Sequence record: MN871445.1 | Reading direction: 5' to 3' (one strand) | DNA length: 64,000 bases | Part shown: piece after piece, positions 1 to 64,000 of the stretch | How positions within the stretch are numbered: the stretch's first letter is position 1 | How the letters are laid out: every line of letters begins with the position of its first letter | The notes under the pieces: generated by a model | Database searches by the model: none | What the model was told of the DNA's origin: nothing | What the model saw: only the letters and a program-made list of their open reading frames with translations | Position numbers and translations under genes: made by a program

Positions 1-2
1 AA

Positions 3-371
3 AAATCGGGTTTTTATGCTGCGACTTTGAAACGTCGGGCAGAAAATAAACTCGCCGCTCTCGCGTCCGGTGAAGTGTCTTTAGCGGCAGCCAGTAGTCT
101 CATCATCATTAGTAAAGAAACCCAGCTGAAAGTTGAAGCAGCTCTGGGTGGTAAGCTGGACAATGATCGCATTCGTGAAATCATTTTCCAAACCACTTCA
201 TCCATGATTCTCGCCGTGGTTGATACCAAATGGGAAGAGGTCACCATGTACGTTAAGTCGCAAGACCTGCCGTACGAAGCACCGGTCTCTCGCCTGAAAC
301 AACTGAACAAAGATGGTGGTGAAGGCATTCTGGACGCCATGCAGAAACTGCTGGCCGGCAAACCGCTCTAA
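3..371 (+). CDS. 5'-truncated probable virion/head protein (C-terminal part)
   Basis: Frame is open from base 3 (KSGFYAATLKRR...) to TAA at 369-371, so the true start is upstream of the window. Capsid-like codon bias; lies in the head-protein cluster. Confidence 0.6.
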   Translation, partial: KSGFYAATLKRRAENKLAALASGEVSLAAASSLIIISKETQLKVEAALGGKLDNDRIREIIFQTTSSMILAVVDTKWEEVTMYVKSQDLPYEAPVSRLKQLNKDGGEGILDAMQKLLAGKPL

Positions 372-384
372 GAGGTTAACGGAC

Positions 385-1296
385 ATGAGCTTATTTGATT
401 TTGTAAAAGGCATCACCCAGAAATTCGAGCGTAACGAGGTCTATGACGATATCGACCAACTGCGTAAATTTCTGACGGGCGATCTGGGCGCCAAATATAA
501 AGACGTCGCTAAACAGTTTGCGCGTGGAGGCTTTGATTCCCCTTACGCCAAGAAAGTTACCGACGTCTACGTTTCAGCTATCAATGACCGTCGACCAACT
601 GAAAACTACCTGGTGTATACCTCGGAAGTGTTGGAAAAAATGGCGGGGCACACCAAAGTACTGCGTGAGCTGGCTGCAACTCATCTGAACAATACCGTTC
701 AAAAAGACGGGCTATCGTTTACGGCGTCTTATCTCCTACAGGTCATTACTGTAGCTGATTTCGTCGTTGAATACGCCAGCCGTAATCTGTATGCGACGAT
801 GGCTAATCTAGCATATCAGAACTCTAAAGGCGATACACTAGTTGCCCCTCAGTTAGTCCCAGCTGAAATTTCTTGGTTGGACGATAACTGCCGTGCATTC
901 TTCACGGCGTTGAAATTGTTCGATGTTGACTCCGCCACGTTGAAACGTAAATTGAATTCTGTACCGGACATGGTCCCGGATATGGCTGATTTCCAGGCCA
1001 TCGCAGAAACGGTCGGTGTTTATACATTGGACCCACTCGGCGTCGGTTTTGTAGAAACCCGTCAAGGTAATCCGTTGCTGCAATTCCGTCTTTGGGTAGC
1101 TAACCGTCAGGTTGCCAAGTATCGTGCGATGGAAGCTGAAATGCAGGCGATTGAGCTGCGTCTGCTGCAACTGAAATATCAGACGGCGGGCAAACCCGAT
1201 CCGGCCGTAGACCAGGAAGTGCGGTATGCGGAAGAGCATCTGTCTTCTTTATATTCTAAGAAGGCCAAGCTTGACGAAAAATACGGGCTGGTCTGA
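385..1296 (+). CDS. Probable virion head-associated protein (phiKZ-like conserved)
   Basis: ATG at 385 after AGAGG (ORF-track start 313 overlaps the previous gene). C-terminal coiled coil; position just before the inner-head paralogs. Confidence 0.55.
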   Translation: MSLFDFVKGITQKFERNEVYDDIDQLRKFLTGDLGAKYKDVAKQFARGGFDSPYAKKVTDVYVSAINDRRPTENYLVYTSEVLEKMAGHTKVLRELAATHLNNTVQKDGLSFTASYLLQVITVADFVVEYASRNLYATMANLAYQNSKGDTLVAPQLVPAEISWLDDNCRAFFTALKLFDVDSATLKRKLNSVPDMVPDMADFQAIAETVGVYTLDPLGVGFVETRQGNPLLQFRLWVANRQVAKYRAMEAEMQAIELRLLQLKYQTAGKPDPAVDQEVRYAEEHLSSLYSKKAKLDEKYGLV

Positions 1297-1311
1297 TAAA
1301 GGAGCACCATC

Positions 1312-1806
1312 ATGGCTATGCCGTACACGCGTATTTATTCCATCGGTTATACTCGCACTACTACGGATGCGGGTTCCATCATGGAACTCAATTCGGATAG
1401 TGAGGCGATTGCTCTGTTTGAGCAGTTAGCCCAAGGTGATGTGGGTCTGAGTAATTGGCCGTATACCAGAAACGCTATTACCTGTGCCAGTCGATTATTC
1501 GGTTCCGATCTCCAAGAATGGTTCGATTCCCAGGCATCGAATGACCGACTGACCGCCAATGCCCGTGGATTGCTCAATGACACCATCGGTTACATTAATA
1601 CGGGCAATCGCAAGGTGTCCTTGCAGTCATGGGCTCGCATCTTAATGCGTGAGCAGGATATGGACTTACCTAAAGGTCCAGGCAAAATTGAAGTCATTAC
1701 CGACCTCAAAACAAATGCACTCACTCAGTGGCTTCGTCACGACCGTGGGCTTATCGACCTGGTAACCACCATGAATATTTTATTCGGGAAAGGGGTTAGC
1801 CAGTAA
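1312..1806 (+). CDS. Conserved hypothetical protein, likely virion-associated
   Basis: AAGGAG SD, 164 aa, operonic with head genes; function not recognised. Confidence 0.55.
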   Translation: MAMPYTRIYSIGYTRTTTDAGSIMELNSDSEAIALFEQLAQGDVGLSNWPYTRNAITCASRLFGSDLQEWFDSQASNDRLTANARGLLNDTIGYINTGNRKVSLQSWARILMREQDMDLPKGPGKIEVITDLKTNALTQWLRHDRGLIDLVTTMNILFGKGVSQ

Positions 1807-1807
1807 G

Positions 1808-1816
1808 ATAGTATGC
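1808..1816 (+). promoter_or_regulatory. Late promoter candidate ATAGTATGC
   Basis: Same 9-mer at 21651 (before capsid) and 42680 (before tail fibre); contains TATG, the phiKZ nvRNAP late-promoter consensus. Confidence 0.6.
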
Positions 1817-1895
1817 TTTTGACGGTTGTTATTTCGACCGTCGCAAACGACATGTCTATTTGAGTTATAACGTTAACGTTTAAAGGATAAATACC

Positions 1896-3323
1896 ATGGT
1901 AATGAAATTGAAAGGTCGCCGTATTAGCCTGGAAGAGCTGGCTGAAGGCAACGTAGACGCAGGCGCCGCGGATGCAGTTGCAGCAGGCGACATCGAAACC
2001 CGTCTGGAAGTGGAAACCCGTCCGGATGTAGACCTGGTTATTGCTGAAGGCGATATCGACGACGCAGCTACTGATGTTGAAGTAGCTGAAGATAACGTCG
2101 ATACTCTCGTTGACACCGGTGAAGAGCTGGCGGTCATCCGCAACCAAATCGCCGATACCCTGGAAGATGAAGGTCTGGACGAAGTTAGTGCCGGCCTGGC
2201 GCGCACTGCCGCCAACATCGCACTGCGTCGCGTTGACAGCGAGCTGGTAACTCCGGCCACTGAAAGCTTCGGCGGTTCTGCCACCGCACGTATGGACAAT
2301 ACCCGCGTAACGATGGAAGCCATCGACGGCAAACTGCGCCAAATCTGGGAAGCAGTTAAGAAAGCAATGATCGAAGCCTGGAACGCATTCAAGGCCCTGG
2401 TCAAACAACTGTTTGACGGTAAAGCCCGCGTAAAAGCACAAGCTGAGAAACTGCTGGAAACCATCAAAGCGACTGCCGGCAATGCCGCTGGCGGTGAGAA
2501 GATCGAAATCAAAGACGCGACCCTGAAAATGATCGCGGTTCAGCGCCCGCTGGCGGCTGATTGGGAAACTCCGGTTCAAGCTATTCTGGCTGGCGTGGCC
2601 GCTGCTGATAAACTGGCTGAGCAGGAAATCGCGTTTAATAACGGTCTGGCGTCTGCGCTGCAGGGTGTTAACCCGGAAGCGGGTCTGGACGAAGCAACTC
2701 GTAAAGTGCTGGGCTTCCTGTCCAGTTACAAACAAGCGGCTGAAGCCGCAGCGACCGCATTCAAAACCATCGGCGGCGAAGCGAAAGCAGACATCGACGT
2801 ACCGGACGGTTTTGAAGTAGTCGTATCCAACGTTCTGCCGGGTGGCTACGCATTTTACATCGTTGCACCGAAAGAAGGTTCTGATCTGTCTCTGCCGGTT
2901 ATCCTGGCCAATACCAAATCCGGTATTACCGAAGTCGAAGTTACTGGCGAATTCTCCGGTGACGTAACTGCGGTATCTGCTGCATCTGCCGTTTCCCTGC
3001 TGGAATCTGTCATTGCCGCAGTTGATGCGCTGGCTTCCGATAAACTCGAAGAGCTGGTTGCTGCACAGGACAAAGTCATCAAAGCCGGTGATGCGCTCGC
3101 CAATAAAGGTGGCGAAGCTGGCCCGCTGGGTGCCCTGCTGCGTTCCCTGCCGCGCGTTGTTCGCGGCGTTGCCAAAGGTTCGGCTGACTGTGAAAAATAC
3201 GCAGTTAAACTGTCCTTCGCGGTAGTCGAAGTTGTTCGTGCTTCTGCACGTACTTACGGCAAAACCGGTACTGATGTTGCAGAAGGTAGCGACGCCGCTA
3301 AAGGCGCTGCTGCTGAAGCCTAA
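1896..3323 (+). CDS. Inner head (ejection) protein, phiKZ gp93-family paralog 1
   Basis: Acidic propeptide with S/A-x-E protease sites (ISLE, ATE, TME at E141), then the amphipathic motif AIDGKLRQIWEAVKKAMIEAWNAFKALVKQLFD typical of phiKZ internal head proteins; strong high-expression codon bias. Confidence 0.85.
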   Translation: MVMKLKGRRISLEELAEGNVDAGAADAVAAGDIETRLEVETRPDVDLVIAEGDIDDAATDVEVAEDNVDTLVDTGEELAVIRNQIADTLEDEGLDEVSAGLARTAANIALRRVDSELVTPATESFGGSATARMDNTRVTMEAIDGKLRQIWEAVKKAMIEAWNAFKALVKQLFDGKARVKAQAEKLLETIKATAGNAAGGEKIEIKDATLKMIAVQRPLAADWETPVQAILAGVAAADKLAEQEIAFNNGLASALQGVNPEAGLDEATRKVLGFLSSYKQAAEAAATAFKTIGGEAKADIDVPDGFEVVVSNVLPGGYAFYIVAPKEGSDLSLPVILANTKSGITEVEVTGEFSGDVTAVSAASAVSLLESVIAAVDALASDKLEELVAAQDKVIKAGDALANKGGEAGPLGALLRSLPRVVRGVAKGSADCEKYAVKLSFAVVEVVRASARTYGKTGTDVAEGSDAAKGAAAEA

Positions 3324-3333
3324 AGCATTGAAT

Positions 3334-3377
3334 TAACACTGCTAAGGGCGGGGGGTGACCTCCGCCCTTTTGTGTTA
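3334..3377 (+). terminator. Intrinsic terminator, two-tier hairpin
   Basis: AAGGGCGGGGG-GTGA-CCTCCGCCCTT (3344-3369) then TT; outer helix TAACAC/GTGTTA. Confidence 0.85.
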
Positions 3378-3395
3378 TCGATAGAGGAATAAATA

Positions 3396-5567
3396 ATGAC
3401 TGCATCAAAATTATTGCGAATCCCTACTCACGTTAAGCGCACTAACGTCTCTCTCGAAGAACGTGAAGCTGTTGCTGAGCGCGATCCGGATATTGTCGAC
3501 ATGTCTCAAACTCCTGATGACGTTAATCCTGATGATGCGGGCCAAGCTGCAACTGCTTCTTCAGAGGCGACATCTCAGGACGGTGACGTGGCAGGCTCTG
3601 CTGATGTCGCCGAGACAAGCACTGACGCGGGTGTTGCGTCTACAGAAGCTACCGGCGACGTTGCCACTGGGGCAGAACCAGATGCCGCTGCATCTGCAGA
3701 TGACACTACGGCGAGTGCCGACGAAACCCAAACCGATGAATCCGGTACCGCTGGCGGTGACGAAGCCACCTCTGCAGCGGCTGATGTCGGTGCAACTACC
3801 GATACCGAAGCCACGCCCCCGGCCGACGATAGCGTCGTAGATAGTGGTAGCGATGCTGCTAACGCCGATCTTGACGTGCAAGCTGATATCACACCGCCTG
3901 AAGAAGCACAGACCACCGAAGCAGATACCGGTTCAGATACTGCAACCGATGCCGGTGACCTGGGTGGCGATGCAGGTATTGGGGAAGATACTGGTTCTTC
4001 CGTAGAACCAGCTGCTGAGTCCACCAACACTGATGTTGAAACCACTACGGATACAACAGATGTTGATACCACCGCATCAACAGATGAAGCTGAACCAGTT
4101 GAAAATCCGGCAGCCGACATTCCGGAAGAAGCTCTTACTTCGGCCTGGGTTCAGGGCGTAGCCGTGGATAACCACGATGACGTCACCGACCTCAAAGATG
4201 GCGAAGAAGAACTGGATGTCTATCAGCACAATGAAAATGAACTTCATGATGCTGCGACCAGTCTGGAAGAGTTACGCAACTGTTGTGTCCCAGTTGCCGT
4301 TGTTACTCACACTGAAACTGATGACCTGAGCACGCCGGTGCAAACCGAAATGGTTGCTGATATCAGTGATAAAGCTGTTGACTTACTGACGGCCAGTAGC
4401 AACCAAGTACTTTCACGCCTGGGAAGTCAATTGGACCTGCCGGCAACTACTGAATCTGCAGGTACTTCGGTTGAGCGTCTTCAGGTCACCATGGAAGCCA
4501 TCGATGGTAAGCTCAAACAGATTTGGGAAGCCATCAAGAAAATGGCTGTCGCTGCCTGGGAAGCATTTGTTAATTTTGTCAAGGGCATCTTTGACAAAGC
4601 ACAACGTATTCGCAACCAGGTGAGTGGCCTGCGTAAATTCGTTGCGCAATACAAAGGCGCTACGCCAGAAGCTACTGAATTTGAAAACAACGCCGTCTGG
4701 GCCGCATGTAGTCTGGAAGTAGGTACCCAGAAATTCGAATTCGACGCAAATAAAATCTCGCCGACATTTGAAACCTACTTGAGTGCGGCGAAACCATATC
4801 TGCTGAATGCAAGCCGTGCCCTTGCGCCGGGTCTTAACATGGTCTTCGATCGGGTTGCCGCAATCGACCCGGAAAACGAGGAAACTAAGAAAGCAATGTG
4901 GGACGCATTTGGTAATCTGATGAATCGGTATACTAAATCCGTCATTATGGTTACCAAAATGGTTGGTGGCGAAACCAAACTGGGTGACCATGAATTAGAA
5001 GGTGGTTCCCTTACTGATGGGTTGCAGCCGATTTATTCTGCCCCTGGTCTGGGTGGTGGTTTCTTGTATGTCGATGTAATGGACCCGAAAGTCAGCGTAG
5101 ATGTCGCTGCGGTTGCATTCTGGAATCGTGCAGGTGCGCGGTATGTTCGGAATCATCCGGTTGTTCCAGAAGGTGCAACAGTTCAGACTCTTTCCGTTGA
5201 ACAAATGGAAACCATGCTGGATCAGATCGACGAAGCCATGGAAACTGTGTTAGAATATCGTTCAACCTTTACGGTGTTCGAACAGCAATTAGCAAAAGGT
5301 CAGCAGGCTACCTCCAAGTTGGCAAATAAACTGGAAAATAGTAGTGAGGCCAATATTGCTATTTTCGCATCGATGAAGTTGGTGCCTAAACTGACTGGAT
5401 TCAACCAAGCCGTAATCAATGGTTTGTATTTCCAATCCAGTGCGATGCTTCAATACATCGTAGCGTCTACCAAGCAATATTCAGCCAATGAAAGCGCTGT
5501 AGATTCAACAGCGCAGGGTGTGGCCGACAAGGGTGCAGGTAAACTGCCAGCACCTGAGGCAGCATAA
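3396..5567 (+). CDS. Inner head protein, phiKZ gp93-family paralog 2, with very long acidic propeptide
   Basis: About 250 aa D/E/A/T-rich region, then ATES...VTMEAIDGKLKQIWEAIKKMAVAAWEAFVNFVKGIFD, nearly the same motif as in 1896..3323. Confidence 0.85.
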   Translation: MTASKLLRIPTHVKRTNVSLEEREAVAERDPDIVDMSQTPDDVNPDDAGQAATASSEATSQDGDVAGSADVAETSTDAGVASTEATGDVATGAEPDAAASADDTTASADETQTDESGTAGGDEATSAAADVGATTDTEATPPADDSVVDSGSDAANADLDVQADITPPEEAQTTEADTGSDTATDAGDLGGDAGIGEDTGSSVEPAAESTNTDVETTTDTTDVDTTASTDEAEPVENPAADIPEEALTSAWVQGVAVDNHDDVTDLKDGEEELDVYQHNENELHDAATSLEELRNCCVPVAVVTHTETDDLSTPVQTEMVADISDKAVDLLTASSNQVLSRLGSQLDLPATTESAGTSVERLQVTMEAIDGKLKQIWEAIKKMAVAAWEAFVNFVKGIFDKAQRIRNQVSGLRKFVAQYKGATPEATEFENNAVWAACSLEVGTQKFEFDANKISPTFETYLSAAKPYLLNASRALAPGLNMVFDRVAAIDPENEETKKAMWDAFGNLMNRYTKSVIMVTKMVGGETKLGDHELEGGSLTDGLQPIYSAPGLGGGFLYVDVMDPKVSVDVAAVAFWNRAGARYVRNHPVVPEGATVQTLSVEQMETMLDQIDEAMETVLEYRSTFTVFEQQLAKGQQATSKLANKLENSSEANIAIFASMKLVPKLTGFNQAVINGLYFQSSAMLQYIVASTKQYSANESAVDSTAQGVADKGAGKLPAPEAA

Positions 5568-5602
5568 CCTCCAGGGGAGGGCGAAAGCCCTCCCCTTTAT
5601 GC
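5562..5602 (+). terminator. Intrinsic terminator, two-tier hairpin
   Basis: AGGGGAGGGC-GAAA-GCCCTCCCCT then TTATGC, which can pair with upstream GCATAA (last codon plus stop). Confidence 0.9.
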
Positions 5603-5661
5603 CCACACCTATTCTCATCCTATGACCATTTCTTTATCAAGCGGCATTAGAGGACGACATT

Positions 5662-6954
5662 ATGACTGGGTTGGTGAACACCCCACAATCAGAATTACCG
5701 AATTCCCCGACGTCGTATGCCGAAGTTCATCAGATGGTGACTGAACTCGCGCACCAACAAAACGACATTAGCAAAAAAGACCAGCAGGTGCAAGAACACA
5801 CTCAGGTCGTTGACGAGCTTCGCAATACTGGCGACATGATATCCGCATTGGGGGCTATCGTTAAATACAATATTGATGGCAAGCCAATGTCGCCGTTCCA
5901 GTCTTCACTGATGAAAAATGCCTTATGGCATAGTGGAAGCATCAGTCAAGAAGCGTATAACAGCGATACCGTCATCTCTATGGAGTCCTTACGCAAAATC
6001 CTGGCCGACATATGGGTTGCAATTAAAAACAGCCTAAAACGTCTTTTAGAGCGTTTAATTGACTTCTTAACGACATACTACGGAATGCTAAATACCGTAG
6101 AAGATTTGGCTTTGAAATTAAAAGCCATACTCAAAGAAAATAATTGGCAGACCGTAACGGTAACCTCGTTTCCATCTAACAATGCGCGCAAAATTGCCGT
6201 TGGTGGAAAACTGAAGTCAACCTGGGTGGAAGACATCGCTGGAACATTGACGGTATTAGCGGACTCGGACAAAAATGTCATTGACGCAATTGGTGACTTT
6301 AATCTTCGCGCTACCGACCAGGTAATTAAAACATTAAAAACGGATAAACTTCCCGATTTCAATTGGGCTGTGTTATCCGGCACAATCGGTACCCTGCGGC
6401 GGACTATGACTGCCACCATATCACGATATGGCGTGACATCATACGCCAAGCCTTTTGGTATTGAAACCTATTACTGTAGTGGTGTATTACCTGGCGAATG
6501 GCAATTGGGCTGTAAACAAATTCCAATTCAAAATGCCGATAGTCAGCATGATGCTGCGCGAGCAATCATTGAGGGTATGGGTGATCAGTATTTCGTCATC
6601 CTGTCTAAAGAACAAGCAGGGCCCGATGCTTTGCCATTACCTTCCTTAAACGTCATTGAATCTGCATGCGACGATATCATCAAAGTAGTCACTACGTTGA
6701 AAGATTCTACTCGCAAACTGGATGTAGAACTCAACGGCACCTTGAAAAAATCCATTGATACAATCGATGGACTGATGCACCGCATTCAGGGAAGTACCGA
6801 AATCAAAGATCGAGAAGCGGTGGACTTCGTCATGCGGGCGACTCAAATATCCAGTAAACTTAGTCGTCCTTATTTGCAATTGCTGGGAAATATCCTACCC
6901 GCATACACTCGGGCCTTATTGCAATGTGTTCTGGTCTATCGTGATGGAGCATAA
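5662..6954 (+). CDS. Inner head protein, phiKZ gp93-family paralog 3
   Basis: ISMESLRKILADIWVAIKNSLKRLLERLIDFL motif after a propeptide; SGVLPG motif matches SNVLPG and SGILPG in other paralogs. Confidence 0.8.
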   Translation: MTGLVNTPQSELPNSPTSYAEVHQMVTELAHQQNDISKKDQQVQEHTQVVDELRNTGDMISALGAIVKYNIDGKPMSPFQSSLMKNALWHSGSISQEAYNSDTVISMESLRKILADIWVAIKNSLKRLLERLIDFLTTYYGMLNTVEDLALKLKAILKENNWQTVTVTSFPSNNARKIAVGGKLKSTWVEDIAGTLTVLADSDKNVIDAIGDFNLRATDQVIKTLKTDKLPDFNWAVLSGTIGTLRRTMTATISRYGVTSYAKPFGIETYYCSGVLPGEWQLGCKQIPIQNADSQHDAARAIIEGMGDQYFVILSKEQAGPDALPLPSLNVIESACDDIIKVVTTLKDSTRKLDVELNGTLKKSIDTIDGLMHRIQGSTEIKDREAVDFVMRATQISSKLSRPYLQLLGNILPAYTRALLQCVLVYRDGA

Positions 6955-6990
6955 ACTCAATGAGGGAGGCTAATGGCCTCCCTTTTATGC
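6949..6990 (+). terminator. Intrinsic terminator, two-tier hairpin
   Basis: AGGGAGGC-TAATG-GCCTCCCT then TTTATGC, pairing with GCATAAA at 6949. Confidence 0.85.
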
Positions 6991-6996
6991 TGAATA

Positions 6997-7255
6997 TAAA
7001 AAAATACTATTTAGGATTACAATTTGAGTACACTTGGGGATGAAACATAAAAGACCTAAGGAAACGTTCCGTGCGAAGCACTCCACGTTACTATCACTAA
7101 TTAAAAAAGATAAAATAAATATACTTAGTAAGAAAGAAAAAAGATCTTAGATTTGGGGGTTTGGGGGAGGGGTAGGAGGAGCGAAGCTCCTCCGTAGGGG
7201 AGGGCCATAAAACATGATCGTGTGGGGAAGGGAAGTAAACCCTTCCCAAATATGC
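6997..7255. other. Structured non-coding element A (GNA mini-hairpins, A-tract, G-tracts)
   Basis: No credible ORF. Two GCGAAGC mini-hairpins (7071-7081, 7175-7193), A-rich tract 7100-7142, five G-runs 7155-7204, hairpin 7225-7247 followed by AAATATGC; layout shared with 48573-48737. Confidence 0.7.
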
Positions 7256-7312
7256 TGATTAATCGTTATTCAGAATTATCGTGTGTTTAACTCTACTAAG
7301 AGGTTTACTATT

Positions 7313-7750
7313 ATGAAACATTCTATTGTCCCTACACAAGCACCTAAATTCAGTATGATGGTAGGTTCCAGATCGTTGGAGACGGGTGTCAAGCTCACCT
7401 TAGAAGGCAATGGTCGCATTGATTTCTCACCGGTAATGTCCCAGGTGGTTGCGCCGAACAATGCACTGCAATCGACGGCATATTGGTCAGAGCGCGAACC
7501 ATCAACCTACTTTCTTAGTCTAGGCCAATATTCGTGTACGCCGTGTGGAATCATCAAATTCCATGAGGGGGATGTTGAAGAACCTAATGGAACGACGGTG
7601 GAGTCTTTGCTTCATGTCGTTGAACATCGACTCGAGTACCATCAATCCGGCGAATATCCCTGTAAGGAAAATGCAGCGGCATTGAGTGCCGTACGGGCCG
7701 CTTTGGTCGCGTTACATCATCGTAGCGAAAAACAAGGAAAAGTATCATGA
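7313..7750 (+). CDS. tad1: Tad1-like (Thoeris anti-defence 1 family) immune-signal sponge, divergent
   Basis: IKFHEG...NGTTVESLLHVVEHRLEYHQSGEYPCKENAAALSAVRAALVALHHR aligns with the recalled cbTad1 core IKFQKG...[46 protein letters not shown]. ATG at 7313 after AAGAGG. Confidence 0.75.
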   Translation: MKHSIVPTQAPKFSMMVGSRSLETGVKLTLEGNGRIDFSPVMSQVVAPNNALQSTAYWSEREPSTYFLSLGQYSCTPCGIIKFHEGDVEEPNGTTVESLLHVVEHRLEYHQSGEYPCKENAAALSAVRAALVALHHRSEKQGKVS

Positions 7751-8610
7751 TTCAAGTTGTATCTGCCTTTCCTGGCTGTGGGAAGAGTTGGTTTCATCGA
7801 CAGTTTACTGATGTTCTGGATAGCGATTCCAGTGCTTTTGATAAATCGGCATTCCCACAAAACTATATCTGCCATATCCGCAATACGATGGTACGAGATA
7901 AATGTATCTTTGTTAGCAGCCACGGTATGGTCAGGACTGCCATGATTGATTCTGGAATAGAATATATCCTGGTTTACCCCAGCCACGATATCAAAGAGGA
8001 GTTCCTCGAACGGTATCGCAAGCGCGGCAGTGAACCTCAATTTATTGAATTGTTGGATAAGAACTGGGATGGCTGGATTGGGGAATGTCAGGGGCAGCAA
8101 GGCTGCGTGCACGTGGTATTGCAATCAGGCCAATATCTCGCGGACGTCATTGAGTACGACCCACTTTATCGTCGCTTCACAATTAAAGAAGATGCGACTA
8201 CGTTTACCCCACAGCCGCACAAACATAAAACGGAATACATTGCCGTAGACTTCGATGGGACAATTGTAACCAATGATTGGCCTGAGGTTGGTAAAGATAC
8301 GGGTGCAATTGCGGTGCTGAGGGATTTACTTAGCGCGGGCTGTAAGTTAATCTTACATACGGTCAGAGAAGGAAAAGAGCTTAATGAAGCATTAGCTTAT
8401 TGCGCCAAACATGGAATCGATTTTATCGGAGTTAATGAGAATCGTGAGTTTCCTCCCGGCGGCGTCATCAGAGATAAACCTTATGCGGACGTATATATCG
8501 ATGACCGGGCGATGGGGTGTCCGCTTACTCACAATCCACTCACGCATAAAGAACCTTATGTAGATTGGTTTGCGATTAGAAAACAACTGGAGAAACGAGG
8601 AGTACTATAA
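7747..8610 (+). CDS. P-loop kinase / HAD-family phosphatase fusion protein
   Basis: N-terminal Walker A (SAFPGCGKS); C-terminal HAD motifs AVDFDGT, LHTVR, KPYADVYIDDR; ATGA overlap with the upstream gene. Confidence 0.8.
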   Translation: MIQVVSAFPGCGKSWFHRQFTDVLDSDSSAFDKSAFPQNYICHIRNTMVRDKCIFVSSHGMVRTAMIDSGIEYILVYPSHDIKEEFLERYRKRGSEPQFIELLDKNWDGWIGECQGQQGCVHVVLQSGQYLADVIEYDPLYRRFTIKEDATTFTPQPHKHKTEYIAVDFDGTIVTNDWPEVGKDTGAIAVLRDLLSAGCKLILHTVREGKELNEALAYCAKHGIDFIGVNENREFPPGGVIRDKPYADVYIDDRAMGCPLTHNPLTHKEPYVDWFAIRKQLEKRGVL

Positions 8611-10154
8611 TGCCGAGTATCGGACTTAACCTCCCTGAGGGGTATGAGTTAATCTCACGCCCTGTTGCTCAGGGTATTGCTCAGCGGGTGATATCACATC
8701 TGGGAATTCAAGATAAAGTCAGTATCCTGTTTCCTGGTGATGCTGAGGTAGCGGCTCAGGCCGGCAGTACATTGGGGGAACAGAAGGAAGGGGGTCCGAA
8801 TACACGCTTTGCCAGTACTCAAAGACTTCAAGTCAGCATGAATGAACAGGTTCTGGAGGGGGAGGTTTTAGCAACCCCAACTTGGCAAGTTAACCAACCC
8901 CCCATTTTCTCCGACCCTAAACTAGGCATCGCCATGAAACCTATCTACCATTTGGTGGAAGGGGTATTGTCTTTTACTTATCGTGCCGCTGACCAGACCA
9001 GTGCAGAACAATGGAAAAATAGACTGTTACGATATATTTCCCAAAACCGCGCTGAAATGTACCATGAAATTATTTATGCGTATACCATCCCAGGCCAGTT
9101 CATTACCATCTTGGCTGAAATTCACAAGTTGCGAGAACAAATCGCACCGTATGGCGATACCGTCATTGAATATCTGCGCAACCATTTCAGTGATAGAGTA
9201 GATGTTAAAACTAACATGGCTGGTAAGGGTGCTGCGTTTGCCGTGGATGAAATTCAGAAAGGTGTCATCGGTTGGTTTGATTGGACTATCCCACCAACCC
9301 CAGAAAAAACCAGTGAAGAAAGCACGTATACCGCTACCTTTGAGTTCCATTATCAATATCAGCAGGTTACTGGGGTACATCTGAAATATCCTATTATCGT
9401 ACACCAACAGCTTTTGCCCAGTAATTTACGTCCGTTGAATTTATCCTACGAACTTAATCGCAGCTTACCGACGTATATGTCTTTAGCTAAGCAGGAATAT
9501 CAGGCGGTTAAAAAGGAAACAGACGGCTATTATGCAACGCAGGAAGGTATCCGTTATCCTGATTTTGATGAATGGGCGCCAAATCACGTGATAGCCGATC
9601 AGATTCCATTACTGACCGTAATGTTGACTATTTCTGCGGATGACCCTCGATTTCTTTTGAACATCCAAGAACTATCCCATTGGAATTTTAATCCAGATAT
9701 TCTCGAGTTTCTGCTGGCTGAACCTAAATGGGCAACATTAACCAAATTTACCCCAGTCTTAATCACGCTGTATTGTGATGGCGACAAATGCGATGACCAG
9801 ATCGTACAGTTGGATGCTTCCGGCGATGTACGTACAACCATCGATTTGGACTTAAGGCGCCAATACCACATCGTCATTAGTGCGATGTCTGATTTATCAC
9901 AGTTGAATAAAAATAACACCGATCTTTTGCGACAATACCCTAAAGCCGCCATGGTTGTGCTGTATGCCTTAGAACCTCGTTTAGAATCTTGGGGTAAATT
10001 ACCAGAAGTATTGGGTGATAAGCTTGTATCTCGCGTGGGTTGGTTGGAAGCAATCAACGTCATTAAAACAACTTCCCCTATTTTCCGTACAGCAAAATAC
10101 TACTCACGTTTTACGGTGGGGTCTTACATCCTGGCTACAGCGGAGAAAAAATAA
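8610..10154 (+). CDS. Probable virion structural protein (phiKZ-like tail/baseplate block)
   Basis: 514 aa, TAATG-coupled to the upstream gene; position between inner-head genes and the hub-like gene. Confidence 0.55.
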   Translation: MPSIGLNLPEGYELISRPVAQGIAQRVISHLGIQDKVSILFPGDAEVAAQAGSTLGEQKEGGPNTRFASTQRLQVSMNEQVLEGEVLATPTWQVNQPPIFSDPKLGIAMKPIYHLVEGVLSFTYRAADQTSAEQWKNRLLRYISQNRAEMYHEIIYAYTIPGQFITILAEIHKLREQIAPYGDTVIEYLRNHFSDRVDVKTNMAGKGAAFAVDEIQKGVIGWFDWTIPPTPEKTSEESTYTATFEFHYQYQQVTGVHLKYPIIVHQQLLPSNLRPLNLSYELNRSLPTYMSLAKQEYQAVKKETDGYYATQEGIRYPDFDEWAPNHVIADQIPLLTVMLTISADDPRFLLNIQELSHWNFNPDILEFLLAEPKWATLTKFTPVLITLYCDGDKCDDQIVQLDASGDVRTTIDLDLRRQYHIVISAMSDLSQLNKNNTDLLRQYPKAAMVVLYALEPRLESWGKLPEVLGDKLVSRVGWLEAINVIKTTSPIFRTAKYYSRFTVGSYILATAEKK

Positions 10155-11546
10155 ATGGCCATCATTAACCCGAACGCAGATAACCCGGCGAGCGTCACAG
10201 TCAACCCCAACATCAAACCCAACGAATATCGTGGTGTGGTTGAATCTAACCGATATACCCCCGCACGTTCTTTGCTGACCCACATCAGCGGCTATCCCAT
10301 GGAAGTGGAGTATTATAGCCAATATTTGAACGTAGACAACGCGGTATCCGGCCAGCAAATTAATCGCATTTCTCCGGTACAACAATATCTGCGCATCAGA
10401 AAAATGGAGTTGATGGTATCAACCCCCATTAATCAGTCGCAGGACCAGACCTCCAGAGAAATGTCTGCGGTAGGTAATGCTACCACATATCCAGGCATCA
10501 TCCCTAATGACGGGGATATGTTTATTGCAGATGGCTTGGACGGTAATCGCTACCTGTATCAGATCCGAAATGTAGAACAGAAAACGATTTTAAAAGACAC
10601 CTGTTATACTTTTGAGTTCTTCATGATTGAAATATTGTCGACTCAACGTAACAGCGATCTTTTAACTAAAACCGTTAAAGACACTACGTTTGTCCGCGAT
10701 TTCGTTTATACCAATCAACGACCTTTATTGGTCGATGAAGAATATACCTTCGTATTAAAGGGACGTCAATTCATCAAAGATAGTCAGGATAGGTATCTAA
10801 AAGACTACCTCAATAAACGGTACCTTACGTTTATCATACCGGGACAAGAGTTGACTTCATACGACCCCTATTTGAGTAAAGCGGTTTATGCATTGCTTGA
10901 TGGTCGAGAACACTCAAGGAAAGCAGATATTCGCCTGCAGAACTGTGAGGGGGGATATGCTTACCCGATTGAAACTGTTTGGGATGGTATTTTAAATTGC
11001 AACGGTGATAGTCGGGATACTTGGGCAACCAAGATGGGCATGATTTACAGTAGCGACCTGGCCAACCAGCCGATGTACGGCAGCATTAAATATTCCGGTA
11101 TCTTCCAGTTCTATTCGCCATACGGACATCCAGATACAATTGCCACATTACCCGATGATTTTTATTTGCTGTATTACGGGATGGGTGAAATTACTGAAAC
11201 CACATTGCGGCCGCCCTATCGCCCTCTGTCCATTTCTGCTTTTGCTCCCGCTACGGATTTGGGTAATGTAGACCAAGTTGGCAATAACGTGGCCACTACA
11301 GCACCGACGTTGGTACGTCCTACGGGAAGCGATGATTATTATGTTTTCAGTGAAAACTTTTATCTCAAAACAACCAATCAAACGGTGCTTGAATCTCAGG
11401 TAAATGCGCTGTTGGATGGGATTACTTTAAACCGACCGCATCTGTTGCAGCTAATCAACGATTCCTATCGTTGGGGGCATTTAGATAGATTCTACTATCT
11501 TCCGGTATTATGGGTACTGATACGCAAAGCACTATTAGAGGTGTAA
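10155..11546 (+). CDS. Probable virion structural protein
   Basis: 463 aa, abuts the previous gene; N-terminal beta-rich segment (PNDGDMFIAD) resembles head-tail joining/baseplate folds. Confidence 0.55.
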   Translation: MAIINPNADNPASVTVNPNIKPNEYRGVVESNRYTPARSLLTHISGYPMEVEYYSQYLNVDNAVSGQQINRISPVQQYLRIRKMELMVSTPINQSQDQTSREMSAVGNATTYPGIIPNDGDMFIADGLDGNRYLYQIRNVEQKTILKDTCYTFEFFMIEILSTQRNSDLLTKTVKDTTFVRDFVYTNQRPLLVDEEYTFVLKGRQFIKDSQDRYLKDYLNKRYLTFIIPGQELTSYDPYLSKAVYALLDGREHSRKADIRLQNCEGGYAYPIETVWDGILNCNGDSRDTWATKMGMIYSSDLANQPMYGSIKYSGIFQFYSPYGHPDTIATLPDDFYLLYYGMGEITETTLRPPYRPLSISAFAPATDLGNVDQVGNNVATTAPTLVRPTGSDDYYVFSENFYLKTTNQTVLESQVNALLDGITLNRPHLLQLINDSYRWGHLDRFYYLPVLWVLIRKALLEV

Positions 11547-11547
11547 C

Positions 11548-12246
11548 ATGGCACGCATCACCGCTGAGGATTTGGTTAAGCCAATTCCAAAACACAAAGT
11601 AAAAGAATTCCTTAAAAAACAAATTGACGATATGTCACCAGTTGACCGTATCTTTCAATTAAAATTTAAGGTAAGTATTCCGGCAGCTTATCTCTATAAC
11701 GATGAAGATTTTGCGCGGGGCGTTCACGTCACTGGTGACCGAGAAAGGGATGCTCGTGCTGCCCAGGAAATTGAAACGTTATTCATGCCCATAGTGGCCA
11801 ACGATAAACCTCGACCACTGCCTTGCATTTTGTTATACCACAAACAAAACGTACCTGGTTTTAATTTGGTACATGCTGAGGATGTTCCCCGTGTTTATCA
11901 GATTATCGTTGATTATCTGGAGTTCCAATCCAGAAATTTGAATGAGAATTTAAATCTTCCGGAAGCAAAAAGGATTGAGCTATATAACGACCTGGAAGAT
12001 TTGAATAAACTCGCAGCATTTATTCATCCGAACGCCCACGCCACCGCTGTACCGAAACACCTCAATCCGGACAGCATTATTTCCAGGTTGCGCCTGAGAC
12101 CAAAAGTGGGTATCGGTGCAACCCAACGTGGCTACAGCAATGTCCCTACCTCATCGGAACCGCAGCCAATCCCGGAATATAAGGGACTAGACACCATGCT
12201 GGGTAGTCAGATACTGGAAAAATCAAAACGTTGGAAACAGGAGTAA
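11548..12246 (+). CDS. Hypothetical protein
   Basis: 232 aa, GAGGTG SD, operonic. Confidence 0.6.
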   Translation: MARITAEDLVKPIPKHKVKEFLKKQIDDMSPVDRIFQLKFKVSIPAAYLYNDEDFARGVHVTGDRERDARAAQEIETLFMPIVANDKPRPLPCILLYHKQNVPGFNLVHAEDVPRVYQIIVDYLEFQSRNLNENLNLPEAKRIELYNDLEDLNKLAAFIHPNAHATAVPKHLNPDSIISRLRLRPKVGIGATQRGYSNVPTSSEPQPIPEYKGLDTMLGSQILEKSKRWKQE

Positions 12247-12252
12247 TCCGCC

Positions 12253-13617
12253 ATGGCCTACACCGATACCGCGCTACAGGCCGATATAAAACGCGTTATT
12301 CATAGTAACAGCCAAGTGTACTCGACTTACACGATTGAGATACACTGTGGCACGTCTACAACGGTGATTACGCCATTAAAATTGTTGTCGATAGATACTT
12401 TGCACGACTATGAAAAAGGTTTTGCAGAGGAAAAACAGATTGAAGTCATTTTGGTTGAAAATGATTATCAGTCTTATATTTTCCCAAACAGGGATAATTT
12501 AAAGATAACCATTATTAGGTCTCCAATTGGTGTTGTTAGCGATAGCAAAAACTATAATGGCGTAAATACGGCTAAGACCTATAGGGCCACGTTAGTGGAC
12601 CCCTCACCGGCAAGGACCAACGAAGGTAAGGGGTTTGCTTCGGCTCAGGGGGATTATTCTAGCCAGATGATGATTTCAGTCAAATTTCAGTTGATTGATT
12701 TGGCCGTGGAACAGATGATGTTAACGAGCACTGGAGGTATCTTTAGAAACTCCACTCCAGGAAATACTCTGAAAGCCCTATTAACAACACTGTCACAAGG
12801 ACTGAAATTAGATGATGCGGATGCCGTGAAAGGAGTGAACATGGTTGACGCAGACAACATCAAACAAAGGACGCATCTGTTGGTTGACCAGGGGACCAAA
12901 CTGTATGATTTGGCCGATCATATCCATCAGAACTGCGGGGGGATTTATAACACTGGGGTAAGTTGTTATTACCATGCCAATTACTGGCATGTATTCCCGC
13001 CGTATGATGTCACCAGAATCAGTAAATCAACCAAAACCATGACCCTTATGTTGGTGCGTACGCCGGAGTTACCCGATTCAGATAGCACGTATTTACAGGA
13101 CGGAAATACCCTTTATGTAGTATCAAACGGTACTACGTTGCATATTGACCAGGTCGACCATCAAGCCGTGAATGCAGGTAATGGTGTCAGATATGCAAGG
13201 GCGACTGATTTGTTTGATAATTTTATTGATACCACCAAACAAGCAATGGCCACATCAACGGCAAATGTAATGAATGCGTTTATTACAAATAAACGAGATA
13301 GTGGTCTGAGTAACGCCCCGTTTTCCAAAAATAGAGTCACTGATAACGATTGTTTGGAATTATCAAAATTATCCCAAAGGCAAGGACAGCAAATCCAAGT
13401 CCAATGGGATAAGGCAGATCCGTCGTTGATTATTCCAGGCATGCCCGTTAAAGTGCTTTATGAATCGGAACGATTAGTTTATCAATTAGTAGGTACCATC
13501 CTCAACGTACAAAGTCAAGTACGTATGAATCAACCGGGTATGACGACCACCCGGTACGTCACTGGGGTTAGCATGACTTTATTCGTCACGGTAGACAAAA
13601 CCAGTACTGCCGCATAA
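12253..13617 (+). CDS. Probable baseplate hub-like virion protein
   Basis: 454 aa, beta-rich, C-terminal QVQWDKADPSLIIPGMPVKV resembles the end of T4 gp27-like hubs; assignment is inference. Confidence 0.5.
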   Translation: MAYTDTALQADIKRVIHSNSQVYSTYTIEIHCGTSTTVITPLKLLSIDTLHDYEKGFAEEKQIEVILVENDYQSYIFPNRDNLKITIIRSPIGVVSDSKNYNGVNTAKTYRATLVDPSPARTNEGKGFASAQGDYSSQMMISVKFQLIDLAVEQMMLTSTGGIFRNSTPGNTLKALLTTLSQGLKLDDADAVKGVNMVDADNIKQRTHLLVDQGTKLYDLADHIHQNCGGIYNTGVSCYYHANYWHVFPPYDVTRISKSTKTMTLMLVRTPELPDSDSTYLQDGNTLYVVSNGTTLHIDQVDHQAVNAGNGVRYARATDLFDNFIDTTKQAMATSTANVMNAFITNKRDSGLSNAPFSKNRVTDNDCLELSKLSQRQGQQIQVQWDKADPSLIIPGMPVKVLYESERLVYQLVGTILNVQSQVRMNQPGMTTTRYVTGVSMTLFVTVDKTSTAA

Positions 13618-13646
13618 TCGGGAGGGCGAAAGCCCTCCCTTTATGT
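13612..13646 (+). terminator. Intrinsic terminator, two-tier hairpin
   Basis: GGGAGGGC-GAAA-GCCCTCCC then TTTATGT; outer helix GCATAA/TTATGT. Confidence 0.9.
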
Positions 13647-13668
13647 CATTTTTATAAAACCATCAAAT

Positions 13669-13692
13669 AAAATAATTATAAACCTATATAAC
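13669..13692 (+). promoter_or_regulatory. Early (virion RNAP) promoter candidate
   Basis: AAAATAATTATAAACCTATATAAC aligns with 23994-24017 and 63349-63371; phiKZ early promoters carry an AT-rich tract plus TATTAC. A second TATATTAC lies at 13763-13770. Confidence 0.7.
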
Positions 13693-13700
13693 TTGGGTGA

Positions 13701-13794
13701 GTGGTACCTGATATGTTTCTTGAGTGGTAACAATGAAACATGAAACAAAAACCCTATGCACGTATATTACTTACTTAGGGTTTAAATGTACCAC
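13701..13794 (+). ncRNA. Candidate structured leader/small RNA (three-way junction)
   Basis: GTGGTAC/GTACCAC encloses ATGTTTC/GAAACAT and AAACCCTA/TAGGGTTT. Confidence 0.4.
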
Positions 13795-13831
13795 ATAAAT
13801 GTTCTTTTTTTAAATCTAAGAGGAATACATT

Positions 13832-14233
13832 ATGAAAGCCCAAGCCGTTCGCAATTCAGAAATCAAATCTCGCCGTGCTACCTGGTTGGCCATCCTGCTT
13901 ATCGCATTATTTGCGTTAATAACATCCACGGGATACGCCAAAGAAACGAACATCAAACCGGCATTCTCTAGCCTGAAGGCATTTCAATTGAAAGCCGATG
14001 ACCAAAAACTGACCGGAGCCCGTTTCGGTTGGTGCTTCCCAACGCCGAAAGATGGTGTGCAGTGTCAGACCGTTAATGGCGCTACGGTAACTGATCTTGG
14101 CCCGGGCGAAGTCGACGCTCAAGCAAACAGTAACGAATTAGGTGACGGCTCTACCGTATTTTCAGTAACCCTGTTACCAGAAACTGCGGTCAAAGAGATG
14201 AAAGCCATCTACGATTATACCTGGAGTCACTAA
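13832..14233 (+). CDS. Hypothetical exported protein
   Basis: Basic N-terminus, hydrophobic core, GYA cleavage site; AGAGGA SD. Confidence 0.7.
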   Translation: MKAQAVRNSEIKSRRATWLAILLIALFALITSTGYAKETNIKPAFSSLKAFQLKADDQKLTGARFGWCFPTPKDGVQCQTVNGATVTDLGPGEVDAQANSNELGDGSTVFSVTLLPETAVKEMKAIYDYTWSH

Positions 14234-14616
14234 TGTTAAAATTCCCGTTAGAGTTAATGGATTTACGTACTGTACGTAATACCGATGTATTCACATACGC
14301 TGATTTTGTTTTTGTCTCGTTATTAGACAAATGCCATTCACTCTACGGGACAAGTATCGAGCATCAAAATAAAAAAGATTTCAGCTACGTGGTGAGGACC
14401 GTAAAATTATTGTTCCGCGATTACCGGGTAGTGTGGGTGGATAAAAAAGATTCCCCGCATACCAGGGTAGCGACACTCCCCGAAACCACCAAAGCCGGAT
14501 ATTCCTTGGAATATTCACTGACTAACCACGGGGATGTTAGTTGGACAGTTAGATTAATTGATTCCCAAAAAATCATTTGTTCTGGGATATTTCCACCATG
14601 GGAGAAATTATGTTAG
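14233..14616 (+). CDS. Hypothetical protein, LPE-x3-AGY paralog family
   Basis: TAATG coupling; LPETTKAGY...W...KIICSG. Confidence 0.7.
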   Translation: MLKFPLELMDLRTVRNTDVFTYADFVFVSLLDKCHSLYGTSIEHQNKKDFSYVVRTVKLLFRDYRVVWVDKKDSPHTRVATLPETTKAGYSLEYSLTNHGDVSWTVRLIDSQKIICSGIFPPWEKLC

Positions 14617-15008
14617 ATTTTAAATTGGTACTTAAGCCGCTACAAGAATTAAAAACAACTAGCGCTATAGGGTATATCGATCATTACTTGATTTATGCCG
14701 CCGACTACTTAGGCGACGCCACTCGTCAACCTAATACCATGGATGCTTTGGCCGGTCATATTAAAGATACTATTTCAAGCATGATAAAAATCATGTGTTA
14801 TGACCAAACTATCGTGAAGGTACATAGCCACCGCTATTACCCTGACGGTAAATCAATTAACCTCCCCGAGTTAGCATTGGCCGGATATGAAATCCATTGG
14901 GTGGAATCAGGAATTTCCGTTAATGGGACATCGCCCGGTTTTCAATGGAAAATCATCAGAAGGGATTCAATGAAAATAGTTTGTGCTGGGAGTAGTCAAC
15001 TCCGGTAG
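14610..15008 (+). CDS. Hypothetical protein, LPE-x3-AGY paralog family
   Basis: ATG at 14610 after GGAG; LPELALAGY...W...KIVCAG. Confidence 0.7.
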   Translation: MLDFKLVLKPLQELKTTSAIGYIDHYLIYAADYLGDATRQPNTMDALAGHIKDTISSMIKIMCYDQTIVKVHSHRYYPDGKSINLPELALAGYEIHWVESGISVNGTSPGFQWKIIRRDSMKIVCAGSSQLR

Positions 15009-15062
15009 TTGGGTCCTTGGACCCAACTACCTATACCTTTATTTTTATTTTGAGGTGGTATT

Positions 15063-15452
15063 ATGAACAGTAATTTTCTTCCTGATAACATCGATGAATC
15101 TATGGGAATTACCGCCCAACAAGAAATAGAATTACTGGTGCTTCTTGATAAAAATACGGGATTGAACGGCTTATTTGAGGCATCTACTGATGACCTATCG
15201 ACTATTTTTACAAAAGCCACGGATTTATTATCGTCGGATCAAGTGTACTACAGGCCGTCCACAGCAAAGGTCGTTGACGGCATGATGGTATTATCCGTTA
15301 TGCTACCCGAATTGGAGCGCGCTGGATATACCGTTGAAATACGTAGCAAGGATTTTCGTCAATATCCTTGCTGTGTGCTGGCCAGGATAATCGCACCACA
15401 ACCATCTGGGTGTGAATTCGCCTGGGAATTTGAAATAAACCCCACGGAGTAG
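15063..15452 (+). CDS. Hypothetical protein, LPE-x3-AGY paralog family
   Basis: GAGGTGG SD; LPELERAGY. Confidence 0.7.
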   Translation: MNSNFLPDNIDESMGITAQQEIELLVLLDKNTGLNGLFEASTDDLSTIFTKATDLLSSDQVYYRPSTAKVVDGMMVLSVMLPELERAGYTVEIRSKDFRQYPCCVLARIIAPQPSGCEFAWEFEINPTE

Positions 15453-15461
15453 TTTACATAA

Positions 15462-15848
15462 ATGCGCTGGTTATTTTTAATTATATCAGTAATTATTTGT
15501 TCCAATGCCCCGGCTGAAGAAGTACGCGTCACAGACATCGTACTTTTTCCCGGTGCTCAAACCGCTATGATGCCAACTCTTTTTGACCTAAGGGAAGATT
15601 TGGTGTTGGACCCAGAAGACAGTCAGGGATACTGTTTGGGTATGCGGACGGGACATATGGGATGTTTTACGGTACGAGGCCGTTACCTCGGGGATAAGAA
15701 GGTCAGCGCATACTACAATGGTGACGACCATCACGTGTATGCCTTCGACCAGGTGCCGGTGCATTTGCGTCCGGTAGTTCAAAATGCATTCTTACGAGAG
15801 TGGGCGGTCGACCCCACTAAAGGATGGCTTGAAACTCAATCGCAGTAG
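15462..15848 (+). CDS. Hypothetical exported protein
   Basis: Signal peptide MRWLFLIISVIICSNAPA. Confidence 0.65.
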   Translation: MRWLFLIISVIICSNAPAEEVRVTDIVLFPGAQTAMMPTLFDLREDLVLDPEDSQGYCLGMRTGHMGCFTVRGRYLGDKKVSAYYNGDDHHVYAFDQVPVHLRPVVQNAFLREWAVDPTKGWLETQSQ

Positions 15849-15904
15849 TAATGCGAACCTACCATGCCGCGATAGTCACGCGTGCATTCGAGGAGAAAAT
15901 TTAA

Positions 15905-16699
15905 ATGACTACACACACGACATTCAAAACGATCGTAGTGTTAGCGATCGCAATGGTTATTGCAGGCATTTTTAGTTTATATGCCCCCAATACCAGCGCG
16001 TCACTATCCACCGCGGTACCTACTTATAATGCCGTAAAAATGCAGCCCGTACAGGCTAAACATAAATTACCCTTAGAAACTGCAACGGTTTCAAAGACAG
16101 TGGCTCTACGTTACACTACGCTCCCCAGGCCTAAGGTAAACGGTTTAGAGTCGCACAAAAATCTAATTGAATTAGTAGCAAAATACACCGGCGTACAATC
16201 TTCACTTCTCGCATCAACCGCAGGGATTGAATCAAGGTATATTAGCCACGCAAAAAATAAAGGCGGTTCATCCGCACAAGGGCTTTGTCAGTTTACTAAA
16301 TCGACCTGGCGAGCTACAGCAAAGAAATACGGCAAACAGTACGGGATAACCCCGAGCACCTCTCGGCTAGACCCTCGCGCTAATTTGCTGCTCTGTGCTG
16401 AGCACATCAAGGAAAATGACGTTTATTTGACGAAGGTACTTAAACGCCCAGCCAAACCATCTGAAATTTATATGGCCCATTTCTTAGGGAGTGGCGGTGC
16501 TGTGGCGTTGTTAAAAGCTAAACCAGGGTCCCGCGCAGACCACGCAACCCCGTCAGCTGCTCGTAATAATCCGCGTATGTTTTATGGTAAGAAAGGTAAC
16601 GCGTATACCGTGGCTGATTTCAAACGCACCATTAAAATCAAGGTGCAACGGGAGCAAAGTAATTTCGCCGCGCTCGTCAATATGACGCCAAGCGTATAA
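15905..16699 (+). CDS. Lytic transglycosylase (SLT/GH23-like) with N-terminal signal or anchor
   Basis: IES catalytic Glu motif, SSAQGLCQFTKSTW, YMAHFLGSGGA; hydrophobic N-terminus. Confidence 0.85.
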   Translation: MTTHTTFKTIVVLAIAMVIAGIFSLYAPNTSASLSTAVPTYNAVKMQPVQAKHKLPLETATVSKTVALRYTTLPRPKVNGLESHKNLIELVAKYTGVQSSLLASTAGIESRYISHAKNKGGSSAQGLCQFTKSTWRATAKKYGKQYGITPSTSRLDPRANLLLCAEHIKENDVYLTKVLKRPAKPSEIYMAHFLGSGGAVALLKAKPGSRADHATPSAARNNPRMFYGKKGNAYTVADFKRTIKIKVQREQSNFAALVNMTPSV

Positions 16700-16736
16700 A
16701 CCCACAGGGGAGAGCTGCAGCTCTCCCCTTTTATGC
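16694..16736 (+). terminator. Intrinsic terminator, two-tier hairpin
   Basis: AGGGGAGAGC-TGCA-GCTCTCCCCT then TTTATGC, pairing with GTATAAA. Confidence 0.9.
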
Positions 16737-16761
16737 CGTTGATAAACCACATGGTGATATC

Positions 16762-17493
16762 ATGACTGACCGTATTAAGTACAATGAAGAGACTGGAAAA
16801 GTGGAAGTAGACGCTGATGTCTGGGATATGATTGTGGAACAAATGCCGGGTAATTGTATCGTTGACGAAGTAAAAATGAAAAAGTTAGCGAAAAACCGTC
16901 ACACAGAAATGGCTAAATTGCTGGACATATCACCAAATCAGCCTTATAAATTCCGCGTATTTTCAGGAGTCAAGAATAAACTAACTTTATCATCCATATA
17001 CCCGGAGACCATCATTGCTCTAGTTCCAGTAAACGAATCCAAACATGAATTTAATATATCTAATTTGAAATCAATACTCAAATTAGAATTAAAGGAAATG
17101 TTGAGTCATAGCACAAAACCCGGATTAGCAATGTCTTTAGCCAATCTTATCGCGGGGAGGGCAAAAAATCCTACCCCAGCCACTGTATTCGAACTATCAA
17201 AGATATCGGGCTTTCCAACCCAAAAATTTATCATTACGCACTTACCCACTGATACCTCGGTGACAATGGCTAATATAAAGCAAATGGCCATTACTGAGAG
17301 GTCTACGATCTTAGCGGTAGTTTTACGTGAACTTCAGTTATCGCCCTCCAATTTGGCAAAAGTGACAGGAATAAATAACGGTAATATTTCTAAATGGGTA
17401 CGTCGAGGAAGAGTGCCGCGGTTAAATGCATACGTCGCCCTTTGCAAGTATTTCAACGTGCCGTTTGACTATTTTAGTGACTGGCTGGAATAA
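16762..17493 (+). CDS. Tandem XRE/Cro-C1 helix-turn-helix DNA-binding protein
   Basis: C-terminal LRELQLSPSNLAKVTGINNGNISKWVRRGRVPRLNAYVALCKYFNVPFDYF; a second degenerate HTH ends NPTPATVFELSKISGFPTQKF. Confidence 0.8.
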   Translation: MTDRIKYNEETGKVEVDADVWDMIVEQMPGNCIVDEVKMKKLAKNRHTEMAKLLDISPNQPYKFRVFSGVKNKLTLSSIYPETIIALVPVNESKHEFNISNLKSILKLELKEMLSHSTKPGLAMSLANLIAGRAKNPTPATVFELSKISGFPTQKFIITHLPTDTSVTMANIKQMAITERSTILAVVLRELQLSPSNLAKVTGINNGNISKWVRRGRVPRLNAYVALCKYFNVPFDYFSDWLE

Positions 17494-17555
17494 TAAAAAA
17501 TAGGTGATGAGTAATCGTCTGGGTCGATGTTTAACATACAACAAGAAGGTGTATT

Positions 17556-17891
17556 ATGTCAGATACTTCTCAGATTAACTCATTACTGGAATCGGATAAC
17601 ATAACCGCAGTTTGCTTTTACTCAAACCTGCACGGAAAAGTACAACTCACCCATACTTCAGTACCCTTAAAACAAGCCATGGAAGCAGTGGACGCCTCCA
17701 TGAATAACATTTATTGGTTGACCGTGTTAGGTGAGCGTACGATGCGCCCCTTTTACTACGGCACATTAAAAGGTAGATTGGTACTTATGGAAACAGCGCT
17801 TAAAAATACTCACTTCTTTTCAAAGTTCGTAGAAGACGAACCTCGTACGGCTTCCTGGCGTAAATCTGTCAGGGAGTCACTGATATGTTAG
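17556..17891 (+). CDS. Hypothetical protein
   Basis: GAAGGTG SD, 111 aa. Confidence 0.65.
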   Translation: MSDTSQINSLLESDNITAVCFYSNLHGKVQLTHTSVPLKQAMEAVDASMNNIYWLTVLGERTMRPFYYGTLKGRLVLMETALKNTHFFSKFVEDEPRTASWRKSVRESLIC

Positions 17892-18232
17892 ACTTCGACC
17901 TCGTACTCAAAACACCGACAAAATCAGAAATTTTGGCACACACTTTGGTTATCCAATTAGATGCGCTTCTTTCAGCGTATCGCTTTCCGTTGTGCCCCAA
18001 AGACTGCATGCCCGCCCTTTTCTTTCCTGAATCGGCATCGTTCACGTTATCAAACATTAAAACCACTATGTTGGATATGTTAGAAACCGGTGAACCCATC
18101 CCTACTGAATTTCTAAGTAGTTGTGGATATCGATTCGATTTAATGAAAACAAATAGTGATAATGGATGTTTCCCATCCATTGATGTCTGGGTTTACACAC
18201 CGAGAGGGCGTGTAACTTTAGAAATCATGTAA
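17885..18232 (+). CDS. Hypothetical protein, distant member of the 14233-15452 family
   Basis: Starts MLDFDLVLK (compare MLDFKLVLK at 14610); IPTEFLSSCGY; C-terminal SIDVWVYTPRG. Confidence 0.65.
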   Translation: MLDFDLVLKTPTKSEILAHTLVIQLDALLSAYRFPLCPKDCMPALFFPESASFTLSNIKTTMLDMLETGEPIPTEFLSSCGYRFDLMKTNSDNGCFPSIDVWVYTPRGRVTLEIM

Positions 18233-18254
18233 ATATTCGAACTGGAGTATAGCG

Positions 18255-18548
18255 ATGAATGCATCATTGGCGTCAAACCTCAAAAAACTGGTTTCCTCCT
18301 TTTTGGAAGGTAAACCGATATCGGCTCGTCGTACATGGACAGTAGTGAACGACCTGAGATTGATTTATTTAAATCCAAAGAAGGCCAGACAGGCTTTGAA
18401 AGAACACAGTGGGCTTGACGAGTCCCAATTTCTTTCATTTTGTTCTGACTTAGTACAAGTCATGGTCAATAACCCAGGCCAACCCGATTCACAAACTTCA
18501 ACAGTTAAAAAATCGGATCTGGCTTTCTTTTGCAGGATGAGCCAATAA
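18255..18548 (+). CDS. Hypothetical protein
   Basis: GGAG SD, 97 aa. Confidence 0.6.
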   Translation: MNASLASNLKKLVSSFLEGKPISARRTWTVVNDLRLIYLNPKKARQALKEHSGLDESQFLSFCSDLVQVMVNNPGQPDSQTSTVKKSDLAFFCRMSQ

Positions 18549-18895
18549 TGCACTATACCCAGACAAGAATACTCACTGAAAAAATCCACGACTTTCTGGA
18601 AAGCGGGGAATACCACCGGACCCCCAATCAAGCAATATTTGATGCGGATGGGTTAAATAGCGAAAGGCGACTTCCCGATATTTTACATCCTGTGTGGTCG
18701 GGTAAAAATGCCAAACAGCTATTCGATGCGTTGGAATTGTTTATCTCAACAGATGTTCCTGTAGGCCCGGCCATTATTTTGGGGTGTGAAGGAACTGACT
18801 ACACTGTTCGGATTTTACAGAATAATCGATTAAGTATCGATGTCGTGGTAGGCACCCCACTCGGGATTATCCCGTTGAGATTGGAAAGGATTTAA
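18548..18895 (+). CDS. Hypothetical protein
   Basis: TAATG coupling; C-terminal SIDVVVGTPLG resembles 17885..18232. Confidence 0.65.
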   Translation: MHYTQTRILTEKIHDFLESGEYHRTPNQAIFDADGLNSERRLPDILHPVWSGKNAKQLFDALELFISTDVPVGPAIILGCEGTDYTVRILQNNRLSIDVVVGTPLGIIPLRLERI

Positions 18896-18899
18896 CTTA

Positions 18900-18935
18900 G
18901 GGAGAGGCTTCGGCCTCTCCCCCCATTACTTTTTT
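18900..18935 (+). terminator. Intrinsic terminator
   Basis: GGGAGAGGC-TTCG-GCCTCTCCC, with T-tract at 18930-18935. Confidence 0.8.
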
Positions 18936-18961
18936 ATTTTTTGTTTTAATGGAGGTTTATT

Positions 18962-19468
18962 ATGGTTGAAGTAAAGTTGCAAGTAACCTACGAATCAGAA
19001 TTACTCCCACCAGTTTATGTTACCGACCATCTGTATTTAGGTGAATCTGGTGCATGCATCATTTACATGCTAGGCACTGAAATTAACGGGATGTTTATTC
19101 GATACGCTACCGCAGATGCTCCTCAAACACTCGAGAACATTATTAAACTGGGTGCGGCTACCAATTCCCTGGTTAAAGCTTATGCCGGTAATACGGCGCA
19201 GCCTGTGATTGTTATTACAGGCACTTTAACCGCTGATGTTTTTGCATCGAAAGAAATGAAATTGACATCAGTGGCGCTGCGCATGGGTGCAATCATATTT
19301 GCCAAAGCAGACTACCTCGGCACTTATCCGCCAAGCAAAACCGCAACACCATCCCAACAGTACCTTTGCTTTGACGCCAGTATGTCTAGCGATTACGTTA
19401 CTGCCGCGGTGGAGCAGGTAGTCGCAGTTAATCTTAAGAAAGCCATTATTGCTAAGTTCTATAGTTAA
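18962..19468 (+). CDS. Hypothetical protein
   Basis: GGAGG SD, 168 aa. Confidence 0.7.
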   Translation: MVEVKLQVTYESELLPPVYVTDHLYLGESGACIIYMLGTEINGMFIRYATADAPQTLENIIKLGAATNSLVKAYAGNTAQPVIVITGTLTADVFASKEMKLTSVALRMGAIIFAKADYLGTYPPSKTATPSQQYLCFDASMSSDYVTAAVEQVVAVNLKKAIIAKFYS

Positions 19469-19507
19469 CGGCATAAAAGGGAGGGCGAAAGCCCTCCCAA
19501 TATGTTG
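19465..19507. terminator. Bidirectional terminator; exact inverted copy of 56016-56058
   Basis: GGCATAAAA-GGGAGGGC-GAAA-GCCCTCCC-AATATGTT between convergent genes. Confidence 0.9.
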
Positions 19508-19509
19508 TC

Positions 19510-21051
19510 TTACATCCACTCTGGATTATGGTCAGGCGCATCAGAACCAAATTTCTTCTGTGAGCGGTCTGCACCATTGATATCATCCGGTATACACCCA
19601 AACTCAGCAAAGGGCAGTACACAGTAATGGTCTTCCGGAGGGGTGGGTAGTGGTTTACGATGTTTGCCGCGATGGATGGTCAAGAATGACTTACCATAAA
19701 GCACCTCGATGTGCAGTAGGATTTCTAAGTCTACTTCTTGCTGTAATACCTTACAACTATCCCAATACCCTTTCTTCGCAATTTGTTTTACGAAATCATC
19801 CGTGTTCATTCGAAGTAGGTTGTACGCCTCGGACGAAATCTGGTGCGGCGTAATAAACGCAATTCCTTTAGGGTTTGTGTACGAACGGATTATCCTAAAC
19901 AACTCACGCACATCCCCACCAATTGTACTTGCATGACATCCTTGTTTAGAACACATGTTTAAATAGTCAAATACAATTGCGTGAATTTCATATCCCTGAG
20001 ATTCATAAAACTTAATGATCTGAAATATTTTATCGTACGTGGTAGTTGGGCCGTTCAGTCGAATGAATTCGACATTATAGCCAGTACGTGTTAACTTATC
20101 CATAACGTAGTCAGCAATTTCCTGATAACGTTGAGGGTTGGTTTTTGCTTCCTCTTTTAATACATCTACATCCACCCTGGTTTGGAATTCATCTTCGTAT
20201 AGATGACAATACATGATGATCATATTGTCTTCTTGCGAGTTCTCCGTGGAGATATGCAACATGAGTGGTTTCTTTGCCGGGTCTAGCATGTATGGCGTGT
20301 TATGCATGCACATTTGTCTGAACATCGACAAAGTAAAACCTGTTTTAAAGTTGTTGGTCAATGCACCAACCACCACCATATCCCCTCGACGAATGCCTTT
20401 TAATTCACCCATCATGCGGTTGACGCCTTGCCACCCTAAAGTTAACACCCCCTCAGGTGAACTCTGCTCAACCGCTTTTTGTACCGCATCCGCCACCGCC
20501 CCTCTATTGTTAGAGCCAAATGAAGTTACTGCTTCAAATGCAGCTTTTACCGTAGTGGGTTTGATGGCATCTAGTTTATTCTGTAGTTCGGAGAAATACG
20601 TCGTCACATCCATGTTATCGAAATTAAACAAACAATCTCGTTGTGCTTGTTTAATAACAGAAGCAAATCTTGTCTTTTGTTGATAGCTTTCTAGCTCAGC
20701 ACGTATTTCACTAATTTTAATTTCTAACTCTTCTTGGGTTTCCGGTTCCATTAAACCCAACCTGAAACTGTCCCACAGCGAGTCATCTCCCTTGATGTTT
20801 ATACGTATCCTTTGAAGCAGCCCCGTATGGTCATAAGTATGTTCCAACGGTTGGTCTACCATCCATAACACCGTCTTACGTAGCTCATTCTGTGAAAGTT
20901 TGCTGTCGTCTAGGTCGTAAGCATTCTCGGATACCTTGATACCGTTAACAATCTCCCTCACCAACACCGCTGAGTTATCATATTGAGATAGGCGTCTTGA
21001 TTCCAAATAAAGCAAAGTTATGCTGCGAACCAGTAAAAGTTTGGCGTCCAC
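19510..21051 (-). CDS. dnaB: DnaB-like replicative helicase (phiKZ gp118-like)
   Basis: TLGWQGVNRMMG, variant Walker A GALTNNFKTG, ISTEN, Walker B AIVFDYLNM, FITPHQ, RGKHR. Confidence 0.9.
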   Translation of the reverse strand: MDAKLLLVRSITLLYLESRRLSQYDNSAVLVREIVNGIKVSENAYDLDDSKLSQNELRKTVLWMVDQPLEHTYDHTGLLQRIRINIKGDDSLWDSFRLGLMEPETQEELEIKISEIRAELESYQQKTRFASVIKQAQRDCLFNFDNMDVTTYFSELQNKLDAIKPTTVKAAFEAVTSFGSNNRGAVADAVQKAVEQSSPEGVLTLGWQGVNRMMGELKGIRRGDMVVVGALTNNFKTGFTLSMFRQMCMHNTPYMLDPAKKPLMLHISTENSQEDNMIIMYCHLYEDEFQTRVDVDVLKEEAKTNPQRYQEIADYVMDKLTRTGYNVEFIRLNGPTTTYDKIFQIIKFYESQGYEIHAIVFDYLNMCSKQGCHASTIGGDVRELFRIIRSYTNPKGIAFITPHQISSEAYNLLRMNTDDFVKQIAKKGYWDSCKVLQQEVDLEILLHIEVLYGKSFLTIHRGKHRKPLPTPPEDHYCVLPFAEFGCIPDDINGADRSQKKFGSDAPDHNPEWM

Positions 21052-21083
21052 ATTACGCTCCGTATTTTTTGAGGGGTTAGAAC

Positions 21084-21632
21084 ATGAATGTTATTCCCAC
21101 TTCCAGTCGGATTGGCATCGCACTTATCCCGCCGCGTCTGTCTGATGGGTTATTAAATGAGTCTGATATTCAATGTCTGGATAGTTTTTCCGATCTGAAC
21201 GAACTATCAGGTATACTATCGGATGAAGATGTAGCTTATTACTTGTGGTACAATTCTCGCATTGGCGATTTCATGCCGGGATTTTCCGCTTCTGATTTCG
21301 TATGTGTAATTAATGACTCACGTATTTCTTCGTGGGTTCTCGAACACCAGACGGTGTATGACCGTGTGGCCAAGGAATCTGAGGCTAAATATAGTATAGC
21401 TGCAGGTGGCAGTAGACGCGCACTCGCAGTTGACTATGGCGGTGGGTGTTATTACGCTCCCATTCTGTCATCAGGTGTGCTGTATCTGGTCGGTACGGAA
21501 TCCGACCCTTATGAAGGCAGTGCTAGCCATTTCTATGATGCGGTATTAGCGCAACTTTCCAAAGTTGTACGTGTATCTGATTTGGCTCAGTATGATGTTT
21601 TTGACAAGTTTGTCATGGCAGAGCAGGCATAA
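21084..21632 (+). CDS. Conserved hypothetical protein upstream of capsid
   Basis: 182 aa, GAGGGG SD. Confidence 0.7.
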   Translation: MNVIPTSSRIGIALIPPRLSDGLLNESDIQCLDSFSDLNELSGILSDEDVAYYLWYNSRIGDFMPGFSASDFVCVINDSRISSWVLEHQTVYDRVAKESEAKYSIAAGGSRRALAVDYGGGCYYAPILSSGVLYLVGTESDPYEGSASHFYDAVLAQLSKVVRVSDLAQYDVFDKFVMAEQA

Positions 21633-21650
21633 AGGTGTAACTGACCTGAA

Positions 21651-21659
21651 ATAGTATGC
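21651..21659 (+). promoter_or_regulatory. Late promoter candidate ATAGTATGC (capsid)
   Basis: Identical to 1808-1816 and 42680-42688. Confidence 0.65.
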
Positions 21660-21687
21660 GCTGATATCGCACGTATGTGCATGTGTT

Positions 21688-21707
21688 TTTTCAATACGTA
21701 TTGAAAA
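21688..21707. repeat. Perfect 20-bp palindrome in the capsid leader
   Basis: TTTTCAATACGTATTGAAAA. Confidence 0.9.
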
Positions 21708-21731
21708 CCCTTATGTATAAAGGATGAAAAA

Positions 21732-23927
21732 ATGTCCCGACTCTCGAATAACACCGACTTCACCGCCAACTCTGACTTGGTCAAAGCAATCGGCGGTACC
21801 CTGTCTACTCAGGGAGCCCAGCTGGTTCCGAATCAACTGACCCAAGCGGTCATTTCTATGGAAGGTTTTGCGGACGAATCCGTGCGTAACAACGTACAGA
21901 TGTCGGCGGCTAACCTGCGTAACACCATCAAACAGTGTTTTGATACTGTTGGTAAAACTCGCGGCCTGAACTACAAACTGAGCGAACAGCAGCTGGAAGC
22001 GGCAGCCATCGTTGCGGCAGCACGCCCACGCGCTAAAGACTTTGCTCTGGCGTCCCGTTCTGGTCAGATTTCTCTCGAAGGCATCGATCTGCCAGCATCC
22101 GGTACCGCGTTCGGTTCCCTGAACTTCCGCGCGCCGAGCGAAGCCCTGGTCTCCATGGAAGCGTTCGACAACTCCGAACTGCAGAAAGGCATCGACGTTT
22201 CCGTCGTCTTCAACGCCCTGGCCGTTGGCCAGTCTCCGTTCAACGAAGAATGGTTCCCGCCGGTTGTGGGTACTCCGGATGAAATCGTATTCCGCATCAA
22301 TGTGCCGCGTATCCTGGTACAGAACGAATACATTCCGCCGAACCTGTCCGGTGACCCGGCCGACTTCAAAAAGAAAAACCTGATCCGCGCAGCGCTGGAT
22401 TACACGATCCTGATGAACAACTCTACTGAGATTGTTCCGATCTATCGTACCGGTGTTAACACCGACAAATTCGTTAACCTGGCACTGATCGGCGGCCAGC
22501 CGCTGAAAGCTATGGTTGGCGCTGTTGAAGTTGATACCGCCCCGCTGAAACCGGGCGTTAAAGTATCTCTGCTGAACCTGGCGTCCAACGAAGCCCTGAA
22601 ACTGGCTGGCGTTGTGAGCGAAACTGATGCTGTTGAACCAAAAGTGTCTCTGAAAAACCTGTACGTCCTGGTGACTGACAGTTCTTCGAGCGCTGGCGCT
22701 TCTTCCGTTATCAAATTCAAAGTCAAAGATTATCCGCGCGCCGGTTTCTTCAAACCGATGCAGGGTAACATCCGTGAGATGGACCTGGCCTTCCGTTCCG
22801 ACGTGCTGACCATCAAACCGGATACCAAAGACATCGCAGGCGCAGCACCGACTGCCCTGGCTGCACTGATCTCCGCAGGCTACACCCTGCGTCTGGACGC
22901 GTCCCTGAACGGCGACCTGAACATGGAAACCAGCAACCTGACTACTCAGGCTGGCGCGGTAACTGCCGCCTCCATGCTGGATGAAGATGGTAAAGCACTG
23001 TCTCTGGACAGCACCGAAGCTACTGCCATCCTGGATAACCTGACCTTTGCCGTACTGGGCTTCGACCTCGACGCTCGTCGTACCAACAGCAACCTGCGTA
23101 CCAAAGGCCTGATCCTGAACCCGGATATGGAACAGCGTCCGTACTACGTTCCGCTGAACGCACCGCTGGTGTCTCAGACTCCGATCGGTCAGGAACAGCT
23201 GGGCCTCGACCTGAACGCACTGGTTCAGGGTGTGCATATCCAAATCGAAAACAACGCAGTTACCACTCTGCTGAGCTACGCTGAAAGCCTGAAAGACCGT
23301 TTCATTTCTTCCGAAGTGATCGATCTGTATCCGTCTTTCGAAGCCGTCGGCGAACTGCTGGTCGCACCGTACTTCAAAGAAATCACCATCGACATGGTGC
23401 TGGCTCTGAACTCAGTATCTTCTGCGAATCGTGTAAACGACATCCAGGGCGTACTGAACGCGGTTATCCGTCAGGAAATGGCTCACGTTCTGCGTGAAAC
23501 TGGTTATACCGTCGCACTGCGCGCAAACAACGGTGGCGCAATCGAAAACCCGCACGTTATCGCGGTAACTGACCTGCTCCTGGAACGTTATCTGATGACC
23601 AACGGTGACGACCGTTACCTGGGCACCAACGCATCCTTCAGCGTCACCGCTGTAAGCGACCTGCGTATGCGTGACACCATCTTCCTGAGCTTCGGCCGTA
23701 AAGCCACTGGCAAACACGACCCGCTGACCTTCGGTAACATGCTGTACATTCCGGAGCTGTCAGTTTCTGCACAGGTCAACCGTAACGGCGCAACCATCTC
23801 TGAACGTCAAGTTCAGCCGCGTTTCCGCCACGTAGTTAACCTGCCGATCCTGGTGAAAATCAACGTCACCCGTCTGGCAGAAGCATCTCAGGATGCAGCT
23901 ATCATTTACAACAAACCGCAGGCCTAA
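21732..23927 (+). CDS. Major capsid protein precursor (phiKZ gp120-like)
   Basis: 731 aa; protease sites ISME, ISLE, VSME (E143); extreme high-expression codon bias; helicase-hypothetical-capsid synteny. Confidence 0.92.
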   Translation: MSRLSNNTDFTANSDLVKAIGGTLSTQGAQLVPNQLTQAVISMEGFADESVRNNVQMSAANLRNTIKQCFDTVGKTRGLNYKLSEQQLEAAAIVAAARPRAKDFALASRSGQISLEGIDLPASGTAFGSLNFRAPSEALVSMEAFDNSELQKGIDVSVVFNALAVGQSPFNEEWFPPVVGTPDEIVFRINVPRILVQNEYIPPNLSGDPADFKKKNLIRAALDYTILMNNSTEIVPIYRTGVNTDKFVNLALIGGQPLKAMVGAVEVDTAPLKPGVKVSLLNLASNEALKLAGVVSETDAVEPKVSLKNLYVLVTDSSSSAGASSVIKFKVKDYPRAGFFKPMQGNIREMDLAFRSDVLTIKPDTKDIAGAAPTALAALISAGYTLRLDASLNGDLNMETSNLTTQAGAVTAASMLDEDGKALSLDSTEATAILDNLTFAVLGFDLDARRTNSNLRTKGLILNPDMEQRPYYVPLNAPLVSQTPIGQEQLGLDLNALVQGVHIQIENNAVTTLLSYAESLKDRFISSEVIDLYPSFEAVGELLVAPYFKEITIDMVLALNSVSSANRVNDIQGVLNAVIRQEMAHVLRETGYTVALRANNGGAIENPHVIAVTDLLLERYLMTNGDDRYLGTNASFSVTAVSDLRMRDTIFLSFGRKATGKHDPLTFGNMLYIPELSVSAQVNRNGATISERQVQPRFRHVVNLPILVKINVTRLAEASQDAAIIYNKPQA

Positions 23928-23941
23928 TCGCCACGGTAGTT

Positions 23942-23980
23942 GCATAGACCTAGGGAGGGCGAAAGCCCTCCCTTTTATGC
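23942..23980 (+). terminator. Intrinsic terminator, two-tier hairpin
   Basis: GCATA-GACCT-AGGGAGGGC-GAAA-GCCCTCCCT-TT-TATGC. Confidence 0.9.
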
Positions 23981-23993
23981 CGCCACTGTAATG

Positions 23994-24017
23994 AAAATCT
24001 TTATAAACCTATATTAC
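23994..24017 (+). promoter_or_regulatory. Early promoter candidate
   Basis: AAAATCTTTATAAACCTATATTAC upstream of the operon with the non-virion RNAP subunit, which must be expressed early. Confidence 0.75.
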
Positions 24018-24114
24018 TAAATTGTCTAGTAATAAAGAGATTGACTTAGCATCAATTTGTTGTTCAGCCCATACGAGTATAGGAGACAAAATAATTCATT
24101 CGGAGGTATAATGA

Positions 24115-25188
24115 ATGTCTAATGGGTGGTACATGTCCATCCCTGAGTATCATGTCATGGAATCCGCCCAGGTCTCCACAGATACTCAGGTCGTGAGGAA
24201 CAATACCGAAGGGTATAAAAAAACAGTTAAGTATTATAACTATACTGGAGCTAAGTTATACGTTGTCGATCGTGCTGGATTTGCTACTGAGTTGCCACCT
24301 GCTTTAGACTATCTTCCAGATACTGAATCTCGTGGGTTAATTGTTGTTGCAACTTATGAATTGGGAATGCACAGTAGAGCCATTCCCAGGCCTTTATTGT
24401 TGCAGGACAATAAAGTGGGCATGGTCATTAGTAAAATAACTGGGCAGTTGCAAGAGAAAAGCCAATACGTCAATGGGAGGCGAACAGCGGATGTAAAGTA
24501 TGTTATTCCAGGAAATGAAATACATACCAGGGCGACGGTCTATTTACGAGATTTAGATATTCTGGTAACCACCATCACCCCACAGCCCGGATACGGGCAT
24601 CCGTACGAATATGCACAATCTCAATTTGATAGTTTATATCGAGATAGTGATACGAACGAAGTGCACACGTTCAGCCTTAAGATGAAAATAGTAAATGCTA
24701 ATAGCGTACCAACGAAATACTATTTAAATATTAACGGCAGGATATATTGCGTCAGGTCTTGTCGAGACTTGAAATTAGCAGATGGGATTTATCTGGAGGA
24801 CTCTCAACGAGTATTAGAGGGGAGTTTAACCGTACCGACAATTGTACACTACAACACCTTAGCGGATTACAATAAAGCATGTAAGGAAGATGAAACATTA
24901 CTCCCCTTGTATGCTAATTACGAAACAGCACTAACCTATGGCGATCTCGAAGCCAGAAGAAAGGAAGAAGAAAACCGACTAAAACATGAACAGACCCTAA
25001 CTGAGCAACGAATAAAACATGAACAAGCCATGAGCGAGTTAAGGGCCAAACAAGAACAAGCCGCGCTAAACAACAGAATAAAGGAACGTGAATATTTAAA
25101 CGATAACCTAAATCTTTATGTCAAGGTAATATTAGCCACAGTTGGATTAGTTGCTAGTATTGTTAAATTATCGCAACCATCAAAATAA
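24115..25188 (+). CDS. Conserved hypothetical protein with coiled coil and C-terminal hydrophobic anchor
   Basis: GGAGG SD; RLKHEQTLTEQ/RIKHEQAMSEL/RAKQEQAALNN repeats, then a hydrophobic tail. Confidence 0.75.
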   Translation: MSNGWYMSIPEYHVMESAQVSTDTQVVRNNTEGYKKTVKYYNYTGAKLYVVDRAGFATELPPALDYLPDTESRGLIVVATYELGMHSRAIPRPLLLQDNKVGMVISKITGQLQEKSQYVNGRRTADVKYVIPGNEIHTRATVYLRDLDILVTTITPQPGYGHPYEYAQSQFDSLYRDSDTNEVHTFSLKMKIVNANSVPTKYYLNINGRIYCVRSCRDLKLADGIYLEDSQRVLEGSLTVPTIVHYNTLADYNKACKEDETLLPLYANYETALTYGDLEARRKEEENRLKHEQTLTEQRIKHEQAMSELRAKQEQAALNNRIKEREYLNDNLNLYVKVILATVGLVASIVKLSQPSK

Positions 25189-25199
25189 GGGGATTGTGA

Positions 25200-26825
25200 A
25201 TGGACCCGAAATTACAAGGTATCATTCAACAAGACGTTAAACCATTTAATCGTGTTATCGTAGATGGTTTCGCTGTCCGTGAGGCTGAAAAAGTGGAGGC
25301 GTATATTGATTCCATTTGGCGTAGTGCGGAAAAGCGATTCCCCGAAAAGCTGAAATATAAAGGTTATACTCGATGCACCCCGCTGGAAGAGTATCATGAA
25401 GTTACGCGCAAAAGACAAAAACAAACGTTCGAGTTGTCTCAGTCTGATGTGTACATGGTTCGCTACCATTTAGAATGGGATGGTAAACCTTTACCTAGTA
25501 AGTGCATGTATCTGCCGTATGTTCGCCAGGCGGGAACCATGCGGGTCTATGGCTCAACGTATACCGTCAGCCCAGTGTTGGCCGATGTGGTGTTTTCGGT
25601 AGTTAAAGATACCGTCTTCATCCCACTACCCTGCGCAAAACTGACCTTTGAACGGATTAGCCATTCGTACTTCGCCAACGAAATGGTGCAGACCAACTAT
25701 GTTCCTTGTTCGGGTATTCACAACCAATATGGAAAAGGTGCAGTAAGAAATGGGGGCACGGGCCCTGGGACTAACATCGACGGTGTGACTTCCCTGGTGC
25801 ACTATTTCTTCTGTAAATATGGATTCACTCAAACATTCGAACGTTTCATTGGTACCGTACCGATTCTGAATGACGGCCCGTTCGATCCAAAACAATTCCC
25901 CATGGATGAGTGGATCATCTGTCGTAGCATCGGCGGGATGAAACCAAAAGGATTGAAGGTCAGCCCCAAAACGTATGTACCATCAAATATTCACCTAGCA
26001 ATCCGTAAAGAAGACTTTACGCCAATTGTTCGGGAATTTATTGCCAGTTTCTTCTATATCCTGGATTATTTCCCTGACCGTATTTTACCGGAACGGGAAT
26101 ACATCGATGAAACTAGGTTGTGGCGCATTTTGTTAGCCAAGTTCATCTGGAACGGAAATTCCAACGAAGGTAAATTGTCCGACGAGATAGACAGTCATAT
26201 TCGGTCACTGGATGATTATATCGATCCAGAAGCTCAGCAAATATTGGCCGATGGTAATATCTTCGTCGAAGATTTCTATGAGTTTTGTTTTAAAGTTATG
26301 TTGCTCATGGGTGATCTTATTCGACATACCGACACCTCGGACATGTATGACAAACGACTAACAGTACTACGATATTTGATGTTTGATATCGTAACGGCGA
26401 TATTTAAGTTTAGTTGGGTGTTCAATAATGCCAAAAAGGAGTTCACCGAAAAAGATATTATTAACGCAATGAATGCTCATCTCAAACCGGACCTTATATT
26501 GAATATAAGAAAAGACCACGGGGAGTGTAGCAATATCACCACCCCAGGCGATAATTATTTCTTCCGTATGACGAGCAACTTGGTACTCCAAGCCGATGCG
26601 ACGCCTAAAGGAAGACGTAATTCAAAATCCTCGGTCTCCGATCCATCAAAACTATTAAGTGCTTCAATCGTCGAGGTTGGTAGTTTTAGGAATTTACCTA
26701 AAGCAGAACCTACCGGACGTACGCGCGCAAACCCACGCGTACAAATCGCTTCTGATGGGACCATTGTTCGGGATGAGTCGCGTCGAGAGCTACTGGATGG
26801 AATCCAGAAAAAGATCCAACGGTAA
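25200..26825 (+). CDS. rpoB: Non-virion RNA polymerase beta subunit, N-terminal part (phiKZ gp123-like)
   Basis: MYLPYV...GSTYTVSPVLAD and SIVEVGSFRNLPKAEPTGRTRANP correspond to beta N-terminal conserved regions. Confidence 0.88.
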   Translation: MDPKLQGIIQQDVKPFNRVIVDGFAVREAEKVEAYIDSIWRSAEKRFPEKLKYKGYTRCTPLEEYHEVTRKRQKQTFELSQSDVYMVRYHLEWDGKPLPSKCMYLPYVRQAGTMRVYGSTYTVSPVLADVVFSVVKDTVFIPLPCAKLTFERISHSYFANEMVQTNYVPCSGIHNQYGKGAVRNGGTGPGTNIDGVTSLVHYFFCKYGFTQTFERFIGTVPILNDGPFDPKQFPMDEWIICRSIGGMKPKGLKVSPKTYVPSNIHLAIRKEDFTPIVREFIASFFYILDYFPDRILPEREYIDETRLWRILLAKFIWNGNSNEGKLSDEIDSHIRSLDDYIDPEAQQILADGNIFVEDFYEFCFKVMLLMGDLIRHTDTSDMYDKRLTVLRYLMFDIVTAIFKFSWVFNNAKKEFTEKDIINAMNAHLKPDLILNIRKDHGECSNITTPGDNYFFRMTSNLVLQADATPKGRRNSKSSVSDPSKLLSASIVEVGSFRNLPKAEPTGRTRANPRVQIASDGTIVRDESRRELLDGIQKKIQR

Positions 26826-26843
26826 TGCTCCTTTCGTAGGGGG

Positions 26844-26854
26844 TATTACTAAAT
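26844..26854 (+). promoter_or_regulatory. Early promoter core candidate
   Basis: TATTACTAAAT identical to 24012-24022; flanked by GGGGG/CCCCC. Confidence 0.45.
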
Positions 26855-26885
26855 CCCCCCACAACCACGTTTACGGGATAAAATT

Positions 26886-29258
26886 ATGAACCTCCAACAT
26901 ATCGCGGACATTGCATGGCAGTATCTTGGTACTCAGCAGCTTAACGAACATCAGGCCGCGTATGGTATTTTAGCAGAAAATGGATTTAACAATCCGGCGG
27001 CATATAGCCTGGTCGATACCTGGAATGAGTTGTATAACTTCTGGCGTGCAACTCGGGCACATGAGTTCATCAACAATGATGGCGCACTGCAAGAAAATGT
27101 CAACACCACTGTGATGATGTGTTTTCTGGCGCATCAGGTGTCCAAGTATCCCAATCTTCAGCAAACGCTTACGCAACAGGCTGCCGATACTTATAACCAG
27201 TGGTTATCATTATCGACCCAGCTGGAAGCTGAGATGGACTCGTATTACCGGACACCGCAAATGCGGGGCTATCAGCAACAGCCCAACATGTACCAGACCC
27301 AACCACAACAGAATTATGTTGACCCCAGATTCCAACGTGGAATGTCGCCGGCCCAATTCGCCAATCGGCAATATTCAGGGTATCAACAGCAGGGGTATAC
27401 CCAGCAGCCGAATATGTATCAACAAACATATCAGCAGCCGACCCCCCAACAGCAGCCGGCGTATCAGCGCCCAGCGGCACAGCCTGTGCAACAACAGTCG
27501 TATGTGTCCAATAACGGGAGAACGCATCATCGGTACGGTTCTTCCCAACAACAAGCACCACAACCAACCCATCAACCTCAACCAACAGGTCAGGCTACGG
27601 TGGGTCGTAAGTATGAAGCAAAAACGGCTCAACCGGTCCAGCAAAGCCAGCCAAACAACCCGCAGTACCAACGTACCCTGACTCCACAACAACAGCAACA
27701 TGCACAGCAAATGCACGATAGCTGGCAAGTCGAAGTTGCCAGTGCCCCGACAGCTACAATGAAAGGGCGTGATTTAGCTGAGGCCCGCCACGGTGATGTG
27801 ACTTCAGGCAGTTGGGATGGCGATGTCATTTCTGGGGACCATTCGTTTGATGCCATGGCCCCACTGTTTGAAGAACGTATTAGTTCTACCAATGGTGGCG
27901 CTCGTCTGACCTACGTAAATGCTGATGGTAAACCATTTACGATTGATGATTGGCGTAAGAAACCCGATCCCGATTTCCCGTATGAACTCGGTTATGCACC
28001 ACGCACCCATCGTCGGATAATTGCGTGGGACCACAAAAAAGAATGTTACATTCAACTTGTAGAGGAGCATGGTCAAGTGGACTATGATGCACACAAACAA
28101 CTCGAGGGTAGCGCCGTCGTACGTAAACGCACCTCTGCCGAACGCGAACGCAATCCGTTCGATCCGGCTGGAGCCAAAGTAACGACACTGGGTGGTGCTA
28201 TTGAAAGACGCCAAGAAATTATTGATCGGAGAGTGGCGGCCGCACAGGAGGCCTGGGCAAAACAGGAAGCGGAAGCCGCAGAAGCTGCAGAGAACGGGAA
28301 CGCATATGTAGCCCCGGATTTAATCCCGCCAGCAGATGTTGTCGAATCTACCCCACTTCCTGAAGAAACTCAAGACGAGATCGATGCAGGTAGCGGTAGA
28401 TTAGATAATGGCGTGCTAGATGCAGGTAGTTTGAAAAATGCCTACATCAGCATTGAACACGCACTCTACGGTCTGCGCGCTGGCAACGTCCTGGCTGACC
28501 TCGACGATAACCAGGTATCTTCAACCGAATTTGTTTTCCATGAAGTAACGCCGTTCATTCTTGATTGCGGTGATTATGATTTTGTTCGCAGTCAATTAAC
28601 TGAACTTACCCCGGAAAGCAAAATCAGAACGTTGCTGGATATCCCAGTCCATCTCAAAAAGATCGCCAAATTGGTGCCTCAGGAACTCTGGACCAAATAC
28701 AACGATCAAGCAACGATCTACATCAACAGCATTTTGGCTAATGAGCTGAATCTGGAAGGCGTTAGCATCGATAACTTTGCCGATGACCTGGCGGAACTTC
28801 CGGGCTACCTCAAATCCAAATATCCTGCCGCACTGGAGGCGTTGACAAAGAACGGCGGTAAACTGTTCCGTAATCTGATGTGTATTCTGCCGGCAGTCAC
28901 CATGGAATCTTACGAGAAAATCGCTCGTAATCTCTACGGCGACCAAACTGAGCAGCTCAATGAACGTTCTGTATTCCTGGCCCGTAAAGTTGCCGTAGCT
29001 AAGGTAAAAGCATCCACAGAGCAGCTGGGTCTGTATAGTGACAGTCGTTCATGTGCGGTGACTGAAAAATCCCATCCGGAATTGTGGCATATGCTGGGTG
29101 GTATTCTGTCCCGCAACGCAGAACGCATCGAACGGGAAGAGTTTGATGGGGCTGCGCAATATCTGGTCACCTCAGATAACGCTCTGTTTACCATCCATGA
29201 AAACTGGCTGAGCGATGATGTTGACACCATTATCGTTCGTCGCCAGCGTGTTCTTTAA
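26886..29258 (+). CDS. Large hypothetical protein with Q/P/Y-rich low-complexity domain
   Basis: 790 aa; residues about 120-278 are prion-like, flanked by apparently folded regions. Confidence 0.8.
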   Translation: MNLQHIADIAWQYLGTQQLNEHQAAYGILAENGFNNPAAYSLVDTWNELYNFWRATRAHEFINNDGALQENVNTTVMMCFLAHQVSKYPNLQQTLTQQAADTYNQWLSLSTQLEAEMDSYYRTPQMRGYQQQPNMYQTQPQQNYVDPRFQRGMSPAQFANRQYSGYQQQGYTQQPNMYQQTYQQPTPQQQPAYQRPAAQPVQQQSYVSNNGRTHHRYGSSQQQAPQPTHQPQPTGQATVGRKYEAKTAQPVQQSQPNNPQYQRTLTPQQQQHAQQMHDSWQVEVASAPTATMKGRDLAEARHGDVTSGSWDGDVISGDHSFDAMAPLFEERISSTNGGARLTYVNADGKPFTIDDWRKKPDPDFPYELGYAPRTHRRIIAWDHKKECYIQLVEEHGQVDYDAHKQLEGSAVVRKRTSAERERNPFDPAGAKVTTLGGAIERRQEIIDRRVAAAQEAWAKQEAEAAEAAENGNAYVAPDLIPPADVVESTPLPEETQDEIDAGSGRLDNGVLDAGSLKNAYISIEHALYGLRAGNVLADLDDNQVSSTEFVFHEVTPFILDCGDYDFVRSQLTELTPESKIRTLLDIPVHLKKIAKLVPQELWTKYNDQATIYINSILANELNLEGVSIDNFADDLAELPGYLKSKYPAALEALTKNGGKLFRNLMCILPAVTMESYEKIARNLYGDQTEQLNERSVFLARKVAVAKVKASTEQLGLYSDSRSCAVTEKSHPELWHMLGGILSRNAERIEREEFDGAAQYLVTSDNALFTIHENWLSDDVDTIIVRRQRVL

Positions 29259-29264
29259 CATAAC

Positions 29265-29304
29265 GGCATAAAGGGAGAGGCTTCGGCCTCTCCCTGTTTA
29301 TGTT
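29265..29304. terminator. Bidirectional terminator, two-tier hairpin
   Basis: GGCATAAA-GGGAGAGGC-TTCG-GCCTCTCCC-TG-TTTATGTT between convergent genes. Confidence 0.9.
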
Positions 29305-29320
29305 GCCTTTTATTTTTTCT

Positions 29321-31885
29321 TTACTCTTCTGGGAAATTGAACCCACCCAGATCATCTTCGTCGTTTGTTTCTTTTGTTCCCGGCTCAGGCTCACCCTCAC
29401 CAAAACTACCAAAATCATCAGCGCCCGTGTCAGCCGGCGGAGTTTCAGATTCAGTACCGTTTTTGGTTGCCAGTTGTTTCATAACTTGCTGTACCACCAG
29501 AGAAATATTAGTCACTTTCTCCAATCTAGCAGCCATGAAATTATAACCCGGGTTATCATCGTCATTACCGATATTAACGAGTTTATAAAGCTCCGGCATG
29601 ATGTTATTTTGTATCATCCAGTCTACCGCATAATTATTTCTGAACGCCTGGTAAATGGCAGTGGCCTGCATTCCAGCTTCGGTCCCCAGCGTTTCGGTAA
29701 TAACTTGTTCATTAACATACAGTGGCAAGGTGACGTCTAACAATGCTAAGAAATCATTCACATCTTGCAGCTGTGTCGCTAAACGTGCGGTATCCATGGT
29801 TGGTAAAGTGAGCTTCAGAGAGTTAAGATAACGTTCCATGATTTCACTGTAACGGATCTTATCTTCTTCACGATAATAATCTTTCAATTTAGCCTTGTGC
29901 TTATCAATCGCCTCCTTCAGGCTCTCGAGTAAGAATCCATTCGATACGGTATAGATCTGCACCAAATATTTCATTTGTTTCAGAAGTATGGCCTGTTTCT
30001 GGGCTGACCGTTTAGCCAACAGCAGGTTACTCGAGAAGATAGTTGCAGCAAACTCAACACCCTGAGTAGCATCAATAATTTCCGGCGGGATACCAATACC
30101 CATAAACATCATATTTTTGATACTCGTGGACAACTCATTATCCGGACGAGCTAAAGACGATGTTGTTTCCGTGGTGGTTAGTTTCGTATTCGGGTATTGG
30201 GGGTGTCCTGAAATACTCCACGTAATACCCGCTTTTTGCAACATATCCAGCTGTGTTCTTGGGTCAGTAACCCCCAAAGGAAATGCCGAGTTCTGAGTTT
30301 TAGCAAACTCATGCTGGATGGTTTCAACCGTTTTCCACGGATCGGGGTCCTGCTCGTCAAGTAAGATCTCATTCTCGCGGCGCGGGATACTATTGCGGAT
30401 AGCCCCCTGAACATCAGCAAACAGTAGCAGGGAACGTAAAGCCCCAATGATTTTAGCATCGGACAGTAAACTTTTGCCCAACCCAGCATTGGTGTAATCA
30501 AAAGCAAAGTATGCACACTGCTCTACTGGGATGTACACGATGTTGGTACGCATATTCGCCAGAGAACGAGAAAGCATAATTGCATATGCAGAACGCTCAA
30601 CGTCTGCAAGTTCCACGTTCTCACCATGCAGCCCCCGCTTCAATCGAATTAACAGCTCTTTTTTCATGAGCTGACCATACGCGTGAAGTAACTGAAGACT
30701 ATCGTATTTATTGGCTTTTTCGTTTGGACCAAAATACGTTTTGACGTTTTCCAGGATGGTGCCGGCTTGGTTATTATAATTATCCATCGGACTTTGCATG
30801 TTCGATGTTAATTGATTATAATAATCCTGAGATGAAACTCGGGTAACCGGATTACCGTATTCATCGATTAATCCGAAATAACCCAAATGGTCCGTCGGAG
30901 AACCGGGGCGATGGATTGGAATCAGTGATTCCGAAGGCCAACGGATGACCAATGGATTACCTTTACTTTCTTTACCGCCGCCACGTGAAGAAATATTCAC
31001 TACCGGAGTAGTGACTGACCCACGGCGCGCAAATAAGGCAGAATCGAGAGCTTCCAATTCCTTATCCCGTTGATTATCCTCAACAGAGATCCTACCGTAA
31101 AGCCTGGTTTTTCGCAATGCGTCTGCACGTCGTTTATCGTGGAGTTTCGGCAGTTTGAGGTTGTCCAAGTTATCCAGAACTTGTAAATGGTCATCAAACC
31201 AAACCTTGGCTACGGCAGGCTGGGTTTCTGGAATAAGCGAATATGCCTCCAACGAAACCGTTGCTTTTGCAGCATTATTTTTTGCATCCTCCACACCAGC
31301 GTAGCCTGGACCTAAAATACCTACTGATTTTACGGTCATATCCGGGTTTAATGCAGCCTGATATGACTCTAATGAAATGTCCGTTTTTTGGTTGATGATG
31401 TCATCAAGACTAGATTCAGGAATAACCACCAATGGATAACTGCCGGTCTCAAATAGGGCTTGTTCACAAATTGGTAACAGTAAATCGTTAATTTTATAGT
31501 CCTGTGTGAAATGTTCCTTCATTACGTTGGTCAAATCACCAACGAGTTCTGGGGGTAGTTCACACTTATCTGAGGCCCATCCTAATTCGAATGTGGTTAA
31601 ATCCTTAGGAGCCACAATTAGGGACGTCATAATTTCTTTTGCCAAACCAAGGTCAGGCAAAATTTGCATTAGGTTATTGGTGTCGTCAATATCGGAAGCT
31701 TGTAATTTACTGATGCGTTCCAAGCTACCGTGGTCTGGAGCGATATCGGAACCTTGACTGGTTTGATTGGTTGAACCGCTACGCACCAAAGACGGGACCA
31801 TTTTTGTTGCGATGGCCTGTGCCAGTTTATTCTCCCTAAAAAAGGGGATTCTGGCAAATTGGCTCGTCAATGTACTATTAGACAT
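29321..31885 (-). CDS. Probable portal protein (phiKZ gp129-like)
   Basis: 854 aa; ILPDLGLAKEIMTSLIVAPKD, ALFETGSYPLVVIPE, WPSESLIPIHRPG; ISLE/VSLE processing sites; divergent from a large structural gene as in phiKZ relatives. Confidence 0.75.
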   Translation of the reverse strand: MSNSTLTSQFARIPFFRENKLAQAIATKMVPSLVRSGSTNQTSQGSDIAPDHGSLERISKLQASDIDDTNNLMQILPDLGLAKEIMTSLIVAPKDLTTFELGWASDKCELPPELVGDLTNVMKEHFTQDYKINDLLLPICEQALFETGSYPLVVIPESSLDDIINQKTDISLESYQAALNPDMTVKSVGILGPGYAGVEDAKNNAAKATVSLEAYSLIPETQPAVAKVWFDDHLQVLDNLDNLKLPKLHDKRRADALRKTRLYGRISVEDNQRDKELEALDSALFARRGSVTTPVVNISSRGGGKESKGNPLVIRWPSESLIPIHRPGSPTDHLGYFGLIDEYGNPVTRVSSQDYYNQLTSNMQSPMDNYNNQAGTILENVKTYFGPNEKANKYDSLQLLHAYGQLMKKELLIRLKRGLHGENVELADVERSAYAIMLSRSLANMRTNIVYIPVEQCAYFAFDYTNAGLGKSLLSDAKIIGALRSLLLFADVQGAIRNSIPRRENEILLDEQDPDPWKTVETIQHEFAKTQNSAFPLGVTDPRTQLDMLQKAGITWSISGHPQYPNTKLTTTETTSSLARPDNELSTSIKNMMFMGIGIPPEIIDATQGVEFAATIFSSNLLLAKRSAQKQAILLKQMKYLVQIYTVSNGFLLESLKEAIDKHKAKLKDYYREEDKIRYSEIMERYLNSLKLTLPTMDTARLATQLQDVNDFLALLDVTLPLYVNEQVITETLGTEAGMQATAIYQAFRNNYAVDWMIQNNIMPELYKLVNIGNDDDNPGYNFMAARLEKVTNISLVVQQVMKQLATKNGTESETPPADTGADDFGSFGEGEPEPGTKETNDEDDLGGFNFPEE

Positions 31886-31923
31886 AAGACAATAGCTCCT
31901 AAGGGTAATCGGAGGAATAACAC

Positions 31924-34602
31924 GTGTCCAGCACTTATCAGGAACTCTATCGCCAAGACATTTTCACGCTGGTGAGAACCATGGTTGTGAAAAGCGTTGC
32001 TACGGCGGAGGCCATAAACTCTGAATTAAGTGGAATGGGGTATGCGGTATCGTCAGATGAAACGACCTGGAAATACTACAAAAATATATCCGGGCAGTAT
32101 CATTCTACAGACACCCTAATGCAGGTGACATCTCTTGATAGTTTAGAGACCATTGATTTTACGGTGGAAAACCTAGCCATTAATGTGGCGACTAAAGAAG
32201 CCTACGCATATGGTTCTAGTTATTATACCAACCTCGTTTCTCAATATCCTTTACAAGAACAATTAATACTGGGCATTCTTAACCCAGTCGATATCGATAC
32301 CGCCATAGCGGCCGATGATAATGAAATCCTTTACTATGACCAGAATCTGGTTGAGCCCAACGAAACCAATTTAATACCTTCATTGCAGGCGTGGACAAAA
32401 GCATTCTTTTTAAGATGGGCCCACCCCGCTTACGACATGGTTGATGATTTATATCGTGCAGCAGTATTGGCACTTTACTGGTCGAAAATGCCCGTACAGA
32501 TTGAACTCATACGTTTGCGTAATTGCAAGACCAGATATGCACATAGTTTTCACATATGGACTTATCTGGAATCTAATGGGCATTTGAGGCCGTACAAAGA
32601 TTACCTTACCACCAAACAAGCATTGTGGTTGTATCGGAATGTTAATTACCTGCAGCTCAATGCTGGCAAGAAAGAGATTCAGTCAACCTTAATAGAACAC
32701 ATCATGACTGAACGAAACCTGCCAGTCGCGTCGTATGACTTGGCGCACGATATCACTGATTTTGAAGAACTGGAAGATTTGTTGCCAGCCATTACCATGT
32801 TGCGGTCTAGTAGAAACACCATTGACTCGACCACAAATTCAAACGCAGGGCAAACCGTTCAAGCCATCCTGAACAAAGAAATAAAACTCGCAAGAGATAA
32901 TGGCAACACACTCACGGATGATGAAAGTAGCATTACCTCCGACATGCAAACTTCGATCACAAGTCGATTGTCGACAAAGGTCCTAGAGTCCAACATGTTG
33001 GTATCCGACGCGGGTGACGTGTATCCGTATGCATCAGTTCTATGGAACGAATGGTTGCACAAAGGAGTGACCGGATACTACACAGCGAATATTCAAGTAA
33101 ACAACCCATCAACTGGCGACATTATGTCGATGACTCCGGTCGATGCATTTATTGTTTATTTGTATTGTTTCAATCGCAGTGTGGGTATCACCATGGATAC
33201 CATACCCGATGTGCCTGCTTGGCGAGTCAGAAAAATACCATTACCGACGCTGTCTGATTTACGAAAAATAGTTGATAGTGACTATGTCGATGATGATAAA
33301 CTGCAATGGATCTTAGATTCAAATGTAGTTATCACGAACATGCCGTCGCGCCAAAGCTTTTTTGATACCATGTTGTCCGTGCATGATGCTCAGACAAATC
33401 AGTACTTTTATTATTCTGAACACGAACACAAAACAGTGTATGGCCAATTGGAATGTGCGCTTAATGCCTGTTATGACACCGTGTTATGTGTATTAGACCC
33501 GCAACATCGCACCTTTGAAGAATACTTCACATTAAAGGGATGGGCATTAGATAATCTTAGCATTGATTATTACACCACCATCGCTGCCGATGTATTGAAG
33601 TATGCGACTGCCCAAGATTTAACCAACGCTAAGTCAGTCAAAGACATTCAGACCGCCATGCTGTCTCTAATGACGAAGATGTCGTCCTACTCTACGCAGT
33701 GGTTACAATCCATCAACGGAGATACGTTGAAGTTATCTGACGGCGCCAATCATCGCTTTGGTGATGATGCGACTCAGCTATTCAGTCATACTTATTTAAA
33801 AGGCAGTATACCTGAAATTATCGGACTTAAAACCGTAATCTACGATCGTGAAGAATTAGATATATTTGCTGATTCAAACATGGAAGATACAGCCTGGCTG
33901 CAAATAAAGGATTATGCCGAAGTAGATCCTGCACCAGACGTCACCTACGTGAGTCAAGGTTATGATTATAGTGCGGTTAGAAATCCAACACCATATGCGA
34001 AATTACGTATACAGGACCTGGTGGAAAAGTTACTTATTACCGACCTGCCGGGTTTAACGGTGACCCAATTGGAACCTATTGACCCAGACAATCCAGATAA
34101 TATCGATATCAATGATCTTATCCAGGTGTCTGATTTACCAGGATTGGTTTACCCGTTAGCATACCTCAACCCAGTCGATGAACTATCTGGATTGGTTATT
34201 CCGTTATCAAGTATGATAACCAACACAGTACTGGATGGTTTAGGTGTATCGTTAAGTTCTAGAATCACTGAGGTGGATCTTAATGGTCTTTCCATTGCAC
34301 TTAATTTGGAATTGCCAAATAACGTCCTCGATGGTTTGGGGTTAACTTTAGGTAGTCAAATCACCAAGACGGAATTGGATGGGTTGGATCTAGGCATTGC
34401 TTACTCTTTGGGCAATACTGTTTTGAATGGCCTGGGCATTTCCTTAGCGCAAGAACTGGCCACCACGGAACTCAACGGGTTAGGTATATCTGTAGCAGCA
34501 TCAATCACCGACGTCAATCTGGATGGTTTGGTGTTCCCAACGAATTACGGGGTGGGTAATGGACTCATTAACACGGTACTTAACGGTATCTTTATTCAAT
34601 AA
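31924..34602 (+). CDS. Virion structural protein (phiKZ gp128-like) with C-terminal 16-aa repeats
   Basis: GTG start after GGAGG; WKYYKNISGQYH and AHSFHIWTYLES conserved blocks; repeats at 34204-34539. Confidence 0.7.
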   Translation: MSSTYQELYRQDIFTLVRTMVVKSVATAEAINSELSGMGYAVSSDETTWKYYKNISGQYHSTDTLMQVTSLDSLETIDFTVENLAINVATKEAYAYGSSYYTNLVSQYPLQEQLILGILNPVDIDTAIAADDNEILYYDQNLVEPNETNLIPSLQAWTKAFFLRWAHPAYDMVDDLYRAAVLALYWSKMPVQIELIRLRNCKTRYAHSFHIWTYLESNGHLRPYKDYLTTKQALWLYRNVNYLQLNAGKKEIQSTLIEHIMTERNLPVASYDLAHDITDFEELEDLLPAITMLRSSRNTIDSTTNSNAGQTVQAILNKEIKLARDNGNTLTDDESSITSDMQTSITSRLSTKVLESNMLVSDAGDVYPYASVLWNEWLHKGVTGYYTANIQVNNPSTGDIMSMTPVDAFIVYLYCFNRSVGITMDTIPDVPAWRVRKIPLPTLSDLRKIVDSDYVDDDKLQWILDSNVVITNMPSRQSFFDTMLSVHDAQTNQYFYYSEHEHKTVYGQLECALNACYDTVLCVLDPQHRTFEEYFTLKGWALDNLSIDYYTTIAADVLKYATAQDLTNAKSVKDIQTAMLSLMTKMSSYSTQWLQSINGDTLKLSDGANHRFGDDATQLFSHTYLKGSIPEIIGLKTVIYDREELDIFADSNMEDTAWLQIKDYAEVDPAPDVTYVSQGYDYSAVRNPTPYAKLRIQDLVEKLLITDLPGLTVTQLEPIDPDNPDNIDINDLIQVSDLPGLVYPLAYLNPVDELSGLVIPLSSMITNTVLDGLGVSLSSRITEVDLNGLSIALNLELPNNVLDGLGLTLGSQITKTELDGLDLGIAYSLGNTVLNGLGISLAQELATTELNGLGISVAASITDVNLDGLVFPTNYGVGNGLINTVLNGIFIQ
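34204..34539 (+). repeat. Seven tandem 16-aa (48-nt) protein repeats, consensus L-x3-I-x4-L-[DN]-G-L
   Basis: LSSMITNTVLDGLGVS / LSSRITEVDLNGLSIA / LNLELPNNVLDGLGLT / LGSQITKTELDGLDLG / IAYSLGNTVLNGLGIS / LAQELATTELNGLGIS / VAASITDVNLDGLVFP. Confidence 0.9.
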
Positions 34603-34619
34603 CTTAGGAGGGCGACGCC

Positions 34620-35552
34620 ATGGCTAATCCATACGCTTACCCCTCTAGGGTGTTGGTGTATAGTTTAATCAATACCACCAACGGCACTCGTTACAATCCA
34701 ACGGATGTGGCTATTACAAACATCCGTGAAGATACCACGACGACCGATTTTAGGGATACAAAAGCGGACGTTGTGGGGGTAACTGAAGAAGGGTTTTCGG
34801 GGACAATAACGGTGAGGTATGCTCGGCTTGATGTAGCCGAAGTATTTGGATTAGTGACTAACCTGGCAGTTCGCTGGGAAGGGCAAACAAGTACGTTGGA
34901 GTTAATGGAATACATTAACTCGTTATACGGAACGAAATTTAATGAAGAAGATGTAGTCATTGAATATTTTAATCCCAATACCTTACCAATCACGGTCGCG
35001 GTGACAATGTCACCCACCTCCCCTGCATGGAAGGGCACTCTCAACGTCCAAGTGGTTCCGTTTAGTCAGGCATTAGCCGCCGGATTAACCAGCCGGACAG
35101 TGCAACCCTGGAGCTACCCTACGGGTCAAGTGGTTAAAACACAAGGCCCGCTATATCTTCGTCCGTATGATTTTGATTCGTATTGGGCCTTACTGCGACC
35201 CCTTCAAGTAGGGGTTCAGACAAATGCGATATCTCAATCCATAGCAACCGTAATCAACGGATTTGTCCCTATCACACATGCATGGACCGTGTCGATGCTC
35301 GCTACATCACACAACCTGACCAGTGATGTAGATGTCAACGGATTGCCGGCACTTTATATTGTTTATGCCGGTGCTCCTACGGCGACTTATACCCATCGGT
35401 TGGGTGTAGACCGAATTATCGTGATACGTTTATCAAATACGCTTTGTACCGATGTAGCCGGCTATTTAGTTATGCACTTCAGCGAACAATCCGTTGATTT
35501 AGATACCGTATTCTCCGTGAAATCAATCGGTCAGCTCGAGGTGGGATCATGA
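34620..35552 (+). CDS. Virion/tail-associated protein with shared N-terminal adaptor domain
   Basis: GFSGTITVRYARLDV...YGTKF...PAWKGTL domain shared with 35549, 38156 and 40297. Confidence 0.65.
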   Translation: MANPYAYPSRVLVYSLINTTNGTRYNPTDVAITNIREDTTTTDFRDTKADVVGVTEEGFSGTITVRYARLDVAEVFGLVTNLAVRWEGQTSTLELMEYINSLYGTKFNEEDVVIEYFNPNTLPITVAVTMSPTSPAWKGTLNVQVVPFSQALAAGLTSRTVQPWSYPTGQVVKTQGPLYLRPYDFDSYWALLRPLQVGVQTNAISQSIATVINGFVPITHAWTVSMLATSHNLTSDVDVNGLPALYIVYAGAPTATYTHRLGVDRIIVIRLSNTLCTDVAGYLVMHFSEQSVDLDTVFSVKSIGQLEVGS

Positions 35553-35995
35553 GTGGATATTCGGACATCATTGCAGCACTAAATGCAAAAAACTCGGCTA
35601 CGCTTGCCCAGCCCCTGACAACAACAAATGTTAGTCTTGGAACAATGGAGTCCATCAATACTGCAATCAGCAGCTATAACACAAGGGCGCCATTGACTCC
35701 AACTGTCGATGGTGGGTTTACGGGTGGTGGGGCATATGTAGCCTGGCGTAGGATAGACTTTGGTACGTTGTTCAAAGGAATCCCGATCAGCATCAAAGAT
35801 AGCGTCAGCACTACAGTCGCTGGACTAATACCCAGATTGAATGAAATGTACGGGTACACCATCGGCACCGATGATGTGGTTAACAATCTATTGCCTTCAC
35901 CTGCCGCGGGGCAATCTGCGGTAGTAACTATCACCGCATCCAGTACATCAAATAAATTCGTGGGTAGCTTCACCATCACCTACCGTAAAAGTTAA
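35549..35995 (+). CDS. Virion/tail-associated protein, adaptor domain only
   Basis: GFTGGGAYVAWRRIDF...YGYTI...KFVGSF; ATGA overlap. Confidence 0.65.
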   Translation: MSGYSDIIAALNAKNSATLAQPLTTTNVSLGTMESINTAISSYNTRAPLTPTVDGGFTGGGAYVAWRRIDFGTLFKGIPISIKDSVSTTVAGLIPRLNEMYGYTIGTDDVVNNLLPSPAAGQSAVVTITASSTSNKFVGSFTITYRKS

Positions 35996-35999
35996 CGTG

Positions 36000-36026
36000 G
36001 GGATGATATCATTTAGATATCATCCC
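36000..36026. promoter_or_regulatory. Perfect 11-bp hairpin between structural genes
   Basis: GGGATGATATC-ATTTA-GATATCATCCC; no T-tract. Confidence 0.5.
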
Positions 36027-36052
36027 TAATTAATAAAGGATTGGCAAATATC

Positions 36053-36913
36053 ATGGCTAAAGCAATTCAGCGTACGGTACTGGCAGCATCACTGTCTACC
36101 GCCAAAATTTTGGGTTTAGCGTACCCTTTGGTGCCTAATACCACTTTAAATGAAAAACTGTCTATTCAGTCCGGCGTAATTAGCTCGGACAGTACAGTTA
36201 CACCCACCTTAAAATATTGGGTAATTGGTGATGGCGGGCACAACATCACCTCGAATGGCTCAAGCCAACCTTACGTTACTCCGGTCCAACACCGACCATC
36301 TGATTTCGGCCTATTTAACCAGGTGCCGTTTGTGTTGCGTTTACCGGCAGATGACCTGACTGCTGCGCAACAAGCTAACTATGGGCTTCGTCGCGTAGAG
36401 ACGCATGGTGGTACTCAGTACGTGGCTTATTATGCAAAACGTCTCGATACCAGCACTACCGCGGTTACGCTACACAAAACCGTTATTGTTGACGGGGTGT
36501 CTACGACCACGACGTTTGTCCCAGATGAGTCGAATCTAAACCCAACGAAACCTGTGGTTACCAGTACCACCACCACTACGGCGAACGGTACTTATTTGTC
36601 CGCATCGGCGCCACTGACTATTACCTTCAGTGAATTTGATGCAACTGAGTTCTTAAATGTCGCCAAAATCCTTTATGGCGATGAAAATACCGCAGCTATT
36701 TCTGAAATTGCTTTAGTGACTGGTATCGATTTATCGGTGCCATTAACTAACTCCAGCTCCACGGCAAGCACTTTCAACGAAATCATCATGGCACAAATCT
36801 ATACGCATTTTAGTGCTTATTATGCGGTCGCTTTCGCTGAGCAGGGCTTTGAATTCACCGTGGATGTTGGCCACACTGAGCCATTGGCTGCTGAGGGTAA
36901 TGTGAGTGCCTAA
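36053..36913 (+). CDS. Virion structural protein (phiKZ gp139-like)
   Basis: TLNEKL...PTLKYWVIGDGGH...VPFVLR...YYAKRL...ISEIALVTG; alternative TTG start at 36041. Confidence 0.65.
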   Translation: MAKAIQRTVLAASLSTAKILGLAYPLVPNTTLNEKLSIQSGVISSDSTVTPTLKYWVIGDGGHNITSNGSSQPYVTPVQHRPSDFGLFNQVPFVLRLPADDLTAAQQANYGLRRVETHGGTQYVAYYAKRLDTSTTAVTLHKTVIVDGVSTTTTFVPDESNLNPTKPVVTSTTTTTANGTYLSASAPLTITFSEFDATEFLNVAKILYGDENTAAISEIALVTGIDLSVPLTNSSSTASTFNEIIMAQIYTHFSAYYAVAFAEQGFEFTVDVGHTEPLAAEGNVSA

Positions 36914-37511
36914 CTATATTCCTTATCACGTTATCGTGAAAGAGGAATGGGCATCCACATACCGCATCGCGGCAATCGACCCAGGGAGCGATACCCTGGG
37001 TTTTACTATTATTGATATTGACCTTCGTACTGGGAAAATCATCGTAGTTTATTCAGATACGTATGAAGCCTCACGCCAGTTGCGTTACCTCAATCCGCAG
37101 TACGTCGAATCCGTAGGTAATATGCGCGCACGGTTTGAATGCCACGAGCGTACGTTAGTCAATCTCTTCAATCAGTTTAAACCGCATAGCGTTATCGCAG
37201 AATCCGCATTCCTGAAAAAGAGGTTTCCGCATAGCTTTGAATCTTTGACCATTGGTCTTGAGATGATACGTCGTGCACTTTATCAATATAACCCAACGCT
37301 TAAGTTAAAAACAGTAGAACCTACCGCAGCGAAAAAAGTCGTTATATTAAAAGGCGATCCTTTTAATGATAAAGCATCTGTACGTCGTGGTGTTTTAGCT
37401 TACCCTGAACTCCATTGGGAAATCGACTCATCCCAGTTAGATGAGCATGCTTTTGACTCTGTTGCTATTGGTATTTATGAAGCGTTATCCGTCATCGGAG
37501 AGTTTGTATGA
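36906..37511 (+). CDS. ruvC: RuvC-like Holliday junction resolvase
   Basis: AIDPGSDTLG, VIAES, DEHAFDSVAIG acidic motifs. Confidence 0.85.
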   Translation: MPNYIPYHVIVKEEWASTYRIAAIDPGSDTLGFTIIDIDLRTGKIIVVYSDTYEASRQLRYLNPQYVESVGNMRARFECHERTLVNLFNQFKPHSVIAESAFLKKRFPHSFESLTIGLEMIRRALYQYNPTLKLKTVEPTAAKKVVILKGDPFNDKASVRRGVLAYPELHWEIDSSQLDEHAFDSVAIGIYEALSVIGEFV

Positions 37512-38110
37512 AGGGTAAGTATTACGTTATTGAAGGTTTGGATGGCACGGGGAAAAGCACCCTGATTGAGAAGCTTAAAGCGGCCCATCCTGAATGGGTT
37601 TTTGTGGCTGAACCCGGAGGGACACCGATAGGGCAAATGCTGCGCGCTTTAGTGAAGGAAGGTTTGGGTGAAGAAGTAATTACTCCCATTTCTGAACTGC
37701 TCATGTTCTCGGCCGCCAGGACACAACTGTTGTCTCAAATTATCGCACCTGCGTTAGCCGAAGGGAAAACAGTCATCAGCGACCGTAACTGGGTATCCAC
37801 ACTGATGTATCAGGGTCATGGGTTTGGTACTTCCGCGATTAATACCGTGCTGGATTTGCATAAGCTTATCTTAAAAGACCTCCCGGTACCGACCGGTTAT
37901 TTATATCTATCACTCTCTATGGAACAAAGGGCGTTGCGTTTACGTCACCGTGGAGAAGCCCCGGATCGTTTAGAATCGCGAAATAGTGATTATTATGTGC
38001 GGGTACACGCTGGATACGAAGCCTGGGCGAAAGCCAACCCCAATGTGTTTAAATTGGACGCGTCAAAATCTTCTGATGATGTATTCACATCCGCACTAAC
38101 ATTCATTTAG
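37508..38110 (+). CDS. tmk: Thymidylate kinase
   Basis: IEGLDGTGKST, EPGGTPIG, ELLMFSAAR, DRNWVSTLMYQG. Confidence 0.95.
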   Translation: MKGKYYVIEGLDGTGKSTLIEKLKAAHPEWVFVAEPGGTPIGQMLRALVKEGLGEEVITPISELLMFSAARTQLLSQIIAPALAEGKTVISDRNWVSTLMYQGHGFGTSAINTVLDLHKLILKDLPVPTGYLYLSLSMEQRALRLRHRGEAPDRLESRNSDYYVRVHAGYEAWAKANPNVFKLDASKSSDDVFTSALTFI

Positions 38111-38135
38111 AGGGCTTTGGCCCTCTTCTTTTTTT
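38109..38135 (+). terminator. Intrinsic terminator
   Basis: AGAGGGC-TTTG-GCCCTCT then T-tract; overlaps the tmk stop. Confidence 0.8.
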
Positions 38136-38155
38136 GATCATTTAAGGAATCTTCC

Positions 38156-40282
38156 ATGCACGCCAATCGCATACAAAAAGTGCTGGACCTGGTTGCTGCC
38201 GCAGAGCCCTCACTTCCAATCCCTATAGCCACTGGAAATATCAGCATATCTAATATCACCCCGGTGACTGGAAAGGATTATAATACTGATGCAACTTTCG
38301 GGGCCATCGACCAAGATACGCCAGTACAATATCGCGGTTCTACGGTATTGAATTATGGTCGAATTGATATCAGTCATTATTTTCCCAACAATGTGGTTTA
38401 TGAATCACCTAATTTGGTGACCTACGCTGATTTATTGGCCGAACTAAATGCCAAACATCAGTTAGATGTTTATGCCGATGAGATTCACGGGGCAGATACA
38501 CTCCTACCGCAAGATGGCCAAATTACCATCGCAATTAATGATGTTAACTCACCGGCGTATTGCGGAACCATCTCTCTATTGTTCAGTAAAGATACCGGGT
38601 TATTGTATCAGCGGGGGATTGAATACACGTTTATTACTCAAGCTGCGCTACCCATACTGGGGTATGTGGAGACGCAAGTTTCTGGATTACAATACTCCAT
38701 TAACGGCTCATCATGGAGTAATGAATTAACCCTCACCAAAACAGACAATGGTAGATATGCCATCCGACCAGTATCTCAGGTGGCAATTAATGCCCTGACT
38801 ACTATTCGTTTGCGTGGGGCTAATATTTATCTGCAGGATGTGGGTAATATTAACGCCATTCAAATTAAAACGTTATTGAAATATCGTAGTACTACTAATG
38901 GTCGTAATTTTTGTGCTGGTATTACCACCCTAACTTCGGTGGCCGATGATTGCTTTATTTATGCAACTGATTTGACTTCGGCCGACAATTTCTTTTATGG
39001 ATGTGTAGGTTTAACGGCGATACCTAGTAAGTTATTTGGTTACTGTGAATCTTTAACTTCGGCAAAGGGATGTTTTAGCGGTACTGGAATTACAGCCGTC
39101 CCAGCACAACCTTTCGGTGGTGCAATTAATTTAAAATATCTTGATAACGTGTATGCAAATTGCCTCTCTTTAGCCAGCGTATCTGGAGATGCTTTTTTGG
39201 GGCTCTATAACGTTCTATCCGCGTCGCGGGCATTTGCGGGATGTATTTCCCTTACTAGCATTCCAAAATCAATATTAGCGCCATTGACTGCGATTCAAGA
39301 CGTCAGTTATTTTATCGCTTCTACTGGAATTACAGTTGTAGATAAAACCTTCTTCAATCAGTCAACGACCATCCGGGATATATCGGGTATTTTTTATCGT
39401 TTGGGTTTAACTAGCCTACCGCAAACTTTATTGACTGGAATGACCGCGTTAAATCGGATGGACTATTTCTGCTATGGGTGTTCTGGGATTACTGTTATCC
39501 CCTATGCTTTTTTAGACGGACTTAATCAACTCGAATACGCTGATTATGCTTTTTCTAAAACAGGAATTATTCAGTTACCGAATAACTTCTTTACTAACTG
39601 CCGTCGTCTTTTAAGTATCGATTACTTATTCGACGGGTGTGTTTCTCTACTAAGTATTCCTACTGGATTCTTATCGCCGCTTCAGCGACTGGTTTCAGCG
39701 GTAGGCATTTGGCATAACTGCACCTCTATTACGTCTTTACCTGCAGACATCTTGACAGGCAATCCAAATTTAGTTACAATACAGTGGTTGTTCTATAATA
39801 CCAACATCACTAGTATTCCGGCAGGTTCATTGAATGGACTTACTGGAGCTAAAGATATTACTGGGTTATTTGCGGGTACTCGTATTTCTTCAGTGCCTGC
39901 GGGTCTACTAGCAACGGCAACAAACCTTCAAGTAATCGCACAGCTATTTTGGAAGTGTTCTTTATTGACTAATCTGCCGGCGACTACTTTCTCGACAAAT
40001 AGTGCGCTCACTTCGGCGTATGGTGCACTAGCTGGTTGTGGGTTACTTACTGGAGCCATTACGACTTGGTTCGGTAATAATAGTTCACTCAAACAAATTT
40101 CTGGTATGCTGCAAGGCTGCACTAGCATTACTGGAAGTTTAGGTGCTCTTCGCACGCAGTTGACCTCAGTGGATTGGCTGAACAACGATTATGTCGAAGG
40201 GGTAGTTGCACTGGATACGCAATTAACGGATTATACTTCGATAGGTATTGCCTATAAAACCGTGGTTGCTGATTTAATTTAA
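38156..40282 (+). CDS. Adaptor-domain plus BspA/TpLRR-like leucine-rich-repeat protein, probable virion adhesin
   Basis: N-terminal YRGSTVLNYGRIDI...PAYCGTI domain; about 15-16 repeats of 26-27 aa (F-x2-C/T-x2-L/I-T-x-I-P-x2-L-F). Confidence 0.8.
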   Translation: MHANRIQKVLDLVAAAEPSLPIPIATGNISISNITPVTGKDYNTDATFGAIDQDTPVQYRGSTVLNYGRIDISHYFPNNVVYESPNLVTYADLLAELNAKHQLDVYADEIHGADTLLPQDGQITIAINDVNSPAYCGTISLLFSKDTGLLYQRGIEYTFITQAALPILGYVETQVSGLQYSINGSSWSNELTLTKTDNGRYAIRPVSQVAINALTTIRLRGANIYLQDVGNINAIQIKTLLKYRSTTNGRNFCAGITTLTSVADDCFIYATDLTSADNFFYGCVGLTAIPSKLFGYCESLTSAKGCFSGTGITAVPAQPFGGAINLKYLDNVYANCLSLASVSGDAFLGLYNVLSASRAFAGCISLTSIPKSILAPLTAIQDVSYFIASTGITVVDKTFFNQSTTIRDISGIFYRLGLTSLPQTLLTGMTALNRMDYFCYGCSGITVIPYAFLDGLNQLEYADYAFSKTGIIQLPNNFFTNCRRLLSIDYLFDGCVSLLSIPTGFLSPLQRLVSAVGIWHNCTSITSLPADILTGNPNLVTIQWLFYNTNITSIPAGSLNGLTGAKDITGLFAGTRISSVPAGLLATATNLQVIAQLFWKCSLLTNLPATTFSTNSALTSAYGALAGCGLLTGAITTWFGNNSSLKQISGMLQGCTSITGSLGALRTQLTSVDWLNNDYVEGVVALDTQLTDYTSIGIAYKTVVADLI

Positions 40283-40296
40283 TATCGGAGGTCCAC

Positions 40297-40746
40297 GTGG
40301 CAGTAACAACTATACTAACAAAACAAACCGCAACGTTAATTTATGATTTAATTAACGAAGCCAATGAAATCAATATTAACGCAACCATTCTTTCGCTCAG
40401 TGCGCCTACTGCGCTGAGTGGGGATGCTACAGGTAAAAATACTTCAGTTGTTGGGACTCCCTTACCTGGCTCTGGTTATAAGAACACCGTGAGGTTGACT
40501 TATGACCGATTAGACATGACGGTATTATTAGAAAAATTAGTTAAGCAGGTAGTTGTACCTAACCTCACTCAAACCACGGATGTGTTGAGTGCATTTAACG
40601 AAAAATATGGGTTTCTCTTGGCGGCCAGTGATGTGGTTAACCAATCAATTACCCCCACTGGCGGAACACAATCCATTACCGTAACAATGGCAGATTCATG
40701 TCCTGCATTTATTGGCGCCTTTGAACTCACTGTTTCTCCTTCTTAA
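40297..40746 (+). CDS. Virion/tail-associated protein, adaptor domain only
   Basis: GYKNTVRLTYDRLDM...YGFLL...PAFIGAF; GTG after GGAGG. Confidence 0.65.
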   Translation: MAVTTILTKQTATLIYDLINEANEININATILSLSAPTALSGDATGKNTSVVGTPLPGSGYKNTVRLTYDRLDMTVLLEKLVKQVVVPNLTQTTDVLSAFNEKYGFLLAASDVVNQSITPTGGTQSITVTMADSCPAFIGAFELTVSPS

Positions 40747-40758
40747 CCGAGGTGTGGT

Positions 40759-41370
40759 ATGATTACGGTAGATATTCTTAAATTGATTGGTGCAGCGCAA
40801 GTAGCTGTAGCCCATCCGCAAGGAAGCTTATTTGTTGAAACATTTAACGGCATTACGGGAACCACGACATTGGCAGCAACCGTATCGGGTACGGAAGCTC
40901 TTGCAGCATTCGAAAAATTGGATGTAACAAATCAGGTTAAAGTCAATGCTATTTTTGACCAGTATCGCAAAGTAATAACAGGTTGTGGTGCAACTACGGT
41001 ATTTGCTAATGGCGTACATCGTCAACGTAACTACCGTAGTTTCATGGCACTGATGATGGCGGTTGCTTTAACGATCATGGCGGTCACTATCGTCGCCATT
41101 GAATGTTATATCGGCATCATGACTAAGACTCAATTGGAAAGCGGTCAGTTTACGGTTCCGTTGATGTGCCTTGCATTGGTGGTGTGGAGTTATAATGGAC
41201 TGCTGACAAAAGAAAACCGGGAAGCCATCGCTGCTGGGTTGGCTCGAGCACCCAGTGGTTTTGTTAACAGTTTTCTGGATTCTATCCGCGGACGTAATCA
41301 GTACCAGACCACGATGCAACAACAACCCGCGCCTCAGCCGGACGACCCACAAAATCAAAGACCACAATAA
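40759..41370 (+). CDS. Two-transmembrane-helix membrane protein
   Basis: Two hydrophobic segments and a Q/P-rich C-terminal tail. Confidence 0.7.
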   Translation: MITVDILKLIGAAQVAVAHPQGSLFVETFNGITGTTTLAATVSGTEALAAFEKLDVTNQVKVNAIFDQYRKVITGCGATTVFANGVHRQRNYRSFMALMMAVALTIMAVTIVAIECYIGIMTKTQLESGQFTVPLMCLALVVWSYNGLLTKENREAIAAGLARAPSGFVNSFLDSIRGRNQYQTTMQQQPAPQPDDPQNQRPQ

Positions 41371-41372
41371 CG

Positions 41373-41407
41373 GCATAGGAGGAGGCTTTCGCCTCCTCCT
41401 TTTATGC
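41373..41407. terminator. Bidirectional terminator, two-tier hairpin
   Basis: GCATA-GGAGGAGGC-TTTC-GCCTCCTCC-TTT-TATGC. Confidence 0.9.
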
Positions 41408-42652
41408 GGTCACTAATTCAATTCTTTTAATATCCATTCTTCTTACTTCGGCATAGGTTCTTGGTTGCGGACCAACTAAACTGTTGTTGACAATCCCAGA
41501 ACTGCTAGCAGATACGGTATGTCGGGTCGATTGGTCAACAAGATAACCATCAATAACGACGACATAATCATCGATTTCTTTTTCTACTACGTATTCAGCT
41601 AATCTACCCATATTAACGCGCATGGGTTCGGTGGGGGCCGTATCAGACTGAATATAAACCCCAGGTAACCCAGTGGGTTGCATCGCGGCATATTCCACAA
41701 CAACGTTTGTTGCGTCCACTACGATTAAAAAAGTTTGGGGTGAATTCAACATTTTTGTAATAGTGTCGTCAGATAAGAAAATATCGAGGTTGACGCGATC
41801 TGGGTTATGGTCTGATTCGTAAGGCACATAAACATCGGACCAGTCGATATAGTTTCTAGAATCGAAATAGCGTGAAACCAAATCCATATTTCGGGTATTG
41901 ATTTTCAACATTCGATTACCGACAACATCATAATTGTTATCCAGGGCAAACAAATATCCCATCCAGGATAACAACACAGTTTTTCCGAATAAATCAACGT
42001 TTGTTTTGACGTACACTGATTCATAACTCGGTACGTCTGGCTCGGGGTCAACCACCATGTCTGAGGTGATGTCCACTTGGGTAATTGAACCGATACCCGA
42101 AAAATCAAGAAAACCCACTAATGGCTTATTTGCTTTACGTGCTGAAATGACGCCATCAAGGACATAGACACCATCTGAGGTGCTGGATATCCGATGACAA
42201 AACCCATTGACGGTCGCAATACAATTTTGCTCTACATTGCTGTAATTTACTCCGGCCTTAGATAAAAGAATATCTACCTGTTGGTCGTAATCTAAAACGG
42301 CATCTGGGGATTTGGTGTGGTCACTTGGTTTTGATTTGAATCCCCAGTAAAATGCATCTACGTGGCGGACGGTCGTAGTGCCCTCAACCAGAACACTATA
42401 GGTTACTGGAAGTGACGTATTGCCGATTTGACCTAGCCACGTAACAAAAGTAATTGTCAATACTCTGAGGTAATCTGGCAAATCATCGAAGTCAACCGTA
42501 GCCGCGGAACTGTACGCCGGATTCGTAACGGTCGCTTTTATCTCCGAGTAAGTATTGTACACTTGATACAGGGGAATGGTGGATAAATCGATGGACTTCC
42601 ATTCGACACCACCCCCCTTGACACGGGCGATAGCGCTAACGTATGTATACAT
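41402..42652 (-). CDS. Probable virion structural protein
   Basis: 416 aa, beta-rich, CIATVNGFCHR and YLFALD motifs; divergent from the tail fibres. Confidence 0.6.
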   Translation of the reverse strand: MYTYVSAIARVKGGGVEWKSIDLSTIPLYQVYNTYSEIKATVTNPAYSSAATVDFDDLPDYLRVLTITFVTWLGQIGNTSLPVTYSVLVEGTTTVRHVDAFYWGFKSKPSDHTKSPDAVLDYDQQVDILLSKAGVNYSNVEQNCIATVNGFCHRISSTSDGVYVLDGVISARKANKPLVGFLDFSGIGSITQVDITSDMVVDPEPDVPSYESVYVKTNVDLFGKTVLLSWMGYLFALDNNYDVVGNRMLKINTRNMDLVSRYFDSRNYIDWSDVYVPYESDHNPDRVNLDIFLSDDTITKMLNSPQTFLIVVDATNVVVEYAAMQPTGLPGVYIQSDTAPTEPMRVNMGRLAEYVVEKEIDDYVVVIDGYLVDQSTRHTVSASSSGIVNNSLVGPQPRTYAEVRRMDIKRIELVTA

Positions 42653-42679
42653 GGGGTTCTTCCTGTATTTTATTTAAAA

Positions 42680-42688
42680 ATAGTATGC
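42680..42688 (+). promoter_or_regulatory. Late promoter candidate ATAGTATGC
   Basis: Third copy of the 9-mer, upstream of the tail-fibre/lysis operon. Confidence 0.6.
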
Positions 42689-42735
42689 ATGCCACCCTTT
42701 CATTGGGGGGGTAACTCCAACGAGGATTAGCAAAT

Positions 42736-44160
42736 ATGGCAACGACCTATGCTTACCCCTACAACCCAAATGCAAATTTATCCGCTGCATTTATCACCGG
42801 GGAAACGCACACAATTACGACGGACCCATCCAGAACTTATAACTGGTTTGTTCCGTTTGCAGCCCCTTTTTTCTCAAAGGGTTTGGTATTAACACACGTT
42901 ACTTCGGGACGGGTTCTCACCCCTGGAGTGGATTTTAATTTTGGTTTGGAATATCATATTTTCAATAGTACTGTTGCTTTTTATCCAGTCTACGGCGCTA
43001 TTGTTATTATGGACAGTACTTTGATCGGTACCTTTTCCATCAGCTATTATACCCTGGGTGACCGGTACGCAATCAACGAAGCCAAAGCGCTGGCTTTGGT
43101 TGCTAATACCGCGATTGACCCAAGACAAACGTATTGGGAATCCGTTACTGATATCCCTTCTCAGTTTCCGGTATCAGACCATCAGCATGATGTATCTGAT
43201 TTAACTGGCATGGCTGACGTGGTTGCCTCGATTAACGCACTGACCGCATCACTGACCAATGAAGGCGGTAAATGGTGGCAGGCACTGAATGAGCACCTGA
43301 CCGACTATAATGACCCTCACCATGTGTTGGACATGATTCCTAGTGGCGGAACATCGATTGCTAAGGCAACACAGCAGCAGGCCGAGCAGGGCACCGATAA
43401 CACCGCCTATGCTACATCTTTGCGCGTAGCGCAATATGCTGCCGCAAATATCTTCCCTACTTTGAATAATCACATCAACGCCACGGGTAACGTCCACGAC
43501 CTTACGGCCGCGGATCTTAATCTTGGTAATGTTCCAAATTATGCAGCGGCCACCCAAAACGATGTGGACAACAACGTTACTCCGGGTAGCTTAATTACCA
43601 CGGTAAGTATTGTCCAGTACATCGTAAATAATGCTCTTCAGAATGCATCTTTGGACCAATATCAAACCAGTACCGATGTTACAAACGCTATTCAGTCGGC
43701 AATGGGTTCAATTTCTAATTATCCAATCGCTACTGATGAATTAGCCACATTAGGTCAAGATGCTGCTACTCTGATGACACCACGCGCAACCACACTGACC
43801 ATTGATGGTTATCAGATGAATACTACTCTCGGTGTGTGCGTGTTAGCTACCGAAGTTACGGCCTATCTGGCGCAAGGTAGTATTACCGATACCTGTTTGG
43901 ATATGGTTAACAGCGTGGTGTATACCTATAACACCAATACCTCGGCATGGGAGCTGAATAGCGGGGTTCTTCCAACCACTTATCTGAATAATGGAAGAAC
44001 TTATTATAATCGGGTTTCCGGAAAAGGCTTTTTGTACCGTAATAACGCGCTGGTTAACGTTACTGGAAATGCGATTAATAATGTTACGGTATCAACCAGC
44101 GCACCGCCAGTTTCCACCACGGGATATGCCGATGGGTATGTTTGGTACCAAGTGGTATAA
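42736..44160 (+). CDS. Tail fibre protein 1 (phiKZ gp145/146-like)
   Basis: YPYNPNANLSAAFITGETH, FAAPFF, FPVSDHQHD, H-x6-PH fibre motifs. Confidence 0.75.
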   Translation: MATTYAYPYNPNANLSAAFITGETHTITTDPSRTYNWFVPFAAPFFSKGLVLTHVTSGRVLTPGVDFNFGLEYHIFNSTVAFYPVYGAIVIMDSTLIGTFSISYYTLGDRYAINEAKALALVANTAIDPRQTYWESVTDIPSQFPVSDHQHDVSDLTGMADVVASINALTASLTNEGGKWWQALNEHLTDYNDPHHVLDMIPSGGTSIAKATQQQAEQGTDNTAYATSLRVAQYAAANIFPTLNNHINATGNVHDLTAADLNLGNVPNYAAATQNDVDNNVTPGSLITTVSIVQYIVNNALQNASLDQYQTSTDVTNAIQSAMGSISNYPIATDELATLGQDAATLMTPRATTLTIDGYQMNTTLGVCVLATEVTAYLAQGSITDTCLDMVNSVVYTYNTNTSAWELNSGVLPTTYLNNGRTYYNRVSGKGFLYRNNALVNVTGNAINNVTVSTSAPPVSTTGYADGYVWYQVV

Positions 44161-44173
44161 TTGAGGAAGAATC

Positions 44174-45595
44174 ATGTCAACGATTACCTGGACGTACCCT
44201 GAAGACTTAACGGGGGAGGCTTCCTCTAATTTAGTCTCCAATGAAGTACATACGGTTCCATATGAGAACACGTACGCCTTTGTAATGAACTACGGCCCCT
44301 TCTATGGGGATTCCGTGGTGATCACCAAATCTTCTGATGGAAGCATATTGACAAAAGGCATTGACTATAAGTGTCTTTACCTGTACCCTGAGGCCGTAGC
44401 TAAATCAGGTATGCCAGTATATTCTGTTATCCAGATTCTGGATAGAACCATTGCAGAAGACCTGAACGTAACCTATCAAGTTGTCGGTGGTATCTTTTCA
44501 TCCTACGCGTATGCCCTGGATGAAATTATTGCATTGCTGCAAATCGATAACCGCAGCATTTCTTGGGAAAATATCCTCAATAAGCCTACTACATTTCCGC
44601 CGGCCCCGCATATCCACGATGCCAGCGACCTGTATGGGCTGCAATCACTAAATGATGCCATCAATGATCTGAAGCAGGCTATTCTTTATGGTGATGTGGC
44701 GAGCCACGACCAGATTTATGACCGCATTGCCACGGTTAAAACTCAGGTCACCACCGGATATACTGATGCGGATACCGCGCTGCAAACGCAAATCACTCAG
44801 AATACAACCGATATTGCGACCTTAAATACCAATTTATCCGCGCAATTGACGGCCTTGTCACAAACGCTGACATCACATACGACGAATCAGAATAACCCAC
44901 ACAACACTACATATGTTCAAGTAGGAGCCCCATCGATTACTTGGACCATTAACGGGGTAACGTTTAACCAGAGCATCACTTTAACGCCGGCCAATATCGG
45001 GGCGTTGTCTACTTCTACGGGCGGTACGGTCGCTGGTGCGACAACATTTAACGCCGCGCTGACTGTTGCTGGTCAGGGTAGCTGGTTGACTAAAACGGGG
45101 GTATACCAGCCTTCCGGCACCTCTGATTATAAGGTCGATGGGATTCGATTCCAAGCCAACAGTAACCAGTATACTGACATATTCTGGTACAATACTACTG
45201 GCGGTCCACACACCGCATTTTACGTCAAAGATGGGTCTACTGTCTCTATCTTTAGAATGTGGGCGACCGGCGGGATGACCATCCCCGGGAACCTGGGTGT
45301 TGGCTCTGCAATTTATCAAACTGATGGTAACCTCACGGGTACTGCTTGGGGTGGCTTCTTATCGGATTATTTGAATAACCGATTTAACACCGTTTCCAAT
45401 ACCTCTGCTAGCACTTATGTCAGAGGTATTCGGTTTGGTGCCCAGCAATCATTCCATAAACGTGACGGTACGGAATATGTAGCTGGCGGAGTAATGACGG
45501 CATGGGCTGACTTCGGTAACTCGGATTATTGGGTATACTTACGTCCGCTACAATACAACATCAACGGCAACTGGACTACTGCGCCGTACACTTAA
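44174..45595 (+). CDS. Tail fibre protein 2 with enterobacterial-phage-type tip
   Basis: YPEDLTGEASSN, YGPFY, FPPAPHIHD, NNPHNTT; C-terminal IYQTDGN...LRPLQYNINGNWTT. Confidence 0.85.
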   Translation: MSTITWTYPEDLTGEASSNLVSNEVHTVPYENTYAFVMNYGPFYGDSVVITKSSDGSILTKGIDYKCLYLYPEAVAKSGMPVYSVIQILDRTIAEDLNVTYQVVGGIFSSYAYALDEIIALLQIDNRSISWENILNKPTTFPPAPHIHDASDLYGLQSLNDAINDLKQAILYGDVASHDQIYDRIATVKTQVTTGYTDADTALQTQITQNTTDIATLNTNLSAQLTALSQTLTSHTTNQNNPHNTTYVQVGAPSITWTINGVTFNQSITLTPANIGALSTSTGGTVAGATTFNAALTVAGQGSWLTKTGVYQPSGTSDYKVDGIRFQANSNQYTDIFWYNTTGGPHTAFYVKDGSTVSIFRMWATGGMTIPGNLGVGSAIYQTDGNLTGTAWGGFLSDYLNNRFNTVSNTSASTYVRGIRFGAQQSFHKRDGTEYVAGGVMTAWADFGNSDYWVYLRPLQYNINGNWTTAPYT

Positions 45596-45612
45596 TCAAG
45601 CCAGGTATTCCC

Positions 45613-46143
45613 ATGATTAAACTCAAAAACCTATCCATCAAACATCACGCCATAATCAATTTGGGTACTGACATAAAAAAGGTGCCTATATACCAGGATG
45701 ATTTAGGTCGACTGGTTACCGATATGTTTAAGCGCATGTCTCCCATTACGCTTAAACTACTGGTGGTGGATGATGGTTTTATCCGGGGGTGGGACCAGGA
45801 TGTCACCATGTTAACCTTATATGAAAAATGCAGTATCATTGAGGTTGACCCGAAAACACTACCCCCTGGATTTTTTAATGAGTCTAATCGCCCGTATTGG
45901 ATGTGGACTGAGGAACAGGGCGTTAGTCGACGCCCATTAACCCCCGAAGAACTGATTTACAACAATACCGCCGAAAGGGATAAACGATTAACTGCTGCCC
46001 TGACTCGATATCAAACGCTACAAATAGTATCAGGTGTTAGGGCATTGTCTCAAAGTGAGAGGCAAGACCTGGATGATGTCAAACATAAAGTCGTTGTTTT
46101 AAACGATCTTGATTTGACAAAAGAAATCACCGATTGGCCTTAG
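45613..46143 (+). CDS. Tail fibre assembly chaperone (Tfa-like)
   Basis: Follows the fibre; DGFIRGWDQDVTML and terminal LNDLDLTKEITDWP typical of Tfa family. Confidence 0.75.
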   Translation: MIKLKNLSIKHHAIINLGTDIKKVPIYQDDLGRLVTDMFKRMSPITLKLLVVDDGFIRGWDQDVTMLTLYEKCSIIEVDPKTLPPGFFNESNRPYWMWTEEQGVSRRPLTPEELIYNNTAERDKRLTAALTRYQTLQIVSGVRALSQSERQDLDDVKHKVVVLNDLDLTKEITDWP

Positions 46144-46151
46144 GAGGTATC

Positions 46152-46790
46152 ATGGCACTCGATTTAACCAAACTCACCACCGCGAGTTTTACCCAACAGT
46201 TTATTATCACCAATCGGGTAAATGTGGAAGCGGGGTATACCAACAACCCGGATGATTTGGGTGGTGAGACTAACCATGGCATTACAAAGGCGACCTCCCT
46301 GGAATGGAAATCTCTGTGGGCGAAATACAATTGGAATGGCGATATGAAAACCATGCCGTATGCGTTAGCTTACGACATTTACGTTCAAGGTTGGTGGAAT
46401 AAAATGCTGCTTGACCAGGTGAGTGCGGTACACCCGGTATTAGCTGACCGTCTGTTTGATTGGGGGATTAACTCCGGTCGTCAAAAAGGCGTGCTTGCTC
46501 TGCAACGCATTTTGAATGTCTGCAATCGCAACGGTAAGGATTATGCAGACATCACAACGGATGGGGCTATGGGGTCCGGTACCATGACTGCTTTAAAAGC
46601 ATTTATGGGTGTGCGCGGAAAACCAGGTCTGCGATATCTTATCACCACACATAGCGGCATGCAGAATTCCTATTACGTGGACATCTCTGAACAACGCGCC
46701 GCGAATGAAACGTTCACCAATGGTTGGTTGAGCCGCGGATATTTTAACGACTCAATGTATGCTGCATTGATTATGAACGGTACGCTCTAA
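46152..46790 (+). CDS. Endolysin, glycoside hydrolase family 108 with C-terminal PG-binding domain
   Basis: EAGYTNNPDDLGGETNHGIT, LFDWGINSG, LQRILN, NETFTNGWLSR; AGGAGG SD before ATG 46152. Confidence 0.93.
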   Translation: MALDLTKLTTASFTQQFIITNRVNVEAGYTNNPDDLGGETNHGITKATSLEWKSLWAKYNWNGDMKTMPYALAYDIYVQGWWNKMLLDQVSAVHPVLADRLFDWGINSGRQKGVLALQRILNVCNRNGKDYADITTDGAMGSGTMTALKAFMGVRGKPGLRYLITTHSGMQNSYYVDISEQRAANETFTNGWLSRGYFNDSMYAALIMNGTL

Positions 46791-46804
46791 AAAATAACAG
46801 GGAT

Positions 46805-46854
46805 ATAGTTGGTGATTGGAGGGGTTATCCTTCGGTCACCAACTATGTTTTATG
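46805..46854 (+). terminator. Long hairpin between endolysin and spanins
   Basis: ATAGTTGGTGATTGGAGG-GGTTAT-CCTTCGGTCACCAACTAT (18 bp with G-U pairs), then GTTTTATG. Confidence 0.55.
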
Positions 46855-46871
46855 TCGCCTTAGGAGGCGCT

Positions 46872-47282
46872 ATGTCCGTTATAGAGTCAACACTCAACAC
46901 TTATGGGGTTTGGATTAAAGGGATTTTGTGGGTTGCCAGTATTGCTCTGGCGGGTTGGCTTGGCCATCACATGACAGCACTCAGTTATGAGTTGGACCAA
47001 ACCAAATCTCAACTATCTACCGTATCTAATAATTATACCGAATATCAGCAGTTGGTAAAAGAACGTGATGACCTTAAAGATAAGTACATCAACGCCAAAG
47101 CTGATTTAGACAAACTACAGCAGGATAAACAAAATGACCTTACTAATAAAACTCAGCAGCTTCTTGATACTTTGCGCAGCCCTAACAGCGTGTACGCCAA
47201 AGCAGATTGTGGAGAAGCCGGTAGTTATCCAACAGTCTTTGGAACCAGTTTCGGCACAACTGATGCAGCCCCATCCAAATAA
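46872..47282 (+). CDS. Rz: Inner-membrane spanin (i-spanin)
   Basis: AGGAGG SD; N-terminal TMD then coiled coil and one C-terminal Cys. Confidence 0.8.
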   Translation: MSVIESTLNTYGVWIKGILWVASIALAGWLGHHMTALSYELDQTKSQLSTVSNNYTEYQQLVKERDDLKDKYINAKADLDKLQQDKQNDLTNKTQQLLDTLRSPNSVYAKADCGEAGSYPTVFGTSFGTTDAAPSK

Positions 47283-47460
47283 CTTCAATGACCGGATGCA
47301 AATCTTTTTACGTAATAAAGATGGCCAAATCCGGTTCTCCCAAAAGGATGCTACGTGGCTGACTTTATTCGCAGGGGAAGCCGATAGCGTAACACAACAA
47401 ATGTCCGGATTGCAGGAACAAACTACACTGGACCGTAACCTCATCAATCAGAAAAAATAA
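47134..47460 (+). CDS. Rz1: Outer-membrane lipoprotein spanin (o-spanin)
   Basis: Lipobox LTAC (Cys20); overlaps the i-spanin 3' end by 149 nt in another frame. Confidence 0.8.
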   Translation: MTLLIKLSSFLILCAALTACTPKQIVEKPVVIQQSLEPVSAQLMQPHPNNFNDRMQIFLRNKDGQIRFSQKDATWLTLFAGEADSVTQQMSGLQEQTTLDRNLINQKK

Positions 47461-47499
47461 CAACATAACTGGAGGAGGCTTTCGCCTCCTCCTATGCTG
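47461..47499. terminator. Two-tier hairpin without a T-tract
   Basis: CAACATA-ACT-GGAGGAGGC-TTTC-GCCTCCTCC-TATGCTG. Confidence 0.75.
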
Positions 47500-47587
47500 C
47501 GTGTAATCTATTTTAAGAAGACCAAAAATACTTTGATGTAACCGCCCAACTCTATTATAATAACGTCGTATAATTGTTCTTAGGCAG

Positions 47588-48535
47588 TTATACGTTAGGC
47601 GCATCGATATTTGTTTGGGATATGACTTTATTGGCGGTAAGGGTTTTCGTAACGGTAACATCTTGTTCCATGGCGACATCCCGTTTCATGGTCACTTCGC
47701 CATCGATAACTGCTTTACCGTCATAACCATTTTCGGTGGTTGTCGACAGTGAACCCACTTTCACCAATCCTGTAAATTCACTCAACGGACACTCGACTTT
47801 CATGCTGTCTGCTTTAACCTTGAAGTCTTTGCAGGTGAAGTCAATAGTTTTAGCTTCCACCGATAATGTTTCAGGCGCAACCATCGCTAGGTTGTTTTTA
47901 TTCAACTCTACTTTGGTGCCAGTACTCAATTGAGCCAACATCGCTAAAGCCACGGCGTCTAAACTAAATTCATGGCCGTTATCCGTAACAACATTCAATA
48001 CCCCTTCTTTGGTATTCACCTGTATTGTCCAGGCTACAGGCTCACCATTACTTTTATTAGTTGCTAAGGTAACCTGTCCGGTATGTGTAGATACCTCTGT
48101 GTAATATGAATTTTCTGGTGATGGTTCTGGGTTATCTCCGTCGGGATTGGGGTTGTTGTTATAAACATGCGTCACTGTTTCTTGCCTACGCAAGTTATTG
48201 TCCAAACCCGATTCACGCCAGTAATACTTATCTTGGTTAGCAAACTGATATAGCTTTACACGTTCACCACGACGTACGTCTGGTGGAGTTGTTCGGTTAC
48301 CCGTTTCTGGGTACCAGGTTGCGGTAAGAGTAATGTCAGTCATGGTGGAGACTTCATAATTCTTACCTTCTGCATCGGTACCTTTGGCCTGAATAATGGA
48401 CGGGTTAGATCTAAACTCCCCATCCATATGTGGGACCCACTCTATCGGGGTAACCAGGATATCTCTCGAACCTATCTCTTTATGTTGGGTTACCCGACCT
48501 ATTCCGATTTCACGTAAACCGCCTTCATACGTCAT
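47588..48535 (-). CDS. Baseplate central spike (gpV/gp5-like; phiKZ gp164-like)
   Basis: OB-fold-like N-terminus (TPPDVRRGERVKLY), C-terminal beta-helix-type repeats; divergent from sbcC. Confidence 0.75.
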   Translation of the reverse strand: MTYEGGLREIGIGRVTQHKEIGSRDILVTPIEWVPHMDGEFRSNPSIIQAKGTDAEGKNYEVSTMTDITLTATWYPETGNRTTPPDVRRGERVKLYQFANQDKYYWRESGLDNNLRRQETVTHVYNNNPNPDGDNPEPSPENSYYTEVSTHTGQVTLATNKSNGEPVAWTIQVNTKEGVLNVVTDNGHEFSLDAVALAMLAQLSTGTKVELNKNNLAMVAPETLSVEAKTIDFTCKDFKVKADSMKVECPLSEFTGLVKVGSLSTTTENGYDGKAVIDGEVTMKRDVAMEQDVTVTKTLTANKVISQTNIDAPNV

Positions 48536-48572
48536 GGTAATTCCTCTTTTACTGGAGTAAATACAAATAATG

Positions 48573-48737
48573 TAAAAAAATACTGGCTTGACTAATTCAA
48601 TGCCCTATTACTTAGGTTTGGACCTTCCTGCCACGTAGTGGCGTTTATGATCTTAATATAAAAGAGAGATCATAGAAATAAGTATATTAAGATCAGATCC
48701 GGGGATATACCCATGGAGGTATATCCCTTATATGCCG
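48573..48737. other. Structured non-coding element B (homologous to 6997-7255)
   Basis: TAAAAAAATACT, TATTAC (48606), GCCAC-GTA-GTGGC (48630-48642), A-rich tract, AAGATCAGATCCGGGG, hairpin 48702-48727 then TTATATGCCG. Confidence 0.65.
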
Positions 48738-48836
48738 TCTAAACCTAAAAGATAGGATACTGTCAGATAATGTCCAAGCTAAAATTATATCGATGAGAAA
48801 CATATTTTAGTAGCCCATCACGGTGAGTAATTAACC

Positions 48837-51287
48837 ATGGAATTAGATTCTCTTTTATTGGTGGGGTATAGACCCTTCCTGTTGAACAACATCAATGAAT
48901 TACTCTATACCCCACAGAGTGCGTATCAAATCATCTTAGGGATGAACGGGTGTGGTAAATCTTCACTGATGCGTGAATTGAGTCCTCTGCCTGCGACTCC
49001 CGGGGATTTTACTGAAGGTGGGGTAAAGAAATGGATTGGTCGTCACGAAGGGAACCAATACGAACTGAATAGTGAAATCGGTAAACGAAGTGCGAAGCAC
49101 TCTTTTATTTGTAACGGGGAAGAATTAAACCCTGGCGGTACCGGCGCCGTACAGAAAGAATTAGTACAACAACATTTTAAATTAACCCCCGAAATACACC
49201 AGGTACTGCTTGGTAAAACCCGGGTTAAATTCACTAACATGGCACCGGCTAAACGTCAAGAGTGGTTTCAACTCATCGCTCCAGTCGACATCAGTATTGC
49301 TCGCAAACAGTATCAATACTTTCTTAGTAAGGGACGTTCTCTTACAGAAGTCGAAAAACATCAAAAGCAAGAGTTGGTGGAGGCCAGTAAACGTTTAGGT
49401 GATGGGGTTGCGGTTCGATTACTTGAAGAAGAAATCCAAAAGTTAAGAGAACAAGCCCAGATTTATATGGAGGCCAAAGTTCCCGTCACCACGACGCAAG
49501 CAATCAGTTTATCCGAACTGGAGAAAGCCAGTCGAGACGTACTTAATTTTATTCCGGATACAGACTACCCAACTACCGATAGTGTCATGTTGGGAATTGC
49601 AGCCACTGAGCAGAAAATTGATGGCTTGGAGCGTCGCTACAAGGAACACGTTGACGCGTGCGTTAGAATTGAAAAACAGATTGCAGAAATTGGTGACATT
49701 GGTCATTTAGATATTTCATTGCTGATGGAACAATTAGGTCAGTTAGCCGCTGAATTAGCAGTGTGCTCGGTCAGGGAACATGTTGTTCCAGAATCTCAGG
49801 TCAATTCTGTTATTGATATGGTTTCTGCTAGAATGACGGAAATTACCCAAGTACTCGGAACCATGCCAGTTAAACGAGATGATTTTACTAAGGAGCAGTG
49901 GACCTCTCGTGGCGATATTTTAAATCGGTTGATGACGACTATTCAGAGTGACGAATACAAATTAACCAATCTTCAAAATCAGTTATATCAAGTAGAGTCG
50001 GCGCAATCGGTTAAATGCCCAGCATGTGACCATCAATTTAAACCCGGTATCGAGCACAATGCAGCAGACCACATTAAATCACTTATAGAAAGCACCAATT
50101 TAAGCATACTCACCAATAAGGCTCAAGCAGATAAACAGCGAGAATACCTGGATGAGTTTGAGGCATGGTACGGACCAGCCAAACAACTTGCAAGTTTGTT
50201 GAATAGCGAAAGCATGCATTATGTTAAAGAGATGCTGTATGGGTTGGATGATTTATGGACTGCCCCCCGAAAGGCTATTCCTGAGTTGATGTCTTGGCTC
50301 AATACCTTGAAAGAATATCAGCACTATTTATCTTTACGTGATGCCCATGCAACTACCCAAAAAACCTACAGCATGGCAGTAGATGCTACCGCCAAAGCAA
50401 AACGCCAACAGGTGGATGCGTATAAACAACAATACGCAGATGAAGAACTTGCATTATCTAAAGTGCAGTCAAACCTATTAGGCTGTAGGGAAACCTTAAC
50501 CCGGTTAATTCAAATTAAACGTAGATACGTGGAGTTTGAACAGAACCAAACTGTCCTGTTACAGCAATACAATAAAACCATCGATGCTGAGATCGCCTAC
50601 GCAAATCGTGGCTTTAATGCCATTCTTGATAATTACATTGGGGAGATACATAGTCGATTGGGTCTGTTGGAAAATCAACGGATTGCTTTGATACAGGCCG
50701 CAAGTCATGTAGAGAGATTGAATGCGTCTTTAAAAGTATTGTCGCAAGATATAGAGGCATGTCAGGTATTGGCCTCTATTCTTTCCCCCAAGGATGGTTT
50801 TATCGCAGAACAGTTATCAACTTCAGTAAATGCACTGTGCGATGCCATGAATGCGGTTATTCGAAACGTTTGGACTTACGACCTAGAAATATTGCCGTGT
50901 GGAGTAGATTCAGGGGAGCTTAATTATAAATTCCCCTTACGAGTCTACGGTAATGATGAATTGCCTCTCGACGATATCTGTGAAGGGAGTGAGTCTCAAT
51001 GTGAGATGGTCAATTTAGCATTTAGATTGATTGTAATGGCATATTTATCGCTTGCCGGATATCCGCTTTATTTGGATGAACTTGGTAGGGAATTTGATGA
51101 AACCCATGGAAGTCGAGTGATGCAATATTTGAAATTATTGGTTGACTCCCAACAAGTGAGTCAGGTATTTCTTATCTCACATAACCCGGCGTTACATAGC
51201 GTATTTACATTAGCGGATGTAAACATCATCAACACAACCAATATCACCCTTCCGGCGGAGTATAATACCTGCATGACGATACAATAA
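48837..51287 (+). CDS. sbcC: SbcC/Rad50-like SMC ATPase
   Basis: Walker A GMNGCGKS, long coiled coils, CPAC zinc hook, signature SESQ, Walker B LYLDE, H-loop LISH. Confidence 0.93.
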   Translation: MELDSLLLVGYRPFLLNNINELLYTPQSAYQIILGMNGCGKSSLMRELSPLPATPGDFTEGGVKKWIGRHEGNQYELNSEIGKRSAKHSFICNGEELNPGGTGAVQKELVQQHFKLTPEIHQVLLGKTRVKFTNMAPAKRQEWFQLIAPVDISIARKQYQYFLSKGRSLTEVEKHQKQELVEASKRLGDGVAVRLLEEEIQKLREQAQIYMEAKVPVTTTQAISLSELEKASRDVLNFIPDTDYPTTDSVMLGIAATEQKIDGLERRYKEHVDACVRIEKQIAEIGDIGHLDISLLMEQLGQLAAELAVCSVREHVVPESQVNSVIDMVSARMTEITQVLGTMPVKRDDFTKEQWTSRGDILNRLMTTIQSDEYKLTNLQNQLYQVESAQSVKCPACDHQFKPGIEHNAADHIKSLIESTNLSILTNKAQADKQREYLDEFEAWYGPAKQLASLLNSESMHYVKEMLYGLDDLWTAPRKAIPELMSWLNTLKEYQHYLSLRDAHATTQKTYSMAVDATAKAKRQQVDAYKQQYADEELALSKVQSNLLGCRETLTRLIQIKRRYVEFEQNQTVLLQQYNKTIDAEIAYANRGFNAILDNYIGEIHSRLGLLENQRIALIQAASHVERLNASLKVLSQDIEACQVLASILSPKDGFIAEQLSTSVNALCDAMNAVIRNVWTYDLEILPCGVDSGELNYKFPLRVYGNDELPLDDICEGSESQCEMVNLAFRLIVMAYLSLAGYPLYLDELGREFDETHGSRVMQYLKLLVDSQQVSQVFLISHNPALHSVFTLADVNIINTTNITLPAEYNTCMTIQ

Positions 51288-51333
51288 TCATATGGCTACT
51301 GCTATCCTTACTTACTCATTTGATTGAATTAAC

Positions 51334-51369
51334 AACATATCGGGAGGGCTTTCGCCCTCCCATTTTTTT
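51334..51369. terminator. Bidirectional terminator
   Basis: AACATATC-GGGAGGGC-TTTC-GCCCTCCC-ATTTTTTT. Confidence 0.9.
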
Positions 51370-51370
51370 G

Positions 51371-51997
51371 TCAAGTTAATAAACCGTGGTCCCTAAGGAT
51401 TTGAGCCATCCTAGCATTTGTCGCCTTGGAGGTTGCCAACTGATTTTCTAAATCAACGATTCTGCTAGATAATGTCGTATTGTTAGTGATTGCAGCCTGC
51501 CTGTTCGCCTCGGCTATTTCATGCTGCTCGGCTGTCACGGTAGTAACTAAAGTAGCCGTGTTAACCGTAACTGGGGCAACTACACCGAGTACACTCACCG
51601 CAAGTTCACCCACCTGCTCAACAAAATTCGATAGATCCACACCAGAATACAATGCCCCCAAATTAACACCTACCACAGTGTATTTATATTCCACCGTAGA
51701 TTGGTTTGGATATTGGGCGATATACGTGCTAGGTACGTACATCGTAGCGACACCAGTATTTGCCCCGGCCAGAGTCACCAACATCGCCCCGGTATTTAAA
51801 TCCTCCAGGTAGTTCTGCTGGGTTAAACCTTTAGGTGAATAATATTCACTATATACGTCCACCCCCGCAGTGGCTAAATCCTCGAAGCGTCGAACGGCAA
51901 TGCACGTGTACTCGTGTGTCAGGTCGGACACCCACGGCGTCCTCAGGGTATAAATACCCTTTGCATTCAGTGGTGGTACGATGCTGATGTTTGCCAT
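51371..51997 (-). CDS. Conserved hypothetical protein, likely virion-associated
   Basis: 208 aa, PPLNAKGIYTLRTPW start, C-terminal coiled coil. Confidence 0.65.
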   Translation of the reverse strand: MANISIVPPLNAKGIYTLRTPWVSDLTHEYTCIAVRRFEDLATAGVDVYSEYYSPKGLTQQNYLEDLNTGAMLVTLAGANTGVATMYVPSTYIAQYPNQSTVEYKYTVVGVNLGALYSGVDLSNFVEQVGELAVSVLGVVAPVTVNTATLVTTVTAEQHEIAEANRQAAITNNTTLSSRIVDLENQLATSKATNARMAQILRDHGLLT

Positions 51998-52009
51998 GGG
52001 ATGGTCCTA

Positions 52010-53338
52010 TTACGAATTAAAGAAGGCTTTGGTCAATACCAAATAGTCGGCGTCATTATAAGTGGCTGACACGTATGTAATTCCCCCGCGAACTACGCGC
52101 AGCATACCTTGAGGTACGTCGCTGGTTGGGGTCATACTCTCAGCAGCATAGAGTAGACTATTTAATAGGATACAAAATCCTTGAGTGTTGGTTGACATTC
52201 TGTCAAAATCAGCGGATGTGGTGGACACAGCCAAATAGTCAGGATATTGCGCAGTTAGTGTAGTCTCAGCCAACCTGTTTTCTTGACTACCGATAGCTAA
52301 AAACATAACTGACTTATACGGGCTTGCGTGAATCGAACAGCCCTGAGCTATCCAGGTCGGACTATAACCATACATCGCAGATTGTGCTGTCGTTAACAGA
52401 CCTGGAATTTGGACACCAGAACCATAGACCCCACTTAATACCGTTTGGAATTCTATTGCAATGTTGTTCCATAGTGGAACAATGTAGAATTCAGTGGGAA
52501 TAAAAAGGTCTGGAAAGTGCACCCTCCAGATGCTTTCACTGTAACTGGTATTCGACAAGATATAATTTTTAATGGCGTCACGAATGGCATCATCATTATT
52601 TCCTGCCTCACCCCAAATGGTGACTAAGAAAGTTACTTTGGTATGCTGGGTGCTATCCGTGCTATCGTACCAAATATAATCGCGAGCAACGAGATGGGTA
52701 TATGCCGTACCCCCATACGCCTGGTTTGCTTTGTTAACCATATCCATGGTATCGATGCTGGCAATTAATGGGATAAAGGTTTCGGCGCTTTGATGCATCA
52801 AATCAACACTATCAGTCGGGATGGTAATACCCATCTCGAAGAAACTGTATTGGTTTTCAAAAGCGCTATTTGCAAACCACATTTTAACACTACTACCGTC
52901 GGTATCAGATACCAACGATAACGTAATGTATTGCGGCAAATAACGACCATGGGCATCCACCACCATGGCACCGATATCTTCGATATTGAAGATGGTGGAA
53001 AACTCAGAATTAAACACCTGCGCACATGCAGTAGCATCACTGGTAAATACCAAATTGATGCATTGGGTGTAAAACCACTGTGCCGCATGAAGTAATGGGG
53101 TTTGATATCCGGTCGGCATCACGATGTTATTGGTGACCGTCGAACCCGAAGATTCCGTAATCGTTTCTACAGAACGAAAACATAATAAAATGGCGTCGGG
53201 ATATGTATCGCTACCATAAATTCCCATATCGCGGGAATAGGTTTTCGATTTACGGGACAGCTCGCCTAGCGTGGCAACTGCCCCGTAAGTATTATCGATC
53301 AGTCCCTTCATGCCGACGAAACAATGAGCACTGTACAT
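52010..53338 (-). CDS. Probable virion structural protein
   Basis: 442 aa, TLGELSRKSKTYSRD and FPDLFIPTEFYIVPLW blocks; AAGATATG late-type motif upstream on the minus strand. Confidence 0.65.
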   Translation of the reverse strand: MYSAHCFVGMKGLIDNTYGAVATLGELSRKSKTYSRDMGIYGSDTYPDAILLCFRSVETITESSGSTVTNNIVMPTGYQTPLLHAAQWFYTQCINLVFTSDATACAQVFNSEFSTIFNIEDIGAMVVDAHGRYLPQYITLSLVSDTDGSSVKMWFANSAFENQYSFFEMGITIPTDSVDLMHQSAETFIPLIASIDTMDMVNKANQAYGGTAYTHLVARDYIWYDSTDSTQHTKVTFLVTIWGEAGNNDDAIRDAIKNYILSNTSYSESIWRVHFPDLFIPTEFYIVPLWNNIAIEFQTVLSGVYGSGVQIPGLLTTAQSAMYGYSPTWIAQGCSIHASPYKSVMFLAIGSQENRLAETTLTAQYPDYLAVSTTSADFDRMSTNTQGFCILLNSLLYAAESMTPTSDVPQGMLRVVRGGITYVSATYNDADYLVLTKAFFNS

Positions 53339-53370
53339 TTGCTGCCCCTTGGGTTATGATTTGGCAATAA

Positions 53371-53384
53371 TAAGATGATAAAAT
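53371..53384 (+). promoter_or_regulatory. Promoter candidate TAAGATGATAAAAT
   Basis: 13/14 match to 53994-54007; contains extended -10-like TGnTAAAAT. Confidence 0.4.
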
Positions 53385-53421
53385 GACACTTAACTGGGTC
53401 ATATCTTAACGGAGAAAACCT

Positions 53422-53973
53422 ATGTTCTCAACTTTTTTTAAAATTTTGCCGGCATTGTGGCCGTTTTTCGTCGAAATTATTACCGGCGGTAAGAAAGACG
53501 ATTTTTACGATACACCCAGCAAATTAAAATCACTCTTTATTATTTTCGCGGTGCTAGTTGCACTGCTTGGTTACGGGTCATATCAGTTATATAGCGCTTG
53601 GGTTGAAATCCAAGAAAGCCGGCAGACCATTAATCAATTACAATCAAAGTTAGGTGCCTTGACTCCGCAATTGGACGAAAAGAGTTCTCAGATTGTAGAA
53701 TTGAAACGAGAACTCGCGGAAAGTAAGTCGGAAGCTCAAGGCTTGCGTTATGACAAGGATGAATGGCGCTCGAAATATGAAGAAGAACACCACGAGGCTC
53801 AACTTCATGAATTCGAATCGACACAGTTAAGGTTGTTGTTAAATCAATGTTTAGTGTTAACCCCCACGTTACAAAAATTCAAAGAAACTAAAAATACGCC
53901 TGAGAAATTGCGTGAACATAATCGTGCAATTGATAAATTAAATGGAATCAAACATCAGGCGTTATCTGAGTGA
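53422..53973 (+). CDS. Single-TMD membrane protein with long coiled coil
   Basis: Amphipathic N-terminal helix, TMD LFIIFAVLVALLGYG, heptad-rich C-terminus. Confidence 0.75.
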   Translation: MFSTFFKILPALWPFFVEIITGGKKDDFYDTPSKLKSLFIIFAVLVALLGYGSYQLYSAWVEIQESRQTINQLQSKLGALTPQLDEKSSQIVELKRELAESKSEAQGLRYDKDEWRSKYEEEHHEAQLHEFESTQLRLLLNQCLVLTPTLQKFKETKNTPEKLREHNRAIDKLNGIKHQALSE

Positions 53974-53993
53974 AAAGTTACGTGGGGGATTAA

Positions 53994-54007
53994 TAACATG
54001 ATAAAAT
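53994..54007 (+). promoter_or_regulatory. Promoter candidate TAACATGATAAAAT
   Basis: Second copy, upstream of RNase H. Confidence 0.4.
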
Positions 54008-54034
54008 TTGGACGATTAATTTAAGGGTATCGCG

Positions 54035-55594
54035 ATGAGCAAACTTGAAATGGTCATTTATACGGATGGCGGTTGTAATCCAAATCCCGGAGGTCCGTGT
54101 GGGTGGGGATTTCATGGATACGTTTATTCTAGCGATACGCTAGTAGACGCAGTCCCAAAAAAGATAGACACTCCCACGAACTTAGGTTACCTCAATGGTA
54201 ATAACCTAAAGGAAGCCCAGTCACAAATTTCGGCTTCCGCACATACCTCCAACCTTCCGAAAATCATGGGTTGCAAACCCGAGAGTACTGTAGATGGGTG
54301 GGGAGCAATTTATGCGGATACTCTCGGCGTAGATAAAACCACCAATAATGTCGCAGAACTTATGGCGGCAACACGCGGCGTGCAACTGGCCATTAAAAAA
54401 GAAGTATCTCGCGTACATCTTATTCTGGATTCTGAATATGCGCTTGGTATTACTAAAGCGGCACAGTCATGGAAACGCAACGGTTGGTTACGTTCGGACA
54501 TGACCCCACCCAAAAATCTGGAGTTATGGAAAACATTAGATGCCGTCGTGGAAGAGGCAAAATCCAGAGGGATTCAGATATCGTGGCAATGGACCAAAGG
54601 TCATTCAGATAACCTCGGCAATAAACGTGCAGATTTAAATGCCAACCGCGGTATTAAACTGTACAAGCTCGATCGAATGACTGAAATATTCGAAGAATTC
54701 CCATTCAACAAATATGTTACCGGGGATTCCAGACCAAGTCGTTTCTTTGGTCACGGCGCTTGGTATTTTTATACTCATCTCGGTGAAGTACCAAAAACAG
54801 AAGATGGCCGATTCATCTATTATTGTGGGGTGCATGATAAGCAAACCACGAAACAGGGTACTCCAAAAATAACGGCTAGCCGCCGCAAAAATGAGCTTTT
54901 TGGCAAAGCTTCTGGAGACTCTCGTTACTCAATACTGTTTACTAAGGAAAGTGACCCAGTATTGGAAGTTATTCGCCAGCACCAAGATGTAGTTTGTGAA
55001 AACCCGTATAGTAACGTGGTGGTGGCTGATTTAGATGCCATATTTAAAGCACAAAACTATGCGGATATTAGTCGACATGGTCCGGATTATCTGAATGTGA
55101 TTTATCCGAATAATGACCTATGGACATTATCTGACGACATGCTGACCTTTGAAGCCAATCCACCACGCCTAGCTTTAAATGCGATGGAAGACCTCGAATT
55201 TTTATCTCGGGTCCTGAAATCACATGTCGGATTGGAATCGTCAGTATCGTTGACAAAGACCGATGTGACCTCAGCATTTTTTGATGTTGAGGAGAAGAAA
55301 GGCAAGTCTGTGAAGAAAATCAAAGCCCATCTCAAACCTGGGGTCAAGTCGATTGACCTCGAGGTAAAATACAATTTGGGGGGTGAAATCAGGACAATGC
55401 CTACCACACTTGCTTTTGGAATACATTGTCCAGATCGCAATGTGCTTTCTTCACAGGCTGAGCGGGATGCTTCTGTTTATTTAGTGACCTGGCCTGAATC
55501 GGTATTATCATTTCGGTACGCCTTTGTCTTTGAAGCAGGTGGTGACAGTAGTTTGTATTGTGCTGTTGATGCCAACCACGTATTCACGAAATAA
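54035..55594 (+). CDS. rnhA: RNase HI with C-terminal extension (phiKZ gp155-like)
   Basis: IYTDGGC, TNNVAELMAA, LDSEY, WTKGHSDNLGNKRAD. Confidence 0.93.
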   Translation: MSKLEMVIYTDGGCNPNPGGPCGWGFHGYVYSSDTLVDAVPKKIDTPTNLGYLNGNNLKEAQSQISASAHTSNLPKIMGCKPESTVDGWGAIYADTLGVDKTTNNVAELMAATRGVQLAIKKEVSRVHLILDSEYALGITKAAQSWKRNGWLRSDMTPPKNLELWKTLDAVVEEAKSRGIQISWQWTKGHSDNLGNKRADLNANRGIKLYKLDRMTEIFEEFPFNKYVTGDSRPSRFFGHGAWYFYTHLGEVPKTEDGRFIYYCGVHDKQTTKQGTPKITASRRKNELFGKASGDSRYSILFTKESDPVLEVIRQHQDVVCENPYSNVVVADLDAIFKAQNYADISRHGPDYLNVIYPNNDLWTLSDDMLTFEANPPRLALNAMEDLEFLSRVLKSHVGLESSVSLTKTDVTSAFFDVEEKKGKSVKKIKAHLKPGVKSIDLEVKYNLGGEIRTMPTTLAFGIHCPDRNVLSSQAERDASVYLVTWPESVLSFRYAFVFEAGGDSSLYCAVDANHVFTK

Positions 55595-55606
55595 AGGAGA
55601 AACCGC

Positions 55607-56014
55607 ATGTGGTTACGAAAACTCTTCATCCGGTTACTGCCCGCCCGCATTAAGCGGGCTTTTGTATTAACCGGACTATATTCTATCTTGACGAAACAGA
55701 CCCAAATTAATCCTGAGGTTCTGGCGTCATTAAATGAAAGTTTACGGTTAGTATCCAATCCCAGTAGTTTACAATTTCCAGCGATGATGGCCTATTGGCT
55801 AGACATGCCTGGATTAGTTGGATTAGACAACCCCGTTCAATTGATTGAAGAAGTAACCAATAAACTCCCTACGTATTGGAAATACGGTATCGAGTTGGAT
55901 TTTAAGCATGATTTGCAGGAATTAGTAAAATATATTAGGCCCGGCACTTACTTCTCAAACATGGTGGTGCAGCCCAACGTATTCCCACATTCCGCATCAT
56001 GGCATCGGACATAA
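55607..56014 (+). CDS. Conserved hypothetical protein
   Basis: AAGGAG SD, 135 aa. Confidence 0.7.
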   Translation: MWLRKLFIRLLPARIKRAFVLTGLYSILTKQTQINPEVLASLNESLRLVSNPSSLQFPAMMAYWLDMPGLVGLDNPVQLIEEVTNKLPTYWKYGIELDFKHDLQELVKYIRPGTYFSNMVVQPNVFPHSASWHRT

Positions 56015-56015
56015 T

Positions 56016-56058
56016 CAACATATTGGGAGGGCTTTCGCCCTCCCTTTTATGCCGTTAA
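56016..56058. terminator. Bidirectional terminator; exact inverted copy of 19465-19507
   Basis: CAACATATT-GGGAGGGC-TTTC-GCCCTCCC-TTTTATGCCGTTAA. Confidence 0.9.
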
Positions 56059-56930
56059 TGTTTGCTAACGTATTTCTTACCAGCTTCTTCTACGGCGACC
56101 GCCAGTGCTTCGGCCGACGCACATACCAGGCCGTAGAATTCCAACATCTTCGCCAAATTGGCTACGTGTCTAGCCAGAGCATCGATATTGCGTGGCGCAG
56201 CAATATAGGTTTTATCGGGGTCCACCAGACCGTCGATTAATTCGCCGAGCATGGTATCCAGATTACGAACAGTTTCGCTTACTGCTTGCGGTGAATGCTC
56301 ACCCGACATTTTACCGAGCAGTTCATTCAGTTTGGTTTCCAGCAGTTCCCAATCACTGTTACGCTTAATCACCTGGCGGTATTTAACTTCAACCGCATGT
56401 CCTTTAAATGATTTTGCATGCAAATCGATGAACTGGGTTGGGTCAAATGTTTTTAGATAATTTCCAGGGGCGATAGTGGAGATTTTCTCCGGGTTATTCA
56501 ATACCGAACCAACCCAGGTTTTAAACGGAATCAACCCCGAATCGTAAAACTCATCCACTGCGTCAGCCATGCCGATAAGCAGTTCCACATATTCAAGGTA
56601 ACTGACTTGCAGCCCTTCCGGCACCGGCATCTTTAATTCGACATCGTTAAGATAGGGGCTGTTTTGTGCAGCCCGAATCACCTCACCCAAAGTTACTGCG
56701 GCGCGAAGTTGCTTTGGGGTACTATCAAATAGAGTAGAAATGTATTCGGTAGTGGTGCCCCAGAGTTTTTTCAACTGCTCTGCCAATTTCTTATGAACGA
56801 AGTTGACTTTGAGTGCTTCCGTGGAAATATTGCGTCCCACGGTAGGGAGTTGAAGGTAGGCGTTACTACCAATCACTTTAGAGTCCCGGATGATGTCCGG
56901 TAGCGTAGAACGAAATTGATAAGCCATCAC
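56055..56930 (-). CDS. Probable processed head protein
   Basis: 291 aa; ISTE protease-type site near residue 38; operonic with an inner-head paralog. Confidence 0.6.
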   Translation of the reverse strand: MMAYQFRSTLPDIIRDSKVIGSNAYLQLPTVGRNISTEALKVNFVHKKLAEQLKKLWGTTTEYISTLFDSTPKQLRAAVTLGEVIRAAQNSPYLNDVELKMPVPEGLQVSYLEYVELLIGMADAVDEFYDSGLIPFKTWVGSVLNNPEKISTIAPGNYLKTFDPTQFIDLHAKSFKGHAVEVKYRQVIKRNSDWELLETKLNELLGKMSGEHSPQAVSETVRNLDTMLGELIDGLVDPDKTYIAAPRNIDALARHVANLAKMLEFYGLVCASAEALAVAVEEAGKKYVSKH

Positions 56931-56938
56931 TGACCCCT

Positions 56939-58609
56939 TTATTTTGCAGCCTGCGGCTTCAGGGCCACTTTAGCTGACATGCTGAGATAATCGATAAGTG
57001 TTGGAACAAACTTAGACATGTACTGTGCAGTTGTCTGCCCCGAGTTAGTGGCGTATACCGGCATCCAGATTGCGTAGTCTTTTAGGGCACGCAGGATATA
57101 CAGTAAGGCTGCATTGGGGTCTTCTACATTAATCCCTTTAGGATCTTTGATGAATTTGGCCAATACCCCGCCAATTGCCCCACCACCAATGATTGCTGGA
57201 AACGCCCAAATGTTGCTGGCTTTACCTGCAGCATCAAGAAATACCAATGCCCGATAACCAGCCGGAAGCCCTAAACCTTTAATGCCATTCAGCGCCAAAA
57301 CCCCTTTGCCGATAGATGTAAGTTGGATTACTTTCATGGCAACATCCGACCCTTTAATCACCCCATCGAGAACTGACATTTTTCCTGGGTCCAGTTCTAC
57401 CGAGCGAATTTCGCTAAACGAATCGGCTATTTTTTCGAAGGTGGCTAAGGTATCATCGTAGGAATCACCTACTTTGCGATAAGCACCCACCAGGGCATGG
57501 TAATTGGTGGTGGCACCAATAGCTGCATCGAGAATGGCTAAAGCCTGGGTTTTGGTTGCCGCTGGAATACCGGCCGGGATTTTACCCAATTTATTGGCTT
57601 TTGTTAAATCGAGTGTGCACTCACCCAGGGCCGAAATAATACCGCCACCGATTTTAACATTGTCTTTACTGTTCTTCAGATTTAATTGAGTGGACTCAAG
57701 CTGCATGCCACCAGGCAATATTCCCGAAGTTTCCACAACGTAATCGTGGTATTGCGTTCCACTAGTGGAACCATACCCAAGGCGCAGCAGCGCATCACGA
57801 CGTTCGGTTTCTTCATTCATCCACTGAACTACATCTTCCGGAGTGATGGTTGGAACGCCATCTTTGATCGCACTGAATGCTTTCAGGCGACCTTCTAATT
57901 CCGTTACGCCGGAAGTACTATAGGTGTGTGCGAAATCACCCAGTGCTTTTAGAGTATTGATGTACAGTTGGTCGGCCCGTGAAAAGTTCGGGTCGCCATA
58001 GTACAAGCCAGAAACCACAGAGCCTGAAAGTGTTTGTTCCCCACCTTCTGCTTCGATAGATAGCCACTGAGACCTTAGCTTTTTAAGTTTATCCAACATC
58101 TTCTCTTGAACTTTCTCTGAGTTAGAGAAAAAGTCACGCAGATGCCGCCCCATCTTATTAACTGCATTGGATACTCCGATTTCAATTTTCTTCAGAGACT
58201 CTTGCAGATTTTCCAGTGAGACGCATGTCTTTTCCAAATCAGTGACATTGTTGTCTTCAAGAGACGGACATAATACTAAGTCCATTGAGGCGCGACTGAG
58301 TTGGTCTTGGACACCATATTCGAGAGCCATCAGCGTTTGGGCATTGAGTCCGGTACCTGCCTCAAGGCTTTCCATAATCAACATACCGGTACGTTCTAAC
58401 GAGGTGCTAACGTTGGTTAGATCGGCGACATCACCTTGGGCCTGGCCCATACCTACGACTTCGCTGTTGGCCTGGTCAATTAACGTACTTAAATCGTGGT
58501 CAACCCCGATTTCAAGGGTCCCCGCATCTACATGCTCAGCGGGTAAAATAAGTTCAGCTGGTTCTTTTGGAGTAATATAATCGCTTACGCGACGCTGTGC
58601 GGTAGACAT
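56939..58609 (-). CDS. Inner head protein, phiKZ gp93/gp162-family paralog 4
   Basis: TSLE, PSLE, VSLENLQESLKKI...MGRHLRDFF; SGILPGG. Confidence 0.75.
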   Translation of the reverse strand: MSTAQRRVSDYITPKEPAELILPAEHVDAGTLEIGVDHDLSTLIDQANSEVVGMGQAQGDVADLTNVSTSLERTGMLIMESLEAGTGLNAQTLMALEYGVQDQLSRASMDLVLCPSLEDNNVTDLEKTCVSLENLQESLKKIEIGVSNAVNKMGRHLRDFFSNSEKVQEKMLDKLKKLRSQWLSIEAEGGEQTLSGSVVSGLYYGDPNFSRADQLYINTLKALGDFAHTYSTSGVTELEGRLKAFSAIKDGVPTITPEDVVQWMNEETERRDALLRLGYGSTSGTQYHDYVVETSGILPGGMQLESTQLNLKNSKDNVKIGGGIISALGECTLDLTKANKLGKIPAGIPAATKTQALAILDAAIGATTNYHALVGAYRKVGDSYDDTLATFEKIADSFSEIRSVELDPGKMSVLDGVIKGSDVAMKVIQLTSIGKGVLALNGIKGLGLPAGYRALVFLDAAGKASNIWAFPAIIGGGAIGGVLAKFIKDPKGINVEDPNAALLYILRALKDYAIWMPVYATNSGQTTAQYMSKFVPTLIDYLSMSAKVALKPQAAK

Positions 58610-58722
58610 AATTGTGTCCTTTATGGGTTGCGGGATTATAGGAGTAGGAAATAATGAGCGTCATATTTTACGGATGCTAGGCATTACATGTACAGAATGA
58701 CATCTTTTATTGAGGAAGCCTC

Positions 58723-60162
58723 ATGCGCGCGAATTTGGTAAACATGAATAATTATTTTCAAAAGAGTGAAGAGGTTAGACCTATTTGGAACCTGGGGTAT
58801 CCGTTTGATTGCATGTCTGGGGAGTATACCCAAGGCAAGCATGGTGAATCCATTTCCCTCGGTGGACTATGGCCGACAGTAGGTATTGGTGGGCCAGGTA
58901 ATACTAACAAATCCACACTATCACATCACTTTGTCCTGACAGTGATGGCCCGTTATATGGCTCAGGCCCTCAACTACGATACCGAAGCCAGTGCCTCACG
59001 TAATCGCTGGTATGGTCTAGCACAGCGTTTCCCTGAACTCTGCGGCGTAGATCTCATCGAAGAGAATCAGCTGATGCTGACCGATTCAACGATGATGTAC
59101 GGTAATGAATTTTTCGAAATGTACAAGAAGATGTCGGATGATAAAATAGCCGCTAAGAAAGACCTGCTATTAACGACACCAATTGTAGATAGTAAAGGTA
59201 AACAAATTACTATTGCGGCACCAACCGCCGTAGAGATTGATTCATTATCGATGTTTGGTGTGAAATCAGTCGAAGAAATGGCCGATAAATCTGAGCTGGG
59301 TGATTCTGGACGTAATACCATGGCGATGCGTTCCGCCGGGGTTAAAGCGCAGATGCTCCAAGAAATACCGGTGATTGTTAACCGAGCATCCATGCCGACC
59401 ATTTTTACGGCACACATCGGTAAAGAAATAAAAATTGACCCTTATGCACCGTCTGCTAAAAACCTGACGTATCTCAAAAATGGGATGAAATTTAAGCACA
59501 TCCCAGAAAACTTTACTTTCGTAGTCAATACTTGCTGGTACATTTTTGCTGTTGATATTCTCAAACATAAGGATGGTGGACCGGAATATCCTTCTGACAG
59601 CAAAGATAAATTTAAAGGTGACACTGATTTACAAGAAATCTTTGTTACAACCTTACGTAACAAAGGTATGATTTCCGGTATTCCTTTCAGTGTTGTCATT
59701 TCACAACGCGAAGGTGTTTTGCCTGAGCTTACTGCGCTTGTCGCATTGAAAGCAGGCGGTCGTTTTGGTCTTTGTAGTGATACTAAAAAACTGGATTTGG
59801 ATCTATACCCAGAGGTGTCATTGGACCGTGTAACCGTGCGCAGCAAAATCGATACCGATCATCGTTTGCGTCGTGCTTTTGAAATCACTGGCGAAATGCA
59901 GCAGATTTTTAACTTCCATGATAAACTCAATGCCAAATATCGCTGCACTCCAAAACAACTCCGCAAAGAGCTGGAAGAAAAAGGGTACGATTGGCAGCGC
60001 CTGCTGAACACTCGGGGTTATTGGATTCCGGATGAACACACGAGCGAATATGAATTCTTATCAACCATGGATTTACTCAAAATGCGAGTTGGTGAATATC
60101 ATCCATGGTGGTATGGCGATTTAAACAAAAAGACAGAATCAGAGCCCACTCTGAAAGTCTAG
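58723..60162 (+). CDS. uvsX: UvsX/RecA-like recombinase (phiKZ gp152-like)
   Basis: Variant Walker A GGPGNTNKST, YDTE, VEIDSLS, FTAH, LRNKG...SGIPF, SQREG. Confidence 0.88.
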   Translation: MRANLVNMNNYFQKSEEVRPIWNLGYPFDCMSGEYTQGKHGESISLGGLWPTVGIGGPGNTNKSTLSHHFVLTVMARYMAQALNYDTEASASRNRWYGLAQRFPELCGVDLIEENQLMLTDSTMMYGNEFFEMYKKMSDDKIAAKKDLLLTTPIVDSKGKQITIAAPTAVEIDSLSMFGVKSVEEMADKSELGDSGRNTMAMRSAGVKAQMLQEIPVIVNRASMPTIFTAHIGKEIKIDPYAPSAKNLTYLKNGMKFKHIPENFTFVVNTCWYIFAVDILKHKDGGPEYPSDSKDKFKGDTDLQEIFVTTLRNKGMISGIPFSVVISQREGVLPELTALVALKAGGRFGLCSDTKKLDLDLYPEVSLDRVTVRSKIDTDHRLRRAFEITGEMQQIFNFHDKLNAKYRCTPKQLRKELEEKGYDWQRLLNTRGYWIPDEHTSEYEFLSTMDLLKMRVGEYHPWWYGDLNKKTESEPTLKV

Positions 60163-60179
60163 ATTAAGGTATAATCATA

Positions 60180-60578
60180 ATGTCGAATACACTGGTCCCA
60201 GAAAGTTTGAGCCGGTACTTTATTAAGGCGACCCCCGCATCGTGGGGGGCTTTGCCCCTTAATCAAACGTACTATTTTGTATCATCCAGTTTAGATGCCT
60301 ATTTGACCGAGTTGGAGTTGATGGCCACTGAGCCAGATAACCACCCAACAACGCATGCGTCCATGGTGGTATTAAAAGATTGGATCGGTAATGTGACTCT
60401 CACTGAATTACAAAACCGTCTTGCTACACTGGAAACTAACTACGCCGAACTTCAGATCACTCGTCCTGAAGCGGCCATCCGTCAAACGGTCGCAACCAGT
60501 ATGCGACTAGCTGACCTGCAAAACCTTGGAGTGCGCCTTTATGGAAGCGGAACTGAACTGGGACTGTATTTGTCCTAA
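60180..60578 (+). CDS. Hypothetical protein
   Basis: AAGG SD, 132 aa, operonic. Confidence 0.65.
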   Translation: MSNTLVPESLSRYFIKATPASWGALPLNQTYYFVSSSLDAYLTELELMATEPDNHPTTHASMVVLKDWIGNVTLTELQNRLATLETNYAELQITRPEAAIRQTVATSMRLADLQNLGVRLYGSGTELGLYLS

Positions 60579-60582
60579 ACCC

Positions 60583-60864
60583 ATGGGTCAGCCATCGAGT
60601 GTAGATTTGGTGGCAACGGCTCTATTCGACGTCAATCCCGGCTTGGCTTACCAATGGGTGCGTGAATACCCAAAAACGATAGCTTCTGGTTCTTTGTCTA
60701 GTTTGGCACGATTGACGACATATTGGAAGCGCGTATTAGAATCAGCTGGTGAGTCCTCTGCCAGTGAATCCCTACGTCCAGACATGAAAGATGAAGAATG
60801 GTTATCATCATTTCACAACCACGTCATTCCGGTTTTGAAAAACAATCATCGGATTGTTCTGTAA
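60583..60864 (+). CDS. Hypothetical protein
   Basis: ATG at 60583 after the previous stop (ORF-track start 60526 overlaps); 93 aa. Confidence 0.6.
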   Translation: MGQPSSVDLVATALFDVNPGLAYQWVREYPKTIASGSLSSLARLTTYWKRVLESAGESSASESLRPDMKDEEWLSSFHNHVIPVLKNNHRIVL

Positions 60865-60919
60865 TGGTTTGCTAGCGACGATTCAATAGAGTCGTCGCAT
60901 CATCCATTGCGAGGTTATC

Positions 60920-61585
60920 ATGTCAAACAGAAAAGCAGCAGAAACCCTCATCCTTGATACTTTGGCTAAAATCGATAATAACGGACCTAATCGAGGTATT
61001 TGGACCAAGAAATTTTCAACTATGTCCGATGAAGCCTTTGAGGCTTTTATTGACGCCCTAGATTCCGGCGAACAAACATTACACATGTTTGTACCAAATA
61101 AATCGGAACACGGCGTAGACGCACTGCGCAATATTAAAATAGCCAAGGAATTGGGGCATGATTTCTTTGAACGTCTGTGGTTAACCGATGAACGTACGGG
61201 GAAAACATTTTTGACTCCCAAGAAGTACATGGTTATCGACATGATCGTTCGTCGACAAGAACAAACATTAGAAAAGAAAATCAGCATTCCAGATCACAAT
61301 CGCACTATCGACGATATGACTGGCCAACCCACCGGGGATTCTAAAGGCAGCGCAATCTCGTTCCCAGAATTTCAAATTTTAACTTCAAAAGACCTGGATA
61401 GATCAATCGAAGAATTATTTAAAGTTCGCGGTGGAGATGAAAAAGCATTCCGTGAACAAAATAGACTTATTCTTCAAACCGGCGAGGGGCCTTTAGATAC
61501 CCTAAAACAAACCCCTACTCGCGTAAGGTCTACTGAATCACTTAAGTGCATTTTACTGGCTATGCACATGGGTAACTCATTATGA
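60920..61585 (+). CDS. rpoB: Virion RNA polymerase beta subunit, C-terminal part (phiKZ gp149-like)
   Basis: YMV...RRQEQTLEKK...MTGQPTGDSKGSAISFPE...ELFKVRGGD parallels RpoB YMLKL...VTQQPLGG...EMLTVKSDD. Confidence 0.9.
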   Translation: MSNRKAAETLILDTLAKIDNNGPNRGIWTKKFSTMSDEAFEAFIDALDSGEQTLHMFVPNKSEHGVDALRNIKIAKELGHDFFERLWLTDERTGKTFLTPKKYMVIDMIVRRQEQTLEKKISIPDHNRTIDDMTGQPTGDSKGSAISFPEFQILTSKDLDRSIEELFKVRGGDEKAFREQNRLILQTGEGPLDTLKQTPTRVRSTESLKCILLAMHMGNSL

Positions 61586-62112
61586 TAACTGATGCACTTT
61601 CTTCCGAACACACTCGTCTAATGAGCGAGGCAATTGGCATTGCCACGCAATATTTTCATGAAGCCCTATCACAAGAGTTACTGGGTGAATACACCGCCGA
61701 CCAACAACAAAAAATTATACGTGATTGTCTTGGATTAGTCACTAATCCTACATGGTTTCAGGCGTTGAATGAAACTAACCTTAAGTCTTTATGGATGGCA
61801 ATACGTAGCAACCCACACACTGAAGCGGTAACATTATCTACGGCTCAAAGACTCAGGGTGTTTTATAACGAACAGACTTGGGGAGAAATTATATCCAGGT
61901 TAGCTTCCTCGACAAAAATCTTTACCCCAGCAAATAAAAAGTATAGTGTTTTCACCGAGGAAGAATTGGGGCGCATGGGTTGCGTCAATGCATTGGATTA
62001 TCTGGCTAATAATACCTGGGTAGTTCCACTCATGCTATTGAATCAAATCGAATACAGCGCACTGCTGTCAGATAAGACGCGGGTAATTTACAATAAATCC
62101 GTTAAGGGGTAA
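61582..62112 (+). CDS. Conserved hypothetical protein
   Basis: ATGA overlap; NNTWVVPLMLL. Confidence 0.7.
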   Translation: MITDALSSEHTRLMSEAIGIATQYFHEALSQELLGEYTADQQQKIIRDCLGLVTNPTWFQALNETNLKSLWMAIRSNPHTEAVTLSTAQRLRVFYNEQTWGEIISRLASSTKIFTPANKKYSVFTEEELGRMGCVNALDYLANNTWVVPLMLLNQIEYSALLSDKTRVIYNKSVKG

Positions 62113-62115
62113 ATC

Positions 62116-62862
62116 ATGGCCGGAGATCGTTTACTGGTTGATTTAGATTCTATCTTGGATTTTAGATTATCCACCCTGGCCATTCTCAATGACGAGTACG
62201 CCAGTACTTTAATTGGAAATCCAAAATATATTGATAGAACCAGAGATGATGAGTTCTATTTGGCTGGAGGTATTTCACATACCGAATACCTTATGACGTA
62301 TGGTAATCGAGGGATTGATTTCAAACACCACGTGGCCAAACCCACCGGTATTTTTATGTTGTTGGGTAAAATCATTTCTGAGCGTTTGGTTCGTTCTGAA
62401 GCACCTTTATCAGAACGAAAATTTTATATTGAAATAAATGTTTATCCATTTAGACTCAATGAGGATGCTTGCAGGTCTATCGCAAATGCAGTAGCCATTT
62501 ATCTGGATACACAACTCTACATCGAGACGGTATCCTATTCCCCAACCCAACTTACCCCCAACTTAATTCGCGATACTTATAGTGACGTTGTACTCTATGA
62601 TTTCAATGAGTGGTATGTCGCTAATCACTTAACCGTCCCGGGTATCTTCATGCCGGAAGTTAGGTTTCATACTCCGGCAATTGCCAGAGGTAAGCGAGTT
62701 AATGAAATGGACCAAGATATTTTGCGGGAAGTTGTCGATACCACGGGTTCACTGAACCCATTTGAAGTGACCATGTACGAGTTATCAGATAACTTGTCGC
62801 TTCGGTATGAAGACACCCGTTTCTTTACAATAGAAACTGCTTCCAAACCGGTTGGGGCATAA
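62116..62862 (+). CDS. Conserved hypothetical protein
   Basis: LLVDLDSILDFRL start (HAD-like DxD), INVYPFRL. Confidence 0.7.
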   Translation: MAGDRLLVDLDSILDFRLSTLAILNDEYASTLIGNPKYIDRTRDDEFYLAGGISHTEYLMTYGNRGIDFKHHVAKPTGIFMLLGKIISERLVRSEAPLSERKFYIEINVYPFRLNEDACRSIANAVAIYLDTQLYIETVSYSPTQLTPNLIRDTYSDVVLYDFNEWYVANHLTVPGIFMPEVRFHTPAIARGKRVNEMDQDILREVVDTTGSLNPFEVTMYELSDNLSLRYEDTRFFTIETASKPVGA

Positions 62863-62886
62863 GAGAGGGCAATTGCCCTCTCTATT
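62857..62886. terminator. Bidirectional terminator
   Basis: GCATA-AGAGAGGGC-AATT-GCCCTCTCT between convergent genes. Confidence 0.8.
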
Positions 62887-63292
62887 AGGAACGTGGGGTA
62901 AGGTCCATTTCGCCATCAGCAATATCGATTGCTGGAAGCTGTGATAAATCGGGAGTCGGAGCTTTTTCTGCCGCCGGCCTTGCTGATTTATCTTCGAACG
63001 GATTAACACCACCTAATCCGGCTGCAAATCTAGCAATCTCACGCGCCAATTGTTCATTCGCACTGACGCCCTGCTTATCGATGTCAAGCCGCATTTTGGT
63101 CAGCTCTTGTTTGCTCATATCACCGAGCAGTTTGATGAGCAAAGCTTGTTCTTTTGTATCCTGAGGCATCTTACCAGTAAACAGATAACTGGTGATTAAT
63201 TGCCTTTGAATATTCTCAGCAAAAGCCAGCCCGTTGGTGGTTTCCGGGATGGTTATTGTCATGTTCGGGTGGATCGATTCTTGTTCGGCCAT
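62885..63292 (-). CDS. Hypothetical protein
   Basis: 135 aa, AGGAG SD on the minus strand. Confidence 0.7.
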   Translation of the reverse strand: MAEQESIHPNMTITIPETTNGLAFAENIQRQLITSYLFTGKMPQDTKEQALLIKLLGDMSKQELTKMRLDIDKQGVSANEQLAREIARFAAGLGGVNPFEDKSARPAAEKAPTPDLSQLPAIDIADGEMDLTPRS

Positions 63293-63348
63293 AATGGAGG
63301 AACTCCTTGTAGAAAATAGGGTCTCTACACTATTACCTGCAACATACT

Positions 63349-63371
63349 AAAATAATTAACATCTATATTAC
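63349..63371 (+). promoter_or_regulatory. Early promoter candidate
   Basis: AAAATAATTAACATCTATATTAC. Confidence 0.7.
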
Positions 63372-63407
63372 TATTGAGACTGATTCATAGCGTATTGGGA
63401 CAACATC

Positions 63408-63923
63408 ATGTTACGTTGGATATGCCGATATAAACTGCGGAACATTCGTAATAAATACCAACGATTGGATGTCTTGGAGCGAACCTGGGCTACCGCAGAA
63501 GAGTATAACCGCTGGATAAAAATGCCTAATATTATCCAGGCATTTCCAAAGGGAGCCATTGTCCACAATGAAATTACTACGGCCTTTTTAAATGCCGTAC
63601 ATTACCACGATGCATTACTTCGCTGCGCCGCCCGCATCCGCGCTCGAGAATACATCGATATGGACGACAAGGTTTCAAAAACGAACAAGTATATTTTTGA
63701 TGATTGGATTGTGGATAATCGGGGATACGATGTGGATGTTGAACAACTCATCCGCATTATTTTCCCTACTATCCGCGAAGTCATTATAAACGTGGAGGCG
63801 TGTAGATTATCTCGACAAGACCTCTATGAATACTATCGAAACCAGCTCCGGTCTTATTTAGAGACCTATATTCACCTTGTCGATTTGGGGATGGAGTTGT
63901 ATCTTACTGGAGTACAGCGATGA
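63408..63923 (+). CDS. Conserved hypothetical protein
   Basis: 171 aa downstream of the early promoter motif. Confidence 0.7.
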   Translation: MLRWICRYKLRNIRNKYQRLDVLERTWATAEEYNRWIKMPNIIQAFPKGAIVHNEITTAFLNAVHYHDALLRCAARIRAREYIDMDDKVSKTNKYIFDDWIVDNRGYDVDVEQLIRIIFPTIREVIINVEACRLSRQDLYEYYRNQLRSYLETYIHLVDLGMELYLTGVQR

Positions 63924-64000
63924 CTCAGAATAAAAAATCTTCTGATGCAGAAATACAAAATGTGTTAAATACCGTTAATAGCGGATTTGAAACCAGCGGT
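63920..64000 (+). CDS. 3'-truncated hypothetical protein
   Basis: ATGA overlap at 63920; frame open to the window end. Confidence 0.5.
   Translation, partial: MTQNKKSSDAEIQNVLNTVNSGFETSG

Follow-up and report, generated by a model that had tools for sequence, protein, structure and literature searches.

The GC-rich intergenic hairpins of phage KpHz_2 that are followed by a TATG-containing tail are probably hairpin-dependent (intrinsic-type) terminators of a family conserved among phiKZ-like jumbo phages. This reading is supported by the enrichment of the tail beside hairpins, by its dependence on gene orientation, by its conservation across genera and by the position of RNA 3' ends in two relatives. 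The elements fall into the terminator family known from phiKZ and 201phi2-1.

KpHz_2 is a Klebsiella/Serratia jumbo phage. The window analysed is a stretch of 64,000 nucleotides (bases 62001-126000 of MN871445) and is rich in convergent genes. Genome-wide figures are based on 79 intergenic KpHz_2 hairpins (≥7 bp, ≥5 GC pairs), most with a tetraloop (GAAA, TTCG, TTTC). KpGz_1 serves as a comparison genome. The candidate elements bearing the tail are listed below in window coordinates.

5573..5605, plus strand: tandem terminator, hairpin 5573-5596, tail T-TATGCCCA; the upstream CATA (5563-5566) overlaps the GCA-TAA end of the preceding gene.
6963..6993, plus strand: terminator 3' of gene 5662-6954, hairpin 6963-6983, tail TT-TATGCTGA.
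7225..7258, plus strand: hairpin 7225-7247 followed by AAA-TATGCTGA, 35 nt 5' of gene 7283-7750, in a 328-nt intergenic region with three hairpins.
13620..13649, plus strand: tandem terminator, hairpin GGGAGGGC-GAAA-GCCCTCCC, tail TT-TATGTCAT; the upstream CATA overlaps a GCA-TAA stop.
16706..16739, plus strand: tandem terminator, tail TT-TATGCCGT; upstream arm TATA in KpHz_2, CATA in KpGz_1.
19468..19508, both strands: bidirectional terminator between convergent genes, hairpin 19479-19498 (its loop is inverted in KpGz_1), plus tail AA-TATGTTGT, minus tail TTT-TATGCCGT.
23939..23983, plus strand: terminator 3' of the major head protein gene (21732-23927), hairpin 23952-23973, tail TT-TATGCCGC, upstream CATA 5 nt off the stem.
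29263..29306, both strands: bidirectional terminator between convergent genes, hairpin 29272-29295, plus tail TATGTTGC, minus tail TATGCCGT.
41370..41410, both strands: bidirectional terminator between convergent genes, hairpin 41377-41400, plus tail TT-TATGCGGT, minus tail TATGCCGT.
47460..47500, both strands: bidirectional terminator between convergent genes, hairpin 47471-47492, plus tail TATGCTGC, minus tail AGT-TATGTTGT.
48702..48738, plus strand: hairpin followed by TTA-TATGCCGT in a divergent region, ~100 nt 5' of an SbcC-like gene; a second module lies nearby at 48629-48650.
51332..51370, both strands: convergent junction, hairpin 51342-51361, minus tail GA-TATGTTGT, plus side with a plain T-tract ATTTTTTTG.
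56015..56055, both strands: bidirectional terminator between convergent genes, hairpin 56025-56044, plus tail TTT-TATGCCGT, minus tail AA-TATGTTGA.
62854..62883, minus strand: convergent junction, hairpin 62862-62883, motif on the minus strand only (TATGCCCC), overlapping the GCA-TAA end of the plus-strand gene.

A preliminary description of this DNA proposed terminators with a shared, sequence-specific architecture, in which TATG lay within about 5 nt of the stem in 12 of 15 cases. Both points are borne out: 14 of the 20 intergenic GC-rich hairpins in the window carry TATG at this distance on at least one strand, against a chance expectation of ~10% (binomial p = 2e-10). Over the KpHz_2 genome the word is found within 5 nt on 78 of 158 sides (49%) of intergenic GC-rich hairpins, compared to 5.1% of random intergenic positions, and rarely beside intragenic hairpins (4/64); in KpGz_1 it occurs on 74 of 170 hairpin sides. 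It is present on 61/102 sense sides versus 17/56 antisense sides. The elements sit where genes or transcription units end, as seen from TATG on 60% of sense sides and its rarity on intragenic hairpins.

The full motif, T(1-4)-ATG-YY-G-T, is longer than initially recognised. The position matrix of the KpHz_2 TATG sides reads T/A-T-A-T-G-Y-Y-G-T, with a pyrimidine in 90-100% at positions +1 and +2 after TATG, G in ~80% at +3 and T in ~65% at +4. The YYG extension is proper to hairpins: of 67 intergenic TATGs adjacent to a hairpin, 47 read TATGYYG, compared with 11 of the 169 that lie away from hairpins. The stem-to-motif offset is 2-3 nt in 57 of the 78 TATG sides and -1 to 1 in 17, which would leave only 5-7 nt between stem and YY; TATG lies at offset 0 or -1 in nine tails. 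Tails free of a U-tract had been reported and do exist, on the plus side at 47493, where TATGCTGC sits directly on the stem, and on the minus side of 41377, where TATGCCGT begins in the last stem base. The uninterrupted 7-9 nt U-rich tract of canonical bacterial intrinsic terminators was not found in the KpHz_2 tails, which read UUUAUGCC or AAUAUGUU.

In phiKZ, 61 terminators identified by ONT-cappable-seq share a hairpin and the sequence TTATKYYGT (Putzeys et al. 2024, PMC10914365). KpHz_2 displays the same arrangement of a GC-rich, short-loop stem-loop with TTAT-K-YY-G-T directly after the stem, likewise present in many copies per genome, mostly intergenic, and with bidirectional versions between convergent genes. 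The two phages differ in the stem, which has the G-rich arm first in KpHz_2 (GGGAGGGC...GCCCTCCC) and the C-rich arm first in phiKZ, as well as in the enterobacterial host of KpHz_2 and its capsid protein, with an identity of only about 27%. Downstream of the capsid gene, the terminator stems of nine phages differ completely while TTATG and the +3 G do not vary; phiKZ, 201phi2-1 and other relatives have the motif at this site. The motif is also found in Ea35-70 and RSF1.

For 201phi2-1, terminators were described with motif A or A+B, the co-occurring motifs forming an 'elongated hairpin' (PMC11512511). The KpHz_2 tail resembles motif A, with the same 3' tail and a predicted two-tier fold, and the fraction having both parts is similar (21/59 in 201phi2-1, 24/55 in KpHz_2). 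Judging from the eight mapped sites, motif B would correspond to the CATA arm discussed below.

Termination has been mapped 8 nt past the stem at all eight published 201phi2-1 sites, exactly at TATG-YY|G in seven of them. At site 189851 the motif is shifted by one base, yet the 3' end keeps its 8-nt distance from the stem. In phiKZ, RNA-seq contigs of two studies (assembled contigs, not reads) break at TATG-YY|G after the capsid gene. Depth drops there from 159 to 13 in run X21, whose contigs show the sequencing adapter directly after the break, and from 668 to 243 in X24; read-through RNA is present. In both phages the RNA 3' end is thus 2 nt past the G of TATG, which puts TATG inside the RNA tail and not at a start site. 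KpHz_2 RNA would end at the same place, a position carried over from phages with capsid proteins only about 27% identical. Despite the broken U-tract, its elements would still work like canonical intrinsic terminators, given a 3' end 8 nt past the stem and relatives that are active with host RNA polymerase.

In the proposed mechanism a GC-rich stem of 7-10 bp with a tetraloop would precede a tail of 8-9 nt, W(2-4)-A-U-G-Y-Y, and the RNA would end after YY by homology with the mapped 201phi2-1 and phiKZ sites. The conserved G and the next T would be the first untranscribed bases, and TATG would lie in the RNA tail that is released and in the weak RNA:DNA hybrid. The stem is a perfect palindrome, so that one hairpin can serve both strands, and the upstream CATA (fully A-C-N-N-C-A-T-A) would be the tail motif written on the opposite strand. 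The outcome would be bidirectional terminators, mostly between convergent genes, whereas in about one third of tandem sites the mirror arm would stop antisense transcription. Antisense arms would then act as terminators that are needed at these tandem junctions.

Of the junctions between convergent genes, 15 of 27 over the whole genome and 5 of 7 in the window have a single hairpin with the tail motif on both strands. Both arms are present at 56% of convergent (15/27) versus 19% of tandem (9/48) junctions in the KpHz_2 genome (p = 0.0018). The antisense arms have G at +3 in 94% of cases in KpHz_2 and 71% in KpGz_1, and YYG in 56-59%. As in bacterial bidirectional intrinsic terminators, where A-tract and U-tract flank the hairpin, one palindromic hairpin serves two convergent genes, its mirror-image flanks can pair and the RNA end is expected 7-9 nt past the stem. 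The phage elements differ by the fixed word TATG-YY-G-T in place of a plain U-run, some lacking any stem-adjacent U, and by arms usually of different subtype (TTTT-ATG-CCG versus RA-TATG-TTG).

The preliminary description saw an upstream CATA in most terminators and a CAUA/UAUG basal helix below the main stem. The first statement is correct for the window (9/14, within 10 nt) but not genome-wide, where 24 of 55 TATG-bearing hairpins have CATA. No CATA partner exists for 32 of the 78 TATG sides (41%), and CATA is conserved where TATG is absent opposite, for example at record positions 10113, 29228 and 213534. Between KpHz_2 and KpGz_1, TATG, CATA and GTT/AAC are conserved, whereas the intervening NN and neighbouring bases vary, and no covariation of CATA with TATG was detected. 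The upstream CATA is mostly the same tail signal on the other strand rather than a conserved extra helix.

It is possible, if rather unlikely, that the basal helix is itself under selection, the two-tier hairpin raising termination efficiency or shielding the mRNA 3' end from exonucleases. At two-armed sites CAUA and UAUG could pair in the released RNA to give a longer hairpin with a hidden 3' end. Minimum-energy folds contain the helix in every two-armed example tested (9/9 window elements and both RNAs cut at mapped 3' ends), and the phiKZ capsid mRNA cut at its mapped 3' end is fully paired to the last base. The two-tier fold proposed earlier is therefore predicted in free RNA where both arms exist, but with so many partnerless sides it is not a conserved general feature. 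At 51332..51370 the helix is impossible because the plus tail lacks TATG. Cognate arms are moreover less complementary than swapped ones (mean longest helix 4.2 versus 5.2 bp), helices of at least 6 bp between them number 0 against 7.8 expected on swapping, and the spacers on the two hairpin sides are negatively correlated. The fold of the cross-phage alignment gives the main stem only, the basal helix not being predicted. Antisense arms also keep the base opposite the G at +3, which is outside the terminated RNA. In intrinsic termination the 3' arm is in the hybrid or exit channel when release happens, leaving no room for a prior helix.

Selection of the helix also has support in comparisons among phages. 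Elongated-hairpin terminators of 201phi2-1 gave stronger termination in a small reporter test (5 constructs versus 3), the long stem being read by the authors as resistance to antitermination (PMC11512511). The second arm in KpHz_2, unlike in that reading, would mostly be an opposite-strand terminator. The multi-motif 201phi2-1 terminators examined, among them 4 of the 5 stronger constructs, have an upstream CATA arm. The capsid-gene terminator has a tandem context, yet an upstream CATA is kept in most lineages, across genera, without the full antisense motif. The upstream arms of the 201phi2-1 tandem sites 132419 and 183876, with CATA and without G at +3, look more like helix selection than like antisense terminators. 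Three C-to-T differences in upstream arms between KpHz_2 and KpGz_1 would retain a G-U pair. The helix may thus add something, as the stronger elongated hairpins of 201phi2-1 suggest, and it is plausibly a secondary benefit of the bidirectional terminators, not their selected core.

A compensatory change in favour of the helix had been proposed for one further element:

3334..3377, plus strand: non-TATG terminator, hairpin 3344-3369, tail TTTGTGTT, flanks TAACAC/GTGTTA.

These flanks pair in the predicted fold, but the hairpin is of the non-TATG type and both arms are unchanged in KpGz_1, so that there is no covariation between the two genomes. With flanks swapped at random, a flank helix of at least 6 bp arises by chance ~0.8 times per 24 hairpins.

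RNA processing, in which the 3' ends would come from endonuclease cleavage beside a protective hairpin instead of termination, is improbable. A sequence-specific tail conserved beyond the needs of a weak hybrid might serve as a nuclease site, some transcripts read through and 3'-end mapping alone does not separate cleavage from termination. However, eight such 201phi2-1 elements lower downstream reporter expression in uninfected P. chlororaphis, and the stem-to-end distance fixed at 8 nt even with the shifted motif of 189851 fits hairpin-driven release. The activity of these eight terminators in uninfected cells also makes doubtful the earlier suggestion that the signal is specialised for phage RNA polymerases.

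TATG is the essential core of the phiKZ late promoter, with transcription starting at the G (Yakunina 2015, PMC4666361), and KpHz_2 codes for a homologue of the non-virion RNA polymerase (nvRNAP) subunit that recognises it.

25200..26825, plus strand: homologue of phiKZ gp123 (beta-like nvRNAP subunit), 33% identity overall, with 10 of 14 published TATG-pocket residues identical.

A gene does lie downstream of the motif in tandem and divergent contexts such as 7225 and 48702. That post-hairpin TATGs are nvRNAP late promoters firing outward from the G, as in the terminator-promoter hybrid once envisaged, is nonetheless very improbable. The late promoter shares the four bases but has neither the conserved downstream bases nor a hairpin; the validated phiKZ late promoter P119L reads TATG-TAG, without YYG, and lacks a hairpin. 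RNA of KpHz_2 would end just past TATG, where the relatives have their mapped 3' ends, and not start there. Across four phiKZ runs, neither contigs beginning at the G nor loose 5' ends there were observed, though an absence cannot be proven from contigs. The motif is commonest at convergent junctions, which have nothing downstream to express, its YYG extension is hairpin-specific, and a GC-rich stem just upstream should hinder promoter DNA melting.

A single four-base word could also be both a start and a stop signal for the phage nvRNAP, which we consider unlikely. At promoters, gp123 binds the TATG of the non-template strand in a pocket beneath its lobe. During elongation this pocket could capture the post-hairpin TATG and keep the enzyme held or scrunched over the next two or three bases; no long U-tract would then be needed for the hairpin to release the RNA at TATG-YY|G. 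Such dual use would account for the invariance of TATG, in place of a U-run, in the terminator tails of distantly related jumbo phages.

The window exactly matches bases 62001-126000 of 'Serratia phage KpHz_2' (MN871445), an unannotated phage genome of 270 kb whose host is Klebsiella pneumoniae. Closely related to it are Klebsiella phage Eowyn (98% identity) and KpGz_1 (81%). The KpHz_2 capsid protein shares at most 34% identity with any other phage group. Three of its genes are referred to in the following:

21732-23927 (window), phiKZ-type major head protein
25200-26825 (window), homologue of phiKZ gp123, the beta-like subunit of the non-virion RNA polymerase
48837-51287 (window), SbcC-like palindrome nuclease gene

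A hairpin scan identified about 20 intergenic perfect GC-rich hairpins in the window, most of them members of one family exemplified by GGGAGGGC-GAAA-GCCCTCCC. The association of such hairpins with TATG, put forward in the preliminary description, is borne out: in 14 of the 20 window hairpins the stem has TATG no more than 5 nt away on one or both strands, when about 2 are expected by chance (p = 2e-10). The whole genomes of KpHz_2 and KpGz_1 were then used beyond the window. In the KpHz_2 genome TATG is found at offset -1 to 5 on 78 of the 158 sides of 79 intergenic hairpins, and the offset is 2 or 3 nt on 57 of these 78 sides. By comparison, the frequency is 5.1% for intergenic positions chosen at random, 2.6% across the genome, and 4 of 64 among hairpins within genes. 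The motif exceeds the length previously given, TATG being followed by Y, Y, G and T. TATGYYG is present in 47 of 67 hairpin-adjacent intergenic TATGs versus 11 of 169 other intergenic TATGs, the latter being close to the 6% expected from composition, showing that the YYG extension belongs to hairpins. A long imperfect hairpin of ~20 bp followed by TTTATGTCG (46803-46857) escaped the strict scan and the family counts are thus lower bounds.

The tail of the KpHz_2 hairpins is the same as that of the phiKZ terminator motif. ONT-cappable-seq of phiKZ led to 61 predicted intrinsic terminators with a conserved motif, a stem-loop followed by TTAT-K-YY-G-T (PMC10914365), which motif A of phage 201phi2-1 (59 sites) resembles (PMC11512511). 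The observation is real and strong, and amounts to finding again, in a new and distant member, a terminator family that has already been published. The phiKZ terminator 'word' extends to enterobacterial jumbo phages whose capsid proteins are only ~27% identical, and the motif is a ready rule to mark the ends of transcription units in this unannotated 270-kb phage and its relatives.

The position of the RNA 3' end was assessed in two phages. The sequence surrounding the eight termination-site coordinates printed in the text of the 201phi2-1 paper was inspected. All 8 are on the plus strand and lie 8 nt past the stem. In 7 of the 8 the end falls exactly between YY and the conserved G (e.g. TTTATGTT|GTC), while at the eighth the motif is displaced by one base and the end is still 8 nt past the stem. 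RNA-seq contigs of four public runs, which are strandless and from which an absence of ends or starts is not demonstrable, were mapped to a locus 99.7% identical to phiKZ 117245-121948. Contigs from two studies stop at position 3385 of this locus, at the end of the stem (3358-3377) and its tail UUUAUGUU; the contig end in run X21 is immediately followed by Illumina adapter sequence. Sequencing depth at the phiKZ capsid-gene terminator drops from 159 to 13 in X21 and from 668 to 243 in run X24. These mapped ends thus place TATG within the RNA tail, the conserved G being the first untranscribed base. By homology of the motif, KpHz_2 RNAs probably end at the same place; the public runs found to contain this phage are only wastewater and other metagenome runs, as contigs. 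The fixed end TATG-YY|G (7 of 8 published 201phi2-1 sites and one phiKZ site) turns the published motif into a testable rule. In X24 a highly covered contig from elsewhere shares the 36 bases found just after the phiKZ capsid-gene terminator (locus positions 3387-3422), preceded there by another hairpin tail, showing that post-terminator sequence is repeated in phiKZ.

Ten relatives, known from metagenomes or as references, were compared at the capsid-gene terminator; 201phi2-1 and a near-copy of phiKZ are among them. No two stems are the same, while a TTATG-YY-G-TC tail is found in 8 of the 10; of the two exceptions, one (L019) has a T-rich tail that lacks TATG and the other (L022) has no hairpin listed. 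Alignment of nine of these terminators (eight relatives and KpHz_2), which is poor due to variation in stem length and polarity and whose fold is usable only for the invariant columns, has TTATG and the G at +3 (the third base after TATG) as its only invariant positions. Erwinia phage Ea35-70 and Ralstonia phage RSF1 likewise have the motif at this site, and Serratia phage 2050HW has a TATT variant of it; SPN3US and Vibrio phage BONAISHI lack it there and show plain T-runs instead. In RSF1, ~52-100 nt past the capsid gene, CATA/TATG form the base of the main stem and a second TTATGCTGT 3 nt further on forms the tail. Of the 79 hairpins, 68 could be aligned between KpHz_2 and KpGz_1. These conserve TATG, CATA and the outer GTT/AAC, with free variation in the spacer and in the two bases that separate TATG or CATA from GTT/AAC.

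The preliminary description had proposed a two-tier architecture, in which a matching CATA upstream of most stems pairs with TATG in a CAUA/UAUG basal helix. The CATA arm is real but not general: it is missing within 10 nt on 32 of 78 TATG sides, and both arms are present in only 24 of 55 TATG-bearing hairpins. Four tests (generality, orientation, antisense extension and covariation) point to the upstream CATA being a mirror motif. Both arms occur at 15 of 27 convergent versus 9 of 48 tandem junctions (odds ratio 5.4, p = 0.0018). In tandem contexts the antisense arms are full tail copies, with G at +3 in 94% (KpHz_2) and 71% (KpGz_1) of cases and YYG in 56-59%. The base that would pair with this G is missing from RNAs ending at YY, and several conserved CATA arms lie opposite no TATG. 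When 5' arms were exchanged among two-armed hairpins, skipping the first flank base, no covariation of the CATA/TATG arms was found: the longest flank helix rises from 4.2 bp in cognate pairs to 5.2 bp after the swap, and helices of at least 6 bp are absent from cognate pairs versus 7.8 expected. This replaced an extension-energy test with swapped 5' flanks, discarded as biased because maximal stems forbid a stem-adjacent pair in cognate flanks only. The usual cassette combines a TTTT-ATG-CCG arm with an RA-TATG-TTG arm, and therefore yields G-U pairs in one transcript and A-C mismatches in the other. Two-armed cassettes nearly always have one CCG and one TTG arm, perfectly complementary arms being avoided, and throughout the genome the two bases after TATG change jointly between orthologues, from CC to TT or the reverse (as at 47460-47467 and 56015-56022 in the window). 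The mirror motif extends into coding sequence at 5563-5567, 6950-6954, 13613-13617 and 62858-62862. Gene ends of the form CA-TAA are found in 13 of 50 genes with a hairpin within 12 nt of their TAA stop versus 13 of 177 other genes (p = 0.00075).

A basal helix could still serve secondarily to extend the stem or protect the 3' end, a possibility we regard as rather doubtful. All predicted folds of two-armed elements contain the helix, the fold predicted for the phiKZ capsid mRNA with the 3' end where it was mapped has the entire tail paired, and CATA is found in 4 of 5 of the stronger multi-motif terminators of 201phi2-1. At two tandem sites of 201phi2-1 the arm has CATA but lacks the G. In this phage motif B, present together with motif A in 21 terminators, 'elongates the hairpin', and a reporter assay with uninfected P. 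chlororaphis showed multi-motif terminators to be stronger than those with a single motif (PMC11512511); the two-tier picture thus has a known counterpart. The two-tier idea is partly supported, by predicted folds and the 201phi2-1 counterpart, but not as a general or covarying feature. The compensatory change claimed at 3334-3377 was not confirmed as evidence: TAACAC/GTGTTA pair in the fold, but the terminator is of a non-TATG type, both arms are identical in KpGz_1 and one such 6-bp flank match is close to chance expectation.

The late promoters of phiKZ likewise have TATG as their essential core, and transcription from them starts at the G (PMC4666361); a 2026 structure shows gp123 gripping non-template TATG in a pocket under the beta-lobe (PMC12809450). 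The presence of this core in most terminator tails raises the question of how a polymerase with a 4-base promoter distinguishes starts from stops; no discussion of this coincidence was found in the accessible literature. An invariant TATG in place of the usual U-runs needs explaining. It appears improbable that during elongation the promoter pocket also recognises TATG, fixing the release point; in the gp123 homologue of KpHz_2, 10 of the 14 pocket residues are retained, with Trp for Tyr406, at 33% overall identity. The suggested specialisation for phage RNA polymerases is doubtful, as 201phi2-1 elements function with the host polymerase and phage enzymes are therefore not required. Terminator-promoter hybrids find no support: the motif is commonest where no gene lies downstream, YYG is hairpin-specific, the validated phiKZ late promoter P119L has neither hairpin nor YYG, and the hybrid reading is also disfavoured by mapped ends past G. 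No sign of starts at terminator TATGs was seen in the phiKZ RNA-seq contigs, which cannot exclude them.

A T-rich block, TTTTTTATTTT, was considered as the 'true' U-tract behind a two-tier stem. The block is found about equally often after TATG-type hairpins (7 of 41) and after others (8 of 38), and is therefore not part of the terminator. With at most one mismatch it occurs at 34 genome sites (in the window at ~18925-18945, 15035-15060 and 29306-29320), 10-15 nt after 15 of 79 hairpins of both kinds, in many cases directly ahead of a ribosome-binding site. The block may represent a translation enhancer, or else the AT-rich motif of early promoters that phages of this kind are expected to have. 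N4-type hairpin promoters were dropped, the N4 polymerase being unrelated and nothing here pointing to starts.

A 328-nt intergenic stretch (6955-7282) has three GC-rich hairpins (6963, 7175 and 7225) and long G-runs, and may hold a small RNA or leader; an Rfam scan of the window, including this stretch, gave no match. The divergent intergenic region upstream of the SbcC-like gene (48536-48836) carries two plus-strand hairpin-TATG modules (48629-48650 and 48702-48738) with no plus-strand gene upstream in need of a terminator.

A functionless mobile or repeat element was rejected as the main explanation of the family, its tail motif being kept across genera while stems differ. Copy-to-copy exchange within one genome seems to occur. 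Loops are often reverse complements (GAAA versus TTTC) between KpHz_2 and KpGz_1 orthologues with stem and flanks unchanged, as at 19479-19498 in the window, a pattern that suggests hairpin inversion or exchange between copies; further loops of this type are found at MN871445 record positions 35292, 146323, 234129 and 254744.

Follow-up and report, generated by a model that had tools for sequence, protein, structure and literature searches.

The DNA analysed here (the window) is a stretch of 64,000 nucleotides corresponding to bases 62001-126000 of GenBank MN871445.1, the unannotated 270,429-bp record of the Eowynvirus-like Serratia phage KpHz_2, in which Klebsiella pneumoniae is stated as the host. 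Over this region, KpHz_2 and Klebsiella phage vB_KvM-Eowyn, of the genus Eowynvirus, are 97.9% identical. It contains, on the plus strand, a Tad1-family coding sequence of 145 aa (7313..7750), which starts at ATG 7313 and ends with a TGA (7748-7750) that shares an ATGA with the start codon of the following gene. The length, the strand and the C-terminus (HHRSEKQGKVS) given for this ORF in a preliminary description of the window are confirmed from the sequence. The same ATG is chosen in the Eowyn annotation, and a Shine-Dalgarno-like AAGAGG (7298-7303, plus strand) lies 9 nt before it, kept as GAGAGG in a relative whose protein is 79% identical. This is the single Tad1-like gene of the 270-kb KpHz_2 genome, no second one being detected in a Tad1-HMM scan performed by pieces (2829 ORFs). 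A literature search found no publication on its product.

Along the coding sequence, a clade-specific N-terminal region (aa 1-63, 7313..7501, plus strand), with beta strands predicted at low confidence, is followed by the Tad1 core (aa 64-140, 7502..7732, plus strand), composed of the last two beta strands and the two-helix Acb2/Tad1 hairpin and carrying H110, K118, N120, S125 and R137, and finally by a shortened tail (aa 141-145, 7733..7747, plus strand), made of a Gln at the position of CbTad1 R113 and four more residues, without the lid segment. When the gene is compared with that of the 79%-identical relative, its overall dN/dS is 0.18, with values of 0.26 for aa 1-63 and 0.10 for aa 64-145; the N-terminal aa 1-63 are coding and under purifying selection. 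The motifs initially quoted for the protein are present, as IKF..G (aa 81-86), Q.G.Y (aa 111-115), ENA.AL (aa 119-124) and R137, but some of their spacings were off by one: the protein has G-x5-LL instead of G-x4-LL, and AL-x5-R or AL-x2-R instead of AL-x4-R.

The gene is located among virion genes. It is adjoined upstream by two phiKZ_IP (PF12699) inner-body/internal head protein genes (3396..6954, plus strand), the whole upstream module comprising a gp91-like gene and three PF12699 inner-body genes. On its 3' side, it is translationally coupled to a gene encoding a 287-aa protein with a P-loop N-terminal domain and a HAD-like C-terminal domain (7747..8610, plus strand), itself followed by a homologue of phiKZ gp98, a collar/tail-terminator protein in solved virions, which marks a structural module (8610..10154, plus strand); head-tail joining genes are found further downstream. 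This gene order is kept on the metagenomic contigs whose Tad1-like protein is 79% identical. In other chimalliviruses, the slot before the gp98 homologue is either empty (vB_Ea277G and pPa_SNUABM_DT01), occupied by one unrelated ORF (Moabite and Centimanus) or rearranged (Simmy50). The claim that the phage is a nucleus-forming one agrees with the presence in KpHz_2 of a homologue of the nuclear-shell protein chimallin (27975-29135 of the record, E 9e-21), and genes for a nuclear shell and PhuZ have been described in a member of Eowynvirus (PMC13757433).

The Tad1-like gene is preceded by a conserved non-coding region of 358 bp (6955..7312, plus strand). It contains, all on the plus strand, a terminator hairpin (6963-6983) followed by a T-run and TATG, then G-runs (7155-7172) and two further hairpins (7175-7193 and 7225-7247). 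The element composed of hairpin, T-run and TATG is present in about 20 copies in the KpHz_2 genome, and TATG is the core of phiKZ late promoters (PMC7598289). The 8-mers around the two TATG sites upstream of the gene, one beside the first hairpin (6963-6989) and the other near 7251, show no enrichment, and an Rfam scan of the conserved leader gives nothing beyond noise. Promoter motifs were rejected as a guide to expression timing: a sigma-70 scan is uninformative for this phage type and a 4-nt TATG core is insufficient.

The preliminary description had proposed that the protein is a divergent Tad1-like one, and that a significant profile or structural match to Tad1 be looked for; both kinds of match are found. 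When the protein is compared with PDB sequences by phmmer, the best match is phiKZ gp184 (8Y6V chain I, E 7.6e-5) and CmTad1 and CbTad1 chains are also retrieved (E 1.5-2.7e-4), every match being within aa 75-140. PHROG 2428, which also spans the Tad1 domain of gp184, matches the protein with an E-value of 9e-13. An exhaustive HMMER search of 1.84 billion representatives, using the clade alignment as the query, yields 1077 proteins (E <= 0.001). A family profile made from 60 typical-size proteins taken from these relatives matches the CbTad1/CmTad1 chains over their full length (E 1e-29) and residues 111-226 of phiKZ gp184 (E 3e-23). As it matches CbTad1/CmTad1 end to end, the 60 relatives are a bona fide Tad1 family. 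Their alignment with the KpHz_2 clade by hhalign reaches a probability of 99.8% (E 2e-30) over aa 64-140, and their HMM detects the KpHz_2 ORF (E 6e-26) and phiKZ gp184 (E 3.4e-25) at the same level. Scans of the protein against Pfam (E up to 10), NCBIfam and PADLOC give no match. In particular, the Pfam hairpin model PF24729 is not reported for it, close homologues having a weak precomputed match to this model; PF24729 is short and weak, and also misses most of the confirmed relatives.

At the structural level, an AlphaFold2 model based on a 107-sequence alignment has a mean pLDDT of 62.9, aa 60-140 being at 74-92 and aa 1-51 under 50. The model contains strands at 26-31, 35-37, 54-58, 65-70 and 77-83, then two helices (96-111 and 118-143; pLDDT of about 80-92) corresponding to the Acb2/Tad1 hairpin. 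In a Foldseek search of the PDB, the 20 significant chains are all Tad1 (CmTad1/CbTad1; E 7e-6 to 2e-4), with target-normalised TM scores of 0.58-0.68 over 108-115 columns and rmsd values of 4-5 A, and the first non-Tad1 fold appears only at E 1. BFVD returns the orthologue from Eowyn along with several Tad1-like proteins of phages. The protein is established as a member of the Tad1 homology family (PHROG 2428; CbTad1/CmTad1 fold), and these results show the fold class of the C-terminal two thirds of the protein.

The status of the N-terminal part is less simple. It had been described as a half unrelated to Tad1, and at the sequence level aa 1-63 indeed have no relatives outside the clade among the 1.84 billion representatives searched with HMMER, all 1077 matches being confined to about aa 64-141. 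Long repetitive matches in this search (P0005 and P0059) were discarded as spurious, since phmmer did not reproduce them. However, homology already begins at aa 64, well before the hairpin: strands 65-70 and 77-83, predicted with moderate confidence, align to the family, including a Tyr conserved at 97%. Upstream of these, the predicted strands 26-31, 35-37 and 54-58 have a low pLDDT (<50 for aa 1-51), and Foldseek aligns 108-115 columns of the model with Tad1 chains of about 125 aa. The stretch before the hairpin measures about 80 residues in KpHz_2, versus a family median of about 46, i.e. about 34 extra residues. The model thus suggests, with low confidence, that the N-terminal part could be a Tad1-type sheet bearing an N-terminal extension and insertions; that this half is unrelated to Tad1 is unproven in either direction.

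The residues of the binding site were then mapped by HMMER alignments to PDB chains and by the family alignment, conservation being expressed as column shares. In CbTad1, gcADPR and cGAMP are bound in a dimer pocket lined by F82, N92, R109 and R113, pairwise mutation among these four residues abolishes the binding of both ligands, and residues 116-122 become ordered as a lid over the ligand (preprint 10.1101/2023.11.15.567273). In KpHz_2, two of the four are kept, N92 as Asn120 and R109 as Arg137, the invariant Arg of the family. In contrast, F82 is replaced by His110 (family: Phe 88%, His 6%) and R113 by Gln141, four residues past R137, in a column with Arg in 96% of the family (n=102). Past the R113 column, the tail is of 4 aa only, versus a median of 11 among 102 family members, so that the C-terminal lid is absent. 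The truncation of the tail noted from the beginning is therefore real, and it removes both the second ligand-binding Arg and the lid. His110, the lack of Arg at 141 and the 4-residue tail are common to the five members of the clade, the most distant of which is 69% identical, indicating that the lid-less state is fixed and not a sequencing artefact; none of the 102 relatives has both a His in the F82 column and no second Arg. The near-invariant Tad1 positions N120, R137, Q111, C117 and G113 are all kept.

Tad1 has a second site, in which R90 and T97 of CbTad1 (R88/T95 of CmTad1) contact the phosphates of cyclic trinucleotides at the threefold interface of the hexamer, a trimer of dimers that is needed for trinucleotide binding (10.1101/2023.11.15.567273). 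The corresponding residues of KpHz_2, Lys118 and Ser125, are chemically conservative replacements of R90 and T97, at positions that are variable in the family. They are invariant in the clade, and a basic and hydroxyl pair is found at these positions in 9 of the 102 family members. The positions of the CmTad1 hexamer interface are mostly changed (K96->A, E99->A, W103->A). The residue states, their conservation and the genomic context of the gene are thus shown directly. With two of the four pocket residues and the lid lost, a place for the KpHz_2 protein in the functional class of CbTad1-type gcADPR/dinucleotide sponges is not established.

Taking these observations together, the explanation that we somewhat favour is that the KpHz_2 protein acts as a homo-oligomer sequestering a nucleotide signal, with a changed ligand preference. 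Its predicted N-terminal beta sheet and two-helix Acb2/Tad1 hairpin would assemble into a small homo-oligomer able, by homology, to bind second messengers produced by host Thoeris, CBASS and similar defences. This sequestration would keep the host effectors inactive, which would constitute the anti-defence effect. The pocket at the dimer interface would be remodelled, keeping the Asn and the first Arg, with His in place of the aromatic residue, Gln in place of the second Arg and no lid. The closed gcADPR/dinucleotide site might consequently be weakened or lost, and a ligand of the trinucleotide type, or another one, might be bound instead. It is the changes in the pocket residues, the missing lid and the presence of Lys/Ser at the trinucleotide-site positions that point to such a shift, and the altered ligand range proposed in the preliminary description can reasonably be inferred from them. 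The Tad1 homology, the purifying selection, the presence of a sole Tad1-like ORF in a phage with a chimallin homologue, the gp184 precedent and the plasticity of sponges all argue for a sponge. Conversely, with two of the four pocket residues replaced and the lid gone, the pocket could be dead; 19 of 84 homologues were inactive in a survey (see below), the pLDDT of the model is below 50 for aa 1-51, and PF24729 is not reported. In addition, hexamer formation is not assured, as most of the CmTad1 interface positions differ.

According to another explanation, the protein would have the Tad1 fold without binding nucleotides any longer and would play another role, either in head assembly or as a structural accessory, or through interaction with a host or phage protein. 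The whole clade has lost the second Arg, the aromatic residue and the lid, residues of the hexamer interface are changed, the gene lies inside a structural module, and the ORF in the syntenic position of Erwinia phage pEa_SNUABM_54 has lost the equivalents of N92, F82 and Cys; furthermore, inactive sponge homologues are common in screens (10.1101/2025.08.24.671296). However, purifying selection is strong on exactly the helices that form the pocket, N120, R137, Q111, C117 and G113 are all kept, K118 and S125 are invariant in the clade, and no similarity to a structural-protein family is found in Pfam, PHROG or Foldseek searches. A non-binding protein seems to us unlikely, and is ranked as equally possible with the delivery by virions discussed below. 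Much more improbable is the assignment of the protein to another family with the PF24729 hairpin, such as Acb2 (anti-CBASS 2), with which it has the two-helix hairpin and the sponge concept in common. Single-sequence searches detect mainly the hairpin part, and close homologues bear a weak PF24729 label only. Nevertheless, all 20 significant Foldseek matches are Tad1, and no Acb2 or other hairpin structure is found below E 1; the homology is not limited to the hairpin but covers beta strands upstream of it, with the conserved Tyr, and these strands belong to an N-terminal part unlike Acb2; the profile of the relatives covers the Tad1 chains over their full length. As no Acb2 chain is matched either by phmmer in the PDB (E up to 10) or by Foldseek (E <1), this assignment was rejected.

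The location of the gene raises a further possibility, which is compatible with a sponge function, as it concerns delivery. As for gp184, the Tad1-like protein could be produced along with the head proteins, packaged in the capsid, maybe with N-terminal trimming by the prohead protease, and released with the DNA into the next host. The gene is within a head/neck module, with coupled downstream genes including the gp98 homologue, its synteny is maintained in the relative with 79% protein identity, and pEa_SNUABM_54 has a very divergent Tad1-like ORF in this slot. The extra N-terminal residues are conserved within the clade, and the upstream hairpin, T-run and TATG include the late-promoter core of phiKZ (PMC7598289). 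The precedent is that gp184 is a protease-cleaved minor capsid protein (PMC11297242), the freed part of which is injected, according to a preprint (10.1101/2025.11.23.690004). Yet the KpHz_2 protein lacks a counterpart of the N-terminal region of about 110 aa of gp184, whose Tad1 domain corresponds to aa 111-226. The search for a prohead-protease site, for which AXE is the known motif (PMC7411985), only reveals in the N-terminal extension an S-x-E (aa 21-23), which is lost in two of four homologues, those with 79% and 69% identity; E31 falls in a conserved column of the first strand of Tad1 and is therefore not a processing signal. The "structural protein" label of the Eowyn orthologue was not retained as evidence for presence in the virion, since it results from homology transfer by Prokka with a custom database, in a paper without mass spectrometry. 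Moreover, the slot before the gp98 homologue is variable or empty elsewhere, as for an accessory insertion, and a 4-nt promoter core surrounded by unenriched 8-mers is no evidence of timing. Delivery by virions is thus possible, and unsupported beyond the position of the gene; we regard it as unlikely.

Returning to the sponge with a changed preference, one scenario would be that in the Eowynvirus clade the Tad1 scaffold now serves to sequester another signal. The clade would have given up the closed gcADPR/dinucleotide pocket and kept the trinucleotide-type Lys118/Ser125 site, or formed a new site with aa 1-63, and the protein might be made together with head proteins and carried by the virion. 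Such a detailed scenario is quite improbable as a whole; if it were true, the sponge could point to the nucleotide signal that is important in Klebsiella. The remaining vulnerabilities of nucleus-forming phages are signalling and RNA-guided systems, and, as phage DNA is shielded, nucleotide-signalling defences are among the systems that still reach these jumbo phages. Our results reveal that an enterobacterial chimallivirus lineage also has a single Tad1-family gene, whose target signal may differ from that of other Tad1 proteins, as one key Arg has been lost together with the lid over the main pocket. This natural variant, with no lid, no second Arg and His in place of the aromatic residue, therefore provides a ready comparison for studying the determinants of Tad1 specificity. 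The results also correct the public "structural protein" label, based on homology transfer alone. No new category is however defined, as publications already cover the Tad1 family, its occurrence in jumbo phages and the plastic specificity of sponges.

The closest structurally defined systems are CbTad1 and CmTad1, Thoeris anti-defence 1 sponges (PDB 7UAV, 7UAW, 8SMD, 8KBB-8KBH). The KpHz_2 protein resembles them by its size class, by its predicted N-terminal strands followed by two long helices, by 21-25% identity over 108-115 columns and by the retention of the N92 and R109 equivalents. It differs from them by His at F82, Gln at R113 and a 4-residue tail without lid, versus about 11 residues, by a pre-hairpin part that is about 34 residues longer and has insertions in the sheet, by changes in most of the hexamer-interface residues and by the replacement of the Arg/Thr of the CTN site by Lys/Ser. 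Tad1 of Bacillus phage SBSphiJ7, the founding member, comes from a phage differing in host phylum and type; it gives only a weak tblastn match in the region of the first helix (E 4), within a feature annotated as Tad1, and is thus linked to the KpHz_2 protein by profile methods only. More generally, a survey has listed 1,587 non-redundant Tad1 homologues; CBASS and type I Thoeris are inhibited by the Tad1 members tested, specificity can vary from one homologue to another within a sponge family, and 19 of 84 sponge homologues, three families being pooled, are inactive against seven systems (bioRxiv 10.1101/2025.08.24.671296).

A comparison at the same locus is provided by the 131-aa ORF of Erwinia phage pEa_SNUABM_54 (MW879341.1 9867-10262), located in this slot and likewise preceding the gp98 homologue by two genes. 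This ORF is a very divergent Tad1-like one (hhalign probability 95%; PHROG 2428, E 1e-5; HMM, E 4e-6), and has no direct pairwise similarity to the KpHz_2 protein. Neighbouring ORFs of Moabite and pEa_SNUABM_54, used as controls, give a probability of <1% with the Tad1 profile. The pEa_SNUABM_54 ORF has kept the second Arg and the tail, both lost in KpHz_2, and has lost the equivalents of N92, F82 and Cys.

A phage of the same kind is phiKZ. Its gp184 and the KpHz_2 protein have equal Tad1 HMM scores, are both encoded by chimallin-encoding jumbo phages and have their genes among virion genes. The primary source for gp184 as a Tad1 that blocks CBASS and Thoeris is reportedly the article of Li et al. 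in Nature in 2024. The 2023 preprint of Li et al. does not mention phiKZ, and the assignment of gp184 to Tad1 is taken here from secondary citations. In virions, gp184 belongs to the inner vertex-binding complex as a minor capsid protein, and it is cut by the head protease (PMC11297242). In more recent reports, it is cited as a non-essential Tad1 whose freed part is injected (bioRxiv 10.1101/2025.11.23.690004) and as a CBASS and Thoeris blocker (PMC13282480), and gp184/Tad1 is presented as the sole earlier-known anti-defence gene of phiKZ (10.1101/2025.11.23.690004) or of jumbo phages generally (PMC13282480). The KpHz_2 protein has no similarity to gp184 outside the Tad1 core, including at the N-terminus of gp184: the latter is a protein of 230 aa whose Tad1 domain is preceded by about 110 aa, whereas the former has only about 34 extra residues. 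Unlike the KpHz_2 protein, gp184 has retained the second Arg, an aromatic residue in the F82 column and a tail of 12 residues, and its CTN-site positions are Glu and Asn instead of Lys and Ser. Its gene is placed elsewhere in phiKZ, not beside gp98, whereas that of KpHz_2 is two genes before the gp98 homologue. The KpHz_2 protein is finally an atypical additional member of the Tad1 family, in a phage type where Tad1 is already documented.

The slot between the inner-body gene cluster (phiKZ_IP genes) and the homologue of the phiKZ virion protein gp98 varies among the chimalliviruses compared (L003, L004 and L008–L011). It can be empty, occupied by one unrelated ORF of 307–358 aa, or occupied by a Tad1-like gene followed by an ORF of about 287 aa. 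In Erwinia phage pEa_SNUABM_54, the syntenic slot holds a 131-aa ORF of unannotated function (L004:4630–5025, i.e., MW879341.1 9867–10262), which is, by its sequence, a degenerate Tad1-like protein: both Arg and the tail are kept, and the Asn, aromatic and Cys positions are lost.

In KpHz_2, the Tad1-like gene is translationally coupled to the gene of a 287-aa protein (window 7747–8610, plus strand). The N-terminus of this protein is a P-loop domain (phrog_4182, E 2e-55) and its C-terminus is a HAD-like domain (phrog_1238, E 4e-31; PDB 2obb, E 4e-13), a two-domain layout predicted to be of a kinase-plus-phosphatase style. phrog_1238 carries the label "phosphoheptose isomerase". When compared with the 287-aa protein, the pEa_SNUABM_54 ORF of equal size and at the same place is unrelated to it. 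The gp98 homologue itself is a 514-aa protein (window 8610–10154, plus strand) for which E values between 2.5e-62 and 1e-39 were obtained against solved virion proteins; these go by the names of tail terminator gp51, collar protein gp126 and PHIKZ098. Such a mixture of names shows that there is no consistent label for what this conserved neck protein does. Concerning the records, the header of MN871445.1 bears the flag UNVERIFIED_ORG, annotation is absent, and the phage is titled a Serratia phage, yet its host is given as Klebsiella pneumoniae. The "structural protein" label of the orthologue CAD5236112.1 in the close relative Eowyn (LR881104.1) rests on homology transfer only.

The Tad1-like gene is preceded by a 358-bp non-coding leader (window 6955–7312), which is near-invariant across KpHz_2, Eowyn and a metagenomic contig whose Tad1-like protein is just 79% identical to that of KpHz_2. 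The leader contains G-runs (7155–7172), a motif that occurs only once within the window, and two strong hairpins (7175–7193 and 7225–7247), both with conserved stems and variable loops. An Rfam search of the leader gave no family matches. This region may be a regulatory 5' leader.

Finally, a GC-rich hairpin immediately followed by TTTTATG is present in about 20 copies genome-wide in MN871445.1 (window 6963–6989, 16726, 19481 on the minus strand, 23970 and 56042, and about 15 further sites elsewhere), one copy standing between an inner-body gene and the Tad1-like gene. The stem ends in CCCTCCC or similar, a conserved ACAACATAT box is often found upstream, and the distance to the downstream ORF is usually 7–140 nt. 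TATG is the core reported for phiKZ late promoters (PMC7598289), and these elements look like terminators that also bear this phiKZ-type late-promoter core.

Follow-up and report, generated by a model that had tools for sequence, protein, structure and literature searches.

Polynucleotide kinase/phosphatase of phage T4 (Pnkp, the product of pseT) combines an N-terminal kinase, matched by Pfam AAA_33, with a C-terminal HAD phosphatase, matched by HAD_PNKP, in one polypeptide of 301 aa. Its gene lies in an early region, where the neighbours of pseT are cd, nrdA/B and td. In polynucleotide kinases (PNK), as in shikimate and gluconate kinases, NRK and zeta toxins, an Asp after strand 2 activates the acceptor hydroxyl. 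Among HAD phosphatases, large substrates are more often taken by capless enzymes. A further member of this superfamily that matters here is BT_0820 of Bacteroides thetaiotaomicron (PDB 2OBB), which its PDB entry lists only as a hypothetical/conserved protein and for which we found no paper. A 'Swiss-army-knife' RNA-repair HAD (Burroughs & Aravind, 2016) is mentioned in PMC7824862.

We analysed a stretch of 64,000 nt, hereafter the window, which is 100% identical to MN871445 (Serratia phage KpHz_2) and 98% identical to Klebsiella phage Eowyn. KpHz_2, a Serratia/Klebsiella phage, is a nucleus-forming jumbo phage near Eowyn. Public sequencing runs that contain this sequence come mainly from wastewater and other environmental metagenomes. 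An original prediction, made from the letters of the window, had described one gene as a kinase-HAD fusion with the domain order of T4 Pnkp and had proposed either an independently assembled end-healing enzyme or an enzyme acting on nucleotide signals or their breakdown products.

A single selected gene in a head-gene operon

The fusion gene (7747..8610, + strand) is a complete ATG open reading frame of 287 aa plus stop and the orthologue of Eowyn gp124. A ribosome-binding site, AAGGA (7733..7737, +), is located 9 nt 5′ of the ATG. Both ends overlap a neighbouring gene: the ATG shares ATGA (7747-7750) with the upstream stop codon, and the stop codon shares TAATG with the downstream start. Both neighbours, treated here as context only, are translationally coupled: upstream a gene for 145-155 aa (7283..7750, +) and downstream a gene for 514 aa (8610..10154, +; phrog_3289, ORF098 in the Eowyn record), which is followed by a head-tail joining protein gene. 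The fusion gene is part of a translationally coupled head-gene operon. A sigma-70 promoter scan gave 16 sites against 16.6 expected, i.e. a result at chance, and such a scan is inapplicable to phiKZ-like polymerases.

Searches with the whole 287-aa protein returned no Pfam match. PHROG profiles divided it into residues 2-137 (phrog_4182, E 2.4e-55) and residues 159-285 (phrog_1238, E 3.9e-31). The predicted Walker A at the extreme N-terminus (A7-F-P-G-C-G-K13-S14), the DxDGT HAD domain in the C-terminal half (D168-F-D170-G-T172) and the short linker between them were all recovered, the linker comprising about 23 residues (aa 138-160; 8158..8226, +). Compared with an 84%-identical orthologue, dN/dS was 0.05 for the entire gene, 0.044 in the HAD half and 0.055 in the linker, which is therefore under purifying selection as well; in the N half synonymous sites were saturated (pN 0.14, pS 0.82). 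The intact reading frame, the split of the PHROG profiles and the strong purifying selection establish 7747..8610 as a real, selected, single gene.

Eowyn gp124 and phrog_1238 carry the label phosphoheptose isomerase. Neither Pfam nor NCBIfam gave an isomerase match here, where the sequence encodes a HAD phosphatase; an annotation error is the most likely origin of the label.

The N-terminal half belongs to a widespread phage kinase-like family

The N-terminal domain (aa 1-137; 7747..8157, +) displays a P-loop kinase fold of the NMP-kinase/PNK-like type, with the Walker A motif, a five-stranded parallel core and lid arginines. Structure prediction was run on each domain separately, and the model of this one is confident (pLDDT 95.5). 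In the Walker A motif (7765..7788, +), F8, P9, G12 and K13 do not vary among 72 family members. A second motif, D25-S-D27-S-S29 (7819..7833, +), is at least 90% conserved in the family and in the model directly follows strand 2. By analogy with the DxD/D motifs of hydroxyl-phosphorylating P-loop kinases, it is a candidate catalytic base or acceptor-binding loop. Further downstream, R89-Y-R-K-R93-G94 (8011..8028, +) resembles a lid motif and may act as one; R93 is invariant and R89 at least 90% conserved. In multiple alignments, MAFFT repeatedly placed the HAD stretch 'GT-IVTH-YPxIGK' over the Walker A stretch 'SAFPGxGKS'.

The nearest solved folds found by Foldseek for the N-domain model were P-loop kinases, with mammalian PNKP at the top E-value (7.6e-4) and fungal Trl1 RNA kinase, guanylate kinase and AK6 among the other neighbours. 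When the PDB was searched with a sequence profile of the same domain, nothing significant emerged; the top match was a shikimate kinase (E 0.09).

The family, phrog_4182, has neither a Pfam model nor a solved structure. We found it in 253 phage genomes and thousands of metagenomic proteins; its carriers include T5-like (Epseptimavirus), T4-like, SPO1-like, AR9/PBS1 and SP-10 phages and many jumbo phages. The stand-alone proteins align with the N-domain over its full length at 35-55% identity and carry the same motifs; they usually consist of a single domain of 140-175 aa and are encoded in early or accessory regions. In some members the fusion partner is an S80 prohead protease, HD, TIR, KTSC or YopX domain, others contain acidic linkers and a second copy without P-loop, and a NUDIX fusion also occurs among the relatives. 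In one protein (P0112) an HD phosphohydrolase is N-terminal to the kinase-like domain, which is the HD-Pnk order. The gene surroundings of this protein and of an S80 fusion (P0124) were uninformative. The match to SP-10 raised the possibility of a 5-hydroxymethyluracil DNA kinase, which we put aside on general grounds, because members are also found in T5-like phages and in phages with uracil-DNA.

The C-terminal half is a capless HAD phosphatase of the wider BT0820 family

The C-terminal domain (aa 161-287; 8227..8607, +; phrog_1238) is a capless HAD phosphatase from the wider BT0820/2OBB family; its core is Rossmann-like and all four superfamily motifs are conserved. Motif I, D168-F-D170-G-T172 (8248..8262, +), supplies the nucleophile and the acid/base Asp and is invariant in the family alignment. 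The motif II region is T205-V-R207 (8359..8367, +), in which R207 is invariant and T205 is invariant across the four fusions described below. Motif III (K244) and motif IV (D252-D253) lie within 8476..8505 (+).

The domain matches PDB 2obb with E 3.6e-13 as a single sequence and 3.8e-50 as a profile, and in a Foldseek search with its model (pLDDT 86.5) 2obb scored TM 0.75/0.82 while all others were at or below 0.43. BT_0820 is 33% identical and has the same capless core with all four motifs. It differs from the domain studied here, which is fused to a kinase-like domain and is extended at its C-terminus by PYVDW...GIL, as are crAss001 gp60 and a few phage proteins. NCBIfam NF046079 also matches (E 1.5e-23), but the score of 83.6 bits is below the equivalog cut-off of 165. 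The HAD half is therefore a member of the wider family, and functional equivalence to BT_0820 is not implied.

Comparison with T4 Pnkp

The domain order anticipated in the original prediction is correct, since kinase and HAD follow each other from N- to C-terminus in one polypeptide (287 aa against 301 aa in T4 Pnkp). The two proteins also have in common the extreme N-terminal Walker A, an R-x-x-x-R-G lid-like motif and a capless DxDGT HAD. The assignment of both halves to subfamilies other than those of PseT was equally borne out: phrog_4182 and phrog_1238 here, phrog_505 and phrog_415 in T4 Pnkp. Apart from the P-loop and the DxDGT stretch, BLASTP and hhalign detected no homology to T4 Pnkp, and with the T4 Pnk/AAA_33 kinases only a 20-residue P-loop stretch aligned. 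The Asp-x-x-Arg acceptor motif of T4 Pnkp is absent as such, and the segment after strand 2 reads D-S-D-S-S-A-F. For the C half, hhalign gave a probability of 5% for a PNKP-type HAD, and a profile search of the PDB recovered 2obb and 1xpj with no PNKP above noise. The T4 Pnkp structure 2ia5 was among the weak structural matches of this half (TM 0.42), behind 2obb. The lack of homology beyond P-loop and DxDGT, together with the different PHROG families, indicates by sequence comparison that the protein is a kinase-HAD fusion assembled independently of T4 Pnkp.

The fusion is rare and lineage-specific

We detected the fusion only in the Eowyn-like phage group and in one 42%-identical metagenomic protein (P0052). 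The catalytic residues of both halves are kept in each of the four fusions, even at 42% identity, and the linker region is also retained in the most distant one. The P0052 contig is 1.5 kb long, and the gene upstream of this fusion has no relation to the Tad1-like neighbour in our window. Among 445 other phage genomes with one of the two domains, none had both. The 87 metagenomic and viral N-domain loci yielded no more than a single near-identical fusion and a single distant HAD, 5 kb off, and in an IMG/VR scan all N-domain loci were stand-alone. The coupling of the two domains is thus lineage-specific. When the 87 neighbourhoods were clustered, a conserved partner emerged in one freshwater phage lineage only.

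The same HAD subfamily pairs with other kinases

On at least three separate occasions, and with three P-loop kinase families, the HAD subfamily was found fused to a kinase or next to one in the same N-to-C order. In crAss001 the partners are two genes, not one. The gp61 kinase gene immediately precedes the gp60 HAD gene and overlaps its start, which is the order seen in the fusion, and the products are annotated as polynucleotide kinase and polynucleotide kinase/phosphatase. With 40% identity to our C-terminal domain (E 8e-28), gp60 aligns over its full length, the PYVDW...GIL tail included. gp61 is a genuine relative of T4 Pnk: it matches residues 1-141 of T4 Pnkp with E 4e-13, NNDDIR aligning with NRDDYR of T4 Pnkp; it is unrelated to the N-domain studied here beyond the P-loop.

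A further arrangement occurs in proteins of metagenomic phages (P0046-P0050; 284-293 aa), in which a dNMP-kinase-like domain is combined with a BT0820-type HAD in the same overall architecture. The HAD is of the same family (36-38% identity), whereas the kinase belongs to a different one, with a weak Pfam DNMK match, and shares only the P-loop with the N-domain profile. ThyX and NrdD flank the fusion genes of this type. An RNA ligase of the Rnl2 type (PF09414) is encoded 3.7-4.5 kb from the dNMP-kinase-like/HAD fusion in two related contigs of metagenomic phages.

RNA-repair partners and the upstream neighbour

An RNA ligase is the expected partner in the T4 Pnkp family. As predicted, the window has none, and the genome of the near-identical Eowyn, to which the search was extended, has none as far as Pfam and tblastn reach. 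There, no Rnl1, Rnl2 or RtcB was found in the annotation, in a Pfam scan of 65 unannotated ORFs of 200-560 aa, in the RlaP neighbourhood or by tblastn with T4 RnlA and two Rnl2 proteins as queries, a search that very divergent or oddly sized ligases could escape. No tRNA gene was found in Eowyn either. It does encode an RlaP nucleotidyltransferase (PF10127, E 2e-53), of a family linked to RNA repair.

The upstream gene had been regarded as a 'sponge'. Its C-half indeed resembles Tad1 (residues 85-150 against Tad1 chains, E about 2e-4), but the same region matches the inner-capsid (minor capsid) protein gp184 of phiKZ slightly better (E 8e-5), and the gene is part of the head-gene operon and annotated as structural in Eowyn. 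PF24729 (Acb2_Tad1_hairpin) matches an orthologue weakly and is absent from Pfam scans of the gene itself. The argument from this neighbour, on which the proposal of an enzyme acting on nucleotide signals mainly relied, is therefore weak.

Proposed function and alternative readings

We propose, with a probability of about 0.4, that the protein carries out bifunctional Pnkp-like chemistry, as a 5′-OH kinase and 3′-phosphatase for nucleic-acid-derived substrates, built independently of T4 Pnkp. This reading is favoured because the HAD subfamily pairs with other kinases, namely the Pnk-like kinase of crAss001 and the Rnl2-clustered fusions. The N-terminal domain would transfer phosphate from ATP to a hydroxyl, most likely the 5′-OH of a nucleic-acid end or of a nucleoside 3′-phosphate, and the open, capless active site of the HAD would remove a phosphomonoester, most likely a 3′-phosphate, from the same substrate class. 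Together, the two activities would convert 5′-OH/3′-P termini or fragments into 5′-P/3′-OH products; the targets could be damaged RNA in a repair role, mononucleotide breakdown products in salvage, or DNA ends. A hydroxyl acceptor is suggested by the conserved D25-x-D27 after strand 2, and we infer further that the substrate is nucleic-acid derived and that both activities act on one substrate. As for timing, the position in the translationally coupled head-gene operon suggests that the fusion protein is probably produced late in infection and might be packaged.

In favour of Pnkp-like chemistry we also counted the intact catalytic residues, the dN/dS of 0.05, the PNKP and Trl1 folds, D25/D27, the HD-Pnk order, the capless HAD, the weak match to 2ia5 and RlaP in Eowyn. 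Counted against it were the missing ligase and tRNA genes, the lineage-specific coupling, the absent Asp-x-x-Arg motif, the nucleotide-metabolism neighbours of stand-alone HAD genes and the dNMP-like kinase in the Rnl2-linked fusions, with which a role in nucleotide pools fits at least equally well. Of the predicted independently assembled end-healing enzyme, the independent assembly holds in view of the different families. The end-healing part has circumstantial support by analogy with the crAss001 gene pair and the Rnl2-clustered kinase-HAD fusions, and is weakened by the failure to find an RNA ligase or tRNA gene and by families that never co-occur elsewhere.

In a pool-reshaping enzyme, a kinase for nucleosides or nucleotides would be joined to a HAD nucleotidase of other specificity, adjusting (d)NMP pools for phage DNA synthesis with no relation to polynucleotide ends. 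Stand-alone HADs of the family adjoin deoxynucleoside kinases, NrdD/NrdG, NadR, dCMP deaminase, ThyX and phosphoribosyltransferase, the analogous fusions between ThyX and NrdD have a DNMK-like kinase, and the N-domain has neighbours including NrdD/G, IMPDH/GMP reductase and a nucleoside deoxyribosyltransferase-like protein. Such neighbourhoods do not discriminate, since T4 pseT itself is surrounded by nucleotide genes, and the fusion gene is located among head genes rather than genes of nucleotide metabolism. A kinase and a phosphatase acting at the same position would moreover form a futile cycle, capless HADs more often act on large substrates, and D-x-D after strand 2 would be unusual in NMP kinases, which, judging from known families, have a phosphate as acceptor. 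We regard this role as rather unlikely. A joining of two independent accessory enzymes by stop-codon loss in one lineage, with unrelated substrates and no mechanistic meaning, agrees with the limited distribution and with families that elsewhere stand alone and never together. It is improbable, as the fusion is still intact at 42% identity, its linker region is retained and under purifying selection, and joining or adjacency to a kinase in the same order is seen at least three separate times.

Still less probable is an anti-defence enzyme that modifies or destroys immune signal nucleotides (ADPR-derived or cyclic oligonucleotide) alongside the translationally coupled Tad1-like protein. N-domain relatives fused to TIR and NUDIX, and the Tad3 homologue and Macro domain protein that Eowyn encodes, are in line with it, as are the Tad1 and PF24729 matches of the neighbour. 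Against it stand the slightly better match to gp184 and the structural annotation, the unrelated gene upstream of the 42%-identical fusion, the lack of any PADLOC match for the fusion protein, and about 150 neighbour proteins in which the N-domain had no recurrent link to sponge or signal-degrading genes. It is a long shot that the fusion protein acts as a capsid-packaged enzyme, ejected with the DNA and active before the nucleus forms, where it would heal or re-mark ends, or (de)phosphorylate an immune signal together with the Tad1-like protein.

Returning to Pnkp-like chemistry, the rare fusion and the parallel pairings of its HAD provide a testable lead on the uncharacterised phrog_4182 family, namely that this family and the HAD family both perform Pnkp-like phosphate shuffling on nucleic-acid-derived substrates. 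If true, kinase-phosphatase end-processing enzymes would have been assembled several times from different parts, and the widely propagated phosphoheptose isomerase annotation would be corrected. If the protein were packaged or acted on immune signals, it would represent a new type of phage counter-defence, and under the capsid-packaged reading, the phrog_4182 proteins would form a new hydroxyl kinase class that phages use in counter-defence.

The fusion gene and its operon

The source of the window, Serratia phage KpHz_2 (MN871445), was isolated on Klebsiella; over nucleotides 7000–9000 the identity is 100% to KpHz_2 and 98% to the Klebsiella phage vB_KvM-Eowyn. With its genes for a PhuZ tubulin and a nuclear shell protein, and its classification within the Chimalliviridae, Eowyn is a nucleus-forming jumbo phage. 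The open reading frame at 7747..8610 (+) is preceded by an AAGGA ribosome-binding site and encodes 287 aa, comprising a kinase-like N-domain (residues 1–137), a linker (138–160) and a HAD phosphatase C-domain (161–287). It overlaps both the upstream stop (ATGA) and the downstream start (TAATG). Three genes for phiKZ-type internal head proteins lie 5′ of it, and a gene noted as ORF098 in the Eowyn record and one for a head-tail joining protein lie 3′, so that the fusion gene is part of a closely packed operon of head genes. Pfam placed phiKZ-type internal head protein genes (PF12699) at 3396..5567 (+) and 5662..6954 (+); the product of the former has an N-terminal region of about 270 aa that is extremely acidic and rich in Thr, Asp and Ala. 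Directly 3′ of the stop of the latter, a GC-rich hairpin with an 8-bp stem (6963..6983; AGGGAGGC...GCCTCCCT) precedes the gap of about 300 bp before 7283, and probably marks a transcript boundary. Comparison with an 84%-identical orthologue gave pN 0.10, pS 0.70 and dN/dS 0.05 for the fusion gene, and dN/dS 0.055 for its linker. The frame is a real, selected, single, bifunctional gene.

An orphan kinase fold joined to a BT0820-type phosphatase

The N-domain had no match in Pfam, NCBIfam or PADLOC and was assigned to phrog_4182, whose function is given as unknown (PHROGs, E 2.4e-55). When the entire 287-aa protein was the query of an exhaustive HMMER search, 5,574 representative proteins matched one half or the other at E ≤ 0.001; of the top 150, nearly all match the N-terminal half. 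By tblastn the N-domain is present in 253 phage genomes, among them Epseptimavirus (T5-like), AR9/PBS1, SP-10, SBSphiC, T4-like Acinetobacter, Proteus and Morganella phages and many jumbo phages. The AR9 gene lies 3′ of annotated early promoters; in a T5-like phage it is found just inside the terminal repeat, among small, mostly unannotated genes. In an alignment of 72 sequences F8, P9, G12, K13 (Walker A), Y40, P78 and R93 are invariant, and D25-S-D27-S-S, F36-P-x-N39, S57-x-H59, R63, K83 and R89 are at least 90% conserved.

The AlphaFold model of the N-domain is very confident (pLDDT 95.5). Its closest solved folds in Foldseek are P-loop kinases, with the best E for mammalian PNKP (7.6e-4, at a TM of only 0.49) and further matches to AK6/Fap7, guanylate kinases and the fungal Trl1 RNA kinase. 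Given these neighbours, the N-domain is an orphan within the nucleotide/polynucleotide-kinase fold, on a branch of its own. A pair of aspartates, D25 and D27, directly follows strand 2. In PNK, shikimate and gluconate kinases, nicotinamide riboside kinase and zeta toxins, an Asp at this place activates the acceptor hydroxyl; NMP kinases are not known to have such an Asp after strand 2. Since D25/D27 occupy the position seen in hydroxyl kinases, we infer that the acceptor would be a hydroxyl.

The C-domain matched the NCBIfam BT0820-family HAD phosphatase (E 1.5e-23, under the equivalog cut-off) and PDB 2OBB (E 3.6e-13 with the single sequence, 3.8e-50 with a profile). Motif I (D168-x-D170-G-T172), T205/R207, K244 and D252-D253 are conserved. 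Its model (pLDDT 86.5) superposes on 2OBB with TM 0.75/0.82; all other structural matches stay at TM ≤ 0.43 and are a mix of capless and small-cap HAD proteins, T4 Pnkp, KDO8P phosphatase, GmhB, lipin/Pah and MDP-1 among them. The label 'phosphoheptose isomerase', carried by Eowyn gp124 and phrog_1238, is unsupported, as no isomerase family matched in Pfam or NCBIfam. This label, common to the 7747..8610 gene and many Vi01-like phage homologues, looks like a wrong name for a HAD phosphatase that has been passed on between annotations.

T4 Pnkp (PseT), which has the same domain order and heals tRNA ends, aligned with the fusion protein only at the P-loop and the DxDGT stretch in BLASTP and profile comparisons, and it falls in PHROGs other than phrog_4182 and phrog_1238. 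This bears out the original prediction that both halves belong to subfamilies other than those of PseT. The likeness is one of architecture, not of descent.

The Tad1-like neighbour and a hint of the capsid interior

The fusion was originally described as lying next to a sponge gene. In the upstream product (7283..7750, +; 145–155 aa), residues 85–150 matched both Tad1 crystal chains (PDB 8kbb, 7uav; E about 2e-4) and, slightly better, the phiKZ capsid protein gp184 (8Y6V chain I; E 8e-5). gp184 is a minor protein that lines the capsid vertex on the inside (PMC11297242). A protein-language-model search led to clusters with PF24729 (Acb2/Tad1 hairpin domain); the precomputed Pfam match of an orthologue to this family is only 'weak', and Pfam scans of the product itself gave no match. 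The Eowyn record labels the counterpart structural. The description as a sponge is thus only half right: the domain resembles Tad1, yet the whole protein may belong to the capsid. These matches suggest that a jumbo-phage capsid protein also makes use of a Tad1-type hairpin domain, or that the sharing went the other way.

Among 65 unannotated Eowyn ORFs is a homologue of Tad3, a type I Thoeris inhibitor (PF25185, E 5.5e-29), and Eowyn gp008 has a Macro domain. In the metagenomic protein P0004 (395 aa; high-GC, with a predicted membrane segment) a TIR domain is fused N-terminally to an N-domain homologue of 42% identity, which may connect the family with NAD-derived signalling.

P0124 and the 779-aa 'protease' of Pantoea phage Survivor join an N-domain relative to an S80 prohead protease of the phiKZ type. 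Other relatives are embedded in long poly-acidic linkers, and in some of these a further copy of the domain follows that has lost the P-loop. Members with such linkers or the S80 fusion are P0057, P0101, P0092, P0151, P0060, P0139, P0124 and L020:4001-6337. These arrangements are reminiscent of capsid-internal proteins. Because of the head-gene operon, the S80 fusions and the acidic-linker relatives, we infer that some members of the family may reside inside the capsid.

A rare fusion and recurrent kinase-HAD pairing

Full-length matches in phage records numbered four: KpHz_2, Eowyn (two accessions) and KpGz_1. Elsewhere we found near-identical metagenomic copies and one divergent protein, P0052 (42% identity, end-to-end alignment, all catalytic residues retained), whose upstream gene is unrelated to that at 7283..7750. 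Each of the 449 matched records in the phage collection had exactly one hit place, and beyond the fusion carriers none held both domains, adjacent or apart. Of 87 N-domain loci drawn from IMG/VR and metagenomes, a single one was a fusion, at 94% identity. This pairing of the two domain families is rare and specific to its lineage.

Three separate arrangements link the HAD subfamily of the C-domain to a P-loop kinase, and in each the kinase comes first. One is the fusion to phrog_4182. crAss001 has a genuine T4-Pnk-like kinase, gp61 (E 4e-13 across residues 1–141 of T4 Pnkp, its NNDDIR matching NRDDYR), whose gene overlaps the start of gp60, which is 40% identical to the C-domain over the whole length, C-terminal PYVDW...GIL tail included. 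In P0046–P0050, a dNMP-kinase-like domain sharing only the P-loop with the N-domain is fused to HAD; on the two contigs examined this fusion lies between ThyX and NrdD/NrdG, with an Rnl2-type RNA ligase 3.7–4.5 kb downstream. Rare as the fusion is, this recurrence argues for a meaningful coupling. One N-domain protein bears an HD phosphohydrolase at its N-terminus, and HD followed by kinase is the order of bacterial HD-Pnk end-healing enzymes. According to Iyer et al. 2021 (PMC7824862), the usual 3′-phosphate removers in jumbo-phage RNA repair are HAD phosphatases of two families, and RlaP nucleotidyltransferases tend to accompany RNA ligases. An RlaP is encoded by Eowyn.

RNA-repair context and possible functions

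The original prediction left room for an RNA ligase elsewhere in the genome; none was recognised in Eowyn. Assembled from seven stretches, its whole genome has no annotated ligase. A Pfam scan of the 65 unannotated ORFs (200–560 aa) recovered RlaP, Tad3, phiKZ head proteins and helix-turn-helix proteins and no ligase; none lies around the RlaP gene, and tblastn was negative both for T4 Rnl1 and for two Rnl2 queries. The RNA-repair-associated RlaP (PF10127, E 2e-53) is gp291, at L005:38859-39641, outside the window. RlaP without a recognisable ligase is unusual, given the reported co-distribution. ARAGORN found no tRNA or tmRNA genes in the 265-kb Eowyn genome or the window. That no ligase was recognised and no tRNA gene found argues against a classical repair pathway: sealing would have to be left to a host enzyme or an unrecognised ligase, or the fusion enzyme feeds no ligase at all.

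We favour Pnkp-like chemistry on nucleic-acid-derived substrates, with a probability of about 0.4. A role in the nucleotide pool comes second and is rather unlikely; it fits the stand-alone HAD genes, which lie near deoxynucleoside kinases, NrdD, NadR, dCMP deaminase and a phosphoribosyltransferase, but such a context does not discriminate, since even T4 pseT has cd, nrdA/B and rnlA for neighbours. That the two domains were fused without mechanistic coupling is doubtful in view of the three kinase pairings, and modification of a signal, to which the TIR fusion of P0004 might relate, is the least likely reading.

The fusion recasts the kinase-phosphatase theme with other parts, namely an uncharacterised family of phage proteins with a kinase fold and a capless HAD of the BT0820 type. 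It is of use chiefly as a way into the former family, which is very widespread and unstudied.
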